DNA of 64,000 nt, taken from a virus (taxonomy: Duplodnaviria > Heunggongvirae > Uroviricota > Caudoviricetes). Position 1 is the stretch's first letter. Each line of letters begins with the position of its first letter. Under the pieces are notes generated by a model. The model worked only from the letters and a program-made list of their open reading frames with translations, made no database searches and was not told where the DNA came from. Below are positions 1 through 64,000 of this stretch, one piece after another. The translations under genes and the position numbers were made by a program. Location of the stretch: the IMG/VR virus record IMGVR_UViG_2675903278_000002; one strand, given 5' to 3'.

Positions 1-2256
1 CGCGTCGTAATGTATGGCGTAGAAGGCATTCGTGGTGTAAGCGCATCCGCTGTAGCAATGGGAGCTGCGGCCAGCATTTTTGATGGGATTACCACCAGCC
101 AGTTGCATGAGGCTTTGGTTAAATCTGCCGCTGATTTGATCTCACCAGAAGCACCAAATTACTCACAGGTGGCTGCCCGCCTGAACATTTTTAAAATCCG
201 CAAAGATGCCTTCGGTCGTTACGACTATCCGAACTTCTACCAACACATTGTCAAGAACGTTAACAAGGGCGTTTATGACAAGGATTTGCTGACACATTAT
301 TCGTTTGAAGAGATCGAAGAACTCGGCAATTACATTAAGCCGAAACGTGACGATCTTTTTGGCTATGCAGCTACGGTGCAGTTGCAAAGCAAATACCTCG
401 TTCAAAACCGTGTTACTGGTGAGATTCATGAGGGGCCGCAACATATCTATATGCTGGTAGGCATGTGTCTGTTCCAGAATTGGGAAGACGACTGCGCTGG
501 CAAAACACGTATGGAGATGGTCAAAGGTTTCTATGACGTTACAAGTACGTTCAAACTGTCTCTGCCCACACCAATCATGGCCGGCGTCCGTACTCCAACC
601 CGTCAGTTCTCCAGTTGTGTGCTGATTGAGTCTGGCGATAGTCTGAAAGGGATTAGTGCAGCTTCAGCCGCAATTATCGACTACGTTTCACGTCGTGCTG
701 GAATTGGTATTGGTTTTGGCCGTATCCGTGCGCTGGGCAGCGAGATCCGCAATGGTGAAGCCACCCATACCGGAGTTATTCCATTCCTGAAGCATTTCCA
801 GACGGCTGTTAAATCTTGTTCGCAAGGTGGTGTTCGTGGTGGCGCAGCAACAGCGTTTTACCCGATCTGGCATCTTGAAGTTGAAAGTCTGCTGGTGGTG
901 AAAAATAACCGTGGTATTGATGAAAACCGCGTTCGCCATCTTGATTACGGCGTCATGAGTAACCGTCTAATGTACCGTCGACTCGTCAGAAGCGAGAACA
1001 TCACTCTGTTCAGCCCGCATGATGTGCCTGATATGTACGAAGCCTTCTTCACAGACCAGGAGCTGTTTGAAAAGCTGTACCATAAATACGAAGCCGATGA
1101 TTCAATTCGCAAGAAGTCAGTACCTGCCATTGAGCTGTTCTCATCTCTGATGCAGGAACGAGCGTCCACGGGCCGAATTTATATTGCGAACGTCGATCAT
1201 ATTAACGAGCATGGCGCTTTCATTCCTGCTCTTGCACCTGTTCGCCAGTCAAACCTGTGCATGGAGATCACTCTACCCACTCGTCCACTGGCATTTACCG
1301 ACGACCCGAACGGTGAGATCGCGCTATGCACTTTATCCGCTTTTAACCTCGGAGCCATCCGTTCACTGGAGTCTCTTAAAGAGGTGGCGTTCTATGCCGT
1401 TGCTGCACTGGATTCGTTACTGGATTATCAAGACTATCCGATGGAGGCAGCCGAAGTGCCTGCCAAAGCTCGTCGTAGCTTGGGAATTGGTGTAACCAAC
1501 TTTGCTTATTACCTGGCAAAGAATGGCGTTCGTTATTCTGATACCGCTGGCAATAAACTGGTGCATGAAACGTTCGAAGCTATCCAGTATTACCTTCTTG
1601 ATGCCAGCTGCCGACTTGCTGAAGCAAAAGGTGAGTGTGACTGGTTTGAGCAGACCAAGTACGCAATTGGTCAGTTGCCGATCGACCATTACCGTTCTTC
1701 ATTAGACGAAAGTGGCGAAACCAACTTTGAGTTAAAGATGCCGTGGGAAGAACTGCGTGAACGTATTGCAAAATACGGCCTTCGCAACTCCACACTGACG
1801 GCACAAATGCCATGCGAGACTTCCAGCCAGATCACTAATTCCACCAACGGCATCGAACCGCCTCGTGGACCGGTGTCGGTGAAATCTTCTAAGGACGGCA
1901 TCGTTAAGATGGTCGTGCCTGAGTTTGAAAAACTGAAGGAACAGTATGAATACCTGTGGGATATGCCGGACAACCGCGGCTATCTGACAAAGGTGGCGAT
2001 CATCCAGAAGTTCTTTGACCAGGCTATTTCAGCCAATACCAACTATGACCCTTCTCGCTTTGAAGGCGATAAAGTCCCAATGATGACGCTACTGTCAGAT
2101 TTGCTTCTCGCCTACAAGATGGGAGTTAAAACGCTTTACTACCACAACACCAGAGATGGGGCAGGAAAGCGTGATGACGACGAACCGCAGAATCCACTGA
2201 CGCAAGCTGTAGCCGTCGAGCCAGAAGATGAGTGCGACGGAGCCTGCAAAATCTGA
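1..2256 (+). CDS. nrdA: ribonucleoside-diphosphate reductase alpha subunit (class Ia NrdA), 5' end outside window
   Basis: Frame open from base 1; NrdA-like along its length (QSKYLVQNRVTGEI, PTRQFSSCVLIE, RVRHLDYGV, C-terminal DECDGACKI tail); N-terminal ATP-cone region missing upstream. Confidence 0.95.
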   Translation, partial: RVVMYGVEGIRGVSASAVAMGAAASIFDGITTSQLHEALVKSAADLISPEAPNYSQVAARLNIFKIRKDAFGRYDYPNFYQHIVKNVNKGVYDKDLLTHYSFEEIEELGNYIKPKRDDLFGYAATVQLQSKYLVQNRVTGEIHEGPQHIYMLVGMCLFQNWEDDCAGKTRMEMVKGFYDVTSTFKLSLPTPIMAGVRTPTRQFSSCVLIESGDSLKGISAASAAIIDYVSRRAGIGIGFGRIRALGSEIRNGEATHTGVIPFLKHFQTAVKSCSQGGVRGGAATAFYPIWHLEVESLLVVKNNRGIDENRVRHLDYGVMSNRLMYRRLVRSENITLFSPHDVPDMYEAFFTDQELFEKLYHKYEADDSIRKKSVPAIELFSSLMQERASTGRIYIANVDHINEHGAFIPALAPVRQSNLCMEITLPTRPLAFTDDPNGEIALCTLSAFNLGAIRSLESLKEVAFYAVAALDSLLDYQDYPMEAAEVPAKARRSLGIGVTNFAYYLAKNGVRYSDTAGNKLVHETFEAIQYYLLDASCRLAEAKGECDWFEQTKYAIGQLPIDHYRSSLDESGETNFELKMPWEELRERIAKYGLRNSTLTAQMPCETSSQITNSTNGIEPPRGPVSVKSSKDGIVKMVVPEFEKLKEQYEYLWDMPDNRGYLTKVAIIQKFFDQAISANTNYDPSRFEGDKVPMMTLLSDLLLAYKMGVKTLYYHNTRDGAGKRDDDEPQNPLTQAVAVEPEDECDGACKI

Positions 2257-2362
2257 CATATGGTGGGGGATATCCCCACCTTCTCTTTGATTTGTAAGCC
2301 TTGTTTAAACACATAAGATAACAACTTGTTTAAACGCACCAAAAAAGAAAAAGGAAAAACAC

Positions 2363-3505
2363 ATGTCATATTCAACGTTCCGTTTGGGTGCTAATGATGC
2401 AACCAAAGAGCCTATGTTCCTCGGACAATCTGTCAACGTGGCACGTTACGATCAGCAAAAATACCGTGATTTTGAAAAGTTGATTGAACGTCAATTGTCT
2501 TTCTTCTGGCGGCCGGAAGAAGTTGATATTTCGAGCGATCGTATCGACTTCAACACGAAGCTGCGGGACCACGAACGTCACATTTTTCTGAGCAATCTCC
2601 GTTATCAAACGTTACTCGATTCAGTTCAGGGACGTAGTCCAAATGCAACGCTGCTGCCGCTTATCTCTATTCCTGAACTGGAAACGTGGGTTGAAACGTG
2701 GTCTTTCTCTGAGACTATCCATAGCCGCAGCTACACCCACATTATTCGTGGCATGGTGGACGATCCGAGCATTGTTTTTGACGGTATTGTTACGGATGAA
2801 GAAATCATCAACCGAGCGATCAGTATCTCTGCTGAATATGACAGGCTTTATGGGATGACCTGCGAGCGCCAGTCGTTAGGTGAGAAGGAATTTGAGCGTC
2901 TGTACGTAAATGAATATGGCTGGGAGCCATACCCTTTGCACCGTCAGCTTTTCCGCACGTTGGTGTCCATTAATGCGCTTGAGGCGATCCGTTTCTATGT
3001 AAGTTTTGCATGTACGTTTGCCTTTGGCGAACGGAAGTTGCTTGAGGGTAACACCAAAATTATGCGCTTTATTGCCCGTGATGAAGCTCTGCATTGCGAA
3101 GGAACTGAACGCATGATCCGCTTCATGCGTACCGGTCGCGAAGGTTTATTGTGGAAAGAGATTGCTGCTGATGAAGAAAACGTCATTTACGACACCATGA
3201 AATCAGTCGCCGAACAAGAAATGAACTGGGCAGACTATCTCTTCAAAGACGGTTCGATGATTGGTTTAAACGCGGATATTCTCAAAACCTATGTAAAATA
3301 CCGCACCAATCTGGCTATGAATCGTCTTGGCCTGAAGGCTTTATTTCCAGAGGTTACCACCGATCCGCTGGTCTGGATGAACAAGTGGTTGTTAACCGAC
3401 ACACTGCAAATTGCACCACAAGAGGCAGAGCAAAGCACATATCTGGTAGGTCAGATCGATTCTACCGTGGATAAGGCTTCTCTAAGCCAGTTTGCAGACC
3501 TGTAA
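2363..3505 (+). CDS. nrdB: ribonucleoside-diphosphate reductase beta subunit (NrdB)
   Basis: 380 aa; [48 protein letters not shown] as in class Ia NrdB; directly downstream of nrdA; RBS-like GGAAAAACACATG. Confidence 0.96.
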
Positions 3506-3582
3506 ACCGATACAAAGCATTATGTGGCCTGGCAACGCTGGGCCACAATGGATCACAAGAATTAAGAAGGAACAAAACTAGC

Positions 3583-4452
3583 ATGAACTTTACCAAACTG
3601 ACTGACCACCTGAAACTTGCCACCGATCGACTCATTGGATTTAAGCCAGAACCATATGAGTTGCATGAAGGCCATGGTGTAGCCACTGAAAGTATTTACA
3701 AGATGGTCGATCAGTTTCATGAACTCTTCCAGCATCCGAGACGCGTTATGCCGACACCAGAGCTGCTTCGTCTCCGTGCAAGCCTGATTCATGAAGAAGC
3801 TGTAGTGGAAGGTATTCCAGCCGCAATGAATGGGGATATTGAGCAACTGCTGGATGCAATGGCCGACTTTTTATACGTTGGTGTTGGTACGATGGTCGCC
3901 ATCAAAGGTGGTATTTCTACCGGCATGACCTATTACACGCAGGAACAGAGCATTGATCGCTTTATGCAGACAATTTTTGTGCCCGGTAACACTGTTTTCG
4001 ATGATATGGCAATGCCATTTCAGGAAGCTCGTGAGGCGTCATGTATGCTCGAAGAGCTGGCAGATAAACTTGAGAACAAGACTGTTAAGGATTCTGAGCT
4101 GATTCAGGAACTGCGCCGTGTCATGAACAAAATCTATGTGGCGTGCATGATGACCTATCGACTGGCTGATTTCCTCGGTATCAATGTAGTCGAGCTGGTT
4201 GGCGAAATTCATCGGTCTAACATGACAAAATTATGGCCTGCTGATGTTGAGGAACGTCGCCAGGCTGTGGCCAACTGCAAATACGACTCTTCAGATCTGG
4301 GATTCCGCCATGCTGATGGCACCGATAAGATGATCGGTTTTCGAATTTCCGATGGAAAGATTCTGAAGTCTCCAACCTATAGTGATGTCGATTTATCCTC
4401 CTTTGTTGAGCAAGCTAAAGCCTCAGCAATGTACGGAATGATCAAAAAATAA
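3583..4452 (+). CDS. hypothetical protein, possible MazG-like nucleotide pyrophosphohydrolase
   Basis: 289 aa ORF with RBS (AAGGAAC) in the nucleotide-metabolism module; acidic helical segments with E-x-x-E/D spacing; function is a guess. Confidence 0.7.
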   Translation: MNFTKLTDHLKLATDRLIGFKPEPYELHEGHGVATESIYKMVDQFHELFQHPRRVMPTPELLRLRASLIHEEAVVEGIPAAMNGDIEQLLDAMADFLYVGVGTMVAIKGGISTGMTYYTQEQSIDRFMQTIFVPGNTVFDDMAMPFQEAREASCMLEELADKLENKTVKDSELIQELRRVMNKIYVACMMTYRLADFLGINVVELVGEIHRSNMTKLWPADVEERRQAVANCKYDSSDLGFRHADGTDKMIGFRISDGKILKSPTYSDVDLSSFVEQAKASAMYGMIKK

Positions 4453-4620
4453 TTGTAGGTAGTTATCTATCTGTGTATATTGCGTTGGCGCGTTAAATTT
4501 CTGAAACAACTATTCGTTTTTGGTGGCCTATGGCCACCATTTTTTTATCTGTCTGGTCTTGTTCTCTCAATAAATGTAAACTCACGCAATGAATAAGTGG
4601 TTACTTATCTTTGTGAGGTT

Positions 4621-5727
4621 TTTGTGTCACTCCTTTTGAATCGTGAGCATACGAACGGTCAGGTAACAAACGCATCGTATGCAAAAGTTATTGAGACGGT
4701 GCTTAAAAGCGGCGTGCAGGCTGATGATCGCACAGGCACTGGTACTTTAAGCACCTGCTACGTTCCCTCTTACTACATGCTTACTGGTGGGACTGTGCCG
4801 CTTATTTCTGGAAAGGCGGTAAATCTTAAGCCACTGCTTGTCGAACTTGAGTGGTATCTGAAAGGCACGGGCAACATCCAATTTCTCAAGGATAACGGCG
4901 TTAAGATTTGGGATGCATGGGCCGATGAGAATGGCGATTTGGGGCCGGTTTACGGTAAGCAGTGGCGTCGATGGGAAGATACCCGCATCGTGAGCCATAG
5001 TGAATATCTGAGCAAGATCGCTACTTTCCGTGAACGCGGGTACAAAGTCGAGGGATACCTGGGTATCAGTGAAGATCGCGTAGTGCTGTCCCGTGAAATC
5101 GATCAGCTACAGCGTATTGTCGATACACTGCGCACGAACCCTACCGATCGTCGCATCATGCTTAACGCATGGAACGTAGGCGAGCTTGAGGATATGAAAC
5201 TGCCACCTTGCCACTTTGTCTTCTCTTTGTGGAGTCGTGAGCTGGATTTTGAAACCCGTTTAACGATGGCAACTGACATTGGTCTTCAACACAGTCGCCT
5301 CGGTTATGAGTCTATCTACACCAAGATGCTATACGATCTGGAGATGGACGGCAGTGTTACTGAAACTGAACTGGATGAACTTGGAATCCCCAAACGCATC
5401 CTCAACTCCTGCCTCGTACAGCGTAGCGTAGACACTTTTGTTGGTATGCCATTCAATATTGCTGGCTATGGCATTCTCACTCATTTTCTCGCGAAGATTA
5501 CGGGTCACATGGCCGGTGCATTTGTGCATTTTGGCTTTGACGTGCATTTATACAATAACCACATGGAAAGTGTGTGTGAGCTAATGAAACGACAGGCTCC
5601 AGAGCATTCAGATCCGGTCGTTATTTTCCCTCATGAATGGTCTGAGCTGGATGATTTCAAATGGGACGATATTCTGATTCTTGGCTATGACCCTCTACCG
5701 TGGATCAAGGTTCCAGTGGCGGTGTGA
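4621..5727 (+). CDS. thyA: thymidylate synthase family protein (ThyA-like) with ~100-aa insertion
   Basis: DRTGTGTLS, GDLGPVYGKQWRRWE, catalytic LPPCHF, insertion before it; adjacent DHFR favours a true thymidylate synthase; track ORF starts at GTG 4597, GTG 4621 with GAGG upstream preferred. Confidence 0.85.
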   Translation, partial: FVSLLLNREHTNGQVTNASYAKVIETVLKSGVQADDRTGTGTLSTCYVPSYYMLTGGTVPLISGKAVNLKPLLVELEWYLKGTGNIQFLKDNGVKIWDAWADENGDLGPVYGKQWRRWEDTRIVSHSEYLSKIATFRERGYKVEGYLGISEDRVVLSREIDQLQRIVDTLRTNPTDRRIMLNAWNVGELEDMKLPPCHFVFSLWSRELDFETRLTMATDIGLQHSRLGYESIYTKMLYDLEMDGSVTETELDELGIPKRILNSCLVQRSVDTFVGMPFNIAGYGILTHFLAKITGHMAGAFVHFGFDVHLYNNHMESVCELMKRQAPEHSDPVVIFPHEWSELDDFKWDDILILGYDPLPWIKVPVAV

Positions 5728-5728
5728 T

Positions 5729-6142
5729 ATGGCAAGAGGTATGTATGTCTTATGCGAAATTGAAGGTGTGCTGGCAAATGCCAGCCATCGTAAATCAGTA
5801 TCTGACGCGGATGCAGGCCAGCTCATTGCCGGTGATGAACTCATTTTCCCCACCAGCCGTATGTTGCGTGGTTTTGCTCGCTCAGGGGCTGAAGTGGTGC
5901 TTATCAGTAGCCGCTCTGAAACTCTTGAAGCGCCAACTAAACGATGGCTGAAAGATTTTGGCGTTGATTATGACTGGCTTCATCTCGTACCGAATGGCAC
6001 CAGTTATGAGAAGCATATTAAGCGCACATTAGCGGAGCATAAAGGCGATCTGCTTATCGCTGCGCTGGTGCACGATCCTCGACTCCGTGCCGCTTTAGCC
6101 GACTCTCACCATCGACCGGTCATCTATGAGGTGAGCAAATGA
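5729..6142 (+). CDS. hypothetical protein
   Basis: ATG one codon after thyA stop, in frame with track ORF 5681..6142; overlaps DHFR start by 4 nt (translational coupling). Confidence 0.55.
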   Translation: MARGMYVLCEIEGVLANASHRKSVSDADAGQLIAGDELIFPTSRMLRGFARSGAEVVLISSRSETLEAPTKRWLKDFGVDYDWLHLVPNGTSYEKHIKRTLAEHKGDLLIAALVHDPRLRAALADSHHRPVIYEVSK

Positions 6143-6615
6143 AGATGATCGCTGCTGTTGGCCGTAACTATGAGATCGGCATAGCGAATGAACTCCCCTG
6201 GCGTTGTTCTACCGATCTGAAGCTATTTAAGAGACTCACCAAAAACGCCACTGTCGTTATGGGGCGTAAAACGATGGAAAGTCTCAAACGCCCTCTTCCA
6301 GAGCGTCATAACCTCGTTTTGACGCGCTCTCATGGCTTTGTACCAAATGGATTCTACCCTGCTGGTGTGGATGATGTGTTGCGATTACCAGAGCCTGTGT
6401 GGGTGATTGGCGGGGAACAAATTTACTCGCTATTCATGCCGCATGTTGAAGAGATTTGGCTCTCCCACATCGGCGTTGATGTGCCAAACGCCGATGCATT
6501 CTTCCCGGCAAGCATGATGCGTAATTTAGGCTTTGTGCCTGTTGAAACAGCTTATACCCAACGAGCCAGCGAGGAAGAGCCTGGCTTTTCGCAGATCGTA
6601 TACAGAAGGTCGTAA
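6139..6615 (+). CDS. folA: dihydrofolate reductase
   Basis: 158 aa; MIAAVGRNYEIGIANELPW and VMGRKTMESL are typical type I DHFR; coupled to flanking genes. Confidence 0.92.
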   Translation: MKMIAAVGRNYEIGIANELPWRCSTDLKLFKRLTKNATVVMGRKTMESLKRPLPERHNLVLTRSHGFVPNGFYPAGVDDVLRLPEPVWVIGGEQIYSLFMPHVEEIWLSHIGVDVPNADAFFPASMMRNLGFVPVETAYTQRASEEEPGFSQIVYRRS

Positions 6616-7259
6616 TGGATTACCGGATTGGGATCACTGGTGCTCAGGGCAGTGGGAAAACAACCCTGGCTAAATATATCGACAAACATTACGGAATCCC
6701 TTACGTGGATGCTGGTGTCGGAAGTTTGATGAGCCGCCTCGGTGTTCGAGTAGGTGATTCTATGCCTCTATATGAGCGGCTTCAGATTCAAATGGAAATA
6801 GCAAAGCATATAGAGCTACTTACGCGTGGTGTTGAAGGCTTTGTTATCGATCGCACACCTGCTGATGTTATGGCCTACACGTTGGATTTGGTCGGCCATA
6901 CAAATGAAGATCGGTGTATTGAGTTAGCCCTCGATATCGAAAAGTTTTGCCACAAAACTGCTATTTCAAACTTTAACGCCATTGCTGGCTTACGCCCGGG
7001 AGTCGCTCTCTCAGAGCGAGATTACTTGCGATCACAACGAGCATCATTAGACCGTCTGTATGTCGCTCGTATTGATGCGTTGATGTGCGGGGAACTGACA
7101 AAAATTCACCTGCATCCGCAAAGGGGAGATCTGCAAACCTTCGTCGTTTCCAACCGATATCGCACGGTTGAAGCAAGAGCCAGATCAGTGATGAGAATGC
7201 TAGATAACGCTGTAGAAAAGATAGAAAACCGGTTCTGTGGCCGAGTGACCGTTCATTAG
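6615..7259 (+). CDS. P-loop NTPase, putative (deoxy)nucleoside monophosphate kinase
   Basis: 214 aa; Walker A GITGAQGSGKTT near N-terminus; position next to thyA/folA suggests dNMP kinase. Confidence 0.75.
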   Translation: MDYRIGITGAQGSGKTTLAKYIDKHYGIPYVDAGVGSLMSRLGVRVGDSMPLYERLQIQMEIAKHIELLTRGVEGFVIDRTPADVMAYTLDLVGHTNEDRCIELALDIEKFCHKTAISNFNAIAGLRPGVALSERDYLRSQRASLDRLYVARIDALMCGELTKIHLHPQRGDLQTFVVSNRYRTVEARARSVMRMLDNAVEKIENRFCGRVTVH

Positions 7260-7320
7260 AAATTGTTCGCCTCTTCGACATTGCGACAATAAAACTCTCA
7301 AAATGGGTTAAGGATAAAAA

Positions 7321-7740
7321 ATGTTTAGTGAAATGTTGCTTGAAGATGAACTGGATCGGAAAACAACAGAGGCTTTGATTCGTGTAGCGGACGAACATTC
7401 CCGGTCGCTTATGAGCGATCGAGAGGCTCGTCTGGCTATTCGTGCCATATTCGAAACTGCGCAGGGGCTTGTTGGTACACAAGTGGGTGAAGCCATTAAC
7501 ATCGCCATGTCTCAGTTCAGTGAAGGCAGTAAAAAGCCTCTGTTTCCTATGCATTTGATGCTGGCTGGTGGCTCGGTGCTTTATATCTCTGTTTGTCTGG
7601 ATAGCAACCAAATCAATATTCTCAACACTGTGTCAGGTAAGTGGAAAGATCCGATTGTCTGTGAAACCAGTGAAGAAACTTTGAAAAAAGCGGCTCAATT
7701 TGTACGTAGCGCACTACTTAAGGGCGCTAAGAAGTTGTAA
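7321..7740 (+). CDS. hypothetical protein
   Basis: 139 aa ORF, ATG preceded by A-rich RBS region; no recognisable motif. Confidence 0.65.
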   Translation: MFSEMLLEDELDRKTTEALIRVADEHSRSLMSDREARLAIRAIFETAQGLVGTQVGEAINIAMSQFSEGSKKPLFPMHLMLAGGSVLYISVCLDSNQINILNTVSGKWKDPIVCETSEETLKKAAQFVRSALLKGAKKL

Positions 7741-7749
7741 GGAGTTCTG

Positions 7750-8307
7750 ATGACAACGATTGTTGCAGGCATCGATATCGAGTCTACGGGACTGGATTTC
7801 CTTGCTGGTCATAAAATTATTGAAATCGCAATTACCCGCTATGAACTGGAGACACAGAGACATATTGATAGTCTGGAGATGCGTTTTAACCCTCGCAGAA
7901 ACATAGATCCGAAAGCTCAAGCCGTTCATGGCATTTCATTGGAACAGCTCGCAGCTGAACCTTTGTTGTCAAATCATGCCAGCGAAATTGGCGCTTATAT
8001 GGGGGCATGTAGTGTGTGGGTTGCTCATAACGGCGAAGCATTTGATATACCATTTATTCGACACGAGTTTTCAGGGTATGGAGTAAGACTGCCAGAAGTT
8101 CCTGTTATAGATACTATGTTATCGGGATTGTGGGCCACAGAAGACGGTAAACGTCCCCGCCTTGAAGAGTTGGCCTTCTCTCTTGGCTTTATATACGATC
8201 ATGCCAAAGCACATAGTGCCTTATATGACACAAACTTAATGATGCAATGCTTCTTTAAGGCACGTAATAAGTACGGATTTTTTAAATTACCCTCTGAAAT
8301 TGTGTAA
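7750..8307 (+). CDS. DnaQ-like 3'-5' exonuclease (DEDDh family)
   Basis: 185 aa; Exo I GIDIESTGLD, Exo II VAHNGEAFDIPF, Exo III HSALYDT; RBS AGGAG; hairpin terminator follows. Confidence 0.85.
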   Translation: MTTIVAGIDIESTGLDFLAGHKIIEIAITRYELETQRHIDSLEMRFNPRRNIDPKAQAVHGISLEQLAAEPLLSNHASEIGAYMGACSVWVAHNGEAFDIPFIRHEFSGYGVRLPEVPVIDTMLSGLWATEDGKRPRLEELAFSLGFIYDHAKAHSALYDTNLMMQCFFKARNKYGFFKLPSEIV

Positions 8308-8311
8308 AACA

Positions 8312-8349
8312 AAAGCCTACTTTAAAAAGTTTAAAGTAGGCTTTCTTTT
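8312..8349 (+). terminator. rho-independent terminator
   Basis: 13-bp stem AAAGCCTACTTTA/TAAAGTAGGCTTT, loop, then CTTTT tract directly after exonuclease gene. Confidence 0.75.
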
Positions 8350-8465
8350 AAAGAACAGTCGCCTTTCAATCATTTCCTGCCTGTATTTAATACTTTTCCG
8401 CCTGATAGGTTTAGTCAAAATGTAGCCATCGAAACGCAAATGTAACCAAACAGAAGGAGACTTAC

Positions 8466-9275
8466 ATGAGTTCGGTTGAAAATGTAATGACAAATGATGA
8501 TCTGGACGAGCTGACAGCCATGTTGCAATCACTTGATGAACCAGTAAAAAAAGCTGCACAGGTTGAAAATACTGATGATATTGACGATCTGCTGCTCGGC
8601 CTAGATGCTGGCGTAGCCATGAGTTCTGATGATGTTGCCGAAGAACTGTTCAATGAAGAAAAAGCAGGTGATTTCAGCTCTGCTTTAAATGAGTTGGAGT
8701 TAGCGCATGAGCCTATAAACGTAATTAACGCTGAAAGTGTTGAAGCTGCCGAAAACGAGCCAGAACAATTGGGATTTATTGAGGTTGAAGAGTGTGTTGA
8801 GGTTAATGATGAATTAAAAGTTCAACAGTCAAATGATAGCAATACAAATAAAAAAGCTCGTGCTGCAAGAGGTCCTCGTTTTACTTTAAGTGATAAAGAT
8901 GATTCGTTTTTCAATAAAGCGGGCTTAGAAAAAGATATTTTCTTAGACGCTTACGATAACGCGCCTGTCAAAGCAAAGGATAAGATATTAAACCTTCTTA
9001 ATTGGTTTAGCGGAGGTCCAGATATTAGTGTTTACACGGTAATTTCCATGAGACACCTTCTCACAGAAAAGAAGGCTACAAGTAATAGTATTAAGATTGC
9101 TTTAATGAGCAATCCAGAAAAACCGTATCCGCTTAACACTGCGTCAACTCAGGCTGGGCAAATGATGGCTGTATTTCCAGCGACAGGAATTGCCGTTAGA
9201 GGCGGTGGAAATCTAACATTGAACGAAGAATCACCGATCGTTAAGAAGTTTGTCGCGGAGTACACTATTGGATGA
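8466..9275 (+). CDS. hypothetical protein with strongly acidic N-terminal half
   Basis: 269 aa; RBS AAGGAG; first ~120 aa very rich in D/E; upstream of Dam-like gene. Confidence 0.7.
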   Translation: MSSVENVMTNDDLDELTAMLQSLDEPVKKAAQVENTDDIDDLLLGLDAGVAMSSDDVAEELFNEEKAGDFSSALNELELAHEPINVINAESVEAAENEPEQLGFIEVEECVEVNDELKVQQSNDSNTNKKARAARGPRFTLSDKDDSFFNKAGLEKDIFLDAYDNAPVKAKDKILNLLNWFSGGPDISVYTVISMRHLLTEKKATSNSIKIALMSNPEKPYPLNTASTQAGQMMAVFPATGIAVRGGGNLTLNEESPIVKKFVAEYTIG

Positions 9276-9428
9276 CGTTCCCCTACTGAAAATAAAGCCC
9301 ATAGAGAGCTTTATAGTGCTGGGTAAGCCAATCACATACCCAGCACCACAAAAACGCGCCAGAGAGCTTCTCGTTTGCATTTCTGGCGCGTTTTATTTGA
9401 TTGCCAGACATAAAATCAAATGCAAAAA

Positions 9429-9448
9429 TAGGTATTTACTTACCTATC
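9429..9448. repeat. class-B palindrome (ATAGGTAnnTACTTACCTAT family)
   Basis: ATAGGTATTTACTTACCTAT just upstream of the Dam-like gene; same family at ten other intergenic sites. Confidence 0.6.
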
Positions 9449-9458
9449 GAGAAAGAAG

Positions 9459-10052
9459 ATGATTGCAGCCGAAAAAATCAAACAGCGAAAGCGCGACAAC
9501 TCTCTTCGTGACCTCTGGAGAACACCTGACTGGCTGTTTTCTGCCATTCAACGTTATCTTGGAGTGACATTTGATGTTGACGTTGCCTGCAACAAGGACA
9601 ATGCAAAGCTGCCTAATTTCATAGGCGTTGAGCGTGATGCTTTGAAATCTGAATGGGGACAGCCAGGTACAATTGCCTTCCTCAATCCACCCTACTCCAA
9701 AATCTCCCCCTGGATTGATGCGGCTATACGTGAGCAGGCTCGCGGAGTTACAACAGTGATGCTAATTCCTCAATCCCTAGATACAAAGTGGTATGAGCGT
9801 GCAACAGAGTGTGCGAATGAGACGATTATTCTGTCTGGTGGCCGCGTAGCGTTTGTCGAGCCTGACGTCAATCTGGGTCAGGTAGAAGTAAACATCAACC
9901 CAGGTGGCAGTATGCTCGTTGTTTTTCGAGGATTCTGTCAGGACGCTGGGCACTCTATAAGCAAGATCCCTTTGGACGTCATGAAAAGTCTGGGAGGGTA
10001 TGATCCTGCGAATGTGATCAGGAAAAAAAGACCATCAAAGAAGGCTGCTTAG
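9459..10052 (+). CDS. dam: DNA N6-adenine methyltransferase (phage Dam-like)
   Basis: 197 aa; catalytic NPPYS (AFLNPPYSKISPW); size and motif order fit small phage Dam enzymes. Confidence 0.8.
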   Translation: MIAAEKIKQRKRDNSLRDLWRTPDWLFSAIQRYLGVTFDVDVACNKDNAKLPNFIGVERDALKSEWGQPGTIAFLNPPYSKISPWIDAAIREQARGVTTVMLIPQSLDTKWYERATECANETIILSGGRVAFVEPDVNLGQVEVNINPGGSMLVVFRGFCQDAGHSISKIPLDVMKSLGGYDPANVIRKKRPSKKAA

Positions 10053-10074
10053 TTTGTTCTGGCGTCTGTAATTA

Positions 10075-10131
10075 GCCTGCTTCTGTATATATAAATAACT
10101 ACATATTAATTATTAATATACGGAAGCAGGC
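10075..10131. repeat. long AT-rich hairpin element, copy 1 of 2
   Basis: GCCTGCTTCTG ... CGGAAGCAGGC inverted arms around an AT-rich loop; near-identical element at ~39561-39616. Confidence 0.7.
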
Positions 10132-10213
10132 TGTTTTGTATCAGAGACTCCAGACCTGAACATCACTACAGAATCCACTAGAACCCCTTCCCAGACGCTT
10201 TAAAATCGATTTT

Positions 10214-10468
10214 ATGAATCACTTTAAGGAAACTAACATGTCATACCCGACTAATGTCGTTGCGCTCGTAGAGAGCGATTTTCTGGCCCAGGCCCGTGAA
10301 ATGATGAAAGATCGCGAGCAGGCTTTCAACTTGTACGAATGGGCAATTAAGTGCTTGCATCTTGGGGAGCATCGCGAACTTGTTGAACAGCTTTTAGGTG
10401 AGTTGATTAACGAGGTGTTTGCCTTGAATGTTCAACTACATGGTCGAGAAAATAATCAATCGAAATGA
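10214..10468 (+). CDS. hypothetical protein
   Basis: 84 aa ORF; alternative start at internal ATG ~10238 with AAGGAAAC upstream. Confidence 0.55.
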   Translation: MNHFKETNMSYPTNVVALVESDFLAQAREMMKDREQAFNLYEWAIKCLHLGEHRELVEQLLGELINEVFALNVQLHGRENNQSK

Positions 10469-10469
10469 T

Positions 10470-10998
10470 AGATAAGTACAAACTATTCATAAAGTGAATT
10501 GTAAGTGCTAAGATCTGATAGTTTCCAGTCGTAGACTGGAGACTCGACCTGATGGGTGGGGGTAAGCGTCACTGGCGTCAGGTTTAAAAAAGCTCACTAC
10601 CAGCGTAGAACCGGTGCCGTTTAGGTGTCGGGGAAGGGGGAACCAAAGTGAGCGGAGACAAGGGTCACTTTATGATTGTCGAGTCTGGGGTGTTTCGAGA
10701 GGTTGAATCCAGTACTCCCCTTCATAAAGTGTGGGAAGATCTCGGTTCTGGGGTGCTGTCATCCATAACTTCCCAAGTCTAAGCTGGCAGTAGACTTAGG
10801 CCATAACTTTTCAGGTTATGAAACGACCAGGTTGGTGAGGGATTTTTATACTCACCTCCCTGGGAGAGTATTACCTGAAAAGACAACCTCTCACTTCGTT
10901 CGAGGTGAACTTCACTCACTTCGTTCGTTCAGTTCAGGTTTATAAAAACCTGTTCTGGGAAGTAATTTGTTTATTTTAATAATTATTAACACGCACGC
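10470..10998. other. ~0.5 kb non-coding region with multiple hairpins and short direct repeats
   Basis: No ORF >60 aa; complementary segments (GTAGACTGGAGACTCGAC ... GTCGAGTCTGG), TCACTTCGTTCG x2, GC palindrome CACGCACGCGTGTGCGCACGCGCG at the 3' end; no tRNA cloverleaf found. Confidence 0.4.
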
Positions 10999-11052
10999 GT
11001 GTGCGCACGCGCGAGGAAAAAAATCGGCGCGGCGCTTGATTCAGGAGTTTAT

Positions 11053-11646
11053 ATGACGACGAAGACACCAGCCCGATCGCAAGAAAAAACTCGCAAAAAA
11101 GCCAAAAACAAAAATTCTCCCCGCACCAATTCCACAACGCCTGTCGTAGAGTTCAATCCCCAGCTTAAAACCGTGAAAATCTTCAGTGATGGCTCTTGCC
11201 TTAAAAATCCGGGTGGCCCGGGCGGTTACGGTATAGTTCTCCAGTATCGTGGTGAGGAACGCGAGTTCTCAGATGGTTTTCATAGCACCACCAATAACCG
11301 CATGGAGATGATGGGGGCACTTATCGGGCTGGAGCGTTTGAAATATCCATGCAACGTTATTTTGCACTCTGATAGCCAGTATCTGAAAAACGGCATGACA
11401 CAGTGGATGAAATGGTGGAAACGCAATGGATGGGTGACTTCTGACAAAAAACCGGTAAAGAATGTTGATCTGTGGAAGCGTCTGGATGAGGCTGCAAGTC
11501 GACATAATGTTCGCTGGAAGTGGGTTAAAGGTCACGCCGGGCATCGTGAAAATGAAATATGTGATCGACTCGCGAAGATCGCAGCTTTTTCCGCAGCAGA
11601 TATGCCTCACAAGAAAGATATTGGTTTTGTTTACAACAAGCAGTAA
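11053..11646 (+). CDS. rnhA: ribonuclease HI
   Basis: [51 protein letters not shown] match RNase HI catalytic regions; basic N-terminal extension; in frame with track ORF 10999. Confidence 0.9.
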
Positions 11647-11791
11647 GTAAGTGTTTACCTATCATTTTAAATCATGTATCTTATCAGCGTCAGGATGACA
11701 ATGTGTCGGTAAGACACAGTTCCAGGATGGAACGAGAAAGGCGGCTGGCAATCGCCAGCCGCAACTCTTTCTGACACTGGATGGAGTCCAC

Positions 11792-12286
11792 ATGGCACGT
11801 CAAACCTATTTCACTTCTGCAACTAAACGTCCTCGTTCACTACGTCAAATTTTGGCCGAATTATTTAGCGGTCGTGTTCTGTCACGTCTTGATGAACTAG
11901 AGACTGCCGTTCGGTTGCTGAATGAACGTTTAGATAAGCAAGCGTCAGTTGTTGCGAACGTGGGGGCGATTGTTACCTCTGGTTCTTCACGCGAAGCGAA
12001 AAGTACACGGCCTTTAGTGAAGGAGAAAAACAACAAGGACAGTTCGAATGGAAAATTTTCAAAGAAAGAGGCTGAAACCAATGGCCTACGTTCTCATTAT
12101 AGTTTCACTGGCGACGATAGCCGTTCCAGCCGGCCAGAGCCTTTTGATGCCGGGTTCATCCATCACCACACCTCCGTCGACGACAATTACCACCACTCCA
12201 GTAGAGCGTCCTGTCACTCTGGATGGGATGACGGTGGATGCGATACCTCAAGTTCATCCAGTTACTCAGGATCATGCTGTGACTAA
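11792..12286 (+). CDS. hypothetical protein (Ser/Asp-rich C-terminus)
   Basis: 164 aa ORF; no recognisable domain. Confidence 0.6.
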   Translation: MARQTYFTSATKRPRSLRQILAELFSGRVLSRLDELETAVRLLNERLDKQASVVANVGAIVTSGSSREAKSTRPLVKEKNNKDSSNGKFSKKEAETNGLRSHYSFTGDDSRSSRPEPFDAGFIHHHTSVDDNYHHSSRASCHSGWDDGGCDTSSSSSYSGSCCD

Positions 12287-12295
12287 GGCGGTTGT

Positions 12296-12484
12296 ATGAA
12301 CTGGTTTTCAAATCACTTTGGAAAAATTTGGCTGGCAATTCTTGCCCTCATGGCCGCCGGTTGGGTATCGAACATTATAAAACTTGTTTGCTCTGGCGAT
12401 CTCCAGTTTCAGGCTGGTATGACCTTGGCTCGTGTTGTTGGGATTTTTGTTTTTCCAGTTGGTTCGGTACTTGGTTATTTCTGA
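12296..12484 (+). CDS. small hydrophobic protein, putative membrane protein
   Basis: 62 aa; two hydrophobic stretches (LAILALMAAGWV, VVGIFVFPVGSVLGYF). Confidence 0.45.
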   Translation: MNWFSNHFGKIWLAILALMAAGWVSNIIKLVCSGDLQFQAGMTLARVVGIFVFPVGSVLGYF

Positions 12485-12538
12485 CGGCTGTTAGTGCATA
12501 TGCATTGACCATCTCTGCGTAAGCAATTTATGTAATTA

Positions 12539-12554
12539 GAAAACAACTTGTTTT
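12539..12554 (+). promoter_or_regulatory. class-A palindromic promoter/operator-like motif (GAAAACAAnnTGTTT)
   Basis: GAAAACAACTTGTTTT ~25 nt upstream of RBS GGAAAACACATG of the TerB-like gene; recurs before many small genes. Confidence 0.6.
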
Positions 12555-12577
12555 GACAAATAATAAAAGGAAAACAC

Positions 12578-13003
12578 ATGTTAGGTTTCTTCAAAAAGAA
12601 AACTCGTAAAGCTGTTATCGAAGTCAAAAAAATGGAGAACCGTGATGCGGTTGAGGCCACCGTGTGGGGCGCGTACATGATCTCCTATGCCGACGGCACA
12701 TGTGACGCAAAAGAAATTGCCATTCTTGAGAAGACAATTGCAGCTCTGCCTGCGTTTTCTCCGTTTGCTGGTGAAATTGCCCAAATGAGCGCCAATATCC
12801 GTGCTCGTTACGAAGCGTCCCCTCGTTCTGCTAATGCACAGGCTATTCGTGAGCTGTCTGATATTGCGGGTACTCCAGAGGCGGTCGATGTTCTGTGTCT
12901 GTGCCTTGATATTGCCGACCAAGACGGTATTGGCGAACAAGAAGAGCTGGCCCTGAAAAAGATCGCACAGGCGCTTCAGTTGTCACTGGATGCTTATCTC
13001 TAA
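12578..13003 (+). CDS. TerB-like (tellurite-resistance TerB domain) protein
   Basis: 141 aa; two helical halves each with acidic DG...EE pattern (ISYADGTCDAKEIAILE; DIADQDGIGEQEELALKKIA) resembling TerB; motif-level only. Confidence 0.6.
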   Translation: MLGFFKKKTRKAVIEVKKMENRDAVEATVWGAYMISYADGTCDAKEIAILEKTIAALPAFSPFAGEIAQMSANIRARYEASPRSANAQAIRELSDIAGTPEAVDVLCLCLDIADQDGIGEQEELALKKIAQALQLSLDAYL

Positions 13004-13161
13004 TGCTTGAGAGATTCCGGCTTGTGACCGTCATTGCTCTTCTGGTGATGGCGGTGTTGGTGGATTTTACGGGAAAGATGATGTCTGTCATTTCTGATGG
13101 CGTCCTCATTGGTCTGGCGATCTACTTCGCTTATCCGCTAGTCCGTAAAGCAACGTGTTAA
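13003..13161 (+). CDS. small hydrophobic protein (52 aa)
   Basis: ATG overlaps stop of the TerB-like gene (TAATG); predicted product MLERFRLVTVIALLVMAVLV..., below track cutoff; terminator follows. Confidence 0.4.
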   Translation: MLERFRLVTVIALLVMAVLVDFTGKMMSVISDGVLIGLAIYFAYPLVRKATC

Positions 13162-13163
13162 TG

Positions 13164-13191
13164 ACAAGGGCCAAATGGCCCTTGTGTTTCG
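13164..13191 (+). terminator. rho-independent terminator
   Basis: ACAAGGGCC-AAAT-GGCCCTTGT hairpin followed by GTTTCG. Confidence 0.65.
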
Positions 13192-13267
13192 TTGACCGAA
13201 ATAGAGAGTTTGCACCTTTACGTTTAGCTTGCTCCCCTTTTATGCCACATCACAATAAAGCCAATAA

Positions 13268-13283
13268 GAAAACAACTTGTTTA
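13268..13283 (+). promoter_or_regulatory. class-A palindromic motif
   Basis: GAAAACAACTTGTTTA, then RBS GGAAAAACACATG of gene at 13301. Confidence 0.6.
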
Positions 13284-13300
13284 AGCATTAGGAAAAACAC

Positions 13301-13870
13301 ATGTGCAAGAAATGCAAAGCGATAGCTGATGAACAAAACGCCTTATTCGAAGAAATGGATGCTAATGAACTGGTCAAAATGTTAGCCATTCTTCGAGGAA
13401 TAGAAGACGTTTCCATATTTGAGAGAGTGGTTACAGCACTTAATTTTGAGTCCACCTTTGAAGAGCCAACTCAGGTTGTAGCTTTAGCACATCATTTCGG
13501 TGTTCATTATCTTGCTGAAAAAGAGCGCGCTGATAAGTTGCAGGCGACTTTGGATATGGTGAGCGAGACTCAACGAACTGATGACACTAACAAGAGTGAG
13601 GCGATTATTGCCAGCAAAGATCGTGAAATTGCTGGGCTTAAATCCTCTCTAACGATGTTGATGTCTGCGTTCAATCTTATGTCTTCTCAGGCGGGTTATA
13701 AAATGCCATCACTAAACAGCGATGATCCGATGGCCGTTCGTCAGCTTTTGGGAGCAATGGCCGACCAACTCGACGACACAAAGAGTCGGCTTGAAGACAT
13801 GATGCGTGAGTTAAGCCATCGACATAACCTCGCAACACAGCCACACAAAGCCTTTCAAAGCTCTAATTGA
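13301..13870 (+). CDS. hypothetical protein
   Basis: 189 aa ORF with conserved upstream motif and RBS; helical, no enzymatic motif. Confidence 0.65.
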   Translation: MCKKCKAIADEQNALFEEMDANELVKMLAILRGIEDVSIFERVVTALNFESTFEEPTQVVALAHHFGVHYLAEKERADKLQATLDMVSETQRTDDTNKSEAIIASKDREIAGLKSSLTMLMSAFNLMSSQAGYKMPSLNSDDPMAVRQLLGAMADQLDDTKSRLEDMMRELSHRHNLATQPHKAFQSSN

Positions 13871-13925
13871 TCTGATATGGCCGCATGATCGGCCATATTG
13901 TGTTGATAAAAAACAAGGATGAAAA

Positions 13926-14207
13926 ATGGCATACGGTACAGGGATTTACAACAATAAAGGAATTAACGTTACTGGCTTCCTTACTCCTATTTTTTTTCTT
14001 GATCGATTTACTGCGTCATCAGGCTCTAAGACGTACTCCAATCCGCCACCGGGTAAATCGCTACATGCCGTGTGGTCATTGATGCCTCTTAACAACGACA
14101 ACTACATTAATTTACCTGTTCCAACAGTTACTATTAATGGAAATACGGTTAGTTGGTCAAATTTATATACGGGGCTTGGTTCTTACATATACACATACTG
14201 GGGATAA
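13926..14207 (+). CDS. hypothetical protein
   Basis: 93 aa ORF; tightly followed by next ORF. Confidence 0.45.
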   Translation: MAYGTGIYNNKGINVTGFLTPIFFLDRFTASSGSKTYSNPPPGKSLHAVWSLMPLNNDNYINLPVPTVTINGNTVSWSNLYTGLGSYIYTYWG

Positions 14208-14209
14208 TT

Positions 14210-14824
14210 ATGTTCGGGATGTCAATTACTCAATCAGATGGAAGTTTGTGGATGAGTCCAGAATTTACTCCGCAAAATCTGATTAATAAAGGGACAATGT
14301 CTACATCTAAAGGTTCTGTTTTTCAAACATCAATCCCATCAAACAAATCATGCTTTTTCTTCATAAAAAGCAGTAATAAGGCGAACATGATGTTTATTCA
14401 TGAGCATAGTAACGGATACAATGCTCTCAGATTGCATCAGGTAAATGGTAGCCCCGGAACAATAACAGTTTATGCTTTTTCTGATATGGTGTTACCACAT
14501 TCTGGCTATGGCATTGCCATGTATAACAGCGCAGGCGCAATGGTGTATCACGGTGAGATGATGCCCCTTGATGCGAAACTTATCACTATTTCTGACCCTC
14601 AATTTACAATAGATATGGGGTATCCATGTGCGGTAATGCCTGCTATGGTTGGGGTATATAACTATAGACGAACCGATTACGACAGACCTGTCTATGTAAC
14701 AATGACAGGTGCAACTGGAAACCAAGTATATAACGGTCAATGGTATTCCGGTAATGTCACATGGGATATTAAGAAGATTTATACAAACAAAATTCTGGTG
14801 ATAAATACCTCCAAGTATGATTAG
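14210..14824 (+). CDS. hypothetical protein
   Basis: ATG 2 nt after previous stop, in frame with track ORF 14153..14824; ~204 aa. Confidence 0.5.
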   Translation: MFGMSITQSDGSLWMSPEFTPQNLINKGTMSTSKGSVFQTSIPSNKSCFFFIKSSNKANMMFIHEHSNGYNALRLHQVNGSPGTITVYAFSDMVLPHSGYGIAMYNSAGAMVYHGEMMPLDAKLITISDPQFTIDMGYPCAVMPAMVGVYNYRRTDYDRPVYVTMTGATGNQVYNGQWYSGNVTWDIKKIYTNKILVINTSKYD

Positions 14825-14927
14825 CCAATGCCTTTATTTGAAGGATTGCCTGTTTATTTCTATTTAGTACCTTTTCATTTTTGAAATAATTGCACCATTA
14901 AACAAATCACTTCTTAATGGTGCAATT

Positions 14928-16613
14928 ATGAATACAGCCCTTTCCATCATCGACGATGCCAACTCAAACACTGCTATCGACTATCGGCAGGAAATGAACG
15001 TCATCCACGAAATTGTGGCCGAGTGCGAGAAAGAGATCGCCTTCATGTATCAGGTACACGACTTCGTTTATGGCGACGAACGCCACAACATGATTAATCG
15101 CCTGCTGAGACTAAACCATCGACCAGATGAAGATCGCTCGCGTTTAAATCGAGGTTGGTTGGATAAAGTCGATCTGGAATGGGTGAAACAGAATATTTGG
15201 GCCGAGTACTGGAGGAAGGTCACGGACATGACTAACGTTTTGCTGATCATGCCAGCTTCCCGTCGAGATGAGTGGCGCGAGCAGTTTATAGAGGGCAAAC
15301 AGGAAGTCATCAAAACTGACAGAACCGGCTACCAGATGAAGGTTAAAGAGTTCGTTGGTGTACCGGAGTTCAAAGCAGAAACGGTCATACCCACGATGCT
15401 TAATTTGCTGAATGACAGGCACAAATATCTCTCTGAGCGCGTGTATGGCTTGTTTAAGGCGCTGAGTCCTGCGCACAAGACAAATAAGACAAACGGTTTC
15501 AGCGAACGTCTGATAATCGCTGACTGCATTTCTGATTTCTGGCGGGACAGCGTTAGTGTGAACTATCGCAAAGAGGACTATATCGACGATCTGCGTGTCT
15601 TGCTTCATTTCTTCGCGCACAAAGAATTTATTACCATCAACCGCACTGCTGAGGTGCTATCAGCTGCGTATCGGGCAAACGACTGCCAGACCGGTGACTG
15701 GATGAACGTCGATGGAAATCTAATGCGCGTGAAGATGTTCAAGAACGGCAACGTTCACTTTGAAATACATCCTGACGTGGCCTGGAAGTTGAATGAGGTG
15801 CTGGCTTACAGTATGCCTGCTGCAATCCCCGCGCCATGTCGCACCGCGCCAAAAACACGGGCACCAAAGCAGTTCGGGTTAATCCAGAAGACGATCTCCG
15901 TGCCGGTTCGCACTGCGCTTCGTGACGGGCGATTAAGCAAAGACAAAGGCGTATGGTACTTCTCTGATTCAGCTCTCCAGAAGTCGCAGGTGGAAGAGCT
16001 TGAGCGCACACTGAGCTTCATTGGCGGCGTGCAGGAGAAAAAGCACTGGCAGTTCCCGTATGAGATCGGCCATACGCTAAATACGATTGTGGCTACCGGA
16101 TTAATACCGGATACAAAATCACACCAGTTCTACCCTACCCCACGCTTGATTGCTGAGTACGTTGCCAGAGCCACTGAATTGAAGTCTGGTGAGAAGCTGC
16201 TGGAGCCTCAAGCCGGACGTGGGGATCTTCTGGCCTATATCAACGCCGATCTGGAAGATGTTACCTGCATAGAAATCGCACCTCTCTTCGCTGATATCCT
16301 GCGCGGAAAAGGGTATACGAACACGATTTGCTGCGACTTCATAAAGTGGTCTGAGGACAACGTAGGTTATCAGTTCGACAAAATCGTTATGAACCCGCCG
16401 TACTCGCTTGGTCGTCATAGAGAGCACACGCTGGCTGCGCTGGGGCATCTGAAAGTCGGCGGGCGTCTTGTAGCAGTATTGCCGGGCACTGCGCCAATAC
16501 TGGACTGGATGACGATGGATAATTACGTTTATGCCAGAGGGAAGTCGTTTACCAACGAGTTTGAAGACACAGGGATCACAGTCAGCGTATACGTTTTCAA
16601 ACGCGTTAAATGA
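14928..16613 (+). CDS. putative DNA methyltransferase with large N-terminal domain of unknown function
   Basis: 561 aa; C-terminal third has SAM-binding-like LEPQAGRGDL and catalytic IVMNPPYS; first ~330 aa unrecognised. Confidence 0.75.
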   Translation: MNTALSIIDDANSNTAIDYRQEMNVIHEIVAECEKEIAFMYQVHDFVYGDERHNMINRLLRLNHRPDEDRSRLNRGWLDKVDLEWVKQNIWAEYWRKVTDMTNVLLIMPASRRDEWREQFIEGKQEVIKTDRTGYQMKVKEFVGVPEFKAETVIPTMLNLLNDRHKYLSERVYGLFKALSPAHKTNKTNGFSERLIIADCISDFWRDSVSVNYRKEDYIDDLRVLLHFFAHKEFITINRTAEVLSAAYRANDCQTGDWMNVDGNLMRVKMFKNGNVHFEIHPDVAWKLNEVLAYSMPAAIPAPCRTAPKTRAPKQFGLIQKTISVPVRTALRDGRLSKDKGVWYFSDSALQKSQVEELERTLSFIGGVQEKKHWQFPYEIGHTLNTIVATGLIPDTKSHQFYPTPRLIAEYVARATELKSGEKLLEPQAGRGDLLAYINADLEDVTCIEIAPLFADILRGKGYTNTICCDFIKWSEDNVGYQFDKIVMNPPYSLGRHREHTLAALGHLKVGGRLVAVLPGTAPILDWMTMDNYVYARGKSFTNEFEDTGITVSVYVFKRVK

Positions 16614-16633
16614 TAGGTAAATACTTACCTAAT
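16613..16633. repeat. class-B palindrome
   Basis: ATAGGTAAATACTTACCTAAT, near-perfect palindrome directly after the methyltransferase stop. Confidence 0.6.
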
Positions 16634-16674
16634 TTGTGTAAGAATGTAGTTACTAAACGATAAGAGAAAAACAC

Positions 16675-17379
16675 ATGAACAACCTCCAGTTAGAGCATTT
16701 TAACGTCACAGGCCATTCTGATTTTCCTTTCAAGTTTACATTGAAAGGTTATGCAGAGGATGCGGTAGGCCAGATCATTATTGATAAAGGCATCGTTAAG
16801 TTTGAGGGGGATTTTGATGAATCCGCGAAAACATTCATAGACTTCGTTGCCAAACGTTGGAGCGAGCAATGGAAAAACCTGGAAAAGCGCGCCAATGAGT
16901 TTGATCGGTTCATGGATGCAATGGATACAGCAAAAGAGGCTCTTGATGCCGGGACTCCGTTAGATCTGGAGTCACTTTTCAACGGCGAAGTGGCCTCTGC
17001 GATGTTCGCCACCATGTTCGCGGGTGAGTTCGTCCGCAGCGGTGCCAAAAACTACCTTGAGCTGGATTACAACGTCCCTGCAATTGGCGATTTCGTCGTT
17101 ACCATCCAACGCAAAGAAGGTAAGACGCCAGGTGAACGCGTCGCAGAACTTGAGGCTGTTGTGGATCAGCGTAACGGAGAGTGTGACCGTTTGATCAACG
17201 AGCTTCATGCACTTCGGGAAGAAAGAATATGCGCGGGTAGCAATACACGTAATGCAGCGGATATCTACTTCCAGTTAGTTGAGGAATGCCAGATTCCACC
17301 AGGCGGCTCTCTTGTCGATTACGTCAGACATTTAATGACGGAAGTTAACTCCAGCCATAAAGATGGTGAGGTGCGCTGA
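16675..17379 (+). CDS. hypothetical protein
   Basis: 234 aa ORF with RBS GAGAAAAACACATG. Confidence 0.65.
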   Translation: MNNLQLEHFNVTGHSDFPFKFTLKGYAEDAVGQIIIDKGIVKFEGDFDESAKTFIDFVAKRWSEQWKNLEKRANEFDRFMDAMDTAKEALDAGTPLDLESLFNGEVASAMFATMFAGEFVRSGAKNYLELDYNVPAIGDFVVTIQRKEGKTPGERVAELEAVVDQRNGECDRLINELHALREERICAGSNTRNAADIYFQLVEECQIPPGGSLVDYVRHLMTEVNSSHKDGEVR

Positions 17380-17759
17380 TGTTTGGCATTGACGCACAGC
17401 GTATAGCCGCTTTTGCAAAAAGCCCTCTTGATAATCCCTTGTCTCGTAGTGAGCAAATGGAGCTGGCAAGGCTTTTTCTTCACATTCAAAAACAGGCAGA
17501 CGTTTTCAATAACATGCCTGATCAACCTATTCTGGATGGTCACATCCAGATGGTCATTAACAGTCATGAGAAAGGCTGGGCTGCAATCGTCCCCTGCACA
17601 ATTACATACAAGTTGGCGAAAGAGGTTCAAGAGTTTCGAAAAGTCAGCGTCGAATCAGAGTCTACCAAAGCCGCAATAAACACTCTTATTCGCATGGGGT
17701 TCACATGGGACGGTGGAGCTTACTGGCAAGCGCCTCAACCCATTTTATACGGCAATTAG
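17379..17759 (+). CDS. hypothetical protein
   Basis: 126 aa; start overlaps previous stop (TGATG). Confidence 0.6.
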   Translation: MFGIDAQRIAAFAKSPLDNPLSRSEQMELARLFLHIQKQADVFNNMPDQPILDGHIQMVINSHEKGWAAIVPCTITYKLAKEVQEFRKVSVESESTKAAINTLIRMGFTWDGGAYWQAPQPILYGN

Positions 17760-17897
17760 GCGCTACAAATCCTTCTGCATGAATAAATAAAGGCCATAAC
17801 TTATGGCCTTAAATAAATTGTTTTCTACATTTTCTTATTTGTGAAAATAAACCAGCACTTGGTAGTGCTTATGTAACAGCAAAGAAGAGAAAAACAC

Positions 17898-18353
17898 ATG
17901 AGTAACAAAATCGAAAATCCCGTAGTTCTCATTCACAAGCGCGAGAACCACGACTCCTATGCGGTGGCGATCACCAATGGGAGTCACGATTTTTACGATG
18001 GCCTGCTAATGGCCTCAGTGTCGCCTGATGAGGCAGACAACTCTTTTGCCGTCTTCGCTATGGTTGGTTACTACATGGCTGCTGAAATTGAGAAGTTGCG
18101 GGCGCAGAGAGACGCATTAGCGGCGGAGAATGCAGCCCTGAAAGAATCTGAGCGAGCATTCGATGCGATGTGTGCCGAGGAACACGGAGATAATTGGGTT
18201 AGCGAATTAACGGAGACTCCAGCCACCGATGCTTTTCTGGCTGAAGTACGTGCGCAGGGCGTGGAGATGTTTGCTGAGTGCGCATACACACTTGAACATC
18301 ATGATCACGCAGTAGCTTTTGCCGCTGAGCTTCGTACAGGAAATAAACAGTGA
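17898..18353 (+). CDS. hypothetical protein
   Basis: 151 aa; RBS GAGAAAAACACATG. Confidence 0.65.
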   Translation: MSNKIENPVVLIHKRENHDSYAVAITNGSHDFYDGLLMASVSPDEADNSFAVFAMVGYYMAAEIEKLRAQRDALAAENAALKESERAFDAMCAEEHGDNWVSELTETPATDAFLAEVRAQGVEMFAECAYTLEHHDHAVAFAAELRTGNKQ

Positions 18354-18916
18354 ATGAGATTTACTACCTGACGTTACGTGAACGTTATTCACCAAAACCA
18401 GCGCCTAAATGCTCTGTTTGTGGCGAGGAAATGTCAATACAGCGCATATCTGGAGCACATGTTGTTTATGCCTGTTCCGGTGAGAGTGATGACGGATATT
18501 TTAAGATAGGGCGTACTTTTGCAGATGAACATTATGAAAAATCACGCGTAACAGTAGTTGATGATAGTGATCCCGATGTGATTGCACTGCTGGACGAACT
18601 GGATAAAAGACAGCAACACATCCGACGTCTTGAGCAGGAGAACGTAGAGATGGCCCTAACGCTTGAGAAACTGCGTGTTGAGCTGGAGACCGTTAAACAG
18701 CGGGAAAAGGATCTGTTTATGGAAAATGTTCGACTTAAGTCAGGTATAGCAGGTCTGATACACCTCGGTATTCGATATGCGAATGTCGAAGTCATGAAAA
18801 TAGCTGGAGATGCCCAGCTTTCTACTCCCTGTACTGACAGCATCATAAACAGTATTGCATCAGGCGTTTTCACCAAAGAGGGTCAGCATTATGAGAACAG
18901 TAGAAGTTCGCGCTGA
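18350..18916 (+). CDS. hypothetical protein (Cys pairs, coiled-coil segment)
   Basis: 188 aa; CSVCGEEM ... YACSG suggests small zinc-ribbon; overlaps previous stop. Confidence 0.6.
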   Translation: MNEIYYLTLRERYSPKPAPKCSVCGEEMSIQRISGAHVVYACSGESDDGYFKIGRTFADEHYEKSRVTVVDDSDPDVIALLDELDKRQQHIRRLEQENVEMALTLEKLRVELETVKQREKDLFMENVRLKSGIAGLIHLGIRYANVEVMKIAGDAQLSTPCTDSIINSIASGVFTKEGQHYENSRSSR

Positions 18917-19076
18917 AGATGTAACCCCAGGTGATGTGGTCATAACATCTAAAGGCAAACGATGTGCGGTTAAATCTTTCTGGATGGAAGGTGACAAAGT
19001 GACTCTGTTCGGTACGGATGGTTCCGAAACGGATTATGACTACGACGAATTGCTTGTTGTTGAGAGAGCTGCCTAA
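18891..19076 (+). CDS. hypothetical small protein
   Basis: Internal ATG of track ORF 18855..19076 with AGAGGG RBS; ~61 aa. Confidence 0.45.
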   Translation: MRTVEVRAEDVTPGDVVITSKGKRCAVKSFWMEGDKVTLFGTDGSETDYDYDELLVVERAA

Positions 19077-19834
19077 TGACCACCTTAACCAAAGAACAGT
19101 TAATCTCCCATGCACGCGAAAGCGTTAGTTATCTGGAAGACTTGAAAGGACGTGTTAGTAAAGAAGGTGCGGACTGCAAAGTTGTTATTGAGATGGTTGC
19201 ACGAGATCTAAAACTGGCACGAATTGCACTGGCCTCGCTTGAGGCAAAACCAATAGGTGCATTCCACATTGCAGAACAGCAAGTTGACGGCACAAGTGAC
19301 TACCTCAAGGATGGAGAATGGCCTATTGATAATGGGACAATTGAAGTATACGCCGCCCCTCCAGTGCCAGTAGTACCGGAAGAAAAACCAATGCCTAACG
19401 CTCTAAGCATGCTTGAAAGAGAGATCACACAACTGATTGGTGATGCGCAGGAAGCCACTGTTACTGGCTATGAGTTAATCGCTGAAGCTTGGCGTTTGAT
19501 GGATGGACAAGACCCTAAAACCAGCGATTGGCATAGCAAGGCTTCGAAGTATTTAAATTCCAATATTGTAGAAAAAGTTGATGATGACCGTATTGAGGCT
19601 GTTAAGGCCGTTTTGCGTAGACTGGCTGGCAACCATCCGGATTTTCCGGATAGTTCCCAACAATCGCCCAAGAAAAGCGTAAAAACCACTCTGGAAAGAG
19701 GCTATCTTGAGGCCGCATTAAAGATTAAGCCGGGCCATACGCTAGGCGTCATTGATGCCATGTTGGTTCATGAAATGGCGAAGGCTTTATTGCCGCTGGT
19801 GGCTGATAAAATTCCGAATAAGGCCGATATCTGA
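19076..19834 (+). CDS. hypothetical protein
   Basis: 252 aa; start overlaps previous stop; strong hairpin terminator follows. Confidence 0.65.
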   Translation: MTTLTKEQLISHARESVSYLEDLKGRVSKEGADCKVVIEMVARDLKLARIALASLEAKPIGAFHIAEQQVDGTSDYLKDGEWPIDNGTIEVYAAPPVPVVPEEKPMPNALSMLEREITQLIGDAQEATVTGYELIAEAWRLMDGQDPKTSDWHSKASKYLNSNIVEKVDDDRIEAVKAVLRRLAGNHPDFPDSSQQSPKKSVKTTLERGYLEAALKIKPGHTLGVIDAMLVHEMAKALLPLVADKIPNKADI

Positions 19835-19844
19835 TCACCATGCT

Positions 19845-19876
19845 AAAATCCCCTCAATTCACAGAGGGGATTTTTG
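19845..19876 (+). terminator. rho-independent terminator
   Basis: AAAATCCCCTC ... GAGGGGATTTTT hairpin plus T tract; closes the left + strand gene block. Confidence 0.8.
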
Positions 19877-19879
19877 TAT

Positions 19880-20146
19880 ATGTTGCATAGAGTTTTATGG
19901 AAAAGCGTTATTGTCGGCGCGATACTGGCTATATCTGGGTGTGCAATGGTGCAATACAACGACGGTGAAAAGGTAAGCATACAGTCAGATGGTTGGTATG
20001 GCCTGGATAGCCTGCAAAAAACCGCAGATAAAGCCTGTCAGCAATATGGGAAGTCTAAAGCAGTATATCAGCATAGCGCGAACGCTAACCCTAATCTTGC
20101 GCCCGGTTCGGGTGTTCAGAATACCATCTGGAAATGTGAGCCTTAA
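19880..20146 (+). CDS. putative lipoprotein
   Basis: ~88 aa; signal peptide with lipobox LAISGC; origin (phage or host) unresolved. Confidence 0.65.
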
Positions 20147-20148
20147 AT

Positions 20149-20400
20149 ATGAGCGACTGGAATATTGCAGCTAAAAGTCAGGAAGAACGGGATAAGGTTA
20201 ACGTTGATCTGGCTGCCAGCGGTGTGGCGTACAAAGAGCGATTGAACATACCTGTCATAGCTGAACAGGTAGCCCGCGAGCAACCAGAGAACCTGCGCAC
20301 CTATTTCATGGAACGGTTACGGCACTACCGGCAGTTAAGCCTCCAGTTGCCAAAAGGAAGCCATCCGGTGTATCAGAACGAGGATGCACCAAGAAAATAA
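20149..20400 (+). CDS. hypothetical protein
   Basis: 83 aa; ATG 2 nt after lipoprotein stop. Confidence 0.55.
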
Positions 20401-20776
20401 CGGCAAGATGGGGAAGACATTAAACATGCTTAACTATCACGACAACACGCGTTCTATGCAGACAATCCGCACCAATACAGCGGTGGTCGATAGCTTTCCT
20501 GTACATACTCAAGGCCGTGAAGATACCGTGGAAGTGCGACGCATGTTGTGTCGCCGGTCACCAGGCCACCAGCACTTCATCGTAACGTTTAAAAGCGATG
20601 TAGAGCGCGCCGAGAAAATCTCTAACTCCACATCTCTGGTTAGTCCGTTGGCGGAGGTTATTGTGCGCAACAATAAGGCGCGCTTTGTCCTTGAGGAGCA
20701 TCATTCTGATTTTAATGAAAAAATTGAGTCAAGCATTTTGCAATATATGAATGGCAAGTTCACGCCACCAATGTGA
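20384..20776 (+). CDS. hypothetical protein
   Basis: 130 aa ORF overlapping previous gene end; start uncertain (internal ATGs at ~20408, ~20426). Confidence 0.5.
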
Positions 20777-20837
20777 TTAGCCCCCAGCGTGGCGCGCCTG
20801 CAAACCCCGCTTTCACAAACTATGCCTTTTCAATGTA

Positions 20838-20857
20838 TACTGTATGAATAAACAGTA
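20838..20857 (+). promoter_or_regulatory. LexA (SOS) box
   Basis: TACTGTATGAATAAACAGTA: CTGT-N8-ACAG in AT-rich context, ~20 nt upstream of the UmuD'-like gene. Confidence 0.75.
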
Positions 20858-20875
20858 TCATTGAGGTAAAACGCT

Positions 20876-21265
20876 ATGGGCTTCCCTTCTCCTGCGGCGG
20901 ATTATGCAGAGAGCCGTATTTCTCTTGATCAGCAACTAATCAGACATCCTTCAGCGACCTACTTCATGCGGGCAGCTGATAGTCATCATCGTGAGGGAAT
21001 ATTACAGGGTGCATTGCTGGTGGTCGATTCCTCACTTACCCCGGTTGATGGTTCTCTGCTTGTATGCGCTCTGGATGGGGAATATCGCGTAAAAAGATAC
21101 CGGAAGTACCCACGTCAGCATCTGGAGGATTTAAGAACCGGTAAGAAGGAAGCATTGCCAAAGGATGACGATGGATGCACGGGCAGCAATGCCGTGTTTG
21201 GTGTGATCACTCACATTATCAACGACGCAAGAAGTGGCGAGTTTGATGATTGTCCCGTGATGTAG
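20876..21265 (+). CDS. UmuD'-like protein (S24 peptidase fold, lacks LexA-like N-terminal arm)
   Basis: 129 aa; begins GFPSPAADYAE...HPSATYF, i.e. where processed UmuD' begins; C-terminal ~35-aa extension. Confidence 0.8.
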   Translation: MGFPSPAADYAESRISLDQQLIRHPSATYFMRAADSHHREGILQGALLVVDSSLTPVDGSLLVCALDGEYRVKRYRKYPRQHLEDLRTGKKEALPKDDDGCTGSNAVFGVITHIINDARSGEFDDCPVM

Positions 21266-21277
21266 GAGAACTGATTA

Positions 21278-21301
21278 GGCGGTGCATTGCACCGCCTTTT
21301 T
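21278..21301 (+). terminator. rho-independent terminator
   Basis: GGCGGTGCA/TGCACCGCC hairpin followed by TTTTT, between the UmuD'-like gene and the convergent apbC stop. Confidence 0.7.
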
Positions 21302-21302
21302 A

Positions 21303-22403
21303 TCACACTGCGCGGAATGCGATTTCGCCAGGTATTACTTCACCTTGCCAATACATTTGGGCAGCAACGCGATCTGCGAGGTCACGATAAATAGCCGTAA
21401 ATTCGCTATCTGGACGACTAATAACGGTTGGTGTTCCGTTATCCAGATCTTCACGAAGAGAGATATGAAGTGGCATTTGGCCTAACAACTGCGTGTTGTA
21501 TTTCTCGGCCAGTTTCTGTGCGCCACCGGTGCCAAAAATTGGCTCGTGATGACCGCAGTTACTGCAAATATGCACACTCATGTTTTCGACGATACCCAGT
21601 ACCGGCACTTCGACTTTTTCGAACATCACAATGCCTTTCTTCGCATCGATCAGCGCGATGTCTTGCGGCGTAGTTACCACAACCGCACCAGTTACAGGAA
21701 TGTTCTGCGCCAGCGTCAACTGAATATCACCAGTGCCCGGCGGCATATCGAGAACGAGATAGTCCAGATCAGGCCATAGAGTTTCCTGCAACATCTGCAT
21801 CAGCGCCTTGCTGGCCATCGGTCCACGCCACACCATTGCATTGTCGTCGGTGACCAGATAACCAATAGAGTTGGTTGCCAGGCCATGAGACATGATAGGT
21901 GCCATGTGAGTACCGTCCGGTGAGGTTGGACGTTGGTTTTCCGCGCCCAGCATGGTTGGAATTGATGGACCATAGATATCGGCATCCAAAATACCAACTT
22001 TCGCACCTTCAGCAGCCAACGCCAGTGCCAGATTTACCGCCGTGGAGGATTTACCTACGCCGCCCTTGCCTGAGCTGACGGCGATAATGTTCTTAACGCC
22101 ATTAATGCCTGGTTGGTTTTTGACGCGCTTAAGCGTGGCAATGTTGTACGACAGCTTCCAGTCAATAGCCTTTGCGCCAGTGATACGGAGCAGATCACCA
22201 CTACATTGCTCTTTCAGGTCTTCAAAAGGCTTATTCCACACGAAAGGCATGATTAGTTCGACATGCAGTGTGTCATCCATCAACGCAACATGGTGTAACG
22301 CTTTAAGCGTAGTCAGGTTGTGTTTCAGGGTTGGGTGCTGAAAATTAGCCAGCGTACCGGCTACCATTGCTCTCAGGGCATCCGGCGATTTGGACTCGCT
22401 CAT
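21303..22403 (-). CDS. apbC: iron-sulfur cluster carrier ATPase ApbC/Mrp (host-type)
   Basis: 366 aa; deviant Walker A AVSSGKGGVGKSST, CSNCGHH motif; from recall, matches enterobacterial ApbC/Mrp closely along its length (not alignment-checked, unlike metG); divergent from metG as in E. coli. Confidence 0.95.
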   Translation of the reverse strand: MSESKSPDALRAMVAGTLANFQHPTLKHNLTTLKALHHVALMDDTLHVELIMPFVWNKPFEDLKEQCSGDLLRITGAKAIDWKLSYNIATLKRVKNQPGINGVKNIIAVSSGKGGVGKSSTAVNLALALAAEGAKVGILDADIYGPSIPTMLGAENQRPTSPDGTHMAPIMSHGLATNSIGYLVTDDNAMVWRGPMASKALMQMLQETLWPDLDYLVLDMPPGTGDIQLTLAQNIPVTGAVVVTTPQDIALIDAKKGIVMFEKVEVPVLGIVENMSVHICSNCGHHEPIFGTGGAQKLAEKYNTQLLGQMPLHISLREDLDNGTPTVISRPDSEFTAIYRDLADRVAAQMYWQGEVIPGEIAFRAV

Positions 22404-22560
22404 CCCGTCTCCTTTATTTTAATTTGCGCAATTGTCGCCTTGTAGTGTACTCCAGCTACGACATTTAATCATTTATGAGAAATGCTGTTATCACATGGCA
22501 GACATAAGGCCATTTTGTTACTATCAAGCCCCTTTTCACTACAAAGAAGTAATGCCTACT

Positions 22561-24594
22561 ATGACCCAAGTCGCGAAGAAAATTCTGGTGACGTGCGCGC
22601 TGCCGTACGCTAACGGCTCAATCCACCTCGGCCATATGCTGGAGCACATCCAGGCTGATGTCTGGGTTCGTTACCAGCGAATGCGCGGCCACGAGGTTAA
22701 TTTCATCTGTGCCGACGATGCCCACGGTACGCCGATCATGCTGAAAGCACAGCAGCTTGGTATCACACCGGAGCAGATGATTGGCGAAATGAGTCAGGAA
22801 CACCAGACTGATTTCGCAGGCTTTAACATCAGCTATGACAACTATCACTCGACGCACAGCGAAGAGAACCGTCAGTTGTCTGAGCTTATCTATACTCGCC
22901 TGAAAGAGAACGGTTTTATTAAAAACCGCACTATCTCTCAGTTGTACGACCCGGAAAAAGGCATGTTCCTGCCGGATCGTTTTGTAAAAGGCACCTGCCC
23001 GAAATGTAAAGCGCCAGATCAATACGGCGATAACTGTGAAGTCTGCGGCGCAACATATAGCCCGACTGAATTGATCGAGCCGAAATCGGTGGTTTCTGGC
23101 GCTACCCCGGTAATGCGTGATTCCGAACACTTCTTCTTTGATCTGCCTTCTTTCAGCGAAATGTTGCAGGCATGGACCCGCAGCGGCGCGTTGCAGGAGC
23201 AGGTGGCGAACAAAATGCAGGAATGGTTTGAATCCGGCCTGCAACAGTGGGATATCTCCCGAGATGCGCCTTACTTCGGTTTTGAAATTCCGAACGCGCC
23301 GGGCAAATATTTCTACGTCTGGCTGGACGCGCCGATTGGCTACATGGGTTCCTTCAAGAATCTGTGCGACAAGCGCGGCGATACCACCAGCTTCGATGAA
23401 TACTGGAAGAAAGACTCCACCGCCGAGCTGTACCACTTCATCGGTAAAGATATTGTTTACTTCCACAGCCTGTTCTGGCCTGCCATGCTGGAAGGCAGCA
23501 ACTTCCGCAAGCCGACCAACCTGTTTGTTCACGGCTATGTGACGGTGAACGGCGCGAAGATGTCCAAGTCTCGCGGCACCTTTATTAAAGCCAGCACCTG
23601 GCTGAATCATTTTGACGCCGACAGCCTGCGTTACTACTACACTGCGAAACTCTCTTCGCGCATTGATGATATCGATCTCAACCTGGAGGATTTCGTTCAG
23701 CGCGTGAATGCCGATATCGTGAACAAAGTGGTTAACCTGGCCTCCCGTAATGCAGGCTTTATCAACAAGCGTTTTGACGGCGTGCTGGCAAGCGAACTGG
23801 CTGACCCGCAACTGTACAAAACCTTTACTGATGCCGCTGAAGTGATTGGCGAAGCATGGGAAAGCCGCGAATTTGGTAAAGCTATCCGTGAAATCATGGC
23901 ATTGGCTGACCTGGCTAACCGCTATGTCGATGAACAGGCTCCGTGGGTGGTGGCGAAGCAGGAAGGACGCGATGCCGATCTGCAGGCGATTTGCTCTATG
24001 GGCATTAACCTGTTCCGCGTGCTGATGACGTACCTGAAGCCGGTACTGCCGAAACTGACTGAACGTGCAGAAGCATTCCTGAATACAGAACTGACCTGGG
24101 ATGGTATCCAGCAACCGCTGCTGGGCCATAAAGTAAATCCGTTCAAGGCACTGTATAACCGCATCGATATGAAGCAGGTTGAAGCACTGGTGGAAGCATC
24201 CAAAGAAGAAGTGAAAGCCACAGCCGCACCGGTAACTGGCCCACTGGCTGACGACCCGATTCAGGAAACTATCACCTTTGACGACTTCGCCAAAGTTGAC
24301 CTGCGCGTGGCGCTGATTGAAAACGCAGAGTTTGTAGAAGGTTCTGACAAACTGCTTCGCCTGACGCTGGATCTCGGTGGTGAAAAGCGTAATGTCTTCT
24401 CAGGCATCCGTTCCGCTTATCCAGATCCACAGGCACTGATTGGTCGTCACACCATTATGGTGGCTAACCTGGCACCACGTAAAATGCGCTTCGGTATCTC
24501 TGAAGGCATGGTGATGGCTGCTGGCCCCGGCGGGAAAGATATCTTCCTGTTAAGCCCGGATGCTGGTGCTAAACCTGGCCACCAGGTTAAGTAA
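22561..24594 (+). CDS. metG: methionyl-tRNA synthetase (host-type)
   Basis: Starts [31 protein letters not shown]..., KMSKS present, ends ...GAKPGHQVK; essentially the E. coli MetG sequence; track ORF 22432 begins upstream in frame, ATG 22561 is the conserved start. Confidence 0.96.
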
Positions 24595-24612
24595 TTAAAC
24601 AACCTCTCTTCG

Positions 24613-24641
24613 CAATGCCCGGCAACACGCCGGGCATTTTC
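24613..24641 (+). terminator. rho-independent terminator (metG)
   Basis: GCCCGGC-AACAC-GCCGGGC hairpin followed by ATTTT right after metG stop. Confidence 0.85.
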
Positions 24642-24677
24642 ATATAGACACAATCCCTTCTGATTTACACAGTACCT

Positions 24678-24692
24678 AAAACAATTTGTTTT
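24678..24692 (+). promoter_or_regulatory. class-A palindromic motif (first of a tandem pair)
   Basis: AAAACAATTTGTTTT followed by CTGCC, same as motif at ~29301. Confidence 0.6.
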
Positions 24693-24727
24693 CTGCCTTT
24701 TGTTGATGGAGATAATAAACCACATAA

Positions 24728-24743
24728 GAAAACAACTTGTTTT
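24728..24743 (+). promoter_or_regulatory. class-A palindromic motif
   Basis: GAAAACAACTTGTTTT immediately upstream of RBS GGAGTGG and ATG 24756. Confidence 0.6.
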
Positions 24744-24755
24744 GGAGTGGTTGAA

Positions 24756-25055
24756 ATGTTGAACATTACCCAAGCCTACCAGGTGGCATTGATCAGCTCA
24801 TCTCATACATCAGAGGAAGATGCTCGCCGATTCATGATCGCAAGCAATGAGCTGGATTGGGTTTCACAAATTGAGTACGGTTGCATTGTCCACGCCGGGT
24901 TACAGGACGATGACTGGAAAGATGAGTTGCGTCGATATGGTATATCCGAGGGCGCGATTGCGAACATTCAGAAAGTACTTGATGTAGGCTTTGACTCTGT
25001 ACATTTTGATTGTGGTGCACCGGTCGTTGAAGGGCTAGAGTGCTGGCAATGGTAA
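24756..25055 (+). CDS. hypothetical small protein
   Basis: ~99 aa; ATG with GGAG upstream, in frame with track ORF 24747 (GTG). Confidence 0.6.
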   Translation: MLNITQAYQVALISSSHTSEEDARRFMIASNELDWVSQIEYGCIVHAGLQDDDWKDELRRYGISEGAIANIQKVLDVGFDSVHFDCGAPVVEGLECWQW

Positions 25056-25091
25056 TCCGGCAATCGCTTCATACTAGACAACGGAGAATTT

Positions 25092-25277
25092 ATGCTTAAA
25101 GAAGACTCATATCTACTAAAGGCGCTTGAAATGCGTGGCGTTGAACCTACAGTGAAAAACGCTCACGATATCTACCTTCAGTTTTCACCGGAGCTGAAAC
25201 GGTTCATAAATCAATACGGGGTTAATGACTCAAGTGTTAAAGCAATGATAGATGATGAATTAGACCATCTCATCTAA
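25092..25277 (+). CDS. hypothetical small protein
   Basis: 61 aa; RBS GGAG 7 nt upstream. Confidence 0.5.
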   Translation: MLKEDSYLLKALEMRGVEPTVKNAHDIYLQFSPELKRFINQYGVNDSSVKAMIDDELDHLI

Positions 25278-25429
25278 TCGTTTCCTATGATAATGGTTTT
25301 CACTTTGAGATTGTTATTTTTCATAGCTAAAGCTGATGTTTGTGGAAGGTGGATTGATAAACGGATGCGTATTTAGGTTATACAAGTGAGAAAATTGATA
25401 ATATATAAACGCGATTTTTATGTGATGGA

Positions 25430-25999
25430 ATGGATGTGATGGAAACCCAGAACCAACAAACAAAACCTCTGAATAACATTTATGCGTGGATTCTAGCGTT
25501 CATGCCTTTCTTCTTTGGAGTATCGCCGGAAGAGTATACCAATTACGCTATTATAATTGGGGGTGTAACTACCATCGGTTTGTTAGTAGCTGACAGAATG
25601 GCTCTATCGGAGTCTGGCTGTGAACCACCTTCAATTCTATGGGGGGTATTCCTCCTGCCTGTCTATCTCTGGAAGCGCGCGACTATTACAAAAGGCAGCA
25701 GAGTGCCATTTATCATAATCGTTGCGTCGCTGGCTTGGATTATCTTCATCGGCATCCCACACAAGGACGAGGTTGCTCTTGAAGAAGCAGCCTGCCCTCT
25801 CGTGACAACTATTCTGAAAGAGAATAACGGTTCGACTGCACCAAAATGTATGAAGGTGACAATAGAGGACAAGGTGACGGATAAGTTCTATAGAGCAACG
25901 GCTACACTAGACAATGGTAATGACATTAACATTACTCTGGAACTTACCGGCGACAGGAACTTCTACGTCCGTGTTCCAAATGTTTATCTGAACAACTAA
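25430..25999 (+). CDS. putative inner-membrane protein
   Basis: 189 aa; three hydrophobic helices, then a soluble C-terminal domain. Confidence 0.6.
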   Translation: MDVMETQNQQTKPLNNIYAWILAFMPFFFGVSPEEYTNYAIIIGGVTTIGLLVADRMALSESGCEPPSILWGVFLLPVYLWKRATITKGSRVPFIIIVASLAWIIFIGIPHKDEVALEEAACPLVTTILKENNGSTAPKCMKVTIEDKVTDKFYRATATLDNGNDINITLELTGDRNFYVRVPNVYLNN

Positions 26000-26109
26000 C
26001 GGTTGCAACTTATTGATAATGGCGGTCACAATTTGATTCTTTTCTATAAGAACCCGTTGATCGCCACTACTCCCCTCCCATACCAGCAATCACATCATTA
26101 AATATCAAT

Positions 26110-26960
26110 AGGTTATGGTTGTTTATACAAATAAGAAAACAACTAAATAACAGATCAACGAAACGTCAACGCTTTCACCCGATTTGGTCTAAAAAATTGA
26201 CGTTTTCACACATCACTTCTTATACCCGTAACTCTACGCAGCAGACATCGCCACAGCGTCCAATTTTCACCACAGACGACCCAACACACTACCAACAAAA
26301 ACACACGCTCAAAATCGCTCCCGTTGCGTTACACAACCATATAAACAACTTATTTTCAGGCATAACAAAACAACTAAATAACACACATGCCATTTCCAAA
26401 AACAACCAACCTCTTTATGGCAGGCTACCGAAAAGACCCACCTCTTCTCCCCAGGCTACCGGACAACCAACCTAACTTTCACAGGCAATCCGAAAACATT
26501 CATACGCGCGATACCCACGACACGCCATTACCCAAACAGCGAAGAAACACCAGAATCACTGAACCCCCAACGAAGCCTGTAACCGCAAGGCTTCTCTCAA
26601 TCCCAAAAGACACGAAACAGAACAATCACGGGAAACGCCATTACCCAACACACGAATAACTACAAAAGCCCTTCACGCACTCCAGACAAACAACTCAAAC
26701 ACAATAACGAAAGGAATCGCCCACCTGCCATTACTCCATACACGGAGAAGAACAATCACCAAAACGACGAGAACACCCCATAGAAGAACCACCGCAAAAC
26801 GAACGAAACCACATACACCGACAGAGAGAACAACACACCCAATTCACCAACAGAATTAGTCGCCGTATAGAACGTTCTGGAAGGAGTGAGTGTTAACGTC
26901 CATAGAGAGGTTGAGACAGATAAAACACGAATAAAACACAACATGTATAGCGAAGAAGCC
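26110..26960 (+). ncRNA. candidate non-coding transcript, A+C-rich and G-poor on the + strand
   Basis: ~0.85 kb strongly depleted in G and T; starts after a class-A-like half motif (AAGAAAACAACTAAATAACA, repeated ~240 nt in); ends at hairpin+T terminator ~26983-27007; ORFs here are low-complexity. Confidence 0.35.
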
Positions 26961-26982
26961 AGGTATGTATAAGTGGGGAGAG

Positions 26983-27007
26983 AAGGAGGGGTGTCGCCTC
27001 CTTTTTC
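26983..27007 (+). terminator. rho-independent terminator
   Basis: GGAGG-GGTGTCG-CCTCC followed by TTTTT. Confidence 0.65.
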
Positions 27008-27059
27008 GTATTTATTCAACTCCTGATTTTACCCCCCGTAACACCCCTACGGTCAGCCT

Positions 27060-27210
27060 TCGGTCCATACAGGGAAAAGGCTGCATCCCGCTACAGAAAC
27101 GGCTGGGTTGCCTTCGGGGAACGGCTGGAGGTTTTCAGGGAAACGGTCGAGTTGCCTGTGTGGATTTCGGGAAAAGGCTCGATGCCGGTTCAGGAACGGT
27201 GGCGTACCGG
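27060..27210. repeat. array of short iterated repeats (GGGAAAmGGCT-like), ~6 copies at ~20-30 nt spacing
   Basis: CAGGGAAAAGGCTG, CAGAAACGGCTGG, GGGGAACGGCTGG, CAGGGAAACGGTCG, CGGGAAAAGGCTCG, CAGGAACGGTGGCG in series; related array at ~31085-31260. Confidence 0.6.
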
Positions 27211-27535
27211 TATAGCGTGAGGGAGAGTTGCGGCTGTCCACCTGTAATGTGCGGGAAGAAGAGAGGCGCTCACGTGCAGGCGAACTTACTTACCGCTGGA
27301 TTCCCTCTGAATGCCCAGCTACAGCGTAATTGTGCCAGACAGTCAGCGGGTCACAATCGATTTCAGTAGGTTTTCGGGGAGAAGAAAATTCTGCCCACCA
27401 GCCCTGCGGCGCGCGTAGAGCAGAATATCGTAAATACTGGTTCCGTGTCGTTCCCGGATACTCACTACCCAGCCTGGCTTTCCCGACATAAAATCCTTTT
27501 CCGCCTTTGTCTTATTGCGATAATAACACCAACAA

Positions 27536-27552
27536 GTAAACAACATGTTTAG
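27536..27552 (+). promoter_or_regulatory. class-A palindromic motif
   Basis: GTAAACAACATGTTTAG preceded by CGATAATAACACCAACAAG box, upstream of ATG 27583. Confidence 0.6.
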
Positions 27553-27582
27553 ACGTTATATAAACGAAGTGAGGATGAAGAG

Positions 27583-27801
27583 ATGATTAAGATGCCTGTG
27601 ACGGTTGAGGTGTGGGGCGTGGATTCCCTGGCTGAGTGTCTGGATGCAGTGGGGCCGGAGTTGTACCGCAAGTTGTGGTCGTTCGTCCCGGCAGAAGGGG
27701 AATCGCCCAAAGGGAAGGATATCTGGCACCTGCTGAGTGAAGATGAAAAGCGGGAGCTGGTGGACGCGGTACACAGCGAGTTCCCGGGCGACGAAGATTA
27801 A
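27583..27801 (+). CDS. hypothetical small acidic protein
   Basis: 72 aa; RBS GAGGATGAAGAG; terminator follows. Confidence 0.6.
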   Translation: MIKMPVTVEVWGVDSLAECLDAVGPELYRKLWSFVPAEGESPKGKDIWHLLSEDEKRELVDAVHSEFPGDED

Positions 27802-27806
27802 GAGTG

Positions 27807-27830
27807 AGGCCACCAGCACGGTGGCTTTTG
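27807..27830 (+). terminator. rho-independent terminator (GGCCACC...GGTGGC family)
   Basis: GCCACC-AGCAC-GGTGGC hairpin followed by TTTTG. Confidence 0.7.
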
Positions 27831-27912
27831 TCGCTATTAACCTCCGGGCAGCGCAGCACCGTAACGATATACTTTGTGGCCGTTTTCTTACTGGTATTGT
27901 TTACGCAATTCA

Positions 27913-27930
27913 GAAAACAACATGTTTAAG
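27913..27930 (+). promoter_or_regulatory. class-A palindromic motif
   Basis: GAAAACAACATGTTTAAG; ~35 nt upstream sequence nearly identical to that before the motif at ~28396. Confidence 0.6.
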
Positions 27931-27939
27931 GATTGCGTT

Positions 27940-28269
27940 ATGTTTGCAAATATCGACATCAACCAAATCAAGAAAATGACTCAAAAAGAGTTTGACCAGT
28001 TTTATGAGTTAGAAGGTTGGTCTTCCACTCTGATCAATTCGCGGTGGGTGCTTGAGCTGATGACTCGTGATGACGCACCTGCTTTGATGATTTGCGACAT
28101 GGGTGAAGATGCTGACTTTATGGATATGAGCGAATTTTGTGTGGACACATACAACCGCAGCCAGAAGTACTACTTCACATGCGATAGCGAAAATGACGTG
28201 ATTTCTAAGGTCTATCTTCACCTCGTCCAGCATTGGGACGTTCAGGAGTTTCTTGAAGTATTCGAGTAA
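27940..28269 (+). CDS. hypothetical small acidic protein
   Basis: ~109 aa from ATG 27940 (AAGGA upstream), in frame with track ORF 27874; terminator follows. Confidence 0.6.
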   Translation: MFANIDINQIKKMTQKEFDQFYELEGWSSTLINSRWVLELMTRDDAPALMICDMGEDADFMDMSEFCVDTYNRSQKYYFTCDSENDVISKVYLHLVQHWDVQEFLEVFE

Positions 28270-28277
28270 CCCCAACC

Positions 28278-28303
28278 AAAGCCAGCATTGCTGGCTTAAT
28301 TTC
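28278..28303 (+). terminator. rho-independent terminator
   Basis: AAGCCAGC-ATT-GCTGGCTT hairpin then AATTTC. Confidence 0.65.
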
Positions 28304-28395
28304 TCTATAGCCGCAGGGAAGAACCTGCATATCGCTCATGCACCTGATCAATATGCTTTGTAGCCGTTTTCTTACTGGTATTATTTACGCCATTG

Positions 28396-28412
28396 AGAAA
28401 ACAAGTTGTTTA
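28396..28412 (+). promoter_or_regulatory. class-A palindromic motif
   Basis: GAAAACAAGTTGTTTAC upstream of RBS GGAG and ATG 28423. Confidence 0.6.
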
Positions 28413-28422
28413 CGGAGTTGTG

Positions 28423-28734
28423 ATGAAAAAATCATTGGTTCTTGGTCTGGACAAAGACCAGAAGAGAAAAGAGAAGCCTGCGCTGGTTGCTCAATTAACT
28501 TTGCTGGACATCGTTGCCAATGGAACCTCTATTCGTCTGTTCCGTGAAACAGCGGTGTCTTTCGATAAAAACACCTTTACTCGTTATGTAATGAATGTTC
28601 GTCGCCAGCGTGGAAAAGGCTGGGTGGCATTTCAAAGAATGTGGCCGGAACATCAGCTCGAACTGGCTTTGATGGAAGTTAACCGCGTGGCCCAGCAAGA
28701 GATTCAGAGAGCATCAGTGATGGCAATAGCCTGA
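28423..28734 (+). CDS. hypothetical small basic protein
   Basis: ~103 aa from ATG 28423, in frame with track ORF 28393; terminator follows. Confidence 0.6.
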   Translation: MKKSLVLGLDKDQKRKEKPALVAQLTLLDIVANGTSIRLFRETAVSFDKNTFTRYVMNVRRQRGKGWVAFQRMWPEHQLELALMEVNRVAQQEIQRASVMAIA

Positions 28735-28767
28735 TAATGTGCAAGTGGTAATTAGTCGACAGTACGA

Positions 28768-28797
28768 CAGCCCCGCCATCCTTACGGGGCTTTTTTG
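28768..28797 (+). terminator. rho-independent terminator
   Basis: GCCCCG-CCATCCTTA-CGGGGC hairpin followed by TTTTTT. Confidence 0.8.
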
Positions 28798-28860
28798 TAT
28801 TGTAAGTACATACTTATGATCATAGAATATAAAAATAACCAAAACACTACGGAGAGTGAA

Positions 28861-29256
28861 ATGACCGTTAAACGCGAAAAACTGACAGTTGATGTTTACT
28901 ATGCCTCTGAAACCGCCGAAGGTAAGAATGTGGCAAAAATCACCGTTGTTACGTACAACACCGAAACTGGTGCCGAAGTCCAGGCCAGTACGATCGTGCG
29001 TAAAGGTGATGCCTCCGACGGCGAGTACGCGACTCAATACCAGTCCATTCTCGATGCAACTGACCCGCTGCTGCTGAAAATCGAGAACTACTTCCGCCAG
29101 GTTGATGAAGAGGTGTTTGAAACCATGATGAATATGGTTAACACCGTATTCGCCTCCAACCTGAATACCAACACTACCTGGATTGGTCAGTACGGCCTGC
29201 GCATTACCTCTGGCATTCCTGCCGACACCTTAATCCCTGAAAGCGTATTCGCTTAA
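28861..29256 (+). CDS. hypothetical protein
   Basis: ~131 aa from ATG 28861 (GGAGAG upstream), in frame with track ORF 28795; terminator follows. Confidence 0.6.
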   Translation: MTVKREKLTVDVYYASETAEGKNVAKITVVTYNTETGAEVQASTIVRKGDASDGEYATQYQSILDATDPLLLKIENYFRQVDEEVFETMMNMVNTVFASNLNTNTTWIGQYGLRITSGIPADTLIPESVFA

Positions 29257-29263
29257 TCCTCTT

Positions 29264-29293
29264 TAAATGGCGCGTAAACCGCGCCATTTTCTT
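29264..29293 (+). terminator. rho-independent terminator
   Basis: AATGGCGCG-TAAAC-CGCGCCATT hairpin followed by TTCTT. Confidence 0.75.
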
Positions 29294-29300
29294 ATGCCCG

Positions 29301-29318
29301 ATAACAATTTGTTTTCTG
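29301..29318 (+). promoter_or_regulatory. class-A palindromic motif
   Basis: ATAACAATTTGTTTTCTG, same variant as at ~24678. Confidence 0.6.
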
Positions 29319-29373
29319 CCTTATCTGATTTGTGAAAATGATTTCACTGAAGCAACTTAATAAGGAAACCATC

Positions 29374-29748
29374 ATGGGACTTGATATCTATATCGAGACA
29401 CAGCCTAAAAACGATCTGAATAACGAGGCATCCAGAAAGCAGGTTGCTTACTTCCGTAAGTTCAATGCGCTCGTTGGGTGGATGGAGCGCAACGTAGGTG
29501 AAGTCGAAAATTGTGAGCTTTTAGAATTAACGATGAATGACATTTGTTTTCTGAAGGCTCATTTGATGCACATAAACGAAAGTAATTGCGAAGAGTACTT
29601 GCCTACCCGGGAAGGTTTTTTCTTCGGCAGTCAGGAGTACGATGAAGGTTACTGGCATGATGTGGGGCAGTTGAAAGAGCTTGTGGAAGATCTGATTAAG
29701 AACCACGACTTTCACAATAACAGACTGACCTTCTGCGCCTGGTGGTAA
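29374..29748 (+). CDS. hypothetical protein
   Basis: ~124 aa from ATG 29374 (AAGGAAACC upstream), in frame with track ORF 29332. Confidence 0.6.
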   Translation: MGLDIYIETQPKNDLNNEASRKQVAYFRKFNALVGWMERNVGEVENCELLELTMNDICFLKAHLMHINESNCEEYLPTREGFFFGSQEYDEGYWHDVGQLKELVEDLIKNHDFHNNRLTFCAWW

Positions 29749-29750
29749 AT

Positions 29751-29894
29751 ATGGGCGATTTCAAGAAACGCCTGAAGGAAAGAGCCGAGATGGTCAGAAA
29801 GCAAAACGCCTCTTCTGTCATCAGATACGCAAGGCAGTTTAGTCGCAACAACAAATCAGTTGAGGAAAAGATCCTTAGCGTAATCGGTCGATAA
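29751..29894 (+). CDS. hypothetical small basic protein (47 aa)
   Basis: ATG 2 nt after previous stop; product MGDFKKRLKERAEMVRKQ...; below track cutoff. Confidence 0.35.
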   Translation: MGDFKKRLKERAEMVRKQNASSVIRYARQFSRNNKSVEEKILSVIGR

Positions 29895-29900
29895 TTATTA

Positions 29901-29925
29901 AGGCCACCAGCATTGGTGGTCTTAA
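29901..29925 (+). terminator. terminator-like hairpin (GGCCACCA...TGGTGG family)
   Basis: AAGGCCACCAGCATTGGTGGTCTT; near-identical hairpin at ~30373. Confidence 0.55.
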
Positions 29926-30049
29926 ATGACTTTTAATAACCGAAGGTTAGTTTGAAACCTGGCTATCAACTTCCAGAACCTTTCTTGTGTATTCAGCCTG
30001 TATTAACTTCTTTTATGCCTTATCTACACTGCGATAATTACACCAACAA

Positions 30050-30067
30050 GAAAACAACATGTTTACG
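30050..30067 (+). promoter_or_regulatory. class-A palindromic motif
   Basis: AGAAAACAACATGTTTAC preceded by GCGATAATTACACCAACAAG box. Confidence 0.6.
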
Positions 30068-30077
30068 CAGTGAGGAT

Positions 30078-30365
30078 ATGCTCATGACTGATTTCACCAT
30101 TACCCCTAAAGCACAAAATGTATTTCTTGAATCATGGCTGGACTTGCCGGAAACAGAACAGCAAGAAATGGATCATGTGGATTATGACGAGCAGGTAAGC
30201 ACGCGATTCTTCCACTTTGAGGGATGCGTTTACGACATTGCTGACTTCATGCGAGATGACCGCTTCCCTGAATGGCACGCCAGTTATCCACTAAACGCCT
30301 TTGCCATGCTGATGATCCGTGTGGATGATTCAGGGGATACCATCGACATCGGTCTGCTCCACTAA
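30078..30365 (+). CDS. hypothetical small acidic protein
   Basis: ~95 aa from ATG 30078 (GTGAGGAT upstream), in frame with track ORF 29952. Confidence 0.55.
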   Translation: MLMTDFTITPKAQNVFLESWLDLPETEQQEMDHVDYDEQVSTRFFHFEGCVYDIADFMRDDRFPEWHASYPLNAFAMLMIRVDDSGDTIDIGLLH

Positions 30366-30370
30366 AGATT

Positions 30371-30396
30371 AAGGCCACCAATGCTGGTGGCCTTAA
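30371..30396 (+). terminator. terminator-like hairpin
   Basis: AAGGCCACCA-ATGC-TGGTGGCCTT, perfect 8-bp stem, then AAATG. Confidence 0.55.
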
Positions 30397-30534
30397 ATGA
30401 CCATCCTGTTTCCCGCAGGCTAAAAACACCAACCTCTTACCTCCAGGCAACCGACAAACCCACCTGTTCCCGTCCGGCTACCGCAACTTTCCACTTTGAC
30501 GCCTTATTCGTACAACGATAATTAACACCAACAA

Positions 30535-30555
30535 GAAAACAATTTGTTATTTACG
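30535..30555 (+). promoter_or_regulatory. class-A palindromic motif
   Basis: AGAAAACAATTTGTTATTTAC preceded by ACGATAATTAACACCAACAAG box. Confidence 0.6.
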
Positions 30556-30569
30556 ATAAGGAATTAATC

Positions 30570-31052
30570 ATGAATTTTATCGCTACTGTAAACGCACCCG
30601 CACATGGCAATATCGCTGTAACGTTCTCTGACATTGAAAAACGAGTACTTGGTGCATGGCGCGACAATGAGACGGTAGAACTGTCAGCACAAGAAAAATG
30701 CATTATTGCACGCGACATCATTGGCAATCGTCGTTACTCGCGGGTATTTGAGAAAGCGTATGTGGTAAATTCTGGGTTCGGAACGTTCGTCTTTCCGGTG
30801 CGCTCCGGGCGATTCTGCCAGTCCAAGCTGATTGAGTTCGCTACGCAGATTTCTGTCTGGATTAAAACTCAATCGTCGTTCAAATTTTCCGACGATGAAG
30901 CAGTATCGCAGGGGATGCGGATCGCCAACAATGCGATTAAATGCAAAAACATTACGTATACCGCTGGCGTTGATACATGGAAACTGTTTTGCGCTAACTT
31001 TATGCTGAATGTATACGCAAGCAACCGCATCCACATCCTTGATGGCGTGTAA
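30570..31052 (+). CDS. hypothetical protein
   Basis: 160 aa; RBS AAGGAATTAATC; hairpin terminator follows. Confidence 0.65.
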   Translation: MNFIATVNAPAHGNIAVTFSDIEKRVLGAWRDNETVELSAQEKCIIARDIIGNRRYSRVFEKAYVVNSGFGTFVFPVRSGRFCQSKLIEFATQISVWIKTQSSFKFSDDEAVSQGMRIANNAIKCKNITYTAGVDTWKLFCANFMLNVYASNRIHILDGV

Positions 31053-31055
31053 CTG

Positions 31056-31083
31056 AGAAGAGGGCCAGAAACGGCCCTTTCTC
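31056..31083 (+). terminator. rho-independent terminator
   Basis: AGGGCC-AGAAAC-GGCCCT hairpin followed by TTCTC. Confidence 0.7.
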
Positions 31084-31084
31084 T

Positions 31085-31260
31085 ATAGCCACCAGCTGCC
31101 GCAGGGAAATTTTCAGAAACGGCGAGGAACGTATTCATAAGCCGACGGGAAACGGCCAGGATTTTTTCGGGAAACGGCTGCATTCGCCTTTATGTAGAAA
31201 AAAACATCGGGAAGCTGGTGGAATCCAACCAGCGGTTGTCGGACAGGCGAGCGGGGAAAA
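31085..31260. repeat. second array of GGGAAACGG-like iterated repeats
   Basis: GCAGGGAAATT, CAGAAACGGCG, GACGGGAAACGGCC, TCGGGAAACGGCTG, ATCGGGAAGCTGG, GCGGGGAAAATT; begins with CTCTATAGCC box also seen after the terminator at ~28303. Confidence 0.6.
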
Positions 31261-31289
31261 TTATGATGACTTTCGTCGCCTGAGACATC

Positions 31290-31360
31290 CAGATTTCTTT
31301 CGTAGCATAATCACATACGTGATTAAGTGGTGTGATTATGTGAAAAATCACGCGCACATA
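31290..31360. promoter_or_regulatory. cluster of TCACA/TGTGA half-site palindromes
   Basis: AATCACATACGTGATT, GTGTGATTATGTGA, AATCACGCGCACATAAT within ~70 nt of AT-rich non-coding DNA. Confidence 0.35.
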
Positions 31361-31635
31361 ATACGCGAGCGGATACGGAACAAAACAAAATGCCGATCCG
31401 CGCCGACAAATAAACGCGGATCACATAGCAAGAATAAAAGCCAATGATTAGCCATACGTTATAGCGCAATATAACGCATTTTAAGCGCGTTAATGTGCTA
31501 AGTAATGGGTATGTACTGGTAAGGATATAAAAGCGCGTCTATGGCGTTATTTTGGCGCTTATTTTTATGTTGTTGGAGTGAGTTAAAGACAATAAAAAAC
31601 GCGCCATCATTGGCGCGCTATGGTGGGAGTATTGG

Positions 31636-31662
31636 AAACGAAAAAAGCGCCCATAGTGGGCG
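31636..31662 (-). terminator. rho-independent terminator for minus-strand cassette
   Basis: AAGCGCCCATAGTGGGCGCT hairpin with A-run on + strand; same 20-nt hairpin in inverse orientation at ~32139. Confidence 0.65.
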
Positions 31663-31669
31663 CTCGATT

Positions 31670-31900
31670 TTATTTGTGTAAACTGATTTTAAATCCCATT
31701 TCTACAAACGCTTTTAACATTAAAAATATATCAGCGTCGTTGATTCCAATATCCGAACGCTCAATATCATTTAATAAATCAATTTTACGCGTTGTTTCAT
31801 CGATAAACTCGACTGAGCGCCCAGCGTAACCAGCGATCCCAGCGATGCGATTAACAAAATATTCATTGCGCACGTTAACGCCAGCGATAAGAACAAACAT
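31670..31900 (-). CDS. hypothetical small protein
   Basis: 76 aa; minus-strand AAGGAG RBS 7 nt before ATG; AT-richer than flanking DNA by eye. Confidence 0.55.
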   Translation of the reverse strand: MFVLIAGVNVRNEYFVNRIAGIAGYAGRSVEFIDETTRKIDLLNDIERSDIGINDADIFLMLKAFVEMGFKISLHK

Positions 31901-31921
31901 GATAAAGCTCCTTAAAAAAAA

Positions 31922-32125
31922 TTAAATAGAATTTTGAAGTTTTCCGATTAATGCGCTTAAACGTAAGTATTCACGTTTGCGCTTGCAATCTCGCTTGCTG
32001 TTGAGCAAATCAGAAAACGTAAAATTTAATTGGTCGCGTTGCGCGATCAAATCATCGATTAATTCCAGTTTATAAGCGCGATACTTTGCGCGATATTCCG
32101 CGCGGATCTTGTCATAGCTGACCAT
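31922..32125 (-). CDS. hypothetical small basic protein
   Basis: ~67 aa from internal Met (MVSYDKIRAEY...) of track ORF 31922..32170, with AAGGAG RBS. Confidence 0.5.
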   Translation of the reverse strand: MVSYDKIRAEYRAKYRAYKLELIDDLIAQRDQLNFTFSDLLNSKRDCKRKREYLRLSALIGKLQNSI

Positions 32126-32138
32126 TTTTAAAGCTCCT

Positions 32139-32162
32139 TTAAAGCGCCCACTATGGGCGCTT
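32139..32162 (-). terminator. intercistronic hairpin (attenuator-like)
   Basis: AAGCGCCCACTATGGGCGCTT between the 216-aa gene stop and the next RBS. Confidence 0.5.
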
Positions 32163-32173
32163 GATTCCATTAA

Positions 32174-32824
32174 TTACGCTTTGAAAGCATCAGCTAAATA
32201 ATTGTAGAAATCATTTTTAATGAAGCGATATTGCTGAGTACCAGCTTTCGCGCTCCCAGCTCCTTTGACTTTTTCAACAAGTCCAAGACGTTCGCAAAGA
32301 TTGATCAACTGGTTGGCTTGAGTATAGCCAGCGTCCAATTTAATTTCGCACGCTTTTTTCGCTTCATTCATTAAATCGAAAACAGCGCCATTGGTGAACG
32401 TGTCGATCTCGTCGTTAATCATATCGATTAATGCGAATACACGAGATCCGGACATATCAGCGACGGAATAAACACACTTTCCAGCTTTAATGGATTTAAC
32501 CAGATAAACCAGTTTTTCCAGAGAATAACTATTAGTCATTGCATCACGGAAAAATACTTCTGGCGCTTGTTTGCTTGCTTTGATCGCATAGTAGAAAACA
32601 GAGCACAATTTTTCGTCTTCTACAGCGTTTACAACGTTGTTGATGAAGTAAGCAAGTTTAGTGGTTGCAGCTTGCATATTTGCTTTGTCTGCTTTGGTGT
32701 GCGTGCCATTTTTATAATGTTCGTTATATGTTTGAGTTGCCAGATCTGCTTTTTCGCGCAGTTCATCGGATACAATGGAAGCAGCTTCAATGATGGATTT
32801 TTTAGAAATGATAATGTTAGCCAT
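32174..32824 (-). CDS. hypothetical protein (216 aa)
   Basis: Long minus-strand ORF, AT-richer by eye, AT-rich promoter-like region upstream (32825-33070); no recognisable domain. Confidence 0.7.
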   Translation of the reverse strand: MANIIISKKSIIEAASIVSDELREKADLATQTYNEHYKNGTHTKADKANMQAATTKLAYFINNVVNAVEDEKLCSVFYYAIKASKQAPEVFFRDAMTNSYSLEKLVYLVKSIKAGKCVYSVADMSGSRVFALIDMINDEIDTFTNGAVFDLMNEAKKACEIKLDAGYTQANQLINLCERLGLVEKVKGAGSAKAGTQQYRFIKNDFYNYLADAFKA

Positions 32825-33069
32825 GATAATTTTTCCTTATGTAAATTTAAAATTTATTGTCGTTAGCGTCTTCGCTTTCGACGAGTTCAATTATCGATAT
32901 GCGAAAAAAGATTGCAAGTGTTTTTTTTAAATTTTTTGCAGGGATGAAAGTCCTAGAAATAAAAGCGAGATCGTCGAAGGTGTTCCCTAAATAAATAATT
33001 GATTGCGGCTTTAGACCTTATATATATTTAGGTTATTTGATTTGTAGATATAAAGAAGTGATGTGAAAA

Positions 33070-33098
33070 ATAATAACCGGACTTAGCCGGTTATTAAC
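33070..33098. terminator. bidirectional hairpin terminator
   Basis: AATAACCGG-ACTTAG-CCGGTTATT between the two minus-strand cassettes. Confidence 0.6.
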
Positions 33099-33107
33099 CT
33101 TATAGAT

Positions 33108-33416
33108 TTATTGAACAGACTCTACAGCCTTACGATTGGTGTCAAATAGCGCATCAACGAACTGTGCCGATGACTCGCTAGATTCGCAATCCAACATTGC
33201 CCGTTCTTCATTTGCCACTTTCTTACACAGTTCCACATTCTCACCTATCGCTTTTCCTGCTTTTACGGCTGCCGAAAATTGATACATGCAAACTGATACA
33301 TTCTGAGACGTTGAGCACACGTCATTCATCAGCGACTGAATGACAGGCTTATAGTCCATTGCATTTGCCGCAACTGAGCAAAGTAAAAATAATGGTGGTA
33401 ACAATATCGATTTCAT
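33108..33416 (-). CDS. putative secreted/periplasmic small protein
   Basis: 102 aa; N-terminal signal peptide MKSILLPPLFLLCSVAANA; several Cys. Confidence 0.6.
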   Translation of the reverse strand: MKSILLPPLFLLCSVAANAMDYKPVIQSLMNDVCSTSQNVSVCMYQFSAAVKAGKAIGENVELCKKVANEERAMLDCESSESSAQFVDALFDTNRKAVESVQ

Positions 33417-33419
33417 AAC

Positions 33420-33944
33420 TCAAAAAGGCAAAATTCGTTCAACCCAATCGAACAAAACAACTATTTTTCTACCGTTCTCGACACGTAGTGTAACCTGACA
33501 AGCATCTGCGCCTGCTGACACCCCCTCAATTTCACGGCCATCCGCCATGTACACCCTTATAGATTTGTTTGCTTTGTAGGCTTGGTTGCAAATTGCAAAA
33601 AAATCGCGGCGTGATGGCCGATTATCGACATAATCAGGGTGAACTGTTAGTCGACCTTTGAAATCGTGAGCGATACTGTCAACCACACCTGATTCAATTG
33701 TACTAATGCGTTCAAGTGGGAGCCTTATACGATTTTCTTTGTCAAAAGGGGCTGGGCAAAGGTCAACTTTGTTACGAGATGGCATGAGGCCATAAACGTA
33801 CATGCAAAACGCCTGGCCATCTTCGAGAGTGACCCTTACAGGAATTTGTTCTCTGCGCCAGAACATCAGTAGTTTTTCAACGTTAGTGTAATCTCGCGGC
33901 CAGAGTTCAGCTTGGATACCGTAGGTAATATCTTTGGTTGTCAT
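33420..33944 (-). CDS. hypothetical protein
   Basis: ~174 aa from internal Met (MTTKDITYG...) of track ORF 33420..34022; ATG 1 nt after the upstream lipoprotein gene stop. Confidence 0.55.
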   Translation of the reverse strand: MTTKDITYGIQAELWPRDYTNVEKLLMFWRREQIPVRVTLEDGQAFCMYVYGLMPSRNKVDLCPAPFDKENRIRLPLERISTIESGVVDSIAHDFKGRLTVHPDYVDNRPSRRDFFAICNQAYKANKSIRVYMADGREIEGVSAGADACQVTLRVENGRKIVVLFDWVERILPF

Positions 33945-33948
33945 ATCA

Positions 33949-34371
33949 TCACAGAGTTGTTGGCAGAATGTCGATGTCACCAGAATTGCTGGTAAACACC
34001 CTGAACGCTTTTGTGTCTCCATTCTTCAGAGTCGTTTCTCGCTCTTGACGAGCGGGGTTTAGAGCACATAAACCTGCACCTTCAAGAGATGCACCCACAA
34101 TTAATTCTCCGGCATTTAAATGGAAAGTCGCTTTTTCGCCTGTAGCCAGTTTTGCGACAGTTTCGCCGTTGATGAAAATGGAAGCATCACATCCAGCTCC
34201 TACAAAACCTGTGTCTCTCATTACCACCAACGTAGCTGGCGCTGCGCTTTGATACTTGAACACTTTGGCCTGCGGTGCTGGTTTGGCGTCATGGATTGAT
34301 ATTGGGTGTGATTGGCACGCGGCAAGCATCAACACTGGTAACGTTAGTAGAGGGAGAAGCGAGTATTTCAT
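33949..34371 (-). CDS. putative lipoprotein (candidate superinfection-exclusion protein)
   Basis: ~140 aa from internal Met (MKYSLLPLLTLPVLMLAACQ...); lipobox LAAC; function inferred by analogy. Confidence 0.6.
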   Translation of the reverse strand: MKYSLLPLLTLPVLMLAACQSHPISIHDAKPAPQAKVFKYQSAAPATLVVMRDTGFVGAGCDASIFINGETVAKLATGEKATFHLNAGELIVGASLEGAGLCALNPARQERETTLKNGDTKAFRVFTSNSGDIDILPTTL

Positions 34372-34439
34372 GATAGTTTTAGAACAGAAAGTGAACAGTA
34401 TGGGAGACTTCATCTTTGTCTCCCTAATTGATAGCGTGA

Positions 34440-34718
34440 TTATTTTAATCTGCTTAATAGCGTTTCGAGATCTTCCTTTGTCATATTAGAGTTCTCATAG
34501 ATACGCATGATTTTCTCACGAGTCTTAGCGGAAGCCCCGACAGAAGATATAACCTTGTCAAAGTCGGCCATTGTCAATTGTTCCAGAATGGTATTTATGA
34601 CTTCAGCCTTAGACATTTTGATATTTTTTTCTTTTAGTTTCACTTGAAACTTTCCAAGTTTGTCATTGGCCTTATCAGACAATGCTACCTGACAGTAAGT
34701 TGTTTTCTTTTCACTCAT
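34440..34718 (-). CDS. hypothetical protein
   Basis: 92 aa ORF immediately downstream of the helicase gene on the minus strand. Confidence 0.55.
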   Translation of the reverse strand: MSEKKTTYCQVALSDKANDKLGKFQVKLKEKNIKMSKAEVINTILEQLTMADFDKVISSVGASAKTREKIMRIYENSNMTKEDLETLLSRLK

Positions 34719-34720
34719 AA

Positions 34721-36280
34721 CTAATCTCGTTTCAGAACTCCAAAATCGAATGCTCCATCAATAGGCAATACACCTTCTGCAAAGCCAGGTGTGGTGTCGA
34801 TGATGTGTTTTCGCTCATAAGAGTGAGACAACAGGTATTTGTTGCTAATGTCAATGAAATCAGTGATAAAACACACGTTTGCCTGATTTTTTTTGGCTCG
34901 TAAGCCACGACCGACACGCTGCCTCATTTCAACTTCTGCTTTTCCACCACCAGCCAGAATGACCGCACCAACGCTTGGCACATCAACACCGACATCCAGA
35001 ATAGTCGAGCCTATTAAAACATCTATTTCGCCAGACGCTAAACTGTTCAGCTTTGCTTGCCTTGTCGCCTGGTTCGATTCCCCATAGATGAAGTCAACTT
35101 TAAGACCTGACTCCTTCATCATCTCCATCAGGATTTGCCCGTGGCGTTTAAGACGAACCAGAGTCATGCAATTGAGAGAATGTTGCTTATAGAGCAATGC
35201 TTCGCGCACAATGGCCTCGTTACGTCCCAAATTATACACGATCCCCAACTGATAAGCCTTTTGGTAGGCTGTGCTCATACCTACTCTAAAATTAAGGTGT
35301 TTGTTGGCAAGTTCCGCCTTGATTCTGACCTCGTCTGGCTTGTAAGCAACTTTATGATAAAGGAAGTACGGTTTTGCCAGAATGCCTCGATCAATCAGGT
35401 ACTTTTCTGTGACTTTAATTTCAATTCGACCGGCCACAGCCATCAGACGCATGTTGGCTTCTGTAGAATCCTTCATGAACGGCGTGGCCGTAAGCGCCAG
35501 ACGATAGTCTGCGTTCACACATAATCTGGCAATGTCATAGAAATTAGAGCCTGAAGACTCATGCGCTTCTTCCAGAATAAGCAGAGACACACTTGAAAGG
35601 AAGCGTTTCACCAACTCCCGACGTTTGAGGTGGTAGCTTTTCTTATCTGGTGTTGCATCGCGTGGTGGTTCTTCGAGGAAACTTGCAAGAGTTTGAACTG
35701 TAGCGACGTTGATATGTCGTGATACCTGGAACTCACCCGAGCCAATGACTCCAACCTTTTGGTCTTTTAACCACGGTTCGCCATTTTCGGCGCGGTAGTC
35801 GATGGATCTCTGGAAGTTTTCGGCCATTTGAAACATCAGAACAGAGCGGGTTGTTAAAAATAATGTCATTCGACCGATACGTGCAGCTGCTTTGCAGGCA
35901 ACGTTAGATTTCCCGCCACCAGTAGCGATCTGCGCAATCATCATTCCCTCTCGAACCAGTGTTTCCACAGTCTGATCCTGATACGCATAATCAGGATTGT
36001 ATGGGAATGGGTTAACCGCCGGATTTGGTTTACCAAGCGCCGGGGCTTTGTCTTTGCGGATATGAACACATTTGATGCCCGCCTTGTTCAAGTTCGCCGC
36101 TACAGGCTTGGCAAAGCCAGCAGGGAACGAGTTTTTACTCCAGTTGAACATCGTGCTTGTGCCCTTCCAGTCGCCAGTCTCGACTTCGTAGCTCAACATT
36201 TGCTGCACCAGTTGCTTTACCTTGTCATCTGCGCCAGAAATAAGCGCATTTACTGCGTTAGATACAATCCGAACAGTCAT
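34721..36280 (-). CDS. SF2 DNA/RNA helicase (DEAD/DEAH-like)
   Basis: 519 aa; Walker A IATGGGKS, motif II LILEEAHE, C-terminal domain with QRVGRGLR arginine finger. Confidence 0.88.
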   Translation of the reverse strand: MTVRIVSNAVNALISGADDKVKQLVQQMLSYEVETGDWKGTSTMFNWSKNSFPAGFAKPVAANLNKAGIKCVHIRKDKAPALGKPNPAVNPFPYNPDYAYQDQTVETLVREGMMIAQIATGGGKSNVACKAAARIGRMTLFLTTRSVLMFQMAENFQRSIDYRAENGEPWLKDQKVGVIGSGEFQVSRHINVATVQTLASFLEEPPRDATPDKKSYHLKRRELVKRFLSSVSLLILEEAHESSGSNFYDIARLCVNADYRLALTATPFMKDSTEANMRLMAVAGRIEIKVTEKYLIDRGILAKPYFLYHKVAYKPDEVRIKAELANKHLNFRVGMSTAYQKAYQLGIVYNLGRNEAIVREALLYKQHSLNCMTLVRLKRHGQILMEMMKESGLKVDFIYGESNQATRQAKLNSLASGEIDVLIGSTILDVGVDVPSVGAVILAGGGKAEVEMRQRVGRGLRAKKNQANVCFITDFIDISNKYLLSHSYERKHIIDTTPGFAEGVLPIDGAFDFGVLKRD

Positions 36281-36322
36281 AAACCTCTTTCCTTAGTGCC
36301 TTTTGTATGTTATTTGGCTATT

Positions 36323-36347
36323 ATAATAAGTAAGTGATTACTTAGTG
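36323..36347. repeat. class-B palindrome in divergent intergenic region
   Basis: TAATAAGTAAGTGATTACTTAGTGG between helicase (-) and ParB-like (+) starts; overlaps a TATAAT hexamer. Confidence 0.55.
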
Positions 36348-37043
36348 GATTGTAGCAATAAAATGGATGTAAAAATCACGATTTTGCAGGTTGATGTTGC
36401 CAACCTTCGCCCGAATACCTGGAACACCAATTCGGTTGGTGCGCAGAATTTTGAAAAACTGAAAGGTTCTATCGAAAAATTGGGCTTTTTTAAGCCAATT
36501 TTGGCTCGTGAACTTGAAGATGGATTTTTTGAAATCCTCGGCGGTGAACATCGCTGGCGTGCTGCTATTGAGCAAGGAATTTCAACGGTTCCGGTGCTTT
36601 CTGTGGGCAAAATTAGCGATGTCGTAGCTAAACAGATGTCACTGGTGGACAACGAGCGATACGGTGAAGACGACCAAATCGCATTGCAACGCTTCATTGA
36701 AGAAATTCAGTCAGAACTTGACTATCAACTGTCTGAAATCGCCCCGTATGACGACGAAATCTCGATGGTTTTAGCAAAAGAGGCGGCAATCGACCTTGAA
36801 GCACTGGAGGCGTTGTCTCGTGGTAGTGATGAGCCTGTCGATACCGACAAACGAGAGAAAACCGAACGTGTGGGTGCGGAACATCAGACCATGCGCTTCA
36901 AAGTAACTTTCGATGCGTCAGATCGTGTTGCAGAAACCATAAAAAACATCATCAAAGAGCAGGCTATTAACACCGGTAATGAAATGGAGAACGCTGGTGA
37001 GGCTCTGGTGTGGCTGGTCGACTACTACAAGGAGCGTATGTAA
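36345..37043 (+). CDS. ParB-like nuclease domain protein
   Basis: 232 aa; ParB/Srx-like N-terminal motif FEILGGEHRWRAA; track start is GTG 36345, ATG at 36363 also possible. Confidence 0.8.
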   Translation: MDCSNKMDVKITILQVDVANLRPNTWNTNSVGAQNFEKLKGSIEKLGFFKPILARELEDGFFEILGGEHRWRAAIEQGISTVPVLSVGKISDVVAKQMSLVDNERYGEDDQIALQRFIEEIQSELDYQLSEIAPYDDEISMVLAKEAAIDLEALEALSRGSDEPVDTDKREKTERVGAEHQTMRFKVTFDASDRVAETIKNIIKEQAINTGNEMENAGEALVWLVDYYKERM

Positions 37044-37711
37044 TGACCAAAAAGTTTGAAATCGTATATCGCGACCCGGCAGATCTTATTCCCTATGAGA
37101 TGAATGCCAAAAAGCATGATGAACAGCAGATCAGAGATTTGGCCGCAGCCATTAAAAAGCGCGGATTTGACCAGCCAATTACGGTCGATAAGAACGACGT
37201 AATTATTACTGGCCACGGCCGCCGTGAGGCTGCAATTTTTGCTGGACTTGAGCGCGTACCGGTTATTGTTCGTGATGATCTGAGTGATGACGAGGTTCGT
37301 GCGAAGCGCCTTGAAGATAACCGACTTGCCAGCATTGATTACGATGCAATTAAGCTACAGAAAGAGCTTGAGTCGCTTGTTCTGGACGATATTGAGGTTT
37401 TCGGCTTTGAAGAGCGTGAGTTGAATGTTCTCGTTGGCAGTATGACAGAAGAAATGGACACCGACTCGCTAGTTATCGATCTTGGCGAAGAAACTAAACG
37501 ACAGAAGGATGAACACACCGAGATCAGTCGTGAAGTTGCAGCGGAAGAAGTACGTGTTGTCGACGTATTGGGCTTTAAAACGCTCCCTGCTGGCTCTGCC
37601 ATTGTTGTTGGTGATTTGCTTGCCCATATGGAAGAAATGACGGGAGAAAGCGGGGTAGACGCATTTGTGGCATATGCGGAGAAGATCTCTTCCGGGGAGA
37701 TGGCTGCATGA
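37043..37711 (+). CDS. ParB-like nuclease domain protein (second paralogue)
   Basis: ~222 aa from ATG overlapping previous stop; ParB-like ITGHGRREAA; acidic C-terminal half. Confidence 0.8.
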   Translation: MTKKFEIVYRDPADLIPYEMNAKKHDEQQIRDLAAAIKKRGFDQPITVDKNDVIITGHGRREAAIFAGLERVPVIVRDDLSDDEVRAKRLEDNRLASIDYDAIKLQKELESLVLDDIEVFGFEERELNVLVGSMTEEMDTDSLVIDLGEETKRQKDEHTEISREVAAEEVRVVDVLGFKTLPAGSAIVVGDLLAHMEEMTGESGVDAFVAYAEKISSGEMAA

Positions 37712-38373
37712 GCAAATACATCATCAACGTATCGTTTCAGACACGCGTAAATAAAACCACGCGCACGTTGGAAATCGCTGAGTCGTTCGGGCTTGGCCTG
37801 GACGAAAAAGAGTGGACGCTTTACGACAATCTGGAGCTGGAAGTGAAGCAGGGCGATGTGGTGTACATCACCGGCCAATCCGGTTCCGGCAAATCCGTTG
37901 TGCTGCGCGAGTTGCAACGACAGATGAAGGATGAAGGGCTGTCTGTAGCCTCCATCGATGATTTTACCTTCGATAATGAGGTTAACGTCATCGATCAGTT
38001 GGGCAAAACGACCAGTGATGCGCTTGGGTTGTTATCTATGGCTGGTCTGAACGATGCATATCTGTTTGTTCGCAAGCCTTCTGAAATGTCAGACGGCCAG
38101 AAATATCGTCTCAAGATTGCCAAACTGATTGAGTCAGGCGCTAAAGTATGGGCTGCTGACGAGTTCGGCGCTGTTCTCGACCGTGTAACCGCTCAGGTTG
38201 TGGCGTCTAACCTCCAGCGTGCCGCTCGAAAGGTTGGTGCGACGGTAATGGTGGCGACGACTCACGAAGACCTGAAGAACGCGCTGCGCCCTGATATGCA
38301 GATCACCAAGCACTACAAAGAACGCGTGAAGGTGGAATATCACAATGGTAGTCATGATGAGGTCCATTCATGA
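37708..38373 (+). CDS. ABC-type ATPase
   Basis: 221 aa; Walker A ITGQSGSGKS, signature-like MSDGQKYRLKIA, Walker B VWAADEF; coupled to ParB-like genes. Confidence 0.8.
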   Translation: MSKYIINVSFQTRVNKTTRTLEIAESFGLGLDEKEWTLYDNLELEVKQGDVVYITGQSGSGKSVVLRELQRQMKDEGLSVASIDDFTFDNEVNVIDQLGKTTSDALGLLSMAGLNDAYLFVRKPSEMSDGQKYRLKIAKLIESGAKVWAADEFGAVLDRVTAQVVASNLQRAARKVGATVMVATTHEDLKNALRPDMQITKHYKERVKVEYHNGSHDEVHS

Positions 38374-39260
38374 CGGACATCATCATTAAACGCTACCGCC
38401 CTGAAGAGTTTCCGCGTCATCTGGACTTTCTGGAGCGAATGACTGTTACAAAGGGAACTGTAGAGGACTGGCACGCTCTTAAGTCGCTTCACTACAAAAC
38501 AGACGGCAAACCTTTCGCGCCAACTTACTATCGCTGCGAACTTGATGACCGTCTGGTGGGCGTCGTGGTTATGGCTTACCCGAAACTACTGTTGGCACCT
38601 CGCCACCGCATGTTTCCTAAGTTGAAACCAACCACTAATACCACCGTGGCTAACCAGTACTGGGGTCGGTACGTGAATAACAACTTTGCGGTGATCAGTC
38701 GCTCAGTTGTGGATACTCAGTATCGTGGCGTAGGCGTCTCTTATAGAATGATTAACCTGGTTAGCAGGATGCATGACCGGCCAATCATTGAGATCCAGTC
38801 CTCGATGAGCAAATACAATCCCTTCGCCATGAAAGCAGGGTTTAAGTTCATCCGCCCTGAGCGACCGAAGAGCTATGAAAGTGCACTGCGTGTGTTCCAG
38901 CGCCATTTCCGCTCCGACCCGGGTGATAACGAGGCGATCGTCAAAGAGTTGTTCGCTATGAGCGAGTCTCGTCGTCGCCGTGCGCTGCGCGATTTGGTGG
39001 CGGACTACCATAAGAACAGTTCCCTGGCAAAAGCTGGGCGGAATCGTGGCACGACGATTCAGGACATTGCCGACAGTCTGGTGGACGAGGCCAGCATTGT
39101 GAAGCTGCTCAAGGACATTCACAACCTGAGCTTTACGTCTCCGTTGTATGGTGTGTACCGAAACCCTGACTTTGGCCGTCGACTGCCTGACACGCTGCCA
39201 CTGCTGGCATTCGACAAACAACCTTTGGATAAACCGTTAGAAATTGCTTTACCGGCATAA
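38370..39260 (+). CDS. hypothetical protein, possibly acetyltransferase-like
   Basis: 296 aa; overlaps previous stop; QYRGVGVSYRMINLV loosely resembles a GNAT acyl-CoA site; low confidence on function. Confidence 0.65.
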   Translation: MTDIIIKRYRPEEFPRHLDFLERMTVTKGTVEDWHALKSLHYKTDGKPFAPTYYRCELDDRLVGVVVMAYPKLLLAPRHRMFPKLKPTTNTTVANQYWGRYVNNNFAVISRSVVDTQYRGVGVSYRMINLVSRMHDRPIIEIQSSMSKYNPFAMKAGFKFIRPERPKSYESALRVFQRHFRSDPGDNEAIVKELFAMSESRRRRALRDLVADYHKNSSLAKAGRNRGTTIQDIADSLVDEASIVKLLKDIHNLSFTSPLYGVYRNPDFGRRLPDTLPLLAFDKQPLDKPLEIALPA

Positions 39261-39269
39261 GGATTTGCC

Positions 39270-39536
39270 ATGACGTTAACCGACAAACAAAAGGACATCA
39301 TCAAAACGCTCAATCTCGGTTATGAGCGAGGTCATCTACTTGACCTGGACGAATTGCTTGAAGTTTTGCCGTACAAGACAACCAAGCAAAGTATCCAGTT
39401 CTCAATTCGCGCTCTGATAAAAAAGGGGCTGGTGGAGAAAGGGCATACGCGCCAACGCAGTGACAATCGCTATCACCGCCGGACTCTTGGGTTAACCACT
39501 TTAGGTCGAGCCAAAGCGAAGTTACTGGTGATGTAA
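39270..39536 (+). CDS. small basic protein, possible DNA-binding
   Basis: 88 aa; lysine/arginine-rich with helix-turn-helix-like segment; immediately upstream of packaging genes. Confidence 0.6.
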   Translation: MTLTDKQKDIIKTLNLGYERGHLLDLDELLEVLPYKTTKQSIQFSIRALIKKGLVEKGHTRQRSDNRYHRRTLGLTTLGRAKAKLLVM

Positions 39537-39560
39537 TCGGTCTGGGAGCTTATTTAAAGA

Positions 39561-39616
39561 CCTGCATCTGTATATATAAATAATAAGTAACTTATTAAAT
39601 ATATACGGAAGCAGGC
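39561..39616. repeat. long AT-rich hairpin element, copy 2 of 2
   Basis: CCTGCATCTG ... CGGAAGCAGGC around AT-rich loop; homologous to element at 10075-10131; ~115 nt upstream of terminase small subunit. Confidence 0.7.
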
Positions 39617-39650
39617 TTCGTAAGACATGCCAGACCTAATTAAACACCCC

Positions 39651-39693
39651 AGAAAACAAGTTGGTTAGCAGATGCAGTAAACAAGTTGTTTTA
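39651..39693 (+). promoter_or_regulatory. tandem class-A palindromic motifs plus hairpin, upstream of packaging operon
   Basis: AGAAAACAAGTTGGTTA and GTAAACAAGTTGTTTTA ~10 nt apart, followed by AGAGCGC-ATGGAC-GCGCTCT hairpin. Confidence 0.6.
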
Positions 39694-39731
39694 GAGCGCA
39701 TGGACGCGCTCTGTGTGTTTTAGAGGGATCT

Positions 39732-40364
39732 ATGACGGTCGAAAAAGACGAGGTAAAAACTCGCCTGACACCAGCGGAGTGGGCCGAAGCTGAAGCCAAA
39801 TGGACGTCAGGCGAATATACACTCTCAAAGCTGGAGGAAGAGTACGGCATTCGTCGTGAAACACTCTCCAGACATTTCAAAAAGCGAGGATTAGAGAAAG
39901 GCGCGGACTCTGTTGGGAAGATGGTTCGTGAGTCTCTTAAATCTGACGCAGAGCTTCGCGCTAAAGCCCGTGCGGAAAAGATAGAAGAACGTCGTACACG
40001 TTATGACGGCTGGGCGTATGCGTTGGGGCAGATGGTGATGGTCGAAGTCACTACGGCCAAACGTGAGGGTAAGCCTTTAGGGGCGATTGAGGATTCTCTC
40101 AAGAGCTTACAGAGAGCCAGTAATACCCTTGCAAAATGCTTTGAAGTTTCGTCCAAAGCATTGGGCATGGATCATGCGGAAAATGACGAGGAAGAAATTC
40201 CGAACCTGGTATTTGGTGAGCTTACGCCTTCCCAGGTGGCGAAATTACGTCAGGAAGACGACGAGCCTGAAATCATCGATGACGAATTGCTTGAGACGTT
40301 GGAAGAAGAAGCTCTAAGCGAATTTGATGCGACAGATGATGGAAGTGAAGGGGAGGACGAATAA
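39732..40364 (+). CDS. terminase small subunit (putative)
   Basis: 210 aa; helical N-terminal region, highly acidic C-terminal tail; directly precedes and is coupled to large subunit. Confidence 0.7.
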   Translation: MTVEKDEVKTRLTPAEWAEAEAKWTSGEYTLSKLEEEYGIRRETLSRHFKKRGLEKGADSVGKMVRESLKSDAELRAKARAEKIEERRTRYDGWAYALGQMVMVEVTTAKREGKPLGAIEDSLKSLQRASNTLAKCFEVSSKALGMDHAENDEEEIPNLVFGELTPSQVAKLRQEDDEPEIIDDELLETLEEEALSEFDATDDGSEGEDE

Positions 40365-41620
40365 TGGCAATCCCGTCCTCGCTCAGTCTTGTGCAACTGC
40401 ATTCTGGACAGATGAAAGTCTTCCAGTCTCCGCATCGATTTAAAGTTGTTTGTGCTGGTCGACGCTGGGGAAAATCCCGGTTGTCGATCTCCACTATTAT
40501 TCGTGCGGCGGCAAAGGAAAAAAAGCAAAGAGTCTGGTATGTCGCTCCTACTTACCAGATGGCTCGCCAGATTTTGTGGGACGATCTACAGGAAGTTCTG
40601 CCTCGTAAGTGGGTTAGGAAAAAGAACGACACCACGATGACAATCGTGTTGAAGAACGGTTCGGAGATCGCCCTCAAAGGTGCTGATAAGCCTGACACTC
40701 TGCGCGGCGTAGCGTTGCATTTTGTAGTGCTTGATGAATTTCAGGATATGAAGGCTGACACCTGGTACAAGGTGTTACGACCTACTCTTTCATCGACACG
40801 CGGCGGTGCACTGATCATTGGTACGCCAAAAGGCTTCTCGGAATTTCACAAACTGTGGACTATAGGCCAGAACGTAGAGCTGCAAACAAAGGGACAGTGG
40901 AAGAGCTGGCAGTTTGTAACTGCCGATTCTCCGTTTGTACCTACGGCGGAAATTGAAGCTGCTAAGAACGATATGGACCCGAAATCGTTCGCTCAGGAGT
41001 ACCTGGCGAGCTTTGAGAACATGTCCGGGCGCGTTTACTACCCGTTCGATCGTAACGTGCATGTAAAACCGCTTCAGTTCAACCCTCGGTTGCCTATATG
41101 GGTAGGGCAGGACTTCAACATTGACCCGATGTCTTCAGTAATTTTGCAACCTCAGCCAAATGGTGAGCTATGGGCAATTGATGAATTGGTGCTCTTTTCC
41201 TCTAACACGGCAGAGGTTTGTGATGAGCTTGAGAGACGCTTCTGGCGCTGGAAATCACAGATAACGGTATTTCCAGATCCGGCAGGTGCTTATCGCCAAC
41301 ATGCTCGCGGGGAGTCTGACGTCGACATATTCAAAGAGAAGGGATTCTTACGTGTCGATTATTCGAAAAAGCACCCGCCAATTGCGGATCGTGTTAATGC
41401 TGTTAACCGAATGCTGATGACCGCATCTGGAGATATCCGGCTGTATATCGATCCGAAGTGCAAGCATTTGATTGATTCACTGGAAAAAGTCATCTACAAG
41501 CCTGGAACACGAGATATGGATAAGACAGGTGGCATTGAGCATAGTGCAGACGCATTGGGCTATCCAGTACATCGTAGGTATCCAGTCAAAAACCGTGTTA
41601 TTCTTGGTGGTTCTCGATAG
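40364..41620 (+). CDS. terminase large subunit
   Basis: 418 aa; Walker A VVCAGRRWGKS, Walker B VVLDEFQD, C-terminal nuclease-like acidic motifs (GQDFNIDP, FPDPAG). Confidence 0.85.
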   Translation: MAIPSSLSLVQLHSGQMKVFQSPHRFKVVCAGRRWGKSRLSISTIIRAAAKEKKQRVWYVAPTYQMARQILWDDLQEVLPRKWVRKKNDTTMTIVLKNGSEIALKGADKPDTLRGVALHFVVLDEFQDMKADTWYKVLRPTLSSTRGGALIIGTPKGFSEFHKLWTIGQNVELQTKGQWKSWQFVTADSPFVPTAEIEAAKNDMDPKSFAQEYLASFENMSGRVYYPFDRNVHVKPLQFNPRLPIWVGQDFNIDPMSSVILQPQPNGELWAIDELVLFSSNTAEVCDELERRFWRWKSQITVFPDPAGAYRQHARGESDVDIFKEKGFLRVDYSKKHPPIADRVNAVNRMLMTASGDIRLYIDPKCKHLIDSLEKVIYKPGTRDMDKTGGIEHSADALGYPVHRRYPVKNRVILGGSR

Positions 41621-41635
41621 GTAAGTAATTATCTA
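41618..41635. repeat. class-B palindrome
   Basis: TAGGTAAGTAATTATCTA overlapping the terminase stop, before portal gene. Confidence 0.55.
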
Positions 41636-41646
41636 AGGTTATTCAA

Positions 41647-43221
41647 ATGGAATTGAACGACAAACAAATTAAGGATCTGGTGGCGCGACGCCACCCGGAA
41701 TACGAAAAGAAAAAAGAACATTGGGACTTCCTCGCCAGCACTTACGCTGGCGGGCGTGGTTGGTTTACAGACAATATCTTTCGTTACTTTAAAGAGGGAG
41801 ATCAGGAGTTTAAGGAGCGAGTTGAACGTGCTTATCGCTTCAACCACACTCGTGAGGTGGTAAACCTCATCAACAAATATCTCTTTAAAGAAGACATTCA
41901 TAGAAATATCGAAGAGGCACCAGAGCAGATCCGCAATTTCTGGAAACGTGCGACTCGCCAGAATGCCTCTATTGACTCATTTATGGCCGCTATTGATTTG
42001 CAGTCGTCTATTTACGGTCGCATATGGGTTGTTGTCGATAGCACGATGAGTGGTGATGTTGAGTCAGTAGCTGACGAGAAAAAGAAAGATGCTCGCGCCT
42101 ACGCCTACTGGATTTCACCTCAGCAAATGCTGGATGTGGCATGGGACGACGACGGGAATATGTTGTGGGCGTTAATTGTGGAAGTCGCTCGTGATGACGC
42201 AGATCCTTTTACTTCTACAGGTCAGGAATACCAACGTTATCGTCTGTGGACACAAAACGAGTGGTATCTGTTCCGTGAGGAAGTGAAGAAGGGCGCTGGT
42301 GGAGCAGGTCGCCGTCAGGCAAAAGTTATTTTAGAGGATAGCGGTGAGCATAATCTCGGCGTAGTTCCTGTGTTTCCTGTTGATTGTATTGGAGAAAGTG
42401 AATCACCGTATTTCAGCCCATCGTTGATCGATGATATCGCTTATCTTGATCGTGCGGTTGCAAACTATCTGTCAAACCTTGATGCCATTATTCAGGATCA
42501 GACATTTAGCCAGTTGGCTATACCGGTACAGTCGCTTTTACCTGGTGATGAAAACCACACTAAAGTGCTTGAAATGGGCACAAAGCGAGTATTCACCTAC
42601 GATTCTGAAGGTGGAAACCAGCCGTTTTATCTGTCACCAGACCCGAAACAAGCTCAGATGATCATCACTACGATTAAGACGGTGATTAACGAAATCTACC
42701 ATTCAGTTGGTGTAGCTGGTGAGCGAACGAAGCAGGACAACGCACAGGGAATCGATAATTCATCTGGTGCCGCAAAAATGTATGACTTCCAGCGTGTAAA
42801 TAGCTTGCTTGTCACAAAAGCAGAGCGTCTGGAAAGGGCTGAACGCCAAATCATGCTACTGGTTGCGAAATGGATGGGGGTAGATCTGGACGAAGACCAC
42901 TCTTTAATTGCGTATCCAGAAAGTTTCGATATTCGTGGCCTTACTGATGAATTTTCTGTTGCCGAGAAACTGTCATTACTTCAGGCACCGGACTCTGTAC
43001 GTCGTCACCAGATGGAAATGCTTATTGAGAAGATTTTCCCGAACATTACTGAGGCGATGAAAAAGGAATTTGATAAAGATCTCTTGAATTTTCCTCCAAA
43101 AAATGATCTAAATACCCTTGAAAATAAGTCAGTACTTACTTATGATCGTGGTGCAGCCCAAGAAAGCGGGCAAGATCAACCCCGAGGGAATGGGGACTCA
43201 TCTACTCAAGAGAACGAGTGA
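41647..43221 (+). CDS. portal protein (putative)
   Basis: 524 aa; assignment by size and position between terminase and scaffold/capsid. Confidence 0.7.
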   Translation: MELNDKQIKDLVARRHPEYEKKKEHWDFLASTYAGGRGWFTDNIFRYFKEGDQEFKERVERAYRFNHTREVVNLINKYLFKEDIHRNIEEAPEQIRNFWKRATRQNASIDSFMAAIDLQSSIYGRIWVVVDSTMSGDVESVADEKKKDARAYAYWISPQQMLDVAWDDDGNMLWALIVEVARDDADPFTSTGQEYQRYRLWTQNEWYLFREEVKKGAGGAGRRQAKVILEDSGEHNLGVVPVFPVDCIGESESPYFSPSLIDDIAYLDRAVANYLSNLDAIIQDQTFSQLAIPVQSLLPGDENHTKVLEMGTKRVFTYDSEGGNQPFYLSPDPKQAQMIITTIKTVINEIYHSVGVAGERTKQDNAQGIDNSSGAAKMYDFQRVNSLLVTKAERLERAERQIMLLVAKWMGVDLDEDHSLIAYPESFDIRGLTDEFSVAEKLSLLQAPDSVRRHQMEMLIEKIFPNITEAMKKEFDKDLLNFPPKNDLNTLENKSVLTYDRGAAQESGQDQPRGNGDSSTQENE

Positions 43222-43242
43222 TAAGTAACAAAAGGAATTTTT

Positions 43243-44130
43243 ATGAATCTGTGGCAAATGCTTTTGGCCCGTCGTGGTCTGATGGATGTCGCTGAAGCGC
43301 ATGAGCGTGGAGGCGCTGGCGGTGTAGCTGCTGATAATGAGCAGAGTACACAAGATCCTGACAAACAGGGTGAACAAAAAGAGCAGCCGAAGGGCGATGA
43401 CGAATACGCTGGCATGACTCAGGAAGAGTTACTGGCCGAACTTCGTAAAACCAAGAAAGCTGGTGCTGAACTGCTGAAGGAGAACATGAAGCGCAAAGAG
43501 AAAGAGCGCACATTGGCCGATCAGCTTGCTCAGTACGGTGATATCGATCCGGCTCGTGCTCGCCAGCTTTTAGAAGCTGAACAGGCCGCAGAAAACGCAC
43601 GTCGTGAGGCGGAGCAAGCTGAACTGGAGCGTCGTGGTGAGTTCGATGCTGTTAAAAAACAGATGATCGAAGCACACCAGGCAGAGCTGGCACAGCGTGA
43701 CGAACGTTATGCAGCACTGGAAAGTGAAAACGCATCACTGAAATCTCAATTAGTCGAGATGACCGTGGGCGCTTCCTTCAGTAACTCTCTCTTCCTACGT
43801 GACAAAGTTCTGATGACCCCGGCAAAAGCCCGCGTGATCTACGGTTCTCATTTTGAAGTGGGTGAAGACGGTAGCGTAGTGGGTTATGACAAACCGGCAG
43901 GTCACAAAGAACGAGCTGTTCTGGTTGACGGTGAAGGTAAGCCGTTGCCGTTTGAATCCGCGATTGAACGCATTGTGCGGGCAGATCCGGAAGCTGACGC
44001 ATTGATGCGTAGCGAAGCCAAGCAGGGTGTAGGCTCACATTCCAAATCGACCTACACAATATCCCAACCGAAGAACAAGTCGACTATGGATAAGTTGGCC
44101 TCCGGTCTGGGGAAAATTGGACTTAAGTAA
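43243..44130 (+). CDS. scaffolding protein (putative)
   Basis: 295 aa; long charged helical segment typical of scaffolds; directly upstream of capsid gene. Confidence 0.65.
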   Translation: MNLWQMLLARRGLMDVAEAHERGGAGGVAADNEQSTQDPDKQGEQKEQPKGDDEYAGMTQEELLAELRKTKKAGAELLKENMKRKEKERTLADQLAQYGDIDPARARQLLEAEQAAENARREAEQAELERRGEFDAVKKQMIEAHQAELAQRDERYAALESENASLKSQLVEMTVGASFSNSLFLRDKVLMTPAKARVIYGSHFEVGEDGSVVGYDKPAGHKERAVLVDGEGKPLPFESAIERIVRADPEADALMRSEAKQGVGSHSKSTYTISQPKNKSTMDKLASGLGKIGLK

Positions 44131-44155
44131 CATCTAAATCAAAGGGAATTGATAG

Positions 44156-45031
44156 ATGCCATTACTGCGTGAAGAAGCTGAAAAGCTGTCTAACAACGAA
44201 CTTGAACAGGGTGTGATCGAAACTATCATCGATCGCGATGACCTGTTTGCCATCCTGCCTTTTATGAAAATTAATTCAAAGGCATATCTGTACAACCGTG
44301 AAAAAACGCTGAGTGAAGCTACCTTCATCGACGTTAACGACACCATCCCTGAAGGTGCAGCAACCTTCGAAGAATGCGTTGCGAAACTGCGTATTCTGGC
44401 TGGTGACGTAGACGTTGATAAATTCCTGGCGACCACTATGGCCGACACCAACAACCAGTTGGCTATTCAGGTTCGTCAGAAAGTTAAAGGTCTGGCTCGT
44501 GCGTTCCGTCGCAACCTGATTTTGGGTGACTCCAGCTCCAACAACAAGGCGTTTGACGGCATTCCACGCCTGATGCACGCAGATCAGAAGATCGATATCG
44601 CCGGTGCATCTATGACTTTCTCTATGTTCGACGAACTGGTCGATGCGGTGAAAGATCTTGGTGCTGACTGCATCATGATGCGTTCAGAGCACCTGCGTGC
44701 TTACCGTGCGCTGCTGCGTACAGTAAACGTAGGTCCGTCTGAAATCATGATGGAGAACTTCGGTCGTCCGATGCTGTGTCATAACGGCGTTCCGTTCATC
44801 ATCAACGACTTCATCCCGACCGATTCTGGCAAAGCAAGCATCTACTGCCTGCATCTGTCAGAAGAGAACGGCGTTACTGGTCTGTATGGCGGCGACAACG
44901 CAGGTATCGTTGTTGAAAACATTGGTACTGTACAGAACAAAGACGCAGTACGTACCCGTGTGAAGTGGTACTGCTCTCTGGCGAATAAGCACGATAAGGC
45001 TATCGCTGCACTGACCAATGTAAAAATTTAA
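44156..45031 (+). CDS. major capsid protein (putative)
   Basis: 291 aa; position after portal and scaffold; strong RBS; terminator follows. Confidence 0.7.
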   Translation: MPLLREEAEKLSNNELEQGVIETIIDRDDLFAILPFMKINSKAYLYNREKTLSEATFIDVNDTIPEGAATFEECVAKLRILAGDVDVDKFLATTMADTNNQLAIQVRQKVKGLARAFRRNLILGDSSSNNKAFDGIPRLMHADQKIDIAGASMTFSMFDELVDAVKDLGADCIMMRSEHLRAYRALLRTVNVGPSEIMMENFGRPMLCHNGVPFIINDFIPTDSGKASIYCLHLSEENGVTGLYGGDNAGIVVENIGTVQNKDAVRTRVKWYCSLANKHDKAIAALTNVKI

Positions 45032-45039
45032 TCAGTGTA

Positions 45040-45059
45040 GTAGATAAGTAGTTATCTAT
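45040..45059. repeat. class-B palindrome
   Basis: GTAGATAAGTAGTTATCTAT after capsid gene. Confidence 0.55.
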
Positions 45060-45062
45060 GTT

Positions 45063-45092
45063 AAAGGGTGGGCTATACGCCCACCCTTTTTG
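45063..45092 (+). terminator. rho-independent terminator
   Basis: AAAGGGTGGGC-TATAC-GCCCACCCTTTTT after capsid gene. Confidence 0.8.
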
Positions 45093-45104
45093 TAGGAGCG
45101 AGAA

Positions 45105-46025
45105 ATGCCAGAACAAAAGATGAAGATTACGGAAGAGGCATTTTCGGATTTTACGGGGCATATGTGCCGTGCCGGATTTACCAATTCTATCTCCGATCAA
45201 CCTTTAACTGAGCGGCAACAAAGTCAGCTATCTGCTTGTTTGCAGGCGGTTCCCCTCTCCCAATCCGTAAACATAACCCCGGCTTCACCGTCAGTTTTGG
45301 TTGGGAAAACTGTTCAACTTAGTGCAGGTATTAGTATGGGTAAGAGTGCCAGTTCATTCACCTGGAAGTCAGCCAATGACCAAATTGCAACCGTTAACGG
45401 CACTGGATTAGTAACTGGCGTAGCACCAGGCAAAGTAAAAATTACTGCAACTGATCAGGAAACCCAGCTTTCCGCTTCAGTGGAAGTCACCGTAAATCCG
45501 GTAGCCGTTCAATCCGTAACGGTAACGCCAGAATCAACGTCTGTTGAGAAAGGGAAATCAGTCAGTCTGAAAGCGAATGTTCAGCCGTCAAATGCGACGA
45601 ATAAGGCTGTTACCTGGTCTTCCAAAAATGAAGATAAGGCAACGGTAGACCAGAGCGGGAACGTTACTGGTGTAGAAGTTGGCACTGCGACGATTGAGAT
45701 CGTTTCCCAAGATGGCAGCAAAAAGGCAACTGCAACGGTGGAAGTAACTGCGCCTGTTGTGGCTGTTACCGGCGTCGAAATCGACCCAAATAGCACAACC
45801 GTTGAGGCAAACAAAACTGTTCAGCTGACCGCAAATGTCGAGCCGGCAGGAGCAACAAATAAAACCGTTACTTGGGAATCCAAAAATACCGAGTTTGCAA
45901 CGGTGGATAGCGAAACCGGTGTTGTAACTGGCGTTGCGGCTGGTACTGCCACAATCGAGGTTACTACCCAAGATGGTAGCCACAAAGCGACAGCGACCGT
46001 AGAAGTCACTGCTGCACAGGAATAA
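45105..46025 (+). CDS. Ig-like (Big_2-type) repeat protein, putative head decoration/accessory protein
   Basis: 306 aa; three ~85-aa repeats each ending ...ATATVEVT; short hairpin follows. Confidence 0.75.
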   Translation: MPEQKMKITEEAFSDFTGHMCRAGFTNSISDQPLTERQQSQLSACLQAVPLSQSVNITPASPSVLVGKTVQLSAGISMGKSASSFTWKSANDQIATVNGTGLVTGVAPGKVKITATDQETQLSASVEVTVNPVAVQSVTVTPESTSVEKGKSVSLKANVQPSNATNKAVTWSSKNEDKATVDQSGNVTGVEVGTATIEIVSQDGSKKATATVEVTAPVVAVTGVEIDPNSTTVEANKTVQLTANVEPAGATNKTVTWESKNTEFATVDSETGVVTGVAAGTATIEVTTQDGSHKATATVEVTAAQE

Positions 46026-46069
46026 TCAATATTGGGCGGCGAAAGCCGCCCATGTAGAGAGAATGCGTT

Positions 46070-46504
46070 ATGAAACCAGCAAAAATTGTTTTATTAGAAC
46101 CGCAATTTTCCGGTTATTCGGGAATGTTGTGCGGCGTTCAGTTCGAGAACGGGGTGTCCGTAGCGGAGTTGCCTTTTATCGATCAGCAAAGGATTTGTGC
46201 CTCAATGCGAGCATCAACAGTCGAGGGCAAAAATGTTTCTCCGTCTGCCGCATACAGTGATCGTGGCGAGTTGACCGCAGACCTGATTACCGAGCCAGCA
46301 GCACCTGACATTGTGCCAATGAAACGTGGGACACCAGATGAACCGGCCAAACAGATCCAGACTTTCACACGAGAAGAGTTGGAGTCAATTGCAGACAATG
46401 AAGGCATTGCCGGTCTACGTGTGATTGGTAATCAGGTTGGTGTCAAAGCGAAAGGAATTGTCGAGATGATTGAAGGCATCCTGAAAGCACAAGGCGGTGA
46501 GTAA
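46070..46504 (+). CDS. hypothetical structural protein
   Basis: 144 aa ORF in morphogenesis block. Confidence 0.6.
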   Translation: MKPAKIVLLEPQFSGYSGMLCGVQFENGVSVAELPFIDQQRICASMRASTVEGKNVSPSAAYSDRGELTADLITEPAAPDIVPMKRGTPDEPAKQIQTFTREELESIADNEGIAGLRVIGNQVGVKAKGIVEMIEGILKAQGGE

Positions 46505-47337
46505 TGGCGCAGATCGACTCGTATCGTAGCGGTGAAGCTGTTTCCCTTTCATTTGCCTTCAACGTGCTGGATATCGAATCTGCTACCTACACAGTAAAGG
46601 ACAGCACCGGGGCTATTCTCGTTGATGGCGAGCCGCTAGAAATTACCAGCGGTCAAATGTCGATTCCGGTTGTCGTGTCGGCTGAATATAACCAGCTCTC
46701 TGAGAAAGAACGCGATCTGCGGTACGTCATTGTGAAGGCTGTTGCATCGGGTCTGACGCATGAAGAGCGGCAAATGTATGTTCTGCTGAATAGTTTTGAA
46801 CTGTCGATACCAGAACAGTCGTTTGCAACTGTCGCTGATGCTCAAATGCAAGCGATCGATATGCTGAATGGGGACACTTTGCTGTCGGATGGTGAAGGCT
46901 TAATGCGCAAGCGTCTCATTGAGGCTACCAGACGAATTAAAACTTTACCGTTCTCAATCCGCAAAATTCTACGTATCGACTTTGACCGATACGATCGCCC
47001 TCAAAATATGCTGAATGTGTATGACATTCCGTGGGGAGCAGATGGAGCGTACCGGCATGATTTAGTCGATTGGGAAAAGATGACGCAGGAGAAGTTTGAA
47101 GAGTTCCCTGACTACTTCAAAGAAGCGTTGATGCTTGCCGTTGTCAACGAAGCGTGTGAGATCGCAAATGGCAATGATGTTGCCGCAGCACGAGAGGATG
47201 GCATTTTGTCAGAGTCAATCGGTGAAACAACCAACATGTACCGTACCGGTAAAGCTGCAAACGTGCATGTGGCTCGCAGTACCTGGCGCTTGCTGGTCAG
47301 TTACATCAACAACCGTATGATTGTTCGCCGTGCGTAA
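46504..47337 (+). CDS. hypothetical structural protein (possible head-tail connector)
   Basis: 277 aa; start overlaps previous stop; position between capsid and tail genes. Confidence 0.65.
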   Translation: MAQIDSYRSGEAVSLSFAFNVLDIESATYTVKDSTGAILVDGEPLEITSGQMSIPVVVSAEYNQLSEKERDLRYVIVKAVASGLTHEERQMYVLLNSFELSIPEQSFATVADAQMQAIDMLNGDTLLSDGEGLMRKRLIEATRRIKTLPFSIRKILRIDFDRYDRPQNMLNVYDIPWGADGAYRHDLVDWEKMTQEKFEEFPDYFKEALMLAVVNEACEIANGNDVAAAREDGILSESIGETTNMYRTGKAANVHVARSTWRLLVSYINNRMIVRRA

Positions 47338-47416
47338 CGCCAGTCGCATTATTTACTTTTGGTCGAAAGGGTTTTTGGCCAGTAATGAGAGCGACCGACA
47401 ACAACAGAGAGAGAGC

Positions 47417-47761
47417 ATGAATATTTCGTGGCAAACAGAAATTGCGATCTACCGCTTTGGCGCAAAGAACGTTTACGGCGAGGCGCAATTACAATTCGTC
47501 AGGAAGACGAATGTCGGCGTGGTTAAGTTCGAACAGAGTAATGAGAAATCGTCAGTTCGTGCTGATAGCTCTGGTAGTCGTGGTAAGGCGAGTCTGGAGC
47601 TGTTTGATGCTGTGTTAGTTGTCCCTTTAGAAGCGGCTGTACAACTTGATGATGTGCTGATCCTTGAAGGTCAAAAATTAAAGGTGTCCAGTGTTCATCG
47701 CCGCTGGGGGCTACGAGGAAGACCTGGGCATCTTGAAGTAGGGGCGAATATATGGGTCTGA
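47417..47761 (+). CDS. hypothetical structural protein
   Basis: ~114 aa from internal ATG (MNISWQTEIAIY...) with AGAGAGAG RBS, in frame with track ORF 47321. Confidence 0.55.
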   Translation: MNISWQTEIAIYRFGAKNVYGEAQLQFVRKTNVGVVKFEQSNEKSSVRADSSGSRGKASLELFDAVLVVPLEAAVQLDDVLILEGQKLKVSSVHRRWGLRGRPGHLEVGANIWV

Positions 47762-48225
47762 AATACGATGCGCATCAGTTCAAACGTGCGGGGAATCGAC
47801 TCAACAACAGCCAGAAAGCATTTAAGCGATATCTTATCCGGGACATGGAAAAGCTGGCGCGTTTGGTTGAGCGTCTCAGCCGTGCAATGGCCCCGCTGGA
47901 AACCGGATCTCTGGAGACAGCCATCTTTGCCAGGGTGATTAAAGAAGGTTATTCAGGGCTGCGTATTGAGCTTTCTGTGTCTGGAGCAAAACCACGTCAG
48001 GGGCATCCGGGCGTAGAAGTAGGTGACTATGCTAAGTACATGGAGCTGGGTAAATACCGACTCGGTTATCTTTCTCGAATGAAGAACGTGACAAACCCAC
48101 CAATTGCCGGTGTTAAACCCCGTGTTGGGCCACACTTTCTGGAAAGAGCGGTGGAAATTAGCGAGAAGCAGTTCTCAGAAGCGATTCTTGAGGCTGCCAG
48201 AAAAGCCGGATTTACGAGAGGTTAA
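47752..48225 (+). CDS. hypothetical structural protein (possible tail completion)
   Basis: 157 aa; overlaps neighbours. Confidence 0.6.
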   Translation: MGLKYDAHQFKRAGNRLNNSQKAFKRYLIRDMEKLARLVERLSRAMAPLETGSLETAIFARVIKEGYSGLRIELSVSGAKPRQGHPGVEVGDYAKYMELGKYRLGYLSRMKNVTNPPIAGVKPRVGPHFLERAVEISEKQFSEAILEAARKAGFTRG

Positions 48226-48226
48226 T

Positions 48227-48610
48227 GTGTTTATTGAAGCGTTTGCAAGTTTGATGCAGAAGGCAAAGATTGGCACGGTCGGGACTGACATTTTCTGTCA
48301 CTACTTGCCTGCCAATGTGAAATCTGGCGTCCTGCTTATTAACCCAAATACCGGCATCAGCATCGATCATGAGCTACAGGGCTTTTATCACGAATCATTC
48401 ACAATCATTGTGCGTGGTTCGTCAATTACTACGACGGTTGAGAAAGCCCATAAAATCATTGAGATGTTTCCAGTAGAGGAAACGGAATCTGGTGGTGTTT
48501 ATTTTCGACTTGTACGACCGATGGCGATGCCAATCATTTATCCCAAAAATGATGGGGCATTAATAGAAGCAGGCATTCCTGTTGAATTTGCTGGCTATTT
48601 ATTGAATTAA
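48227..48610 (+). CDS. hypothetical structural protein (possible tail terminator)
   Basis: ~127 aa from GTG just after previous stop, in frame with track ORF 48104; ATG at ~48254 also possible. Confidence 0.5.
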   Translation: MFIEAFASLMQKAKIGTVGTDIFCHYLPANVKSGVLLINPNTGISIDHELQGFYHESFTIIVRGSSITTTVEKAHKIIEMFPVEETESGGVYFRLVRPMAMPIIYPKNDGALIEAGIPVEFAGYLLN

Positions 48611-48616
48611 CTCAAT

Positions 48617-48638
48617 TGGTAAGTATATACTTACTATT
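48617..48638. repeat. class-B palindrome
   Basis: TTGGTAAGTATATACTTACTAT before major tail protein gene. Confidence 0.55.
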
Positions 48639-48684
48639 AGCGCAATGAATGCGTAGAATTAACGGAAAAAGGAGTTTTCCATCA

Positions 48685-49431
48685 ATGTCTAATACCCATG
48701 TAAAAAACATCAAACTTGGTGCCTGTAAGGTGTCGTTTGGTGGTGTGGATTTGGGTTACACCAAAGGTGGTGTTCAGGTTGAAGTAGCCACTGAAACGCT
48801 GAAAGTCACCGTCGATCAGTTGGGGCAGACCGTAATTTCCGAATTAGTTCAGGGGCGCAACATTACCATCACCGCGCCTCTGGCTGAGTCTGTACTCCAA
48901 AACATGGTTGACCTGATGCCTGGTTCTACTCTGAGCGAAGATGACAACTCTGTCACGATCACATCTGCACAGGGCGTTAACCTGATTGATGTGGCGAAGG
49001 AGCTGGTTCTGACTCCGCAGGACACCACCGACTATGTGTTGACCATCCCGAAAGCGGCAACCGCGGGCAACTTCACTATGACCTACCAGTCTGATGATGT
49101 TCGTGTGTTCTCTGTTCAGTTCAGCGCATACCCGGATGATGAAGGCGTTCTGGGCAAAATGAGCGGTCCTAAACCGGTAAAAACTGTGTCGATCTCACCG
49201 GAATCTCCAACCGTAAAAGCTGGAGAAACTGTGCAACTGACAGCCGAAATCACTCCAGCTGATGCCGCAGACAAAACCGGTGTTTGGGAATCCGAAGACC
49301 AGGAAAAGGCCACGGTAGATCAAACGGGTCTGGTACGTGGTGTGGCGCAGGGTTCTACAAATATCTCCTTCACCAGCAATAGCGGTGGTAAGAAGGCAAC
49401 TAAGTCAGTAACGATTAACCCCGCAGATTAA
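48685..49431 (+). CDS. major tail protein with C-terminal Ig-like (Big_2) domain
   Basis: ~248 aa from ATG with AAAGGAG RBS, in frame with track ORF 48649; C-terminal ~80 aa repeats the Big_2 pattern; lies before G/GT chaperones and tape measure. Confidence 0.75.
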   Translation: MSNTHVKNIKLGACKVSFGGVDLGYTKGGVQVEVATETLKVTVDQLGQTVISELVQGRNITITAPLAESVLQNMVDLMPGSTLSEDDNSVTITSAQGVNLIDVAKELVLTPQDTTDYVLTIPKAATAGNFTMTYQSDDVRVFSVQFSAYPDDEGVLGKMSGPKPVKTVSISPESPTVKAGETVQLTAEITPADAADKTGVWESEDQEKATVDQTGLVRGVAQGSTNISFTSNSGGKKATKSVTINPAD

Positions 49432-49442
49432 TCAGTAATTAA

Positions 49443-49471
49443 GCAGAGGCTCAGGATGGGCCTCTCTTTTA
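49443..49471 (+). terminator. rho-independent terminator/attenuator
   Basis: AGAGGC-TCAGGATG-GGCCTCT hairpin followed by CTTTT. Confidence 0.65.
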
Positions 49472-49486
49472 AAAGGATTTTAACCA

Positions 49487-49804
49487 ATGACCAAATTACT
49501 CGATCTCGATTCCATTCTGCCTCCGAAGAAAAGCATCAAATTTGGCGGTCAGGAATATCCCATCGTTGAAATGACGGTAGGTCTGTTCGTTTCCATCAAG
49601 CAGATGGAAGGCAAAGATCTCATGAACATGTCTCCTGTTGAGCAAGTGACAGCTTATGCAGATCTGGTTCGTAAGGTTATCCCTTCAGTACCTGACGAAG
49701 TTCTTGAAAAACTGACTGTTCCGCAACTCCAGCAGATCTTCACCTTCGCTATGGAAGTGATTGATGAAGAAAACGAAAAAGCGGCTGGCGAAGGGGCAAA
49801 GTAA
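49487..49804 (+). CDS. tail assembly chaperone (lambda gpG-like)
   Basis: 105 aa acidic protein between major tail protein and tape measure; overlapped at its 3' end by a -1 frame ORF. Confidence 0.65.
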   Translation: MTKLLDLDSILPPKKSIKFGGQEYPIVEMTVGLFVSIKQMEGKDLMNMSPVEQVTAYADLVRKVIPSVPDEVLEKLTVPQLQQIFTFAMEVIDEENEKAAGEGAK

Positions 49805-50154
49805 TTTCCCGCGATGAATCCGGGACAAGGACCGTCTCAATAGATCTCGGATTCTATTTCAGTCGTGTAGTTGCTCACTACGCCGTGTCGCCATTAGAGC
49901 TACTGAACGTTCCTCTCACGATGTTCTGGATGCTCAGTCGCAATATAGACCGTCTGCGTGCGGAAGAGGATGTCCGCAACTTACAAGTCGCTCGTGCGTC
50001 CCAGGCGGATGGCGAGGCTGTGAAGGCGTTCATGGAGGGTTTGCAACTCAGGATTGGAAGACCAGTCGTAACAGATAAAGTCTACGATCCAAGCCAGGAT
50101 AAGGCAGACCCTGACGCCAAAGAGCAACTGATGCAAATATTTGGCAGAGGATGA
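49768..50154 (+). CDS. -1 frame extension of the tail assembly chaperone (gpGT-like frameshift product, C-terminal part)
   Basis: -1 frame open from ~49768 to 50154, overlapping last ~12 codons of the G-like gene; A-run GAAAAAG at ~49775-49781 in the overlap; track reports only 49885..50154. Confidence 0.5.
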   Translation, partial: RKRKSGWRRGKVISRDESGTRTVSIDLGFYFSRVVAHYAVSPLELLNVPLTMFWMLSRNIDRLRAEEDVRNLQVARASQADGEAVKAFMEGLQLRIGRPVVTDKVYDPSQDKADPDAKEQLMQIFGRG

Positions 50155-53100
50155 CAAGGGAATGTCACAAAACGTAGAGTTTATCCTGTCGCTGGAAGAC
50201 AAACAGTTTACAGCGTCAATCGATCGTGCGGGGAAACTGCTTACTCGATTTGGTGAGCAGGTAACAAAGCCTGCTCAAAAAATCCAAACCTTTGAACGCT
50301 CTTTGGGTTCGGTCGCCCGTATCATTGGCGTTCTGGAAAGCAAGCTCGATTCTACGGCAGATAAACTACAGGATGTAGCTGCCGGTTTTGAGCTTGCTTC
50401 AGATGCTACGCGTAAAATGCGTGGCAACATCACCAGCCTCAATTCTGGTCTTAAAGCCCTGATTGAGCGCGTCGATACGACAACTTCTTCAGTAGATAAA
50501 CTCACCGCGTCATTACGTAAAGTGCAATCAGAGCTAAATGATTTCTCTGATTGGGCGACCTATGCAAGCAAAAGCGCAAGCCGCTTTGGTACGGAGGTCA
50601 AAGAAGCCTCTGCGTCCGTGAGTGGCATGAATACGCGCCTTAATACCACGACGAAGCGACTCAGTAATTGGGGTGTCACAACGAGTCAGGCTGCCGAGGG
50701 ACTGAAAAAGGTTCGTGAGCAGATGGACGAAGTTATCGGACGTCAGCAACTGATTAGCAAGCCGGTACGCGTTCGTACATCTGGAAGTGGCGATGGTGGT
50801 AGCGGGCGGCGTAGCGGCGCTTCTGGCCATAGCGGTAAAAGTAACGAAGGAGGTATGTTCTCTGGCCTTCGTGGCAACATTTTCCTGCTTGGCGAGATCG
50901 GAGATGCAGCCAGAACGGTTACTGACATCATGTTTGGGTGGCAGAAGCCTATTGTTGAAGCTGCGGCCGAAATGGAACGTATGCGGGTGATGCTTCGAGG
51001 GTTGAATAAGGAGAAGTCCAACCCGGGCCAGGCTGCCGCTGATGATATGAAGTACATCGTAGACATGGCGCAAAATGCGCCGTTCGCGATGCAGGCGTTA
51101 ACAGATTCCTTCGTGAAGTTTCGTTCTGCTGGCTTAGATCCAACCGATGGTTCTCTGAAGGCGCTGGTGGACTCCGTTGCTCGTTTTGGTGGTGATAGTG
51201 AGCTGTTGAAACGTGCGGCTGTGGCCGTTCAGCAGATGTCCGGTAAGGGCGTTGTGTCAATGGAAGAGCTACGTCAGCAATTAGGTGAAGCCGTTCCTAA
51301 CGCGATGCAGGCAATGGCAGACGCCGCAGGCATCACTATGGGGGAACTGACTAAAGCCGTTGCCAGCGGTACGGTTGAGGCAAAACAGGCGTTGTCTCTG
51401 ATGTTTGTTGGTCTGCGTGCGGAGAATGAGAACGCAGCGAAAGACATGATGCAAACCTACACAGGTGCGCTGGCGCAACTTCAGACGTCATTCACGTTAT
51501 TTGCTGATCGGGTTGGTCAGGCCGGATATCTGGATTCTCTATCGAAGGGGATGAAAGAACTGGCTTCAATCATGAATAGCGCCGAAGGGATTTCGTTTGC
51601 CAATTCTTTAGGCTCGGGGTTAACGACGGCAATCGATGGGTTGCGTCAGCTTGCTCAATGGTTAGCAAAGAACCAAGAGCTGGTAATTAATCTCGGTAAG
51701 GTCGTGGCCGCGATGGTTGCGTTCAAACTGATGCGAGCAGGGATCATGGGGGTAGTTGGCGCAGGCAGCCAGATGGTTAGCACCTTTGCCACGATGGCGA
51801 CCGCCATACAGACCCCATTTAACCTCGGCGCTACAGCAGTAACCCGATTCAATCGTGCGGCACGTATGGGGCTGGCTCCGATCCCCTCTCTTATTTTCGC
51901 CATCCGTGGGGCGATTACGGGGCTTAAAGGCGCTTTTGCTGGATTAACGGCGTTCATTGCGGCAAACCCTATAGGGGCAGCATTTACAGTCGCCACTGTA
52001 GCTGTTGCTGGCCTAATCACGTACATGACCATGCTCCGCAGCGAAACTTCAAAGGTCGTTGACGAGATTAGGAAAATACCAGAGGCGATGACGGCGGCCA
52101 AACGTGCACAAATGGCCGACCGCGCAGAAAAGCTCGAAAAGCAGATTCTTGCTGATCAACGAGCATTAAAAACTGGTGAGGGTGTTAATTACGTATCTAA
52201 CTCTGCCGGTGTTATTACTCACAAAGAGTCGAAGGCTGACATCGAAGCACGCCTGAAAAAAAATCAGGAAGAGTATCAAAAGATAACCGGCACGATAGCT
52301 CTTGGTGACGGCGCTGTAGCAAAGCGTTTGGCTAAAGAGGCTGCCGAATCTCAGATTGAGAAAATTCGAGCGGAAAACCAGATTTTCGCGGCAACATTCG
52401 TGAAAGCCCGGCAAGAGGCTCTGGATAAGATCCAGAAAATCAATGATGACGGTTCACTTTCAGATGACGAAAAGAACAAGCTATTGGCACCGTTACGTGA
52501 AACGGTAAACAAAAGCTATCTGGAGCCTGCGCAAAAACTGGTTGATTCACTTTCTTCTCGTAAGAATGCGACCGAGAAGCAAATTGCGACTCTTAATGAT
52601 CAGCTTGAAAAAGCCAAAAAGGATGGAAATACCGAGCAGATCCAGAAACTGCAAGGCAGTATTCGTGGTTATCAGGAGCATTTGGAAGCCGTTGCTCAGG
52701 AGCTGACTCAGGCAGAGTTCGAGAGAGATAACGCGGCCAAAACTGGTAAGGGCGTAATGTCAAACCAGGGGACTGTTCTTGGGTTAGGTACAACTGATAA
52801 AGCTGCTCAGAAGGCGTTGGCGCAATATATGCGAAACCAGATGGATTCTGCGACTTATCAGCGTACTTTGCCTGACGGCACTCCGATGATGGACTTCGAA
52901 GGTAAGCCGATTATTGGGCCTAAACAACTCAAGACGCAGCTTAATTTGCAGAAAGCATCCAGTGCCAGCTCTCTGGAGAAAATGAGCGATGAAGAGCGTG
53001 CCGCAGCCATTGCCGCACTTACTAAAGCTCGTGAACAGGATGCAGCAGCTGCCGAGAAAGCAGCCCAACGATCAGCTAACGCCTCGCAGCGTGCGGCCAA

Positions 53101-54733
53101 GAAGGAACAGGCAGCGCAACAGAAACTGGCAGCCGGATACCAGAAGGCTCTGGACAAAGCTGATCAGCTTATGGGGCAAATGGGTGAAAGCTCTAAGGCT
53201 ACGGTATCGTTTGATCAGTCTCTTCGCGATACAACGAAATCGCTGACAGATTTGGCTAATGCGGTACCTAACGAGTTCATCACTCAAGAGATGATCGACA
53301 AGGCGAAAAAACGTCTTGAAGACCTCAAAAATGCGACACCTGAATATCGCGAGATGTTTAATCGCCGCAATGTTGAGCAGATGATCTCCACTTGGGCACC
53401 GGAGGCGGATTCCATTATTAGTGCTGGCTATACGCCGTCTCGCGAAGAGAAAGTTGCTGATTTCGAAGACACCTACAACCGCAATCTCAAAGCGTTGATA
53501 GAACTTCGTGATAAGGCGTCTGATCCTAAAGTTGTGGCGCTTTATACAAAGAAAATCAATCAACTGATTGCTGCTGGCAATACCGCGCTTATTAAAGAGA
53601 CGGGGACTGCGACGCAGAAGTTGGCACTGGAATACGAAAATCTGGCAGAGCAGATCGAAAGCACCTGGACTGATTTGTTTAGTGGCTTAACTGATGTCCT
53701 GACTGATTTCGTTATTAACGGGAAGATGAGCTTCTCCAGCCTATCTCAGTCCATTTTGAAAGATATCACCAATATGGTCGTGAAGTCGCAGATCACGCTG
53801 CCTCTAATGAACATGTTGGGGATGGGAACCACCGCAGCTGGTAGTTCACAGAGTGGTAATTTGCTCACCGGGGTTGCTTCCGCAGTTGCCAATCAAGGTG
53901 TGCGCATAAGCAACACTGTTAATGGCGACAAGTCGGTAGGAGAAGCCACGAAGGAGACGTCCAGTTCGGTAACTGGATTGGGGCAAACGACACAGCAGAC
54001 CACCAGCGCAATTGGCACAGCAACAAATGCGATTGGTAGCTGGGTATCAGGGCTATTTAATAGCACCGAAGCCAAAGATGCTGAGACAAAAGCAGTGAAG
54101 GACTCCATCTTCTCGATGCAGAACCTCAGCTCTGTTACCGGCGCTCTGTCTGCCGCGTTTGCAATGCTTGGAGCTAATGCTTCCGGCTCTGGTAATAAGT
54201 GGTTGAATTTCGGCGCGACAGTTGCATCTGGTTTGGTTTCAGTATGGGCTGGTGGTGGATTCGATGGATTGATGTCCGGTTCTTCTGGCTCAACTTCCGG
54301 GTTCAACAATCTGACCAGTTCTGCTGCCGATGGCACGAATGGTATTCCTGCAATTCCGAAGTTTGCAAATGGTGGCATATTCGGAAAAGACGGCGTGATC
54401 CCGCTCCGGGCATACCAGAAAGGCGGTATCGCCAACTCACCTCAATTGGCGTTGTTTGGGGAAGGCGATATGAATGAGGCGTATGTTCCATTGCCTGATG
54501 GTCGAACAATCCCTGTAACGCTCAGTACCGATGGTATGAGTGGAGGAGGAAATGTTCTTTCTCCGGTATCAATTGAGATCAACGTCCATAGTGACGGTAG
54601 CACAACTGAATCCGGCGATACAGAAAGCATATGGAACAATGCCGCTCAACGGATGAAAGCAATCGCGCTTGAGACTATCGCTCAAGAGAAACGCCCTGGC
54701 GGATCACTCAACCCAAACACTCAACGTAACTAA
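50141..54733 (+). CDS. tail tape measure protein
   Basis: 1530 aa; long helical N-terminal two-thirds, Gly/Ser-rich C-terminal part; canonical position after G/GT and before tail-tip genes. Confidence 0.9.
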   Translation: MAEDDKGMSQNVEFILSLEDKQFTASIDRAGKLLTRFGEQVTKPAQKIQTFERSLGSVARIIGVLESKLDSTADKLQDVAAGFELASDATRKMRGNITSLNSGLKALIERVDTTTSSVDKLTASLRKVQSELNDFSDWATYASKSASRFGTEVKEASASVSGMNTRLNTTTKRLSNWGVTTSQAAEGLKKVREQMDEVIGRQQLISKPVRVRTSGSGDGGSGRRSGASGHSGKSNEGGMFSGLRGNIFLLGEIGDAARTVTDIMFGWQKPIVEAAAEMERMRVMLRGLNKEKSNPGQAAADDMKYIVDMAQNAPFAMQALTDSFVKFRSAGLDPTDGSLKALVDSVARFGGDSELLKRAAVAVQQMSGKGVVSMEELRQQLGEAVPNAMQAMADAAGITMGELTKAVASGTVEAKQALSLMFVGLRAENENAAKDMMQTYTGALAQLQTSFTLFADRVGQAGYLDSLSKGMKELASIMNSAEGISFANSLGSGLTTAIDGLRQLAQWLAKNQELVINLGKVVAAMVAFKLMRAGIMGVVGAGSQMVSTFATMATAIQTPFNLGATAVTRFNRAARMGLAPIPSLIFAIRGAITGLKGAFAGLTAFIAANPIGAAFTVATVAVAGLITYMTMLRSETSKVVDEIRKIPEAMTAAKRAQMADRAEKLEKQILADQRALKTGEGVNYVSNSAGVITHKESKADIEARLKKNQEEYQKITGTIALGDGAVAKRLAKEAAESQIEKIRAENQIFAATFVKARQEALDKIQKINDDGSLSDDEKNKLLAPLRETVNKSYLEPAQKLVDSLSSRKNATEKQIATLNDQLEKAKKDGNTEQIQKLQGSIRGYQEHLEAVAQELTQAEFERDNAAKTGKGVMSNQGTVLGLGTTDKAAQKALAQYMRNQMDSATYQRTLPDGTPMMDFEGKPIIGPKQLKTQLNLQKASSASSLEKMSDEERAAAIAALTKAREQDAAAAEKAAQRSANASQRAAKKEQAAQQKLAAGYQKALDKADQLMGQMGESSKATVSFDQSLRDTTKSLTDLANAVPNEFITQEMIDKAKKRLEDLKNATPEYREMFNRRNVEQMISTWAPEADSIISAGYTPSREEKVADFEDTYNRNLKALIELRDKASDPKVVALYTKKINQLIAAGNTALIKETGTATQKLALEYENLAEQIESTWTDLFSGLTDVLTDFVINGKMSFSSLSQSILKDITNMVVKSQITLPLMNMLGMGTTAAGSSQSGNLLTGVASAVANQGVRISNTVNGDKSVGEATKETSSSVTGLGQTTQQTTSAIGTATNAIGSWVSGLFNSTEAKDAETKAVKDSIFSMQNLSSVTGALSAAFAMLGANASGSGNKWLNFGATVASGLVSVWAGGGFDGLMSGSSGSTSGFNNLTSSAADGTNGIPAIPKFANGGIFGKDGVIPLRAYQKGGIANSPQLALFGEGDMNEAYVPLPDGRTIPVTLSTDGMSGGGNVLSPVSIEINVHSDGSTTESGDTESIWNNAAQRMKAIALETIAQEKRPGGSLNPNTQRN

Positions 54734-54775
54734 CTATCGACTGCCCCGACCGGGGCAGTCTCACAAGGATGTGAG

Positions 54776-55111
54776 ATGGAAAGACAAACGTTTAATTGGT
54801 ATCCAGATTACGAATCTGAAAAGAGCGTAAAACCGAATGTAACGGTACTTAATTTTGGTGATGACTACGAGCAGCGACAGGCTCAAGGTCTTAATCGTAT
54901 TAAAGAAGAATGGTCGTTAACCTTTACCAGATCATACAACGAAATTAATGCAATCGATGACTTCCTGACTGAGCGAGCAGGCGTTGAGTCGTTCTATTGG
55001 GTTAATCCAAGAGGAAAACGGATTGTAGTTGTATGTGACAGTCATACGGTCAAGCGATATCAGGGGTACTGTGTCTTAACTGCTACATTCAGACAAGTAT
55101 TTGAGGCTTAA
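54776..55111 (+). CDS. minor tail protein (lambda gpM-like)
   Basis: 111 aa; size, position and pattern (FGDDYEQRQ..., ESFYWVNPRG, VVCDSHTVKR) resemble lambda M. Confidence 0.8.
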   Translation: MERQTFNWYPDYESEKSVKPNVTVLNFGDDYEQRQAQGLNRIKEEWSLTFTRSYNEINAIDDFLTERAGVESFYWVNPRGKRIVVVCDSHTVKRYQGYCVLTATFRQVFEA

Positions 55112-55117
55112 GTATCT

Positions 55118-55140
55118 GGATAAGTAAGTACTAATTTACT
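55118..55140. repeat. class-B palindrome
   Basis: GGATAAGTAAGTACTAATTTACT after gpM-like gene. Confidence 0.5.
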
Positions 55141-55193
55141 ATCATTGTGGCGCTGACAGGATGTTAGCGCCTACTTATTTCAAGGATGAAACA

Positions 55194-55892
55194 ATGGGAA
55201 TTAAAGCTGATATTCAGAGCTTATCTCCCTCTGCACTCATTGAGTTGTTCGTACTGGATATGTCGAACACAACTTCAGGGGGGAAGTTATTCTTCCACGC
55301 CGGAACAAACGAACTGATGCAACCTGTCGTCTGGCAAGGAGTGACATACGAGCCGTGGCCAATCAAAGCATCAGGCTTTGACAAAACTGGCCAGGGAACG
55401 TTGCCACGTCCAAAAATTCAGGTATCGAACTTTGCCGGAACCGTCTCTGCGGAAGTTCAGGCGAACGACGATCTTGTTGGCTGCCGCATTATTCGCAAGA
55501 TGACGCTGGCTCGCTTCCTCGATGCCGTTAATTTTAAAGACGGCAACCCAACAGCAGATCCAAACCAACATTTCCCGGATGAAATGTGGTTTATCGAACA
55601 GAAAACTCTCGAAACTCATCAGGTTGTCGAGTTTGAATTGTCCAGTGTGTTCGATTTGATGGGGGTGCAACTGCCGTATCGTCAGATCATTAAAAACACC
55701 TGCCCGTGGAAATACCGAGGGCCAGAATGCGGCTATACCGGTCCATATTTCGACAAAAATAACCAGCAGACGTCTATGTCTGGTGCTGATTACTGCACAA
55801 AACGTTATGACGCCTGTAATGCGCGTCGGAATTATTTTGCCAACGGAGTGATCCATTTTGGCGGGTTTATTGGAGCTACGCGATATGGGTAA
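55194..55892 (+). CDS. minor tail protein (lambda gpL-like)
   Basis: ~232 aa from ATG with AAGGATGAAAC RBS; WQGVTYEPWPIKASGF, ARFLDAVNF, NTCPWKYRGPECGYTGP match lambda L including the Cys cluster. Confidence 0.85.
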   Translation: MGIKADIQSLSPSALIELFVLDMSNTTSGGKLFFHAGTNELMQPVVWQGVTYEPWPIKASGFDKTGQGTLPRPKIQVSNFAGTVSAEVQANDDLVGCRIIRKMTLARFLDAVNFKDGNPTADPNQHFPDEMWFIEQKTLETHQVVEFELSSVFDLMGVQLPYRQIIKNTCPWKYRGPECGYTGPYFDKNNQQTSMSGADYCTKRYDACNARRNYFANGVIHFGGFIGATRYG

Positions 55893-56682
55893 TAAAGCAA
55901 TCCCTGAGCTTGGCTCTGATGTTATGCAGCAAATCTATCTCTGCGCCATAAATCGCTACCCTAATGAAGCGTGTGGCTTTCTGGTGAGAACTAATGGCGA
56001 CAAATATCGCTTTATGGAAGCGCGAAATGTTTCGGAGAACCCGCAGAACACTTTTGTAATGCACGTTGACGACATTATGGCGGCAGAGGATGCAGGTGAC
56101 GTAATCGCAATCTGGCATTCACATACTGATGAATCAGCAGAAGCATCTGATGCCGATCGTGCAGGCTGTGAAGCGACGGAAGTTCCGTGGATGATTCTGG
56201 CTATTCGCAAGAATGTTGAGGGAGATGCCCCTTTCCATTTTAGCGAGATGAATGTGATCACACCTGATGGTTTCGAAATGCCATACCTGGGTAGACCGTA
56301 TGTATTTGGCGTATTCGATTGCTGGATGTTGTGTCGGGACTATTTGAAGCGTGAGTTTAACGTCGAGCTTAACCCGAACGCACACCTGCATATTCCATCG
56401 TGGTACACCGGCGATAACGACATTCTCGACCAGAACTACCGAAACGAGGGATTGGTACGGCTTGCGCCTGGAACAGAGCCTCAACGTGGGGACGTCTTCT
56501 TTATTCAATACGGGAAAATGCCAGATCACTGCGCGGTTTATATCGGCGATGGAATGATTCTTCATCACCAGATCGACCGTCTTAGTTGTCGTGCTTATTA
56601 CGGCGGAATGTATCAGAAACATACGACGCATCACTTGCGTCACAGAGACTTGCTCAAGGGAGATGAGACGTGTCTGAGTTAG
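55885..56682 (+). CDS. tail assembly protein (lambda gpK-like, JAMM/MPN plus NlpC/P60)
   Basis: ~265 aa from ATG overlapping L stop; IWHSHTDESAEASDAD (metalloprotease-like) and GVFDCWMLCRDYL ... H (NlpC/P60-like). Confidence 0.8.
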   Translation: MGNKAIPELGSDVMQQIYLCAINRYPNEACGFLVRTNGDKYRFMEARNVSENPQNTFVMHVDDIMAAEDAGDVIAIWHSHTDESAEASDADRAGCEATEVPWMILAIRKNVEGDAPFHFSEMNVITPDGFEMPYLGRPYVFGVFDCWMLCRDYLKREFNVELNPNAHLHIPSWYTGDNDILDQNYRNEGLVRLAPGTEPQRGDVFFIQYGKMPDHCAVYIGDGMILHHQIDRLSCRAYYGGMYQKHTTHHLRHRDLLKGDETCLS

Positions 56683-57263
56683 TTCATGTGCAGCTTGGCG
56701 GCCCTATGGCCAAACATTTTGGCCGCCACTGGCATCTAAAGGTGCGCAATACAAAACAGGCTCTGGATTTAATTGAGGCCAACAAGCCTGGGTTTAAAGC
56801 ATGGATGAAGCGCAATATCAAAACCTATGACCGTTACCACATCCAGATCACCAATAAACAGGGCCACAAGTGGTCTGTTGACGAAAGTGAATATCAGATG
56901 ATGGGGCAGTCTGACAACATTGCCAAAATCCGCATTACACCTGTTCCGCGAGGAAGCGGTGGATCTGCTTTTGGGTGGTTTCAGACGGTAGTAGGGGCCG
57001 CTTTGTTGGTTGTATCGGCGGTAGTGATGCCTGCTTTAGCACCTCTCGGTTTGTCACTGATGATGGGCGGCATATCACAAATCATATCGCCGCAAGCCAC
57101 TAACGAAAGTGTGAGACAGGCAGATAACTCGAACTCTTATTATTTCGACGGCCCTCAAAATACAGAAAACCAGGGCAACCCAGTACAACTTATCTATGGC
57201 GAGGAAATTCTGGTTGGCTCACAGGTTGTGAGTTCTTCAATCACGATTGACCAGCTAATGTAA
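56670..57263 (+). CDS. tail assembly protein (lambda gpI-like)
   Basis: 197 aa; hydrophobic central segment; between K-like and J-like genes. Confidence 0.75.
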   Translation: MSELVHVQLGGPMAKHFGRHWHLKVRNTKQALDLIEANKPGFKAWMKRNIKTYDRYHIQITNKQGHKWSVDESEYQMMGQSDNIAKIRITPVPRGSGGSAFGWFQTVVGAALLVVSAVVMPALAPLGLSLMMGGISQIISPQATNESVRQADNSNSYYFDGPQNTENQGNPVQLIYGEEILVGSQVVSSSITIDQLM

Positions 57264-57280
57264 ACAAGGATTTTTTGAAC

Positions 57281-60200
57281 ATGGAACAGTTCAAGAAGAA
57301 AAAGCTACCGCTGTTTATTGCCGGTGCGGGTGGTAAAAAAAGCAGCAAAAGCTCCAGCCGTACACCGGTTGAAGCCGACGATACCGTAAATTCTCGTGCA
57401 ATGGCCGCTATCCTCGATCTTCTTGGGGAAGGGGTAATTGGCGGCTTAGTAAATGGCGCAAGATCTATTTTTATCGACGATCTGCCGATTGTAAATGAAG
57501 ACGGTTCCTCCAACTTCAGCGGAATCACATGGGATTTTCGCGACGGTTCACAAGACCAGACTCCAATGTCTGGCTTTGATTTCGTTGAAACGCCTAAATC
57601 CGTCAATATCCAGTTAAAAAAAACACATTATGTAACGGTTTCAATCGATAACGATGAAGCTGATCGGGTTCGTGTCATCATGAAGTTTCCTTCTTTGCGA
57701 AGCATAGATAAAAAAACTGGTGACACGAACGGTACGACTGTTGAGTACAAGTTCCAGATAGCAAATGGCGACTCAACATTTGTAGATGTGGTCGCTGAAG
57801 GTGAAAAAAGCGTTGGCATTAAGCTAACAGCAAAGAAGACCGGCGTTTATTACCGTAGCTATGAGCTGAAGCTGCCTAAGCCTGGACGAGCATACAAGGT
57901 TCGTGTGGTCCGTATTACCGATGATAACAGTAGCCAGTATCTCTATAACGATACATGGGTGGATTCAATCGGGGAAATTGTCGATACACCGATGAACTAT
58001 CCAAACTCTGTTTTGGTTGGATTGAAGGTAAACTCTGAGCAATTCGGCAGCACCATGCCATCTCGCTCTTATCTGGTGCGTGGCCTAAAAATTCGAGTAC
58101 CTTCAAACTATAACGAGTCCAGTAACACTTACGCTGGGGTATGGGATGGCACTTTTAAGCTGTTGTCTTCTTCGAACCCCGCGTGGATTCTCTTTGATTT
58201 GCTGACCAATGCTCGATATGGCCTTGGTCAGTATGTGTCGGAATCTATGATTGACCTTGGCCAGTTGTACCAGATTGGTCGATATTGTGACGAAGAGGTC
58301 GATGATGGCTTTGGTGGCAAAGAGAAACGCTTTGCAATCAATACGCAGATCACCAGTCGACAGGACGCATACCGGCTAATTCAGGATATTGCCGGAGCAT
58401 TCCGCGGCATGGTGTTTTGGGCTGGTGGGATGGTTAACATCATGCAGGATAGCCCATCAGATCCGGTAATGATGTTTACCAACTCTAACGTCAAAGATGG
58501 ATTGTTTACCTATAAAGGTTCTGCGCGTAAAGATCGCCCATCCGTTGCGCTCGTAACCTACAACAACAAGGAGGACGGTTATAAGCAAAACATCGAGTAC
58601 GTCGAAGATCAGGACGCAATGCGCCGTTATGGTGAGCGTAAAACAGAAGTCGTAGCATTTGGCTGTACAAGCCGAGGGCAGGCTCACCGAGTTGGTTTGT
58701 GGCTTTTATATACCGCCAGAATGGAGTCGGATGTAATTACATTTACTGCCGGCTTAGACGCGTCATTTCTGATGCCTGGTGAAACCGTTCTGATTCAGAA
58801 CAAATATCGCGCAGGCAAACGTAACTCAGGTCGAATTGTGGCGTTTACCAAAAACAGCGTCACACTCGATGCGCCTGTGTCGTTAGCCAAAGGCGGCTGC
58901 TTTATTCGAATACTGAATCAGGAAGGCAAAATCGTTGAACGCGATGTTCTTGAAACTGGCGAAAATATAACAAAAGTTACGTTTTCAAAAGCCCTGTCTT
59001 CGGCTGAAACGCCTGTTTTGAACGGCGTCTGGACTATTACAGAACCAGACCTCGAACCTATGCGCGTTCGCATCGTTAACATCGCGCAGGGGGAAACGCC
59101 GGGTAGCTTTGACATCACCGCTGTTGAGAACAATCCGTCTAAATATGAGGCAATCGACAATGGTGCAACGCTGATCCCGCAGAATACGACGGTATTGGAC
59201 CCAACTTACTCCAAGCCATCTAATTTGCAAATCACTGAAGGGACTTATCTCTCAAGCCCGGGCAACCTGTCAGTAAAACTGACTGCAACATGGGAAGGGA
59301 AATCTCCAGAGTATTGGATCAGTTGGCGACGTTCTGATGAAAACAATGTATCGAACTGGCAATCGGCGCGTGTAACCGAAGAGCAATACGAAATCGTTAA
59401 TGTCGCGGAGAATGGACGCTACGACTTCCAGCTGTATGCGGTTTCATTCAACGGTAAAAAAACAGAGATTATCAGTGCCGTTTATCAGGTGTTGGGCACA
59501 ATGACACCGCCGGATTCCCCAACGTCATTAACGGCCGTTGGAGACTATCGTAATGTGATACTGAATTGGGTTAATCCAGATTCGGTAGACCTTGATCACA
59601 TTAATGTTTACGCATCCCAGACCAACAATCTGGATACGGCGAAACTGATCGCAGAGTCTGCAAGCACCACCTTTACACATGCTGGTCTTGGGGATAGCGA
59701 AACGTGGTATTACTGGGTTCGAGCATCGAACAAGCGAGGTATGTTAAGTCCTCCGAACTCAAACTTGGGTACAGAGGCGACAACTCGCGATGTACTGTCG
59801 TTCCTGACTGGCAAAATTACATCTTCCGAGCTTGGTCAGGCTCTGCTTGAGGACATCAACAGCAAAGCCTCTCAAGAAGCAGTTGACGAGTTAAATGAGC
59901 ATATCAACCAGAGCGTCGAATCTTTGGAGGGGGCGGTAAACGACGTTAAGGAAGATATAGCTGAATTAGATCAGCAGTTCAGCGATAACCTCGCGGATTT
60001 TGAAATAAAATTCAACGAGCGTAGCGATGCTTTGGAGAACGCACAAACCGAGCTTAAAGGTGAGGTTTCGGCAACGATCGACAAGGTCAATGAAGCGTTT
60101 GAAAAAATTGATGCTACTGATGCTGCAATTGTTGAAATCGAAAACACCGTATCTGAACACGATAAAGCTCTCGCTAATACAGTCGAGGCAATAAAGGCTG

Positions 60201-62008
60201 CAAGAGATGAAGCGGCGGCTCTTATTGCTAAGGAAAGCGAGGCTCGTGTTGAAGGCGATGCTGCAAACGCTAAACAACTGGAAGTGTTGCAGTCAACGGT
60301 AGAGGAAAGCTCCGCTGCCGTTGAAGAAATGAAAAAGACGGTTGCAGAGGTCGATCGTGCCAGTGCAGAACTGACTACGAACATTGAGGCGTTAGCCAAA
60401 ACAAATATTGACCTGGCTCTTCGTCAAGATGAAGACCAGCACAAGCAGATGGTCAATAACGCGAAGATCGCAACAACACAGAAAACCTTTGCTGATGATA
60501 TGTCTGCAATGGCCACGAAGGTTGAGGAAATTCGCGTAGAAATTGGCGAAGACATTAAGGCCAGTATTCTGGAAGAGTCCACCGCTCGTGCCGATGGCGA
60601 TGAAGCGTTGGCAAAGCGTGTCACTCAGCTGCAATCTAAGTTTGAAGGAGATATCAGCGCGGCGATTAGTACAGAGCAGGAGGCTCGTACATCTGCCGAT
60701 GAAGCTCTGACGACACAGATCACTCAGCTTGAGTCGAAAGTAAGCAACGATATCGTCGCAGCTATTAAGGAAGAGCAAGAAGCCCGAGCAACGGAAGATT
60801 CGGCTCTGGCAAGCCAGATCACCCAACTTCAGGCAAAGGTTGATGATGATATTTCTGCTGCAATACGTAGTGAGCAGGAGGCCCGAGCAAGCGGGGACTC
60901 TGCGTTAGCCAAACAAATAAACCAGCTTCAGTCAAAGGTTGACGGTGATATATCCGCTGCCATCACTCAGGAGCAGGAGGCCAGAGCAAGTGCTGACCAG
61001 GCGCTCTCACGAGAAATTAACAGCCTGCGAGCACAAACCGGAACTGATATTGCCGCAGCGGTTGCTGTAGAGACAAAAGCAAGGACTGATGCCGATAGTG
61101 CATTGTCTACCCAGATTACGTCTCTTACAGCAAAAGCTAATGATCTCGAGGCGTCTCTTGCCAGAGAAACAACGGCTCGTGCAGATGGTGATACCGCTTT
61201 AACAAAAGAGGTTTCAAGTTTAAAAGCACAGACAGCGAAAGATATTAGTGCGGCCGTTGCAGTTGAAACGCAGGCTCGAACTGATGCTGACTCGGCGTTG
61301 TCGTCTCAGATCACCAAGCTGACCTCTCAATACAAAGAGGATATTAAAGCGGCTGTAGCAACCGAAACGAAAACGCGTACAGAGCAAGATGCTGCATTGG
61401 CGACTCAAATCACAAACTTAGAGTCTCAAACGGCAGCCAACATTTCCGCGGCGGTAACAACTGAAACGACAGCGAGAACGCAGGCAGATAATGCTCTGAG
61501 TGGGCGAATCGATACTCTGAAAGCAGAGGTGGATGGAAATACCGCGACAATTCAACAGCAGGCAACAGCTATTGCTGATACCAACAAAAAAGTATCAACC
61601 GCGTGGACGTTGAAAATGGAGACTTCAACGAGCGGAGGGCAGAAGTATGTTGCCGGTATTGCGCTTGGTATTGACACCACTGGGCTATCTCAGTTTTTGG
61701 TTCAGGCGGACAGGTTTGGTTTGGTCAACTCTGTTAACGGGAAGATCACAACGCCATTTGTTATCGAAAACAGTATCGCCTATATGAATGGAGCGTATAT
61801 CAAGGATGGCACAATCACCAATGCAAAAGTAGGCGATCTGCAATCTACCAATTTTGTTAGCGGTAGATCTGGATGGCGGTTCGGCAAAAATGGAACGCTT
61901 GAGATCAACGGTAATAGCGGCGGCAATGGGCGATTGGTTATAAATGGTCAGCGGATTGACGTTTATGACGATAACAACGTCCTACGAGTAAGAATTGGCC
62001 GTCTGTGA
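57281..62008 (+). CDS. central tail fibre / host specificity protein (lambda gpJ-like) with internal tandem-repeat array
   Basis: ~1575 aa; YPNSVLVGLKVNSEQFG, AFGCTSRGQAHRVGLWLLYT, GQKYVAGIALGI, GRLVINGQRIDVYDD follow lambda J order; ~0.55 kb-equivalent run of ~33-aa helical repeats inserted before the C-terminal domain. Confidence 0.9.
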   Translation: MEQFKKKKLPLFIAGAGGKKSSKSSSRTPVEADDTVNSRAMAAILDLLGEGVIGGLVNGARSIFIDDLPIVNEDGSSNFSGITWDFRDGSQDQTPMSGFDFVETPKSVNIQLKKTHYVTVSIDNDEADRVRVIMKFPSLRSIDKKTGDTNGTTVEYKFQIANGDSTFVDVVAEGEKSVGIKLTAKKTGVYYRSYELKLPKPGRAYKVRVVRITDDNSSQYLYNDTWVDSIGEIVDTPMNYPNSVLVGLKVNSEQFGSTMPSRSYLVRGLKIRVPSNYNESSNTYAGVWDGTFKLLSSSNPAWILFDLLTNARYGLGQYVSESMIDLGQLYQIGRYCDEEVDDGFGGKEKRFAINTQITSRQDAYRLIQDIAGAFRGMVFWAGGMVNIMQDSPSDPVMMFTNSNVKDGLFTYKGSARKDRPSVALVTYNNKEDGYKQNIEYVEDQDAMRRYGERKTEVVAFGCTSRGQAHRVGLWLLYTARMESDVITFTAGLDASFLMPGETVLIQNKYRAGKRNSGRIVAFTKNSVTLDAPVSLAKGGCFIRILNQEGKIVERDVLETGENITKVTFSKALSSAETPVLNGVWTITEPDLEPMRVRIVNIAQGETPGSFDITAVENNPSKYEAIDNGATLIPQNTTVLDPTYSKPSNLQITEGTYLSSPGNLSVKLTATWEGKSPEYWISWRRSDENNVSNWQSARVTEEQYEIVNVAENGRYDFQLYAVSFNGKKTEIISAVYQVLGTMTPPDSPTSLTAVGDYRNVILNWVNPDSVDLDHINVYASQTNNLDTAKLIAESASTTFTHAGLGDSETWYYWVRASNKRGMLSPPNSNLGTEATTRDVLSFLTGKITSSELGQALLEDINSKASQEAVDELNEHINQSVESLEGAVNDVKEDIAELDQQFSDNLADFEIKFNERSDALENAQTELKGEVSATIDKVNEAFEKIDATDAAIVEIENTVSEHDKALANTVEAIKAARDEAAALIAKESEARVEGDAANAKQLEVLQSTVEESSAAVEEMKKTVAEVDRASAELTTNIEALAKTNIDLALRQDEDQHKQMVNNAKIATTQKTFADDMSAMATKVEEIRVEIGEDIKASILEESTARADGDEALAKRVTQLQSKFEGDISAAISTEQEARTSADEALTTQITQLESKVSNDIVAAIKEEQEARATEDSALASQITQLQAKVDDDISAAIRSEQEARASGDSALAKQINQLQSKVDGDISAAITQEQEARASADQALSREINSLRAQTGTDIAAAVAVETKARTDADSALSTQITSLTAKANDLEASLARETTARADGDTALTKEVSSLKAQTAKDISAAVAVETQARTDADSALSSQITKLTSQYKEDIKAAVATETKTRTEQDAALATQITNLESQTAANISAAVTTETTARTQADNALSGRIDTLKAEVDGNTATIQQQATAIADTNKKVSTAWTLKMETSTSGGQKYVAGIALGIDTTGLSQFLVQADRFGLVNSVNGKITTPFVIENSIAYMNGAYIKDGTITNAKVGDLQSTNFVSGRSGWRFGKNGTLEINGNSGGNGRLVINGQRIDVYDDNNVLRVRIGRL
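60500..61600 (+). repeat. in-frame tandem repeat array (~99-nt period) inside the J-like gene
   Basis: At least ten consecutive units of pattern DIxAAIxxEQEARxxADxALxxQITQLxSKV; boundaries approximate. Confidence 0.75.
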
Positions 62009-62037
62009 TGGTGGAAAAAAAATTTTATATCGGTAAA

Positions 62038-62058
62038 AATAGGTAAGTATTTACTTAA
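62038..62058. repeat. class-B palindrome
   Basis: ATAGGTAAGTATTTACTTAAT between J-like gene and tail fibre gene; GGCGGG...CCCGCC hairpin follows. Confidence 0.55.
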
Positions 62059-62101
62059 TGGCGGGCAAGGATAACCCGCCAAATCAAGGAGCATATTCAA
62101 C

Positions 62102-64000
62102 ATGTGGTACAGGGAAGGTACTATCACATTTACACAGGGTAGCAATACTCTGGTTGGGGCAGGGACAGCCTGGAACGTAACAGCTAATGGTGTGTTGCCG
62201 GGGATGATCGTCATTGGCCCCGACAATAAGCTGTATGAGATCAAGCGCGTAATAAGCGATACGAATATTGTTCTCTCAGAACCTTATACCGGCGAAACTC
62301 AGTCTGAGGTTCCGTGCCGAATCATTACGACCTATGAAGGCGACTTAACACAGTTTAGCGCGCGCTTTACAGCACTAATGTCGCGTATGTCGGCTGATTC
62401 CAAGTCTATGCGCAGTTGGTTGACTGCTCTGGATGAGGTGACAATCGAGCGTGAAGACGGTACAGAAGTAACCGTTAAGCCGCTAATGCAGATCGTCAAC
62501 GAGCACAACGAAAACGTTGAGTGGTATAAAAATAACACTGACGCGATTGATGCTGCTGGCGACAAAGCTCGTGAGGCGGCGGCCAGTGCTGCCGCAGCAG
62601 CAGAAAGCGCCAATACCGCTGGAGAAAAAGCCTCTCAAGCGTCTCAAAGTGCATCCGCTGCGGCATCCTCACAAAGTGCCGCAAGTGCGAGTGCAACTGC
62701 TGCGAAAAAATCTGAAACGAATGCCGCAGCGTCACAACAATCAGCAGCCACTTCTGCATCCACCGCGACCACGAAAGCGTCAGAAGCTGCCACCTCAGCC
62801 CGGGATGCGGCGGCCTCAAAAGAGGCAGCGAAATCATCAGAAACGAACGCATCCTTGAGCGCCAGTAGCGCAGCTTCCTCGGCAACGGCGGCAGGAAATT
62901 CCGCGAAGGCGGCAAAAACGTCCGAGACGAACGCCAGGTCTTCTGAGACGGCAGCGGGACAGAGCGCCTCAGCTGCGGCAGGCTCAAAAACAGCGGCTGC
63001 GTCGTCTGCCAGTGCCGCGTCAACAAGTGCCGGGCAGGCCTCAGCCAGTGCCACCGCCGCCGGAAAATCGGCAGAAAGTGCCGCATCGTCTGCTTCAACA
63101 GCCACAACGAAGGCTGGCGAAGCCACTGAACAGGCCAGCGCAGCAGCGAGGTCTGCTTCCGCAGCGAAGACATCCGAAACGAACGCGAAAGCGTCGGAAA
63201 CCAGCGCAGAATCATCAAAAACGGCTGCCGCATCGTCCGCCAGTTCGGCGGCGTCATCGGCATCATCTGCGTCTGCTTCAAAAGATGAGGCGACCAGACA
63301 GGCGTCAGCAGCGAAGGGCAGTGCCACGACGGCATCCACGAAAGCAACAGAGGCGGCAGGCAGTGCGACGGCAGCATCTCAGAGCAAAACTACTGCTGAA
63401 TCCGCTGCGACCCGTGCGGAAGCTGCTGCTGATCGTGCTGAAGAGATTGCCGGTGCAGTTGCGATGGAAGACGCAAGCCTTACAACTAAAGGTGTTGTGA
63501 AACTTAGCAGTGCTGTTGATAGCACCAGTGAATCGCTGGCCGCAACGCCAAAAGCAGTTAAAGCAGCCAATGACAATGCGAATAGCAGGGTGCCATCTAA
63601 CCGAAAAGTTAACGGAAAAGCATTGACTGCGGATATAACATTAACGCCGAAAGATATTGGTACTTTAAATTCAGTAACGATGTCTTTCTCTGGCGGGGCT
63701 GGGTGGTTCAAACTGGCTACGGTTACCATGCCACAAGCGAGTTCCATCGTTTACATCGCATTGATTGGTGGCGCTGGTTACAACGTCGGTTCCCCACATC
63801 AGGCAGGCATTTCAGAACTGGTTCTACGAGCAGGCAATGGAAACCCCAAAGGAATTACCGGGGCTTTGTGGAAGCGTACAGCCGTCGGATTAACGAATTT
63901 CGCCTGGATCAACACATCCGGCGATACATATGATATTTACGTTGAGATTGGCAATTATGCGACGAGTGTAAATATCCATTGGGATTGTACTGCAAATGCG
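62102..64000 (+). CDS. side tail fibre protein, 3' end outside window
   Basis: ATG after AGGAG; frame open to window end so absent from track; Ala/Ser-rich repeats (SETNA...SASAA) then conserved fibre block KGVVKLSSAVDSTSESLAATPKAVKAAND; track ORFs here are other frames. Confidence 0.85.
   Translation, partial: MWYREGTITFTQGSNTLVGAGTAWNVTANGVLPGMIVIGPDNKLYEIKRVISDTNIVLSEPYTGETQSEVPCRIITTYEGDLTQFSARFTALMSRMSADSKSMRSWLTALDEVTIEREDGTEVTVKPLMQIVNEHNENVEWYKNNTDAIDAAGDKAREAAASAAAAAESANTAGEKASQASQSASAAASSQSAASASATAAKKSETNAAASQQSAATSASTATTKASEAATSARDAAASKEAAKSSETNASLSASSAASSATAAGNSAKAAKTSETNARSSETAAGQSASAAAGSKTAAASSASAASTSAGQASASATAAGKSAESAASSASTATTKAGEATEQASAAARSASAAKTSETNAKASETSAESSKTAAASSASSAASSASSASASKDEATRQASAAKGSATTASTKATEAAGSATAASQSKTTAESAATRAEAAADRAEEIAGAVAMEDASLTTKGVVKLSSAVDSTSESLAATPKAVKAANDNANSRVPSNRKVNGKALTADITLTPKDIGTLNSVTMSFSGGAGWFKLATVTMPQASSIVYIALIGGAGYNVGSPHQAGISELVLRAGNGNPKGITGALWKRTAVGLTNFAWINTSGDTYDIYVEIGNYATSVNIHWDCTANA

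Follow-up and report, generated by a model that had tools for sequence, protein, structure and literature searches.

Layout of the apbC-metG block

Within the window, by which we mean the whole 64-kb stretch of viral DNA analyzed, two intact genes of bacterial type stand back to back between phage genes. The features of the locus, in window order, are:

20149-20400, plus strand: homologue of DNA polymerase III theta, of the phage P1 "Hot" type (NCBIfam NF008207, 104.7 bits; Pfam DNA_pol3_theta)
20876-21265, plus strand: HumD, a UmuD'-like S24 peptidase of P1 type (HumD equivalog model, 219.7 bits, cut-off 120)
21277-21297, plus strand: predicted humD terminator hairpin, GC-rich and followed by TTTTT (terminator scan)
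21303-22403, minus strand: apbC (mrp), 366 aa, intact
22404-22513, no strand assigned: Salmonella/Citrobacter-like part of the divergent promoter region, next to apbC
22514-22560, plus strand: Escherichia-like putative promoter and 5' leader next to metG, the promoter role being suggested by alignment
22561-24594, plus strand: metG, 677 aa, full length and intact
24614-24638, plus strand: predicted metG terminator hairpin with a T-run after it (fold energy -19.1 kcal/mol, z = -5.35)
24674-24745, plus strand: early promoter/operator region, where the phage backbone resumes (SSU5 alignment, upstream of SSU5_104)
24747-25055, plus strand: DUF5983-family phage gene (Pfam PF19419)

The original prediction of a divergent apbC/metG pair flanked by phage genes on both sides is borne out, with both products scoring far over the NCBIfam equivalog cut-offs. 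ApbC reaches 759.3 bits with NF008669 (cut-off 348), covering residues 2-366, and holds the deviant Walker A motif GKGGVGKS and the cluster-binding CSNCG (CXXC); by these family features, it is predicted to be the Fe-S cluster carrier ATPase ApbC/Mrp. MetG reaches 1019.8 bits with NF001100 (cut-off 587) over residues 4-677, matches the Pfam domains tRNA-synt_1g, Anticodon_3, and tRNA_bind, and contains HLGH (HIGH), KMSKS, the four Zn-knuckle cysteines (CPKC...CEVC), and a C-terminal tRNA-binding domain, all of which predict a methionine-tRNA ligase of the long E. coli type. A 503-aa antisense ORF within metG (22618-24129) and a 43-codon upstream extension of metG (TTG at 22432) were dismissed as mechanical ORFs. 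Scans found no Rfam match in 20-28.5 kb, no tRNA anywhere in the window, and no tandem repeat within the gene-less stretch at 26-27 kb.

The cassette consists of exactly apbC, metG, and their divergent promoter region. In alignments to K-12/E. coli, homology to the chromosome is confined to 21307-24595 and ends exactly at both stop codons, and the chromosomal neighbors yehE and DUF4132 are missing beside the block; we found no host-identical DNA running on into native chromosomal neighbors, and identity to E. coli is ~90%. The hairpin at 21277-21297 (fold energy -18.6 kcal/mol, z = -5.1) lies in the 37 nt that separate humD from the apbC stop codon and resembles neither P1 nor the chromosome, while the hairpin at 24614-24638 has no homology to the E. 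coli metG terminator in the alignment to K-12. The cassette lies between the humD terminator and a metG terminator of its own, just upstream of the phage early promoter/operator.

The spacer between the two genes is composite. Its apbC-proximal part (22404-22513) is 61-65% identical to Salmonella/Citrobacter and 38% to E. coli/E. albertii, and shares with Salmonella/Citrobacter a ~25-nt segment that is missing from Escherichia. The metG-proximal part (22514-22560) is 89-94% identical to K-12/E. albertii and 73% to Salmonella/Citrobacter, and holds a TGnTACTAT extended -10-like element and a ribosome-binding site; the breakpoint falls at ~22514. The Salmonella and Klebsiella comparators came from records mis-typed as "plasmid", and that of E. 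albertii from the chromosome matches listed, which contained no further Escherichia species and no Salmonella. Nothing in the spacer passed a simple consensus promoter scan. The idea that the pair had kept its native spacer and terminator survives for the 47 nt beside metG and the ribosome-binding region of apbC, but not for the remaining spacer or for the hairpin at 24614-24638.

The flanks belong to one SSU5-type genome, probably a phage-plasmid

The genes at 19880-21265, left between host and phage by the original prediction, are settled as phage by a theta/Hot homologue and HumD with 88-94% DNA identity to phages P1/P7/D6. Positions 19888-20402 are 89.7% identical to a P1-like plasmid, with P1 hot among the matches; humD DNA is 93.6% identical to a P1-like plasmid, the homology stopping at 21264. 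humD is the final phage gene ahead of the block. Relatives that matched the humD flank and were considered as an "empty site" turned out to be P1-type plasmids, not SSU5-type, which shows hot-humD to be a P1-like module.

As had been noticed earlier, a promoter-like palindrome is shared by both flanks: the window has 8 copies of AAAACAANTTGTTTT against 0.06 expected, on both sides of the block and never inside it. Two of the copies (24678-24692 and 24729-24743) lie in the conserved 24674-24745 region upstream of the DUF5983 gene. Of the six other copies compared, five have the unit humD-apbC-metG-DUF5983 (20828-25054) in common with the window; in the sixth, from E. marmotae, the similarity starts only at 21294.

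The nearest records of the window are E. coli plasmids. Plasmid p2 of E. coli E03 (circular, 110 kb) is collinear with, and ~99.3% identical to, the whole 64-kb window and carries nrdAB, thyA, dfrA51, rnhA, theta, parB, terminase, portal, capsid, tape-measure, and tail genes. The annotation of this 99.3%-identical, collinear record places the siphovirus genes for structure and packaging (terminase, portal, major capsid, tape measure, tail tip) at 41311-64000 of the window and ParB-family genes at 37310-38658. SSU5 aligns with positions 11-37 kb in ten collinear segments of 67-90% identity. The order runs from early genes through partition to structural genes, and the two sides of the block make up a single, uninterrupted genome of SSU5 type. 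The near-identical records, 105-113 kb in length, are circular plasmids typed IncFIB or rep_cluster_488; circularity and replicon type are read from these relatives, as the window is a 64-kb part of the element. Kindred elements are pECOH89, pLF82 (which is phage Cyrano), and the pWPMR2 type, all ~110 kb, circular, and extrachromosomal.

With this genome in view, we see next to no chance that two related prophages sit on either side of a chromosomal apbC-metG locus. The same operator-like palindromes on both sides would fit such a pair of insertions, but in SSU5 these palindromes are spread over one early region, the near-identical records are circles of ~110 kb, the flanks are continuous with each other, yehE and DUF4132 are absent, and chromosome homology ends at the stop codons. 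The premise that a prophage should have host DNA on its flanks does not apply: going by its circular relatives, the element is in all likelihood an extrachromosomal plasmid, and there is consequently no chromosome for the block to sit "inside".

Distribution of the block

The block is present in 208 PLSDB records (188 at 95% identity or more) and at 224 plasmid sites in complete E. coli genomes; 4 phage records, including Cyrano, CMS-2020a, and PhiR41_1, carry it as well. In pSCU-306-2, among other plasmids, it is 100% identical, and in S. sonnei phage-plasmids 98.5-99.7%. At least one member, NZ_KP792123.1, keeps only the last 177 nt.

This recurrence bears on whether a chromosomal apbC-metG contig was misjoined between two phage contigs. 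Beyond the unexpected gene content, nothing points to such a chimeric assembly, and the same arrangement and junctions recur in ~200 PLSDB plasmids, the 224 plasmid sites, and the 4 phage records, which amount to hundreds of mostly complete circular plasmids, assembled independently in different laboratories and from different hosts, besides the phages. Since the block is ~90% identical to any E. coli chromosome, it is not a misplaced piece of the same isolate's genome either, and misassembly is scarcely credible. Nothing favors an engineered construct; carriers come as natural isolates, their sources being humans, pigs, poultry, wild birds, a dolphin, and river water.

We find the terminase-portal backbone in 759 plasmids; at 95% or more, the number is 185, which matches the number with the block, a correspondence judged from counts rather than from a per-record join. 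At the level of megablast, the block was not seen in 571 backbone relatives of Klebsiella, Enterobacter, Yersinia, and Salmonella type. Two further mrp-metG occurrences were considered as independent captures and rejected: that of Acinetobacter phage MD-2021a lies in an ordinary bacterial chromosomal context, and the record of Pseudomonas phage Y5 is UNVERIFIED and unannotated.

Taken together, we put at about 90% the probability that the window is part of an Escherichia/Shigella SSU5-supergroup phage-plasmid, of which apbC-metG is a fixed auxiliary, "moron"-like cassette in the Escherichia-associated clade. Features bearing on that label are a candidate divergent promoter region of its own, a predicted terminator at either end, and the lack of the phage operator inside.

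Age, selection, and mosaic origin

Near-identity to host chromosomes had been anticipated, and the DNA does not show it: against 5,400 E. coli chromosomes, the whole block is ~90% identical. The description of the metG protein as essentially identical to E. coli MetG holds (98.8% identity to that of K-12, the 8 substitutions being conservative) but does not extend to the gene (94.1% nt, dS 0.29, dN/dS 0.02), its dS being about the distance between E. coli and E. albertii. For apbC, the values against K-12 are 82% nt, 94% aa, dS 1.59, and dN/dS 0.02. Its GC3 is 0.52 against 0.62 in K-12, lowered toward phage-plasmid composition, which argues against a recent capture. No chromosomal donor of apbC closer than ~82% was found among the matches listed and a limited chromosome set, and apbC is the old part of the block.

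Among the phage-plasmid copies, nucleotide diversity is 1-6%. The ApbC protein is the same in 6 of 7 copies, with dN/dS among the 7 at 0.008 for apbC and 0.011 for metG, values of strong purifying selection on both. The cassette is old and spans the clade. Identity of metG between phage-plasmids (93.3-99%) equals the distance from phage-plasmid to chromosome, a PHI-type permutation test on metG gives p <= 0.001, and the metG of pECOH89 includes a ~1.1-kb tract 97-100% identical to K-12 that the window allele lacks. The block itself is mosaic, with apbC and most of the spacer of Salmonella/Citrobacter type and an Escherichia-type metG bearing recombination tracts.

The proposal of a very recent capture of host DNA, therefore, stands as to capture and falls as to its date. 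Capture by this phage itself, for example, through aberrant recombination or transduction, would fit the 98.8% identity of MetG to the K-12 protein and the listing of metG among chromosome-to-plasmid "recent transfer" families in PMC8297927. We consider it very improbable, given a dS of 0.29 for metG and ~1.6 for apbC against E. coli, the drifted GC3 of apbC, the spread of the block through the entire Escherichia clade of the family, where copies differ by up to 6% of nucleotides, and the failure of chromosomal flanking DNA to be carried along; the "recent" signal of metG is better explained by recombination tracts.

On enterobacterial chromosomes, apbC and metG are native divergent neighbors. 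We propose a single capture of the pair, from an enterobacterial chromosome like that of Salmonella/Citrobacter. After the element had settled in Escherichia, the metG part, which begins ~47 nt before the gene and reaches close to its stop codon, would have been repeatedly overwritten by chromosomal metG, the probable route being homologous recombination with the host copy. By then, apbC may have kept its old sequence because it was already too divergent to recombine. This model is drawn from 7 phage-plasmid copies and a limited chromosome set; formally, an unsampled early-branching Escherichia-like donor, together with faster synonymous change in apbC, could also account for the pattern. We give roughly even odds to the cassette being a chimera still exchanging sequence, in which the apbC/spacer part is an old relic and metG is continually rewritten by Escherichia/Shigella host copies. 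If so, the phage-plasmid would act both as a shuttle for alleles of an essential gene and as a reservoir of their diversity, and the "highly variable" metG reported for pWPMR2 would be explained.

Expression and possible roles

In published RNA-seq of the LF82/Cyrano lysogen, apbC stands 9-fold over prophage background and metG near background (raw values: humD 148, apbC 92, metG 16), the weak transcription of metG being that of a single transcriptome. Cyrano forms virions (PMC9928086). A link of phage-plasmid metG to tolerance and persistence comes from Tam et al. (medRxiv 10.1101/2024.10.27.24316207), as relayed in PMC12452169, according to which its expression in Shigella sonnei yields tolerant/persister sub-populations favoring the evolution of resistance. 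Such sub-populations would aid host survival and, hence, retention of the phage-plasmid. Drawing on this literature, we take each gene to be putatively transcribed from a sigma-70-type promoter of its own while the element is a plasmid, and at plasmid copy number, so that the cell would gain an additional ApbC and an additional, variant MetRS. Of the two, the near-invariant, lysogen-expressed ApbC may be the more tightly selected cargo.

An alternative that we regard as unlikely is that the cassette is kept mainly for lytic growth, with extra MetRS serving translation initiation and elongation and ApbC serving Fe-S supply. The element does hold other host-like genes (nrdA, nrdB, thyA, dfrA51, rnhA, theta), a relative has der, another translation gene, adjoining apbC, metG is weakly expressed in the lysogen, and purifying selection on both genes is strong. 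Against this, the cassette has a host-type putative promoter sequence and no phage operator palindromes, apbC is expressed in the uninduced lysogen, the published expression of metG in the plasmid state (relayed in PMC12452169) is tied to a host phenotype, and SSU5 and other clades manage without the cassette, which is, accordingly, dispensable for the family.

It is quite improbable that the cassette serves as an essential-gene back-up, whereby loss of or damage to chromosomal metG would make the host unable to lose the phage-plasmid. In PMC8297927, one isolate, E. coli 2014C-3307, is reported with metG only on its plasmid, an indirect hint that such a copy may aminoacylate in vivo, but every other carrier retains the chromosomal copy, and acquisition of an essential gene is argued to destabilize plasmid inheritance. 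All 5,426 of 5,426 complete genomes have a match, at a median of one place per genome.

Comparison with known systems

Phage-plasmid metG is already known: metG on Escherichia plasmids of ~106 kb was catalogued in 2021 (PMC8297927), and its phage-plasmid form has since been tied experimentally to antimicrobial tolerance and persistence in epidemic S. sonnei (relayed in PMC12452169). As a discovery, the cassette matters little. What is added here, and may serve studies of the evolution of this cargo, comprises: (i) the exact junctions; (ii) the unequal ages of the two genes; (iii) the breakpoint at ~22514; and (iv) the near-invariance of ApbC and its lysogenic expression. In practice, the cassette marks a clinically relevant phage-plasmid lineage, and a second, variable metG at plasmid copy number can confound read mapping and SNP calls at the chromosomal locus of this essential gene.

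Among its closest counterparts are pECOH89, pLF82 (Cyrano), and PhiR41_1, in which the humD-apbC-metG-DUF5983 unit is collinear and the block 96-98.7% identical; they differ from the window in metG alleles that are 1-5.4% apart and mosaic and in the genes upstream of humD. The pWPMR2-type elements of S. sonnei and E. coli belong to the same family with the same metG cargo, pWPMR2 itself being likened by description. Phage-plasmids like it, clade K in bioRxiv 10.1101/2025.09.12.675607, are reported from S. sonnei and from E. coli of CC131, CC23, and CC73, and the MetG of an S. sonnei phage-plasmid is WP_001755492.1, the same accession as in the window's near-identical relative. SSU5 and pHCM2-type phage-plasmids share the backbone synteny, the operator-like palindrome, and the promoter region at 24674 but lack apbC-metG, SSU5 having unrelated small genes between its DUF4942 and DUF1380 genes.

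The portion of Wein et al. 2021 used here (PMC8297927) lists metG on 19 Escherichia plasmids, with a "Mixed" phylogeny and no evidence of relaxed selection, in agreement with the mosaicism and low dN/dS found in our analysis; the plasmids with metG, nrdA, and nrdB have a median of 106 kb, and many are non-mobile. In that portion, the carriers are not treated as phage-plasmids, and neither apbC nor a chimeric origin is covered.

A more distant likeness is to the mupA/mupB IleRS genes, target-replacement aminoacyl-tRNA synthetases on plasmids, which likewise place a second synthetase copy on a mobile element. MupA/MupB are highly divergent and inhibitor-insensitive, whereas the MetRS described here is 98.8% identical to that of the host and scores 33 bits with the MupA/MupB models (cut-off 1900); no sign of inhibitor resistance is seen.

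Nature of the element

Because the entire window is ~99.3% identical to, and collinear with, the circular 109,854-bp plasmid p2 of E. coli strain E03 and shares ten collinear segments of 67-90% identity with Salmonella phage SSU5, we assign it to an extrachromosomal SSU5-supergroup phage-plasmid of the pECOH89/pLF82 (phage Cyrano) type. The block itself, comprising apbC (mrp), metG and the spacer between them, is 100% identical to several ~110-kb E. coli plasmids. The premise that a prophage should have host DNA on its flanks does not apply to an extrachromosomal element.

Gene order across the window, from the annotation of p2 (strain E03)
Group 1: nrdA, nrdB, thyA, dfrA51, adenine methylase, rnhA, DUF4942 protein
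Group 2: Ea22-like gene, theta, HumD
Group 3: apbC, metG
Group 4: DUF5983, small hypothetical genes
Group 5: repressor region, DEAD-box helicase, ParB genes
Group 6: terminase, portal, major capsid, tape measure, tail genes

Within the nrdAB-thyA nucleotide-metabolism module lies dfrA51 (6131-6607), a phage-plasmid dihydrofolate reductase for which trimethoprim resistance upon expression has been reported (PMC12217456). The sole part diverging strongly from the closest relatives, 32100-34500 (78-91% identity or unaligned), surrounds a gene annotated 'repressor of phase-1 flagellin' and possibly reflects an immunity-region swap.

The block and its borders

Features of the block and its borders
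21277-21297, hairpin with T-run, after humD (terminator scan, fold energy)
21303-22403, minus strand, apbC, 366-aa ORF
22561-24594, plus strand, metG, 677 aa from the real start, the ATG at 22561
24614-24638, a different hairpin, after metG (terminator scan, fold energy)

Both proteins score far above the cut-offs of their NCBIfam equivalog models (ApbC, 759 bits against 348; MetG, 1020 against 587) and show the expected Pfam domains, among them the tRNA-binding domain at the C terminus of long-form MetRS. The translations contain the catalytic and metal-binding motifs: HLGH, KMSKS and four Zn-knuckle cysteines in MetG, and GKGGVGKS and CSNC in ApbC. On these profile matches, domains and motifs, we therefore regard apbC and metG as real, intact genes in their native divergent arrangement, as originally predicted.

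Profile and Pfam searches place a theta homologue of the P1 Hot type and HumD within 19880-21265, whose genes had been left unassigned between host and phage; they belong to the phage. The hot and humD genes (19888-21264) are 88-94% identical in DNA to phages P1, P7 and D6 and P1-like plasmids, and therefore form a module that SSU5-type phage-plasmids share with those of the P1 type. This sharing does not extend to the DNA separating the two genes (20402-20829), and P1-type homology stops at the humD stop codon.

Downstream of the block, the phage backbone resumes at ~24674 with a putative promoter/operator region conserved with SSU5, in which, at 24674-24745, two AAAACAANTTGTTTT copies bracket a GAGATAAT element. 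This palindrome occurs eight times in the window against 0.06 expected.

Sites of the 15-nt palindrome AAAACAANTTGTTTT, mostly just upstream of early genes
12540, 13269, 24678, 24729, 28398, 29301, 30536, 39678

SSU5 likewise has eight copies in 21 kb, typically upstream of early genes, and a phage-plasmid regulator probably uses the palindrome as its operator. The statement that phage regions on both sides of the block share these palindromes is correct, and a scan of the whole window found none inside the block; this pattern argues for a single phage regulon broken up by an autonomous cassette, and not for two separate elements.

Further downstream, 26100-26900 is a gene-free stretch of ~0.8 kb whose plus strand is strongly A+C-rich and G/T-poor (GC skew -0.31, AT skew +0.35). 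It has recurring GCCATTACCC motifs, loose ~30-nt direct repeats at 26400-26491 and weak conservation in SSU5; Rfam and tandem-repeat searches found nothing there.

Occurrence

The block is present on 208 PLSDB plasmids (188 at >=95% identity) from E. coli, Shigella, E. albertii and E. marmotae, at 224 places on plasmids in complete E. coli genomes, and in four phage records (Cyrano, two CMS-2020a records and PhiR41_1); virion production by Cyrano has been demonstrated (PMC9928086). A conserved unit, humD-apbC-metG-DUF5983 (20828-25054), recurs with identical junctions in five other copies. Across PLSDB, 759 plasmids match the terminase-portal segment (Klebsiella 307, Escherichia 205, Enterobacter 91, Yersinia 62, Salmonella 49), of which 185 reach >=95% identity, about the same as the 188 block carriers at that level. 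SSU5 has unrelated small genes and no cassette at this position, and at least one member keeps merely the last 177 nt of the block. Judged from counts and not from a per-record join, the cassette appears specific to, and nearly fixed in, the Escherichia-associated clade.

On the E. marmotae plasmid NZ_CP146383.1, der (2271-3743), an essential ribosome-biogenesis GTPase gene, adjoins apbC in humD's place, making it a second translation gene of host type to have been captured at this hotspot. The mrp-metG pair also occurs in two records filed as phage, Acinetobacter phage MD-2021a and UNVERIFIED Pseudomonas phage Y5 (CAKLQF020000011.1 and OQ572407.1). We reject these as independent captures; they look like mislabelled bacterial DNA, the pair in the Acinetobacter record being surrounded by the ordinary chromosomal genes dcd, pfs, rhtC and emrB.

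An old capture with a mosaic structure

Homology of E. coli chromosomes to the window is limited to 21307-24595 and averages only ~90%, so that comparison of 21303-24641 with host chromosomes gives no near-identity. In K-12, similarity begins at the apbC stop codon and finishes at that of metG; yehE and a DUF4132 pseudogene, which adjoin the pair on the chromosome, are absent beside the block in this alignment, and the hairpins at both ends are unlike chromosomal sequences.

Divergence of metG and apbC
Nucleotide identity, window vs K-12: metG 94.1%, apbC 82%
Amino-acid identity, window vs K-12: metG 98.8%, apbC 94.5%
dS, window vs K-12: metG 0.29, apbC 1.59
dS, K-12 vs E. albertii: metG 0.34, apbC 0.62
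dS, K-12 vs Citrobacter: apbC ~1.2
dN/dS, window vs K-12: metG ~0.02, apbC ~0.02

Each origin first proposed for the block fails on these data. A chimeric assembly is excluded by the same block and junctions in many independent plasmid and phage records, and an engineered construct by record distribution and divergence. Very recent capture is incompatible with the dS values against K-12 and the missing chromosomal flanks; insertion of two elements either side of a chromosomal locus, with the absence of yehE and DUF4132 and with a single extrachromosomal element. MetG is essentially identical to that of E. coli as protein, but not as DNA. What records, junctions and divergence leave is an old capture that the element has come to carry stably.

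The two genes have diverged unequally: the apbC/metG dS ratio is 5.5 between phage-plasmid and K-12 and 1.5-1.8 between chromosomes, and GC3 is lowered in apbC (0.52 vs 0.62 in K-12) and unchanged in metG (0.61 vs 0.625). Comparing seven phage-plasmid copies with the K-12 and E. albertii chromosomes, we found the apbC copies tightly grouped (95.3-99.6% among themselves, ~82% to chromosomes), with ApbC identical in six of the seven and dN/dS of 0.008. The metG copies (93.3-99%) are as divergent from one another as from chromosomes (93-96%); about half of all pairs of informative sites are incompatible under the four-gamete test, a PHI-type permutation test is significant at p <= 0.001, and pECOH89 metG has a ~1.1-kb tract 97-100% identical to K-12.

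The spacer is likewise composite. Its 22404-22513 portion is 61-65% identical to Salmonella/Citrobacter, with which it has in common a ~25-nt segment missing in Escherichia. The block was said to have its own host intergenic region, which holds for the last 47 nt 5' of metG (89-94% to Escherichia, 73% to Salmonella/Citrobacter) but not for 22404-22513, only 38% identical to Escherichia; the host terminator was not borne out, the 24614-24638 hairpin differing from chromosomal sequence. The simplest reading, we infer, is a single old capture of the pair from a Salmonella/Citrobacter-like donor, after which host chromosomal metG would have overwritten the cassette metG repeatedly by recombination, with a breakpoint near 22514. 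Less simply, the donor may have been Escherichia-like and so far unsampled, together with accelerated apbC change.

Relation to known metG phage-plasmids

Sequence comparison establishes the cassette as insulated, intact, strongly conserved, old phage-plasmid cargo, with a host-type promoter sequence and without phage operators. The finding is real, yet explained and published before: metG carriage by Escherichia plasmids and phage-plasmids is already known. Data for the Cyrano lysogen list apbC, under the annotation 'septum site-determining protein', as a moron at 9-fold above background, with raw values in the supplementary table of 148 for humD, 92 for apbC and 16 for metG (PMC9928086). Wein et al. 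2021 (PMC8297927) describe metG together with nrdA and nrdB on Escherichia plasmids, 19 of them for metG, a median plasmid size of 106 kb, a 'Mixed' plasmid/chromosome phylogeny, no sign of relaxed selection, and one isolate with solely plasmid-borne metG. The metG phage-plasmid pWPMR2 has been assigned to the SSU5 supergroup, with similar elements occurring in S. sonnei as well as E. coli CC131, CC23 and CC73 (2025 preprint 10.1101/2025.09.12.675607); the MetG accession of the window's near-identical relative is also that on a S. sonnei phage-plasmid. As summarised in PMC12452169, Tam et al. (medRxiv 10.1101/2024.10.27.24316207) associate multidrug-resistant S. sonnei with a multi-copy, highly variable phage-plasmid metG whose expression gives a sub-population predisposed to acquire cephalosporin resistance; on this published account, a second MetRS expressed from the plasmid state shifts host physiology towards antibiotic tolerance.

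Follow-up and report, generated by a model that had tools for sequence, protein, structure and literature searches.

A palindrome dispersed among predicted promoters of SSU5/pHCM2/pMT1-type phage-plasmids is probably a repressor operator

Introduction

A short palindrome, here called class A, recurs upstream of genes in the window (the whole 64,000-nt stretch of DNA that was analysed), raising the question of whether it acts on DNA, as a promoter element or operator, or in mRNA, as a 5′ hairpin controlling translation. The window belongs to a phage-plasmid of the SSU5/pHCM2 type and has ~97–99% identity to Escherichia phage Cyrano. It aligns over its whole length to one phage-plasmid, and the same MetRS/MinD-like block is present in Cyrano, which bears out the original prediction that the motif copies on both sides of this host-like block belong to one element. 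The class-A family is kept in SSU5, Klebsiella pJN2-26 and Yersinia pestis pMT1/pFra, and occurs also in Enterobacter- and Nissabacter-type relatives and in a distant Klebsiella oxytoca plasmid; a Moellerella relative, represented by a single genome, lacks it. The palindrome is used about 15 times in the window and about 20 times per genome in SSU5/pHCM2/pMT1-type phage-plasmids, and no description of it was found in the literature searched.

Results

The class-A consensus is a 17-mer, AGAAAACAAnnTGTTTA, a near-palindrome. With up to two mismatches allowed, the pattern matched the window 17 times against 0.31 expected (s.d. 0.54, largest 3), a count reached by 0 of 100 dinucleotide shuffles of the window. 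Matches 39676 and 39678 are the two strands of one site, and the match at 23445 (two mismatches, within the MetRS gene) is probably due to chance; 15 class-A sites remain, all in non-coding DNA. The symmetric core AAACA-N3-TGTTT is present in 9 exact copies in the window versus 0.3 in shuffles, and in 9–14 copies per genome versus 0.03–0.3 across four genomes, while the commonest 9-mer in the Cyrano genome is AGAAAACAA. When the motif was scanned against gene starts, as had been proposed, 16 of 21 matches in the annotated Cyrano genome fell in intergenic DNA, which makes up 13% of that genome, and all 16 lay 11–71 nt 5′ of a gene start on the same strand.

All 13 positions listed earlier were recovered within 2 nt, and two further real copies (17810 and 26342) had been missed. 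The predicted ~16-nt palindrome is real, but its symmetric unit and core is TAAACAAnTTGTTTA, the 5′ ‘AGA’ being part of the promoter initial transcribed region. A spacing of 20–45 nt to start codons did not hold uniformly: the distance from the 17-mer is 10–31 nt at ten window sites and 39–73 nt at five. Of the 15 sites, four or five, most of them in the left module, have the start context GGAAAAACACATG, the ribosome-binding site said to accompany the motif often. The sites, with neighbouring features, are as follows.

2316–2332, +: class-A site AGATAACAACTTGTTTA, 30 nt 5′ of the nrdB start (2363), in the nrdA–nrdB spacer 3′ of a hairpin
12538–12554, +: class-A site, 23 nt 5′ of a TciA/TerB-like gene start (12578); Cyrano counterpart at 80546
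13267–13283, +: perfect class-A site, 17 nt 5′ of the start of a 189-aa gene (13301)
17810–17826, −: class-A site of the −38 type, directly 3′ of a terminator-like hairpin; Eae-like gene (17898)
24678–24743, +: predicted double-operator promoter; the gene 3′ of it starts at 24756 (DUF5983, 99 aa)
26342–26358, −: inverted class-A site with two mismatches, 30 nt 5′ of the start at 26387; promoter boxes not clear
27519–27551, +: TGcGATAAT (extended −10-like), AACACCAACA, then class-A site at 27535–27551; gene start 27583
27895–27928, +: TATTGT −10-like box, then perfect class-A site at 27912–27928; gene start 27940
28379–28412, +: TATTAT −10-like box, then perfect class-A site at 28396–28412; gene start 28423
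29301–29317, −: class-A site of the −38 type, then GCCTTATCTGATTTGTGAAAAT; gene start 29374
30033–30065, +: TGcGATAAT, TACACCAACA, then perfect class-A site at 30049–30065; gene start 30084
30517–30550, +: GATAAT (TTGACG 15 nt 5′), then class-A site at 30534–30550; gene start 30570
39651–39692, +: class-A pair, centres 39660 and 39685, 25 bp apart, 5′ of the terminase small-subunit gene
39693–39721, +: GC-rich hairpin AGAGCGC-N6-GCGCTCT, then GTGTGTTTT; terminator-like as read from sequence

Several of these arrangements recur in relatives. The nrdB site has orthologues in SSU5 (70216) and Kpn (7462) and carries an extra TTGTTTA half-site 24 nt upstream of its centre; no convincing −10 box was seen there or at copies 12538 and 26342. 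Promoter-like boxes TTGCTC-N16-CACAAT lie 5′ of the site at 13267–13283. At 17810–17826 (orthologues at SSU5 85608 and Kpn 21779) the TTGTTTTCT arm overlaps the −35 region of the predicted ...TGTGAAAAT promoter of the Eae-like gene. In the double-operator promoter the palindromes are centred at 24685 (about −38) and 24736 (about +14), with GATAAT at 24711–24716; their 51-bp spacing is conserved in three genomes, the same pair being found in SSU5 (88325/88376) and Kpn (28545/28596). The pair at 39651–39692 heads the structural-gene operon and is also present in SSU5 (62/87), Kpn having one site (38634), and the hairpin that separates these two operators from the terS ribosome-binding site is kept in SSU5, Kpn and the Nissabacter-type relative.

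The position of the palindrome is tied to promoters rather than to start codons. It occupies either of two places: 20 nt downstream of the invariant T of an nATAAT −10-like box (predicted +8 to +20), or over the −35 region, with its centre at about −38 (predicted). Among 37 forward sites from three genomes, T stands at −20 from the centre in 37/37, −19 and −18 hold nothing but A or T, A is found at −22 in 27 and G at −27 in 23 (a TGn-type extension), and CC-AA occupies −15 to −12; not one indel separates the −10-like box from the palindrome at these sites, whereas their distance to the start codon varies over 18–72 nt. Inverted copies have a terminator hairpin on one side and a G(A/T)AAAT box on the other and, because the spacing to that box is fixed at 19 nt, overlap the −35 region. 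SSU5-type genomes have 37 of 51 copies (about 70%) downstream of the −10 box; the K. oxytoca plasmid has 8–9 promoters with the same core (GCC...GGATAAT...ACACCAACAAGA) and the palindrome at −38 only, and the site therefore moves around the promoter rather than around the mRNA leader. Descent from duplicated promoter cassettes, and not selection, could account for much of this constancy in spacing.

The −10-like boxes are probably real promoters. None of these predicted promoters is picked up by a simple scan for the σ70 consensus that demands 9 or more of 12 matches, because their −35 regions are weak or oddly spaced. The palindrome itself is, as originally stated, not a TTGACA/TATAAT pair (16–18 bp apart), and the TTGTTT arm merely occupies the −35 region in −38-type sites, but the −10-like box directly 5′ of most copies had been overlooked. 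In the manner of a generic repressor operator, the motif is short, conserved and symmetric over ±1 to ±6, and it overlaps the predicted core promoter or initial transcribed region.

The suggestion of an mRNA 5′ hairpin controlling translation is rejected. As RNA, the 17-mer folds at −0.7 kcal/mol, no better than shuffles; leader folding z-scores run from −1.1 to +0.5, and an Rfam scan of the window gave no family at or above its gathering score. Across 50 distinct sites there are 0 compensatory double changes: pairs ±2 to ±6 each show one Watson–Crick type only, and deviations are all one-sided, including four C–A breaks of the sole G–C pair. The cobT site is inverted in orientation between Cyrano and SSU5, and many copies come directly behind a terminator hairpin and 5′ of the −10 box, and are therefore outside the downstream mRNA.

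Published RNA-seq data from Cyrano lysogens (supplementary table of PMC9928086; background median 9.8) bear on whether motif-associated genes are expressed. Of the 16 first genes behind the motif, 13 read 5.7–14, and the other three are hyp111 (25.5), the helicase (21) and ParA (50); the parA operon reads 50–89 despite a good motif copy in the same register (PMC9928086). Downstream genes are silent in lysogens of this 97–99% identical phage, a silence that would equally follow from a missing activator.

As to the protein that reads the palindrome, our best guess, a tentative one, is a 92-aa protein; an outsider is encoded nearby.

34440–34718, −: candidate binder, 92 aa (CYRAN_117, phrog_1466), with a strand-helix-helix pattern resembling ribbon-helix-helix
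33420–33944, −: FljA-family protein (PF03614), predicted to have two tandem Sm/Hfq-like domains; outsider candidate binder

CYRAN_117 lies in a minus-strand operon, UvsW-117-lipoprotein-FljA-like, and reads 114 versus a background of 9.8 in Cyrano lysogens (PMC9928086). The N-terminal xCQVxL(S/T)x(K/R)AN ... SK(A/S) of the 92-aa protein is kept in every motif-bearing lineage, even at 35% overall identity (K. oxytoca), and is changed to VVQFRATAKSQ ... PSIE in Moellerella, which lacks the motif and is the one genome that supplies the negative case for co-variation of motif and protein. An AlphaFold2 model places helices at residues 15–30 and 37–47 with a pLDDT of just 58; hhalign against the five ribbon-helix-helix proteins Arc, Mnt, CopG, ω and ParG gave P = 0.011 and a probability of just 3.9%, in the expected register, and neither Pfam nor PDB returned a hit. 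The FljA-family protein matches PF03614 (Flag1_repress) with E = 2.5e-84 (281.7 bits, cut-off 24) and is expressed in Cyrano lysogens (PMC9928086). It is found in all seven motif-bearing lineages and is absent from Moellerella; its co-occurrence with the motif equals that of the 92-aa protein in the same comparison. Three other candidates are disfavoured: the CI-like repressor CYRAN_45, whose own control region carries a different palindrome, and the wHTH protein gp123 and a ParG-like protein, whose reading parts are conserved in the motif-less Moellerella.

Discussion

Enriched, held in a fixed geometry to the −10-like box, conserved across genera and free of structural covariation, the class-A palindromes are probably dispersed DNA operators of a phage-plasmid-encoded repressor that silences genes during plasmid life. 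Both the operator option and the phage-encoded regulator of the original prediction fit the fixed register to the −10-like box, or overlap with the −35 region, together with silence of the downstream genes in lysogens, and we infer that the bound protein is a repressor. Most copies would sit on one promoter-cassette family. In its typical form the −35 region is weak and often follows a terminator hairpin; next come a conserved GCC-TTTTCTTA spacer, the nATAAT −10-like box and, as start region, CACCAACAAGA. The operator would be centred at about −38, over the −35 region, or lie 20 bp past the final T of the −10 box (predicted +8 to +20), or take both places, with centres 51 bp apart. A symmetric DNA-binding protein encoded by the phage-plasmid and made in lysogenic (plasmid) life would bind these sites and block RNA polymerase binding or escape, so that early and accessory operons, and entry to the terS structural operon, would be silenced.

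An alternative interpretation, which we consider unlikely, is that the palindrome is an activator site or promoter element, through which a phage activator or modified RNA polymerase would be recruited to −35-less early or middle promoters, as exemplified by Mor/C of Mu or the MotA boxes in T4, and that lysogen silence reflects the activator’s absence. The weak −35 regions, the failure of every promoter to pass the σ70 consensus scan, the rigid spacing to the −10 box and the silence of downstream genes would all suit an activator, as would a centre at about −38, which is a class II activator position and the dominant arrangement in the K. oxytoca relative. However, an activator is not expected to work at predicted +8 to +20, where 37 of 51 copies lie in SSU5-type genomes, and the 10–31 nt between those copies and the start codon leave no room for a second promoter. 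One protein acting alike at −38 and +14 is most simply a repressor, and the parA promoter, which has a +14 copy, is active in lysogens and therefore needs no induction-specific activator.

Quite improbable is the idea that the palindrome is part of a mobile terminator-promoter cassette that shuffles accessory genes and has no dedicated binding protein. Its model would be the PeSL (promoter-early stem-loop) cassettes of T4-type phages, reportedly described by Arbiol et al. in 2010, which are likewise repeated units of terminator stem-loop and early promoter, interspersed with the small accessory genes of a hyperplastic region. Between 24.7 and 31 kb each small ORFan is indeed bordered by a terminator hairpin together with a conserved promoter cassette and the palindrome; neighbouring units are near-duplicates (for example, 27912 and 28396), and gene content varies between close relatives there, the nearest phages covering only 75–83% of 24400–31400. 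Yet PeSLs are without a separate conserved palindromic protein site, and the class-A palindrome also occurs outside cassettes, 5′ of the core genes nrdB, helicase, cobT, parA and terS, whose surroundings are not cassette. The palindrome is retained although its flanks diverge, its position relative to the promoter shifts between lineages, and both arms are conserved base for base over about 50 sites, which a recombination target alone would not need.

It is very unlikely that the motif works as an RNA-level operator, present in ~20 mRNA leaders as the target of the FljA-family protein, with translation blocked or mRNA decay triggered. This idea draws on the precedent that Salmonella FljA-type repressors are reported to prevent fliC mRNA translation (PMC2652032). 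Expression of the FljA-like protein in lysogens, its presence with the motif in seven lineages and its absence from Moellerella would fit, as would forward copies 10–31 nt from start codons and the CAAGUUGU in the Salmonella fliC leader. Phage-plasmids whose host is Klebsiella, which is non-flagellate, keep the FljA-like protein; the motif combines an A-rich arm with a U-rich arm, and Hfq faces prefer A-rich or U-rich sequences. Against this, the −38 copies that follow terminator hairpins, the majority in K. oxytoca, are outside the downstream mRNA, spacing is locked to the −10 box and not to the ribosome-binding site, and exact two-fold symmetry is thermodynamically meaningless in RNA that folds at −0.7 kcal/mol with no compensatory changes. 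Moreover, mRNA levels too, and not protein output alone, are at background in lysogens, Salmonella fliC leaders match only 8 of 15 specified positions, the E. coli K-12 leader is without even the 8-mer, and the window has no Rfam match.

The preferred reading, a dispersed repressor operator, is best understood by analogy with the P1 C1 operators, the L5 stoperators and the φC31 CIRs. P1 carries about 17-bp Op sites scattered over its phage-plasmid genome, asymmetric ATTGCTCTAATAAATTT, read by the 283-aa C1. As proposed here for class A, many single dispersed operators in a plasmid prophage of roughly 100 kb each overlap or abut the promoter of an unlinked operon (replication helicase, methylase, late-gene control) and jointly keep lytic genes off during plasmid maintenance. 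The class-A sequence differs from the C1 consensus, is two-fold symmetric and keeps a far more rigid register to the −10 box, and the Cyrano, SSU5 and pJN2-26 records list no C1-like product among their annotations. The stoperators of mycobacteriophage L5 and cluster A phages, sites of gp71 reportedly described by Brown et al. in 1997, resemble class A in copy number (about 20–30), length (13–17 bp), placement in short intergenic gaps downstream of promoters, mostly in one orientation to transcription, and the prophage silencing proposed here. They are, however, asymmetric and block elongation far from promoters, whereas most class-A sites keep a set distance from a −10-like box or lie over the −35 region and their apparent orientation bias stems from the promoter AGA start region. 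The conserved inverted repeats (CIRs) of the Streptomyces phage φC31 number about 18 and are the sites of the c repressor; they share with class A a highly conserved 17-bp inverted repeat in many copies beside similar early promoters, but host group, sequence and repressor are unrelated and φC31 early promoters are not σ70-like. The KorB and KorA operators of the IncP plasmid RK2 (13-bp palindromes at 12 promoters and 12-bp ones at 7, respectively) are similarly short, odd-centred palindromes at many promoters of one replicon, in alternative positions and including the partition operon, but differ in sequence (TTTAGCSGCTAAA), and KorB belongs to the ParB family. The phage-plasmid studied here has two ParB_N proteins (36345–37711), which are not expressed in Cyrano lysogens (PMC9928086) and were not tied to the palindrome.

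Within the repressor reading, it is a long shot that the tandem-Sm protein of the FljA family reads the palindrome as promoter DNA, possibly melted or single-stranded, as Sm-like WYL domains do. If it did, FljA, the flagellar phase-variation repressor of Salmonella, would have originated as a domesticated copy of a global regulator carried by phage-plasmids, and sequence-specific silencing of promoters would be the work of an Hfq-like fold.

Class-A palindromes mark predicted promoters of a single phage-plasmid

Regions 24400-31400 and 39500-50000 share 97-99% identity with Escherichia phage Cyrano, which is the pLF82 phage-plasmid of E. coli LF82. Identity is 92-99% to further SSU5-like phage-plasmids from E. 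coli, ~81% to Salmonella phage SSU5 and ~79% to phage-plasmids from Klebsiella, and the Cyrano annotation places the 'host-like' block (MinD-like, MetRS, HumD) inside the element. These matches, together with the presence of that block in Cyrano, mean that the entire window is one SSU5/pHCM2-type phage-plasmid, bearing out the original prediction that both sides of the block belong to one element.

The class-A family, a dispersed 17-base near-palindrome with the core AAACA-N3-TGTTT, is real: AGAAAACAANNTGTTTA with up to two mismatches matched 17 times in the window against 0.31 expected, and no shuffle reached 17. Counting once a site that matched on both strands and leaving out one two-mismatch match within the MetRS gene gave 15 sites, namely the 13 listed originally plus those at 17810 and 26342. 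Counts of exact AAACA-N3-TGTTT are 9 for the window, 11 for Cyrano and 14 each for SSU5 and the Klebsiella relative pJN2-26, compared with 0.03-0.3 in shuffles. An exact-pattern scan of viral contigs returned mostly chance single matches, and the contigs with several matches were of family-typical length. In Cyrano, 16 of 21 matches fall in intergenic DNA (13% of the genome by annotation), and all 16 lie 11-71 nt 5' of a co-oriented gene; the genes behind them include terS (two sites), parA, helicase, cobT, nrdB, tciA and many small ORFan genes. The commonest 9-mer of the Cyrano genome is AGAAAACAA, and class-A 7-mers head its intergenic k-mer list. Phylogenetic footprinting of orthologous spacers showed that the flanks are also fairly conserved, so that the palindrome is not an isolated island.

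Several unrelated genes share a further conserved start context, (A)GGAAAAACACATG, at the start codons at 2363, 12578, 13301 and 17898; the commonest 11-mer in Cyrano is AAAAACACATG. Repeats of the type CTATAGTGG were set aside as RepA iterons, which lie outside the window.

Anatomy of the promoter-like cassettes

Alignment on the palindrome centre of sites from the window, SSU5 and pJN2-26, 37 of them forward and 14 inverted, indicates that the palindrome is part of promoter-like cassettes. Forward sites carry T at −20 from the centre (37/37), solely A or T at −19 and −18, A at −22 (27/37) and G at −27 (23/37); the usual boxes are TGcGATAAT, GGTATTAT and CTAATT, followed by CC then AA at −15 to −12 and by AGAAAACAAnTTGTTTa. 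On the assumption that a −10 box ends with the invariant T, transcription is predicted to start ~13 nt before the palindrome centre, placing the symmetric core at +8 to +20 (centre at +14). No forward site has an indel between box and palindrome, and the distance to the start codon varies from 18 to 72 nt. At inverted sites, a terminator-like hairpin precedes the palindrome and G(A/T)AAAT follows at a constant 19 nt, a spacing that puts the TTGTTTTCT arm in the −35 region and the palindrome centre near −38. Both positions are occupied at one promoter, where 51 bp separate the two centres (24685/24736 in the window, 88325/88376 in SSU5 and 28545/28596 in pJN2-26).

A plain σ70 consensus scan called none of the predicted class-A promoters because their −35 regions are weak or oddly spaced, and the nrdB, 12538 and 26342 sites have no convincing −10 box. 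A σ28 promoter was rejected, since GCGATAA resembles GCCGATAA but no TAAAGTTT stands at the proper distance, as was a promoter for a single-subunit RNA polymerase, since the relatives have no annotated gene for one.

The structural operon begins with two class-A sites 25 bp apart, then a conserved GC hairpin with a U-rich tract and then the terS ribosome-binding site. Three regions near class-A cassettes have features of their own.

Other features of class-A regions
24756-31052: small ORFan genes in a row, each behind a separate terminator-promoter-operator cassette; one has DUF5983
39567-39606: long AT-rich inverted repeat GTATATATAAATAATAAGTAACTTATTAAATATATAC, just 5' of the terS promoter region, at the first bases of the Cyrano and SSU5 records
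39693-39721: conserved GC hairpin with GUGUGUUUU, after the terS promoter/operators and before the terS ribosome-binding site

The small-gene region, just 75-83% of which is common to the nearest relatives, recalls hyperplastic phage early regions and may hold anti-defence genes. The inverted repeat may be a packaging or regulatory site. The hairpin resembles an intrinsic terminator or attenuator placed where the late operon is entered, a step that might need antitermination.

The palindrome is probably conserved as DNA

The original prediction had also allowed an mRNA 5' hairpin, a reading that did not hold up on four grounds. The class-A hairpin is worth just −0.7 kcal/mol, and folding of the leaders does not surpass that of shuffles. 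Among 50 distinct sites, each paired position uses one Watson-Crick type only and deviations are all one-sided, including four C-A breaks of the sole G-C pair, which argues that sequence is kept and structure is not. The −38 copies, immediately 3' of terminators, lie outside the downstream mRNA. Most telling is the distant K. oxytoca plasmid CP056499, which has the same promoter core, GCC...GGATAAT...ACACCAACAAGA, with the palindrome almost solely at −38, as cGTAAACAAnTTGTTTACt, and nothing after the −10 box; the palindrome thus changes its place at the promoter from one lineage to another. The K. oxytoca plasmid accounts for the asymmetric 'AGA' as well: it is the promoter start region and occurs whether or not a palindrome accompanies it. 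The window gave no match to any Rfam family.

Class-A units are silent in plasmid life

Per-gene Cyrano values from RNA-seq of LF82 lysogens are available (background median 9.8; PMC9928086, supplementary table).

Lysogen RNA-seq values of the first gene behind class A (PMC9928086)
terS: 7.1
cobT: 7.8
hyp58: 5.7
nrdB: 12.9
tciA: 7.0
hyp87: 7.1
eae: 6.3
hyp101: 7.5
hyp104: 14.3
hyp105: 12.8
hyp106: 12.2
hyp108: 5.7
hyp110: 6.7
hyp111: 25.5
helicase: 21
parA: 50

Many class-A transcription units have good −10 boxes, yet the units are silent in plasmid life. An activator would not be expected to work from the +14 site, and there is no space for a second promoter ahead of the start codon. If the −38 and +14 sites act in one and the same way, repression is the simplest reading. 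We consider it probable that class A is the dispersed operator of a phage-plasmid repressor.

Candidate binding proteins

Two genes of a minus-strand operon are left as candidate binders.

Candidate class-A binders
34440-34718, minus strand: 92-aa protein (CYRAN_117)
33420-33944, minus strand: FljA-family protein

The 92-aa protein, at 114 in the LF82 lysogen RNA-seq (PMC9928086), has a sequence pattern resembling strand-helix-helix. The E. coli and K. oxytoca elements, SSU5, pJN2-26, pMT1 and the Enterobacter- and Nissabacter-type elements all retain its segment xCQVxL(S/T)x(K/R)AN...SK(A/S), at overall identity as low as 35%; in the Moellerella relative the CQV segment is replaced and the class-A family is gone. 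The AlphaFold2 model has a pLDDT of 58, hhalign against RHH proteins gave P = 0.011 with a probability of just 3.9%, and a profile search for distant homologues was circular because its patterns included the CQV segment. The first codons of the gene (34695-34711, minus strand) open with ATGAGTGAAAAGAAAACAACTTACTGT, which has a perfect left arm, AGAAAACAA, and a degenerate right arm; this could be a weak half-site for autoregulation or could have arisen by chance.

The FljA-family protein co-occurs with class A as well as the 92-aa protein does. Six loci apparently 'without FljA' are only truncated contigs. Co-variation gave no handle, as the motif stays unchanged even where protein identity falls to 52%. 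The protein is confidently predicted to have two Sm/Hfq-like domains, and action of the family on fliC mRNA has been reported (PMC2652032), which the predicted fold would suit better than promoter binding.

Other regulators fared worse. The ParG-like protein beside ParA is disfavoured because its reading strand is kept in class-A-less Moellerella and because pMT1 is not among its matches though it has class A; the parA promoter has a class-A copy even next to a 48%-identical homologue. The wHTH protein gp123 (39270-39536) is likewise disfavoured, being at background in lysogens (PMC9928086), with a recognition helix invariant even in Moellerella. The CI-like CYRAN_45, encoded outside the window, was rejected since its own control region has GGTAAGTGCTTACC-type repeats and not class A, and HumD (20876-21265) is a UmuD-like protein and no regulator. 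Among host transcription factors, we know only of the KdgR box as having AAACA/TGTTT half-sites, with a 1-bp centre versus 3 bp here.

Outside the window, Cyrano 29975-30334, located after parA, is annotated 'RelE/ParE putative toxin'. Its product (basic tail, then ...SRTMSLEDEYFELL...TRSDVIRAAI..., 90-100% conserved across genera) looks instead like a ParG-type ribbon-helix-helix centromere-binding protein.

A second dispersed palindrome

The GGTAAGTGCTTACC palindrome of the CYRAN_45 control region belongs to class B, a second dispersed palindrome with the consensus ATAGGTAAGTnnTTACCTAT.

Class-B sites in the window
9431-9444
11646-11659
16616-16629
36329-36342
41620-41633
62042-62055

Class-B sites occupy short gaps ahead of dam, the ParB operon, the portal gene, the tail fibre gene and others, with at least 15 copies in pJN2-26 and at least 10 in SSU5. 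The copy at the CYRAN_45 control region (Cyrano 42606; pJN2-26 90502) means that class B may be that repressor's operator/stoperator set. Class-B sites occur in SSU5 too, but the matching place there has no annotated repressor/integrase module.

Relation to known systems and significance

Class A operates like the dispersed P1 C1 operators, L5 stoperators, φC31 CIRs and the KorA/KorB regulon, and the small-gene region resembles T4 PeSL cassettes, but sequence and proteins differ in each case, which places class A outside these families. The principle is not surprising; the description itself is apparently new, as we found no account in the searchable literature of the class-A motif or of promoter, repressor or operator circuitry of the SSU5/pHCM2/pMT1 type.

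Phage-plasmids of this type are frequent in E. coli, Klebsiella, Salmonella Typhi and Yersinia pestis, with resistance genes among their possible cargo, and their quiescence as plasmids and switch to lytic growth are essentially unstudied. Class A and class B, the latter linked to a CI-like repressor, suggest a two-layer silencing system. Class A defines a regulon of ~20 promoters, predicts their geometry and narrows the candidate repressors to a few; it thereby poses a directly testable question and offers a handle on lysis-lysogeny control in a clinically widespread group that includes pHCM2 and pMT1.

Follow-up and report, generated by a model that had tools for sequence, protein, structure and literature searches.

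We report here that essentially all enterobacterial SSU5-like phage-plasmids carry, at the same syntenic position, a non-coding element that is rich in A and C and poor in G and T on one strand, and whose composition and length, better conserved than its sequence, appear from the comparative data to be what selection maintains. The element is silent in lysogeny. We tentatively explain it as the source of an operator-controlled, unfolded RNA of ~0.8 kb that would be produced in the lytic cycle and would serve as a multivalent decoy, with Rho as the best-fitting ligand; we regard this reading as a real possibility, although one that falls short of being probable. The analyzed window (the whole stretch of DNA, 64 kb in length) is itself an SSU5-like phage-plasmid.

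Results

An A/C-rich stretch unique in the window

On the + strand, positions 26110-26870 consist of 71% A+C (A 39.3%, C 31.7%, G 12.9%, T 16.2%), and the core at 26230-26860 contains 40% A, 34% C, 12.5% G and 13.6% T. The strong depletion of G and T from ~26110 onward had been pointed out in a preliminary description, made from the letters of the sequence, which recommended following the nucleotide skew in sliding windows. This check confirmed the depletion: in 700-nt windows moved across the 64 kb, the A+C maximum (72.4%) and the G minimum (11.7%) both fall within the stretch, which lies ~7 sd above the window mean (49.9% A+C, sd 3.1%), while no other region exceeds 3 sd. Between 26150 and 26850 (~700 nt), all 78-nt windows have a C/G ratio of 2.0-3.4, the GC content of the body is 44-48%, and YC dinucleotides occur 14-16 times per 100 nt of the body vs 9.8 in the window; the 11-13 nt periodicity of C or YC that is a signature of Rho is absent from the body. 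The boundaries proposed earlier had to be revised in part. The A/C-rich body is real, but instead of extending to ~26960 it occupies 26230-26870 (A 40%, C 34%, G 13%, T 14%, a composition kept in all homologues) and is followed by a purine/G-rich segment at 26871-26980. Likewise, the unit delimited as 26110-27007 is indeed bracketed by promoter-like and terminator-like signals of the same direction, but it belongs to a larger unit (~26020-27260), which also takes in another and better promoter-like site (26197-26226) and, at 26343, a complete operator-like palindrome.

The stretch is non-coding, as had been suggested, because indels break its frames, its ORFs are clade-specific, and it shows neither a period-3 signal nor a PHROG match. 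No reading frame is conserved between clades, which differ by indels of 1, 8, 13, 15 and 20 nt, and the longest ORFs change their frame and position from clade to clade. The period-3 power is 1.4 (1.44) vs 2.4-14 in the neighbouring genes, none of the ORFs in 26119-27369 matches a PHROG family, and a tblastn comparison with the window's own proteins showed no similarity. Both + strand ORFs (118 and 90 aa) are of low complexity, just as described before, and a hydrophobic-looking ORF of 87 aa on the minus strand was rejected together with coding on both strands. In each of the five RefSeq plasmids examined, PGAP annotated nothing in the gap; the GenBank records of the phages Cyrano and SSU5 carry hypothetical ORFs annotated on the stretch. 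Logan contigs containing the 90-aa ORF are assembly-graph fragments and say nothing on transcripts.

Conservation of composition, length and flanks

The element is carried by 839 plasmids of one collection, and its counts follow those of the terminase gene (90 vs 91 in Enterobacter, 49 vs 49 in Salmonella, 25 vs 25 in Citrobacter). In an alignment of six clades, 47% of the body columns are invariant, while the variable columns stay at 64% A+C, with A<->C as the commonest change; in the adjacent G-rich part, the variable columns are dominated by transitions. Since recent polymorphisms reveal no A/C-biased mutation input, the persistence of A+C in the variable columns points to composition as the selected trait. 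The element is ~68% identical between clades, as compared with 67-90% for the flanking genes. The search for similar G-poor tracts in related phages, which had been recommended as well, was successful at the same locus: relatives whose neighbouring helicase is 70-82% identical possess a body of 650-800 nt with 65-74% A+C and almost no BLAST similarity, and these distant relatives keep the same flanks, namely the TTTCTATAAG inverted repeat, copies of AAACAAnTTGTTT, the promoter-like site, the short motifs and the G-rich tail.

The region upstream of the element is a variable cargo spot, occupied in different relatives by metG/apbC, restriction-modification, DUF262, GIY-YIG or Ivy genes. In the Klebsiella clade, the upstream gene lies on the other strand and points away, and the element is fully kept; hence, it cannot merely handle read-through there. 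In Yersinia pestis pMT1 the element is deleted and the plasmid replicates without it, which indicates that it is dispensable for plasmid maintenance. A literature search found no description of the element; a preprint on the copy number of phage-plasmids deals with a different family.

Left flank, promoter-like site and operator-like palindromes

The conserved non-coding module begins with an invariant alignment block at 26021-26065 (+), an inverted repeat GGCGGTCA / TGATCGCC around the invariant TTTCTATAAG (26041-26050); in distant clades the same TTTCTATAAG is likewise enclosed by an inverted repeat, whose arms differ, e.g., TCAACCTCTC / GAGAGGTTGA in L205. It is followed at 26131-26152 (+) by the operator-like half site ATAAGAAAACAAC-TAAATAACA, which is a full palindrome, AAACAACTTGTTT, in distant relatives. 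This is the 'class-A-like half site' that had been noted at the 5' end; it proved to be the left half of a motif whose full palindrome recurs before many small genes. A further inverted repeat, GAAACGTCAA ... TTGACGTTTTC, read from the sequence at 26160-26207 (+) and kept in all clades, holds in its right arm the -35 hexamer of the promoter-like site that faces the body (26197-26226, +). This site comprises TTGACG (26197-26202), a 17-nt spacer and TTATAC/TATACC (26220-26226), with a predicted start at ~26233. The arrangement TTGAC(G/A/T)-17 nt-TTATAC is found in three deep clades (TTGACG, TTGACA, TTGATC), its spacing being constant and its spacer sequence variable. A consensus promoter scan made no call at 26197-26226 because the last base of the -10-like hexamer is C instead of the canonical final T.

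Within the body, the operator-like palindrome AAACAACTTATTT and a second half site, ATAACAAAACAACTAAATAACA, occupy 26343-26383 (+); the palindrome is a perfect AAACAAnTTGTTT in other clades, and the pair is located mid-body also in L205/L208. The 13-bp palindrome AAACAAnTTGTTT is present in 15 copies in the window vs 0.43 expected and precedes more than 10 small early genes, with two copies inside or beside the A/C-rich unit. Degenerate copies of the class-A promoter leader are present in the 5' part of the stretch. A body built as an array of class-A half operators (a titration sink) was rejected, since their enrichment is confined to the 5' 400 nt. At the right edge of the gene-free gap, a full 'class-A' promoter/operator, TGCGATAAT-N-ACACCAACAAGTAAACAACATGTTTAG (27516-27552, +), precedes the next gene (27583-27801).

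Repeats, G-rich tail and 3' hairpin

The pairs of internal repeats quoted earlier are all present. AAACAACTAAATAACA lies at 26137 and 26368, and ACGCCATTACCCAA at 26521 and 26634, with a third copy, GCCATTAC, at 26727; CAGGCTACCG, at 26421 and 26452, is part of three tandem 31-nt C-rich units, (A)CC(C/A)ACCTCTT-N5-CAGGCTACCG (26400-26491, +), of which two further units are found at 30431-30483. A dispersed motif, GCCATTAC(C/T)(C/T)(C/A)A, has copies at 26524, 26637 and 26727 (26524-26734, +) and reaches up to 6 copies in other clades. In six divergent bodies, GCCAT occurs 26 times vs 3.5 expected and CAGGC 20 times vs 4.1 expected, both in one orientation; each body has 2-5 copies of either motif, and they are kept in distant relatives. 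As only the 31-nt units are tandem, an origin of the whole body from tandem repeats was rejected.

The tail at 26871-26979 (+) is rich in purines and G and poor in C, its G content being 26-38% in all clades; in the window it includes a clade-specific 40-nt insert (~26915-26955). It ends at a terminator-like hairpin with a T-run at 26980-27006 (+), GAGAAGGAGG...CCTCCTTTTT, in which 10 pairs are followed by TTTTTCGTATTTATT. The hairpin+T terminator recognized earlier thus stands, and in the window it qualifies as an intrinsic terminator. Every clade has the hairpin, but it is followed by a good U-tract in those of E. coli and Klebsiella alone and by a weak one in SSU5-type and distant clades. 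Beyond it lies an invariant landmark, ATTCAA...TTTT...CCCGTAAC (27014-27045, +), which in seven clades is separated from the -10-like hexamer by 779-871 nt, and then a G-rich array of approximately six units of ~22 nt, GGRAAMGG(C) (27072-27200, +), with a conserved core, GAAAMGG, and a copy number that varies between clades. A second, paralogous G-rich array is found ~4 kb further on, at 31095-31180. The C-rich units and the G-rich tail were also considered as long-range pairing partners; this was rejected, as such pairing is not conserved and complementarity does not exceed 8 nt in any clade.

Predicted RNA and expression in lysogens

The + strand RNA is predicted to be largely unstructured, in agreement with what had been expected from its G depletion: the minimum free energy is -73.4 kcal/mol for 641 nt (z = -1.3 vs shuffles), i.e., the fold is no better than that of shuffled sequences. 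Neither strand shows a stable or conserved RNA structure, and the consensus fold is weak (-30.5 for the body, -15 for the G-rich part). The apparent variation of a UNCG loop at 27045-27070 does not reflect a conserved helix, and no Rfam model matches at E <= 1 in 20000-34000. The expression data found come from lysogens only, in one transcriptome. In these data, CYRAN_103 is at the RNA-seq floor, whereas the upstream gene reaches log2 values of 6-9, and expression drops more than 10-fold from CYRAN_102 to CYRAN_103 (S1 table of PMC9928086).

Discussion

The idea of a protein sponge or decoy RNA, raised already in the preliminary description, fits the anatomy of the element, which combines repeated short motifs, a predicted unfolded context and a putative regulated promoter of its own. 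We infer transcription, its + direction, action in trans and Rho as the ligand. In the proposed mechanism, the promoter-like site at 26197-26226, which lies between copies of the palindrome found before the small early genes, would be kept off in the lysogen; when this control is lifted on induction or infection, the promoter would fire and yield a + strand RNA of ~0.8 kb, from ~26233 to ~27006. With almost no G or U, this RNA would be unable to pair with itself and would form a long, permanently single-stranded, C-rich platform bearing several copies of GCCAUUAC and CAGGCU. As a multivalent decoy, it may then act in trans on a factor with affinity for single-stranded RNA, and titration of Rho would relieve the silencing of many short early phage transcription units.

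Rho appears to be the best-fitting factor because the selected properties are those of a C-rich, G-poor, unfolded and untranslated RNA. Rut sites are C-rich, G-poor, unstructured and untranslated over 60-80 nt or more. The body has the composition of a rut site (C/G > 1 over ~80 nt, untranslated), and the predicted RNA is as poor in structure as a rut site should be. On the other hand, Rho does not explain the A-richness, the depletion of U and the sequence-specific repeated motifs, and the lack of the final T in the -10-like hexamer and the presence of a convincing U-tract in some clades only speak against the decoy. Moreover, RNA bound by Rho is translocated and released, so that titration would need very high RNA levels. 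Our literature search found no precedent for a Rho-titrating phage RNA, and we know of none.

A different possibility, which we hold to be doubtful, is that the element acts in cis in lytic DNA replication. The ~22-bp G-rich arrays would then be initiator-binding iterons, the promoter would activate the origin by transcription, and the body would be a zone of unwinding, helicase loading or priming in which neither strand can fold. Iterons would agree with the spacing of the G-rich units at about two helical turns, their clade-variable copy number and their two paralogous arrays, and the 31-nt units correspond to three helical turns; the phage-plasmid also encodes replisome parts of its own (DnaB-like helicase, Pol III alpha subunit, RNase HI). 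Since the plasmid origin lies elsewhere and its iterons are unrelated, a separate lytic origin is to be expected; identity of the element with the plasmid origin was itself rejected, as the RepA iterons (CTCTCTATAGTGGAT, 21-bp spacing) flank repA ~27 kb away. The element is lost from pMT1, which to our knowledge has not been reported to produce phage. However, binding sites in double-stranded DNA give no reason for a one-strand A/C bias over 650-800 bp or for A<->C exchange, an AT-rich unwinding element is absent (GC content 44-48%), the element does not coincide with a global skew switch, and no initiator gene is adjacent. G-poor RNA disfavours R-loops, and it is such RNA that + strand transcription would give. 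The C-richness of the body could also be accounted for by an action of Rho solely in cis, with the element as an oversized Rho-dependent terminator or insulator that stops upstream cargo transcripts before the early lytic genes, its G-rich part serving leftward transcripts likewise. This would be consistent with the C/G ratio of 2-3.4 over 700 nt, with the cargo variability upstream, with the lack, in this window, of an intrinsic terminator separating the body from the gene upstream, with the C-rich units (30371-30483) that also follow a gene whose hairpin has no U-tract, and with the >10-fold drop from CYRAN_102 to CYRAN_103 in lysogens (PMC9928086). We nevertheless consider an exclusively cis-acting insulator unlikely. 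The body extends far beyond rut-site length, being approximately eight times longer than known rut sites, its length and repeated sequence motifs are conserved, a conserved, operator-flanked promoter-like site of its own faces it, and the element is complete in Klebsiella, where the upstream gene lies on the other strand.

Other decoy targets fare worse. The targets of GcvB are C/A-rich elements, which AgvB and other prophage anti-sRNAs mimic; the RNA might therefore be a sponge for a G/U-rich regulatory seed of the GcvB type, or a decoy for endoribonuclease toxins, e.g., the ACA-cutting MazF. The body is C/A-rich and predicted to be single-stranded, and the related phage-plasmid Cyrano has several toxin-antitoxin genes. 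We find this very unlikely, as the R1 region of GcvB (the query sequence matches all 5426 E. coli genomes) pairs with the body no better than with shuffled bodies or with fragments from elsewhere in the window, no long stretch of complementarity was found to be conserved, and there is no expression in lysogens, where known anti-sRNAs act. Sponges for Hfq and CsrA were rejected: (ARN)x3 occurs 3 times vs 5.6 expected and (ARN)x4 is absent vs 1.2 expected, and GGA is not enriched (by a hand estimate, it is approximately at the expectation from composition), the core of the G-rich units being GAAAMGG, with no Rfam match. Resemblances seen by eye to P1-type parS boxes, chromosomal parS, IHF, DnaA and sigma-54 sites, boxA/nut and attC are in no case conserved across clades. 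Finally, a functionless stretch left over from the decay of a gene or of duplicated promoter cassettes, held to be equally possible in the preliminary description, is hardly credible. It would explain the degenerate class-A promoter-leader copies in the 5' part and the hypothetical ORFs annotated in some database records, but, as judged from the sequence comparisons, it is already contradicted by synteny, by the 47% of invariant columns in six clades at an identity similar to that of the flanking genes (~68% vs 67-90%), by variation that retains A and C, which an unbiased mutation input would wear down, and by composition, length and flanks that are kept in relatives with no sequence similarity. 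The body has no similarity to any window-encoded protein, and descent from a decayed paralogue of a neighbouring gene was rejected, as tblastn and blastn revealed no similarity except for the class-A promoter.

Among known systems, the rut regions of lambda tR1 and of the P4 timm leader terminator resemble the element, at the level of sequence, in being C-rich, G-poor, untranslated and predicted to be unstructured, with a C/G ratio above 2 and enriched YC dinucleotides, and in following a promoter (promoter-like here) within a regulatory region of a phage. Unlike these regions (~80-100 nt), the element is ~650-800 nt long with a conserved length, is also A-rich and U-poor, and possesses repeated motifs, an operator-flanked promoter-like site and a terminal hairpin. 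With CsrB/CsrC/RsmZ, which bind CsrA, and CrcZ (Hfq/Crc), it shares a non-coding nature, multiple copies of short motifs in accessible RNA (predicted here), conservation of motif copies over that of the overall sequence, and a regulated promoter and terminator of its own (putative here); its motifs, however, are not GGA, A-R-N is not enriched, Rfam offers no match, and in place of a CsrB-type series of hairpins its RNA is predicted to be unfolded, is two to three times longer and is silent in lysogens. The prophage anti-sRNAs AgvB and AsxR, together with SroC, a sponge of GcvB, are comparable in that they are encoded by mobile elements and that C/A-rich sequence could pair with a G/U-rich seed, but each of them is short, with a single defined mimic site, and lysogens express them, whereas the pairing of the element with GcvB is at chance level and lysogens are silent. 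P4 ori/crr and iteron origins likewise have two clusters of short direct repeats, ~4 kb apart and beside a promoter, in an element that is phage and plasmid at once; in our case the repeats bear no relation to the RepA iterons, there is no initiator gene next to them, and these origins have nothing comparable to the one-strand A/C bias of the body.

Returning to the decoy RNA, its boldest form would be that SSU5-like phage-plasmids make, early in the lytic cycle, a long RNA selected to be free of G and U, which never folds and titrates a host machine that binds single-stranded RNA, most likely Rho; we put this forward as a conjecture that is rather unlikely to hold in full. SSU5-like phage-plasmids abound in Klebsiella, E. 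coli, Enterobacter and Salmonella, their resistance and defence cargo sits right beside the element, and no other gene-free conserved piece of their early region is as large. If its function indeed requires the inability to fold, a functional bacterial RNA can be conserved through nothing but its composition and length, and the element would represent a class of RNA conserved in this manner rather than in sequence or structure; structure-based RNA searches miss elements of such a kind. Titration of Rho, if true, would make it an RNA counterpart of the P4 protein Psu, switching off the silencing of phage transcription by the host, and would offer a handle on how phage-plasmids escape from Rho-mediated or other host control at the lytic switch. 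Should the element instead be the lytic origin, the missing cis element of the SSU5-like family would have been located. Under either reading, the 13-bp palindrome AAACAAnTTGTTT may define a testable regulon for the lysis-lysogeny switch of these phage-plasmids.

Results

The element, a conserved A/C-rich non-coding unit at ~26020-27260 with its body at ~26230-26870 on the + strand, lies in a region matched by plasmids of 243 complete E. coli genomes (identity up to 99.6%) and never by chromosomes; further matches are the phages Cyrano, PhiR41_1 and CMS-2020a, Salmonella phage SSU5 (70%) and Klebsiella phage-plasmids. These matches identify the window as an SSU5-like phage-plasmid. The closest plasmid is NZ_CP029421.1, in which repA lies ~27 kb from the element, and terminase and structural genes begin ~13 kb downstream of it. 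There is no PGAP-annotated gene in 26000-27582, and RefSeq plasmids of E. coli, Enterobacter, Cronobacter and Klebsiella have an equivalent gene-free gap of 1.4-1.9 kb; no feature is annotated at the element in the RefSeq plasmid records examined, and our literature search found no description of it. Comparison with the same positions in related loci (L002, L004-L007) revealed a variable cargo spot directly upstream (20800-25999), which in the window holds apbC, full-length metG (methionyl-tRNA synthetase, unusual on a phage-plasmid) and three small genes without assigned function, and in the relatives type I restriction-modification with DUF262, a GIY-YIG nuclease, the lysozyme inhibitor Ivy, or others.

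The preliminary description had presented 26110-27007 as A/C-rich, G/T-poor and non-coding. Its account of composition was correct: 26110-26870 contains 39% A, 32% C, 13% G and 16% T, and in 700-nt sliding windows over the whole 64 kb both the maximum of A+C (72.4%) and the minimum of G (11.7%) fall here, the A+C bias being ~7 sd off the window mean and no other stretch exceeding 3 sd. The three repeats that it quoted, the low-complexity ORFs and the terminator (a hairpin with a T-run, 26980-27006) are also present. The A/C-rich body is real but ends at ~26870, not ~26960, and the following 110 nt are purine/G-rich. The non-coding claim was borne out and a protein-coding gene rejected, as indels of 1, 8, 13, 15 and 20 nt between clades break the frame, long ORFs change frame and position clade by clade, period-3 power is 1.4 versus 2.4-14 in neighbouring genes, and the element's ORFs match neither PHROG families nor other proteins encoded in the window. 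An Rfam search of the element returned no family at E <= 1.

The strongest evidence for conservation comes from distant relatives. We retrieved 80 loci that surround homologues of the DEAD-box helicase next to the element and searched each for A+C bias on one strand; a syntenic tract was found in most loci reaching far enough past the helicase, and a few full-length loci lacked it. Where the helicase is only 70-82% identical, six of eight loci carry a syntenic tract, with almost no BLAST similarity to the window's body. All six retain an inverted repeat enclosing the invariant TTTCTATAAG, its arms differing in sequence, ATAAGAAAACAAC (there the full palindrome AAACAACTTGTTT), a GTCAA...TTGAC inverted pair, a promoter-like TTGAC(A/T)-17 nt-TTATAC, a body of 650-800 nt with 65-74% A+C, a G-rich tail, the TCGC...ATTCAA landmark (window 27014-27045), GGRAAMGG repeats and the promoter of the next gene. 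Composition, length and flanks are therefore conserved beyond sequence; the -10-like hexamer (TTATAC/TATACC, 26220-26226) lies 779-871 nt from ATTCAA in seven clades. In six divergent bodies, each contains 3-5 copies of GCCAT (26 observed versus 3.5 expected) and 2-5 copies of CAGGC (20 versus 4.1), in a single orientation throughout and irregularly spaced.

In the plasmid collection, 839 records carry the element. Records with the element and with the terminase gene number 90 and 91 in Enterobacter, 49 and 49 in Salmonella, 25 and 25 in Citrobacter, 9 and 10 in Cronobacter, and 7 and 7 in Shigella; the surplus element records of Klebsiella and E. coli are at least partly truncated copies inside larger plasmids. 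The E. coli and SSU5 versions are ~68% identical, which lies within the 67-90% of the flanking genes. In a body alignment of six clades, 331 of 700 columns are invariant and A+C still makes up 64% at the 369 variable ones, with A<->C the commonest exchange (79 columns, versus 63 for A/G and 57 for C/T); in the adjoining G-rich segment transitions dominate, as usual. Polarised within-clade polymorphisms revealed equal per-site rates from A/C to G/T and back, hence mutation input would erode the bias, and selection is needed for its persistence. Together, the terminase-matched counts, conserved columns, A<->C exchange and unbiased mutation input contradict the earlier suggestion that a degenerate remnant is equally possible.

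ATAAGA or ACAAGA usually stands in front of the 13-bp palindrome AAACAAnTTGTTT, which occurs 15 times in the window versus 0.43 expected (2319, 12541, 13270, 17811, 24679, 24730, 26343, 27538, 27915, 28399, 29302, 30052, 30537, 39654 and 39679). It usually lies just after a -10 such as TGCGATAAT, with a small gene's ribosome-binding site 10-35 nt further on, and the small genes behind most copies have no assigned function; the palindrome resembles an operator for an early regulon that spans the phage. The element contains the full copy at 26343 and left halves at 26131 and 26362, together with a second kind of inverted repeat (26160-26207) that has the -35 hexamer as its right arm. The 17-nt spacing of TTGACG and TTATAC is constant while the spacer sequence varies by clade, a pattern that would mark a genuine promoter, although TTATAC lacks the canonical last T and a simple consensus scan called no promoter there. 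All signals of the element face rightwards, into the body.

As anticipated from its composition, a + strand RNA is predicted to be largely unstructured: the + strand body (641 nt) folds to -73 kcal/mol and its complement to -165 kcal/mol, both no better than shuffles. Consensus folding across clades found little structure, and no conserved complementarity of the G-rich tail to the body was found. The C/G ratio is 2-3.4 across ~700 nt of body, and YC dinucleotides are 1.5-fold enriched. Neither an Hfq-sponge nor a CsrA-sponge model passed its defining-motif test.

Two paralogous G-rich arrays of ~22-nt units (GGRAAMGGC), at 27072-27200 and 31095-31180, lie 4 kb apart, one beginning ~65 nt and the other ~12 nt past a terminator-like hairpin; unit copy number differs by clade. 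These arrays might bind protein in an iteron-like way or, in leftward transcripts, act as C-rich rut sites. Two further copies of the body's 31-nt C-rich unit (ACCTCTT-N5-CAGGCTACCG; 30431-30483) lie between a hairpin without U-tract (30371-30394) and a TTGACG -35 hexamer (30497), upstream of the promoter and not downstream; several relatives also have this second site, in their case ~3.4 kb from the first. A weak Rfam match to Hrs1 at 31591-31657 (28 bits, E 0.048, well under the gathering score), in a convergent intergenic region with two hairpin-plus-T-run terminators, is probably just these terminators. The 64 kb contain 22 Chi sites (GCTGGTGG) versus 1.5 expected (12 +, 10 -), for example at 27395-27402(-), 30383-30390(+) and 31089-31096(-); some copies lie within intergenic hairpins, and several clades share a Chi-bearing segment located downstream of the element. 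This enrichment suggests selection for protection from RecBCD. Beside it, a 61-aa ORF upstream of the element (25092-25277) has a noteworthy though not significant Pfam match to the T7 gp5.9 RecBCD inhibitor (E 0.006, 16.9 bits versus a cut-off of 24.5).

In the related Y. pestis plasmid pMT1 (L129), IS1541 and a deletion lie exactly at the element's place (L129 37884-38751) and take out the element and adjoining early genes, and the syntenic half has no A/C-rich tract; pMT1 retains the two genes that follow on the right when it is oriented like the window, which are homologues of 30084-31052. Hence, plasmid replication and partition can do without the element; RepA iterons are unrelated to its repeats. 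To our knowledge, pMT1 has not been reported to produce phage. In the one usable expression data set, from E. coli LF82, CYRAN_103, the Cyrano ORF over the element's first half, shows the floor value in vitro and remains low in macrophages, versus log2 6-9 for the upstream gene CYRAN_102 (PMC9928086, supplementary table). Thus, the element is silent in lysogens, which fits operator control of the putative transcript.

Discussion

Our collective results make it highly probable that the element is a functional non-coding one. That the one-strand bias persists even where positions vary freely points to a role in single-stranded nucleic acid, and the promoter-like site, shared operators, one-way motifs and terminal hairpin are most simply read as a regulated + strand RNA; we lean towards the element acting in this form, which would be ~0.8 kb long and kept unable to fold. 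A rival reading, a lytic replication origin, is supported by the two iteron-like ~22-bp G-rich arrays 4 kb apart, but leaves the strand bias unexplained. Alternatively, the element could act only in cis, as a Rho insulator that separates the early genes from the variable cargo region; because the gene upstream is on the opposite strand in the Klebsiella clade, stopping read-through cannot be its sole role. The RNA could also be a sponge for a G/U-rich sRNA seed, although pairing with GcvB was no better than chance, or a putative nuclease decoy.

Rho binds C-rich, G-poor, unstructured and untranslated RNA, and we favour it because, among known factors, its binding rules coincide with the element's selected properties. 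Nevertheless, neither the A-richness nor the specific motifs are explained by Rho, and the true ligand may therefore be a different protein; we consider an involvement of Rho, in cis or in trans, less likely than not. Tentatively, and with less than even confidence, we propose that the regulated + strand RNA would be a decoy made early in lytic growth, with Rho the likeliest ligand to be titrated. Sponge RNAs likewise carry short motifs repeated in an accessible context. The element resembles them and rut regions in kind; its size sets it apart, as does its conservation through composition and length, and there is a minority chance that it is something new in principle.
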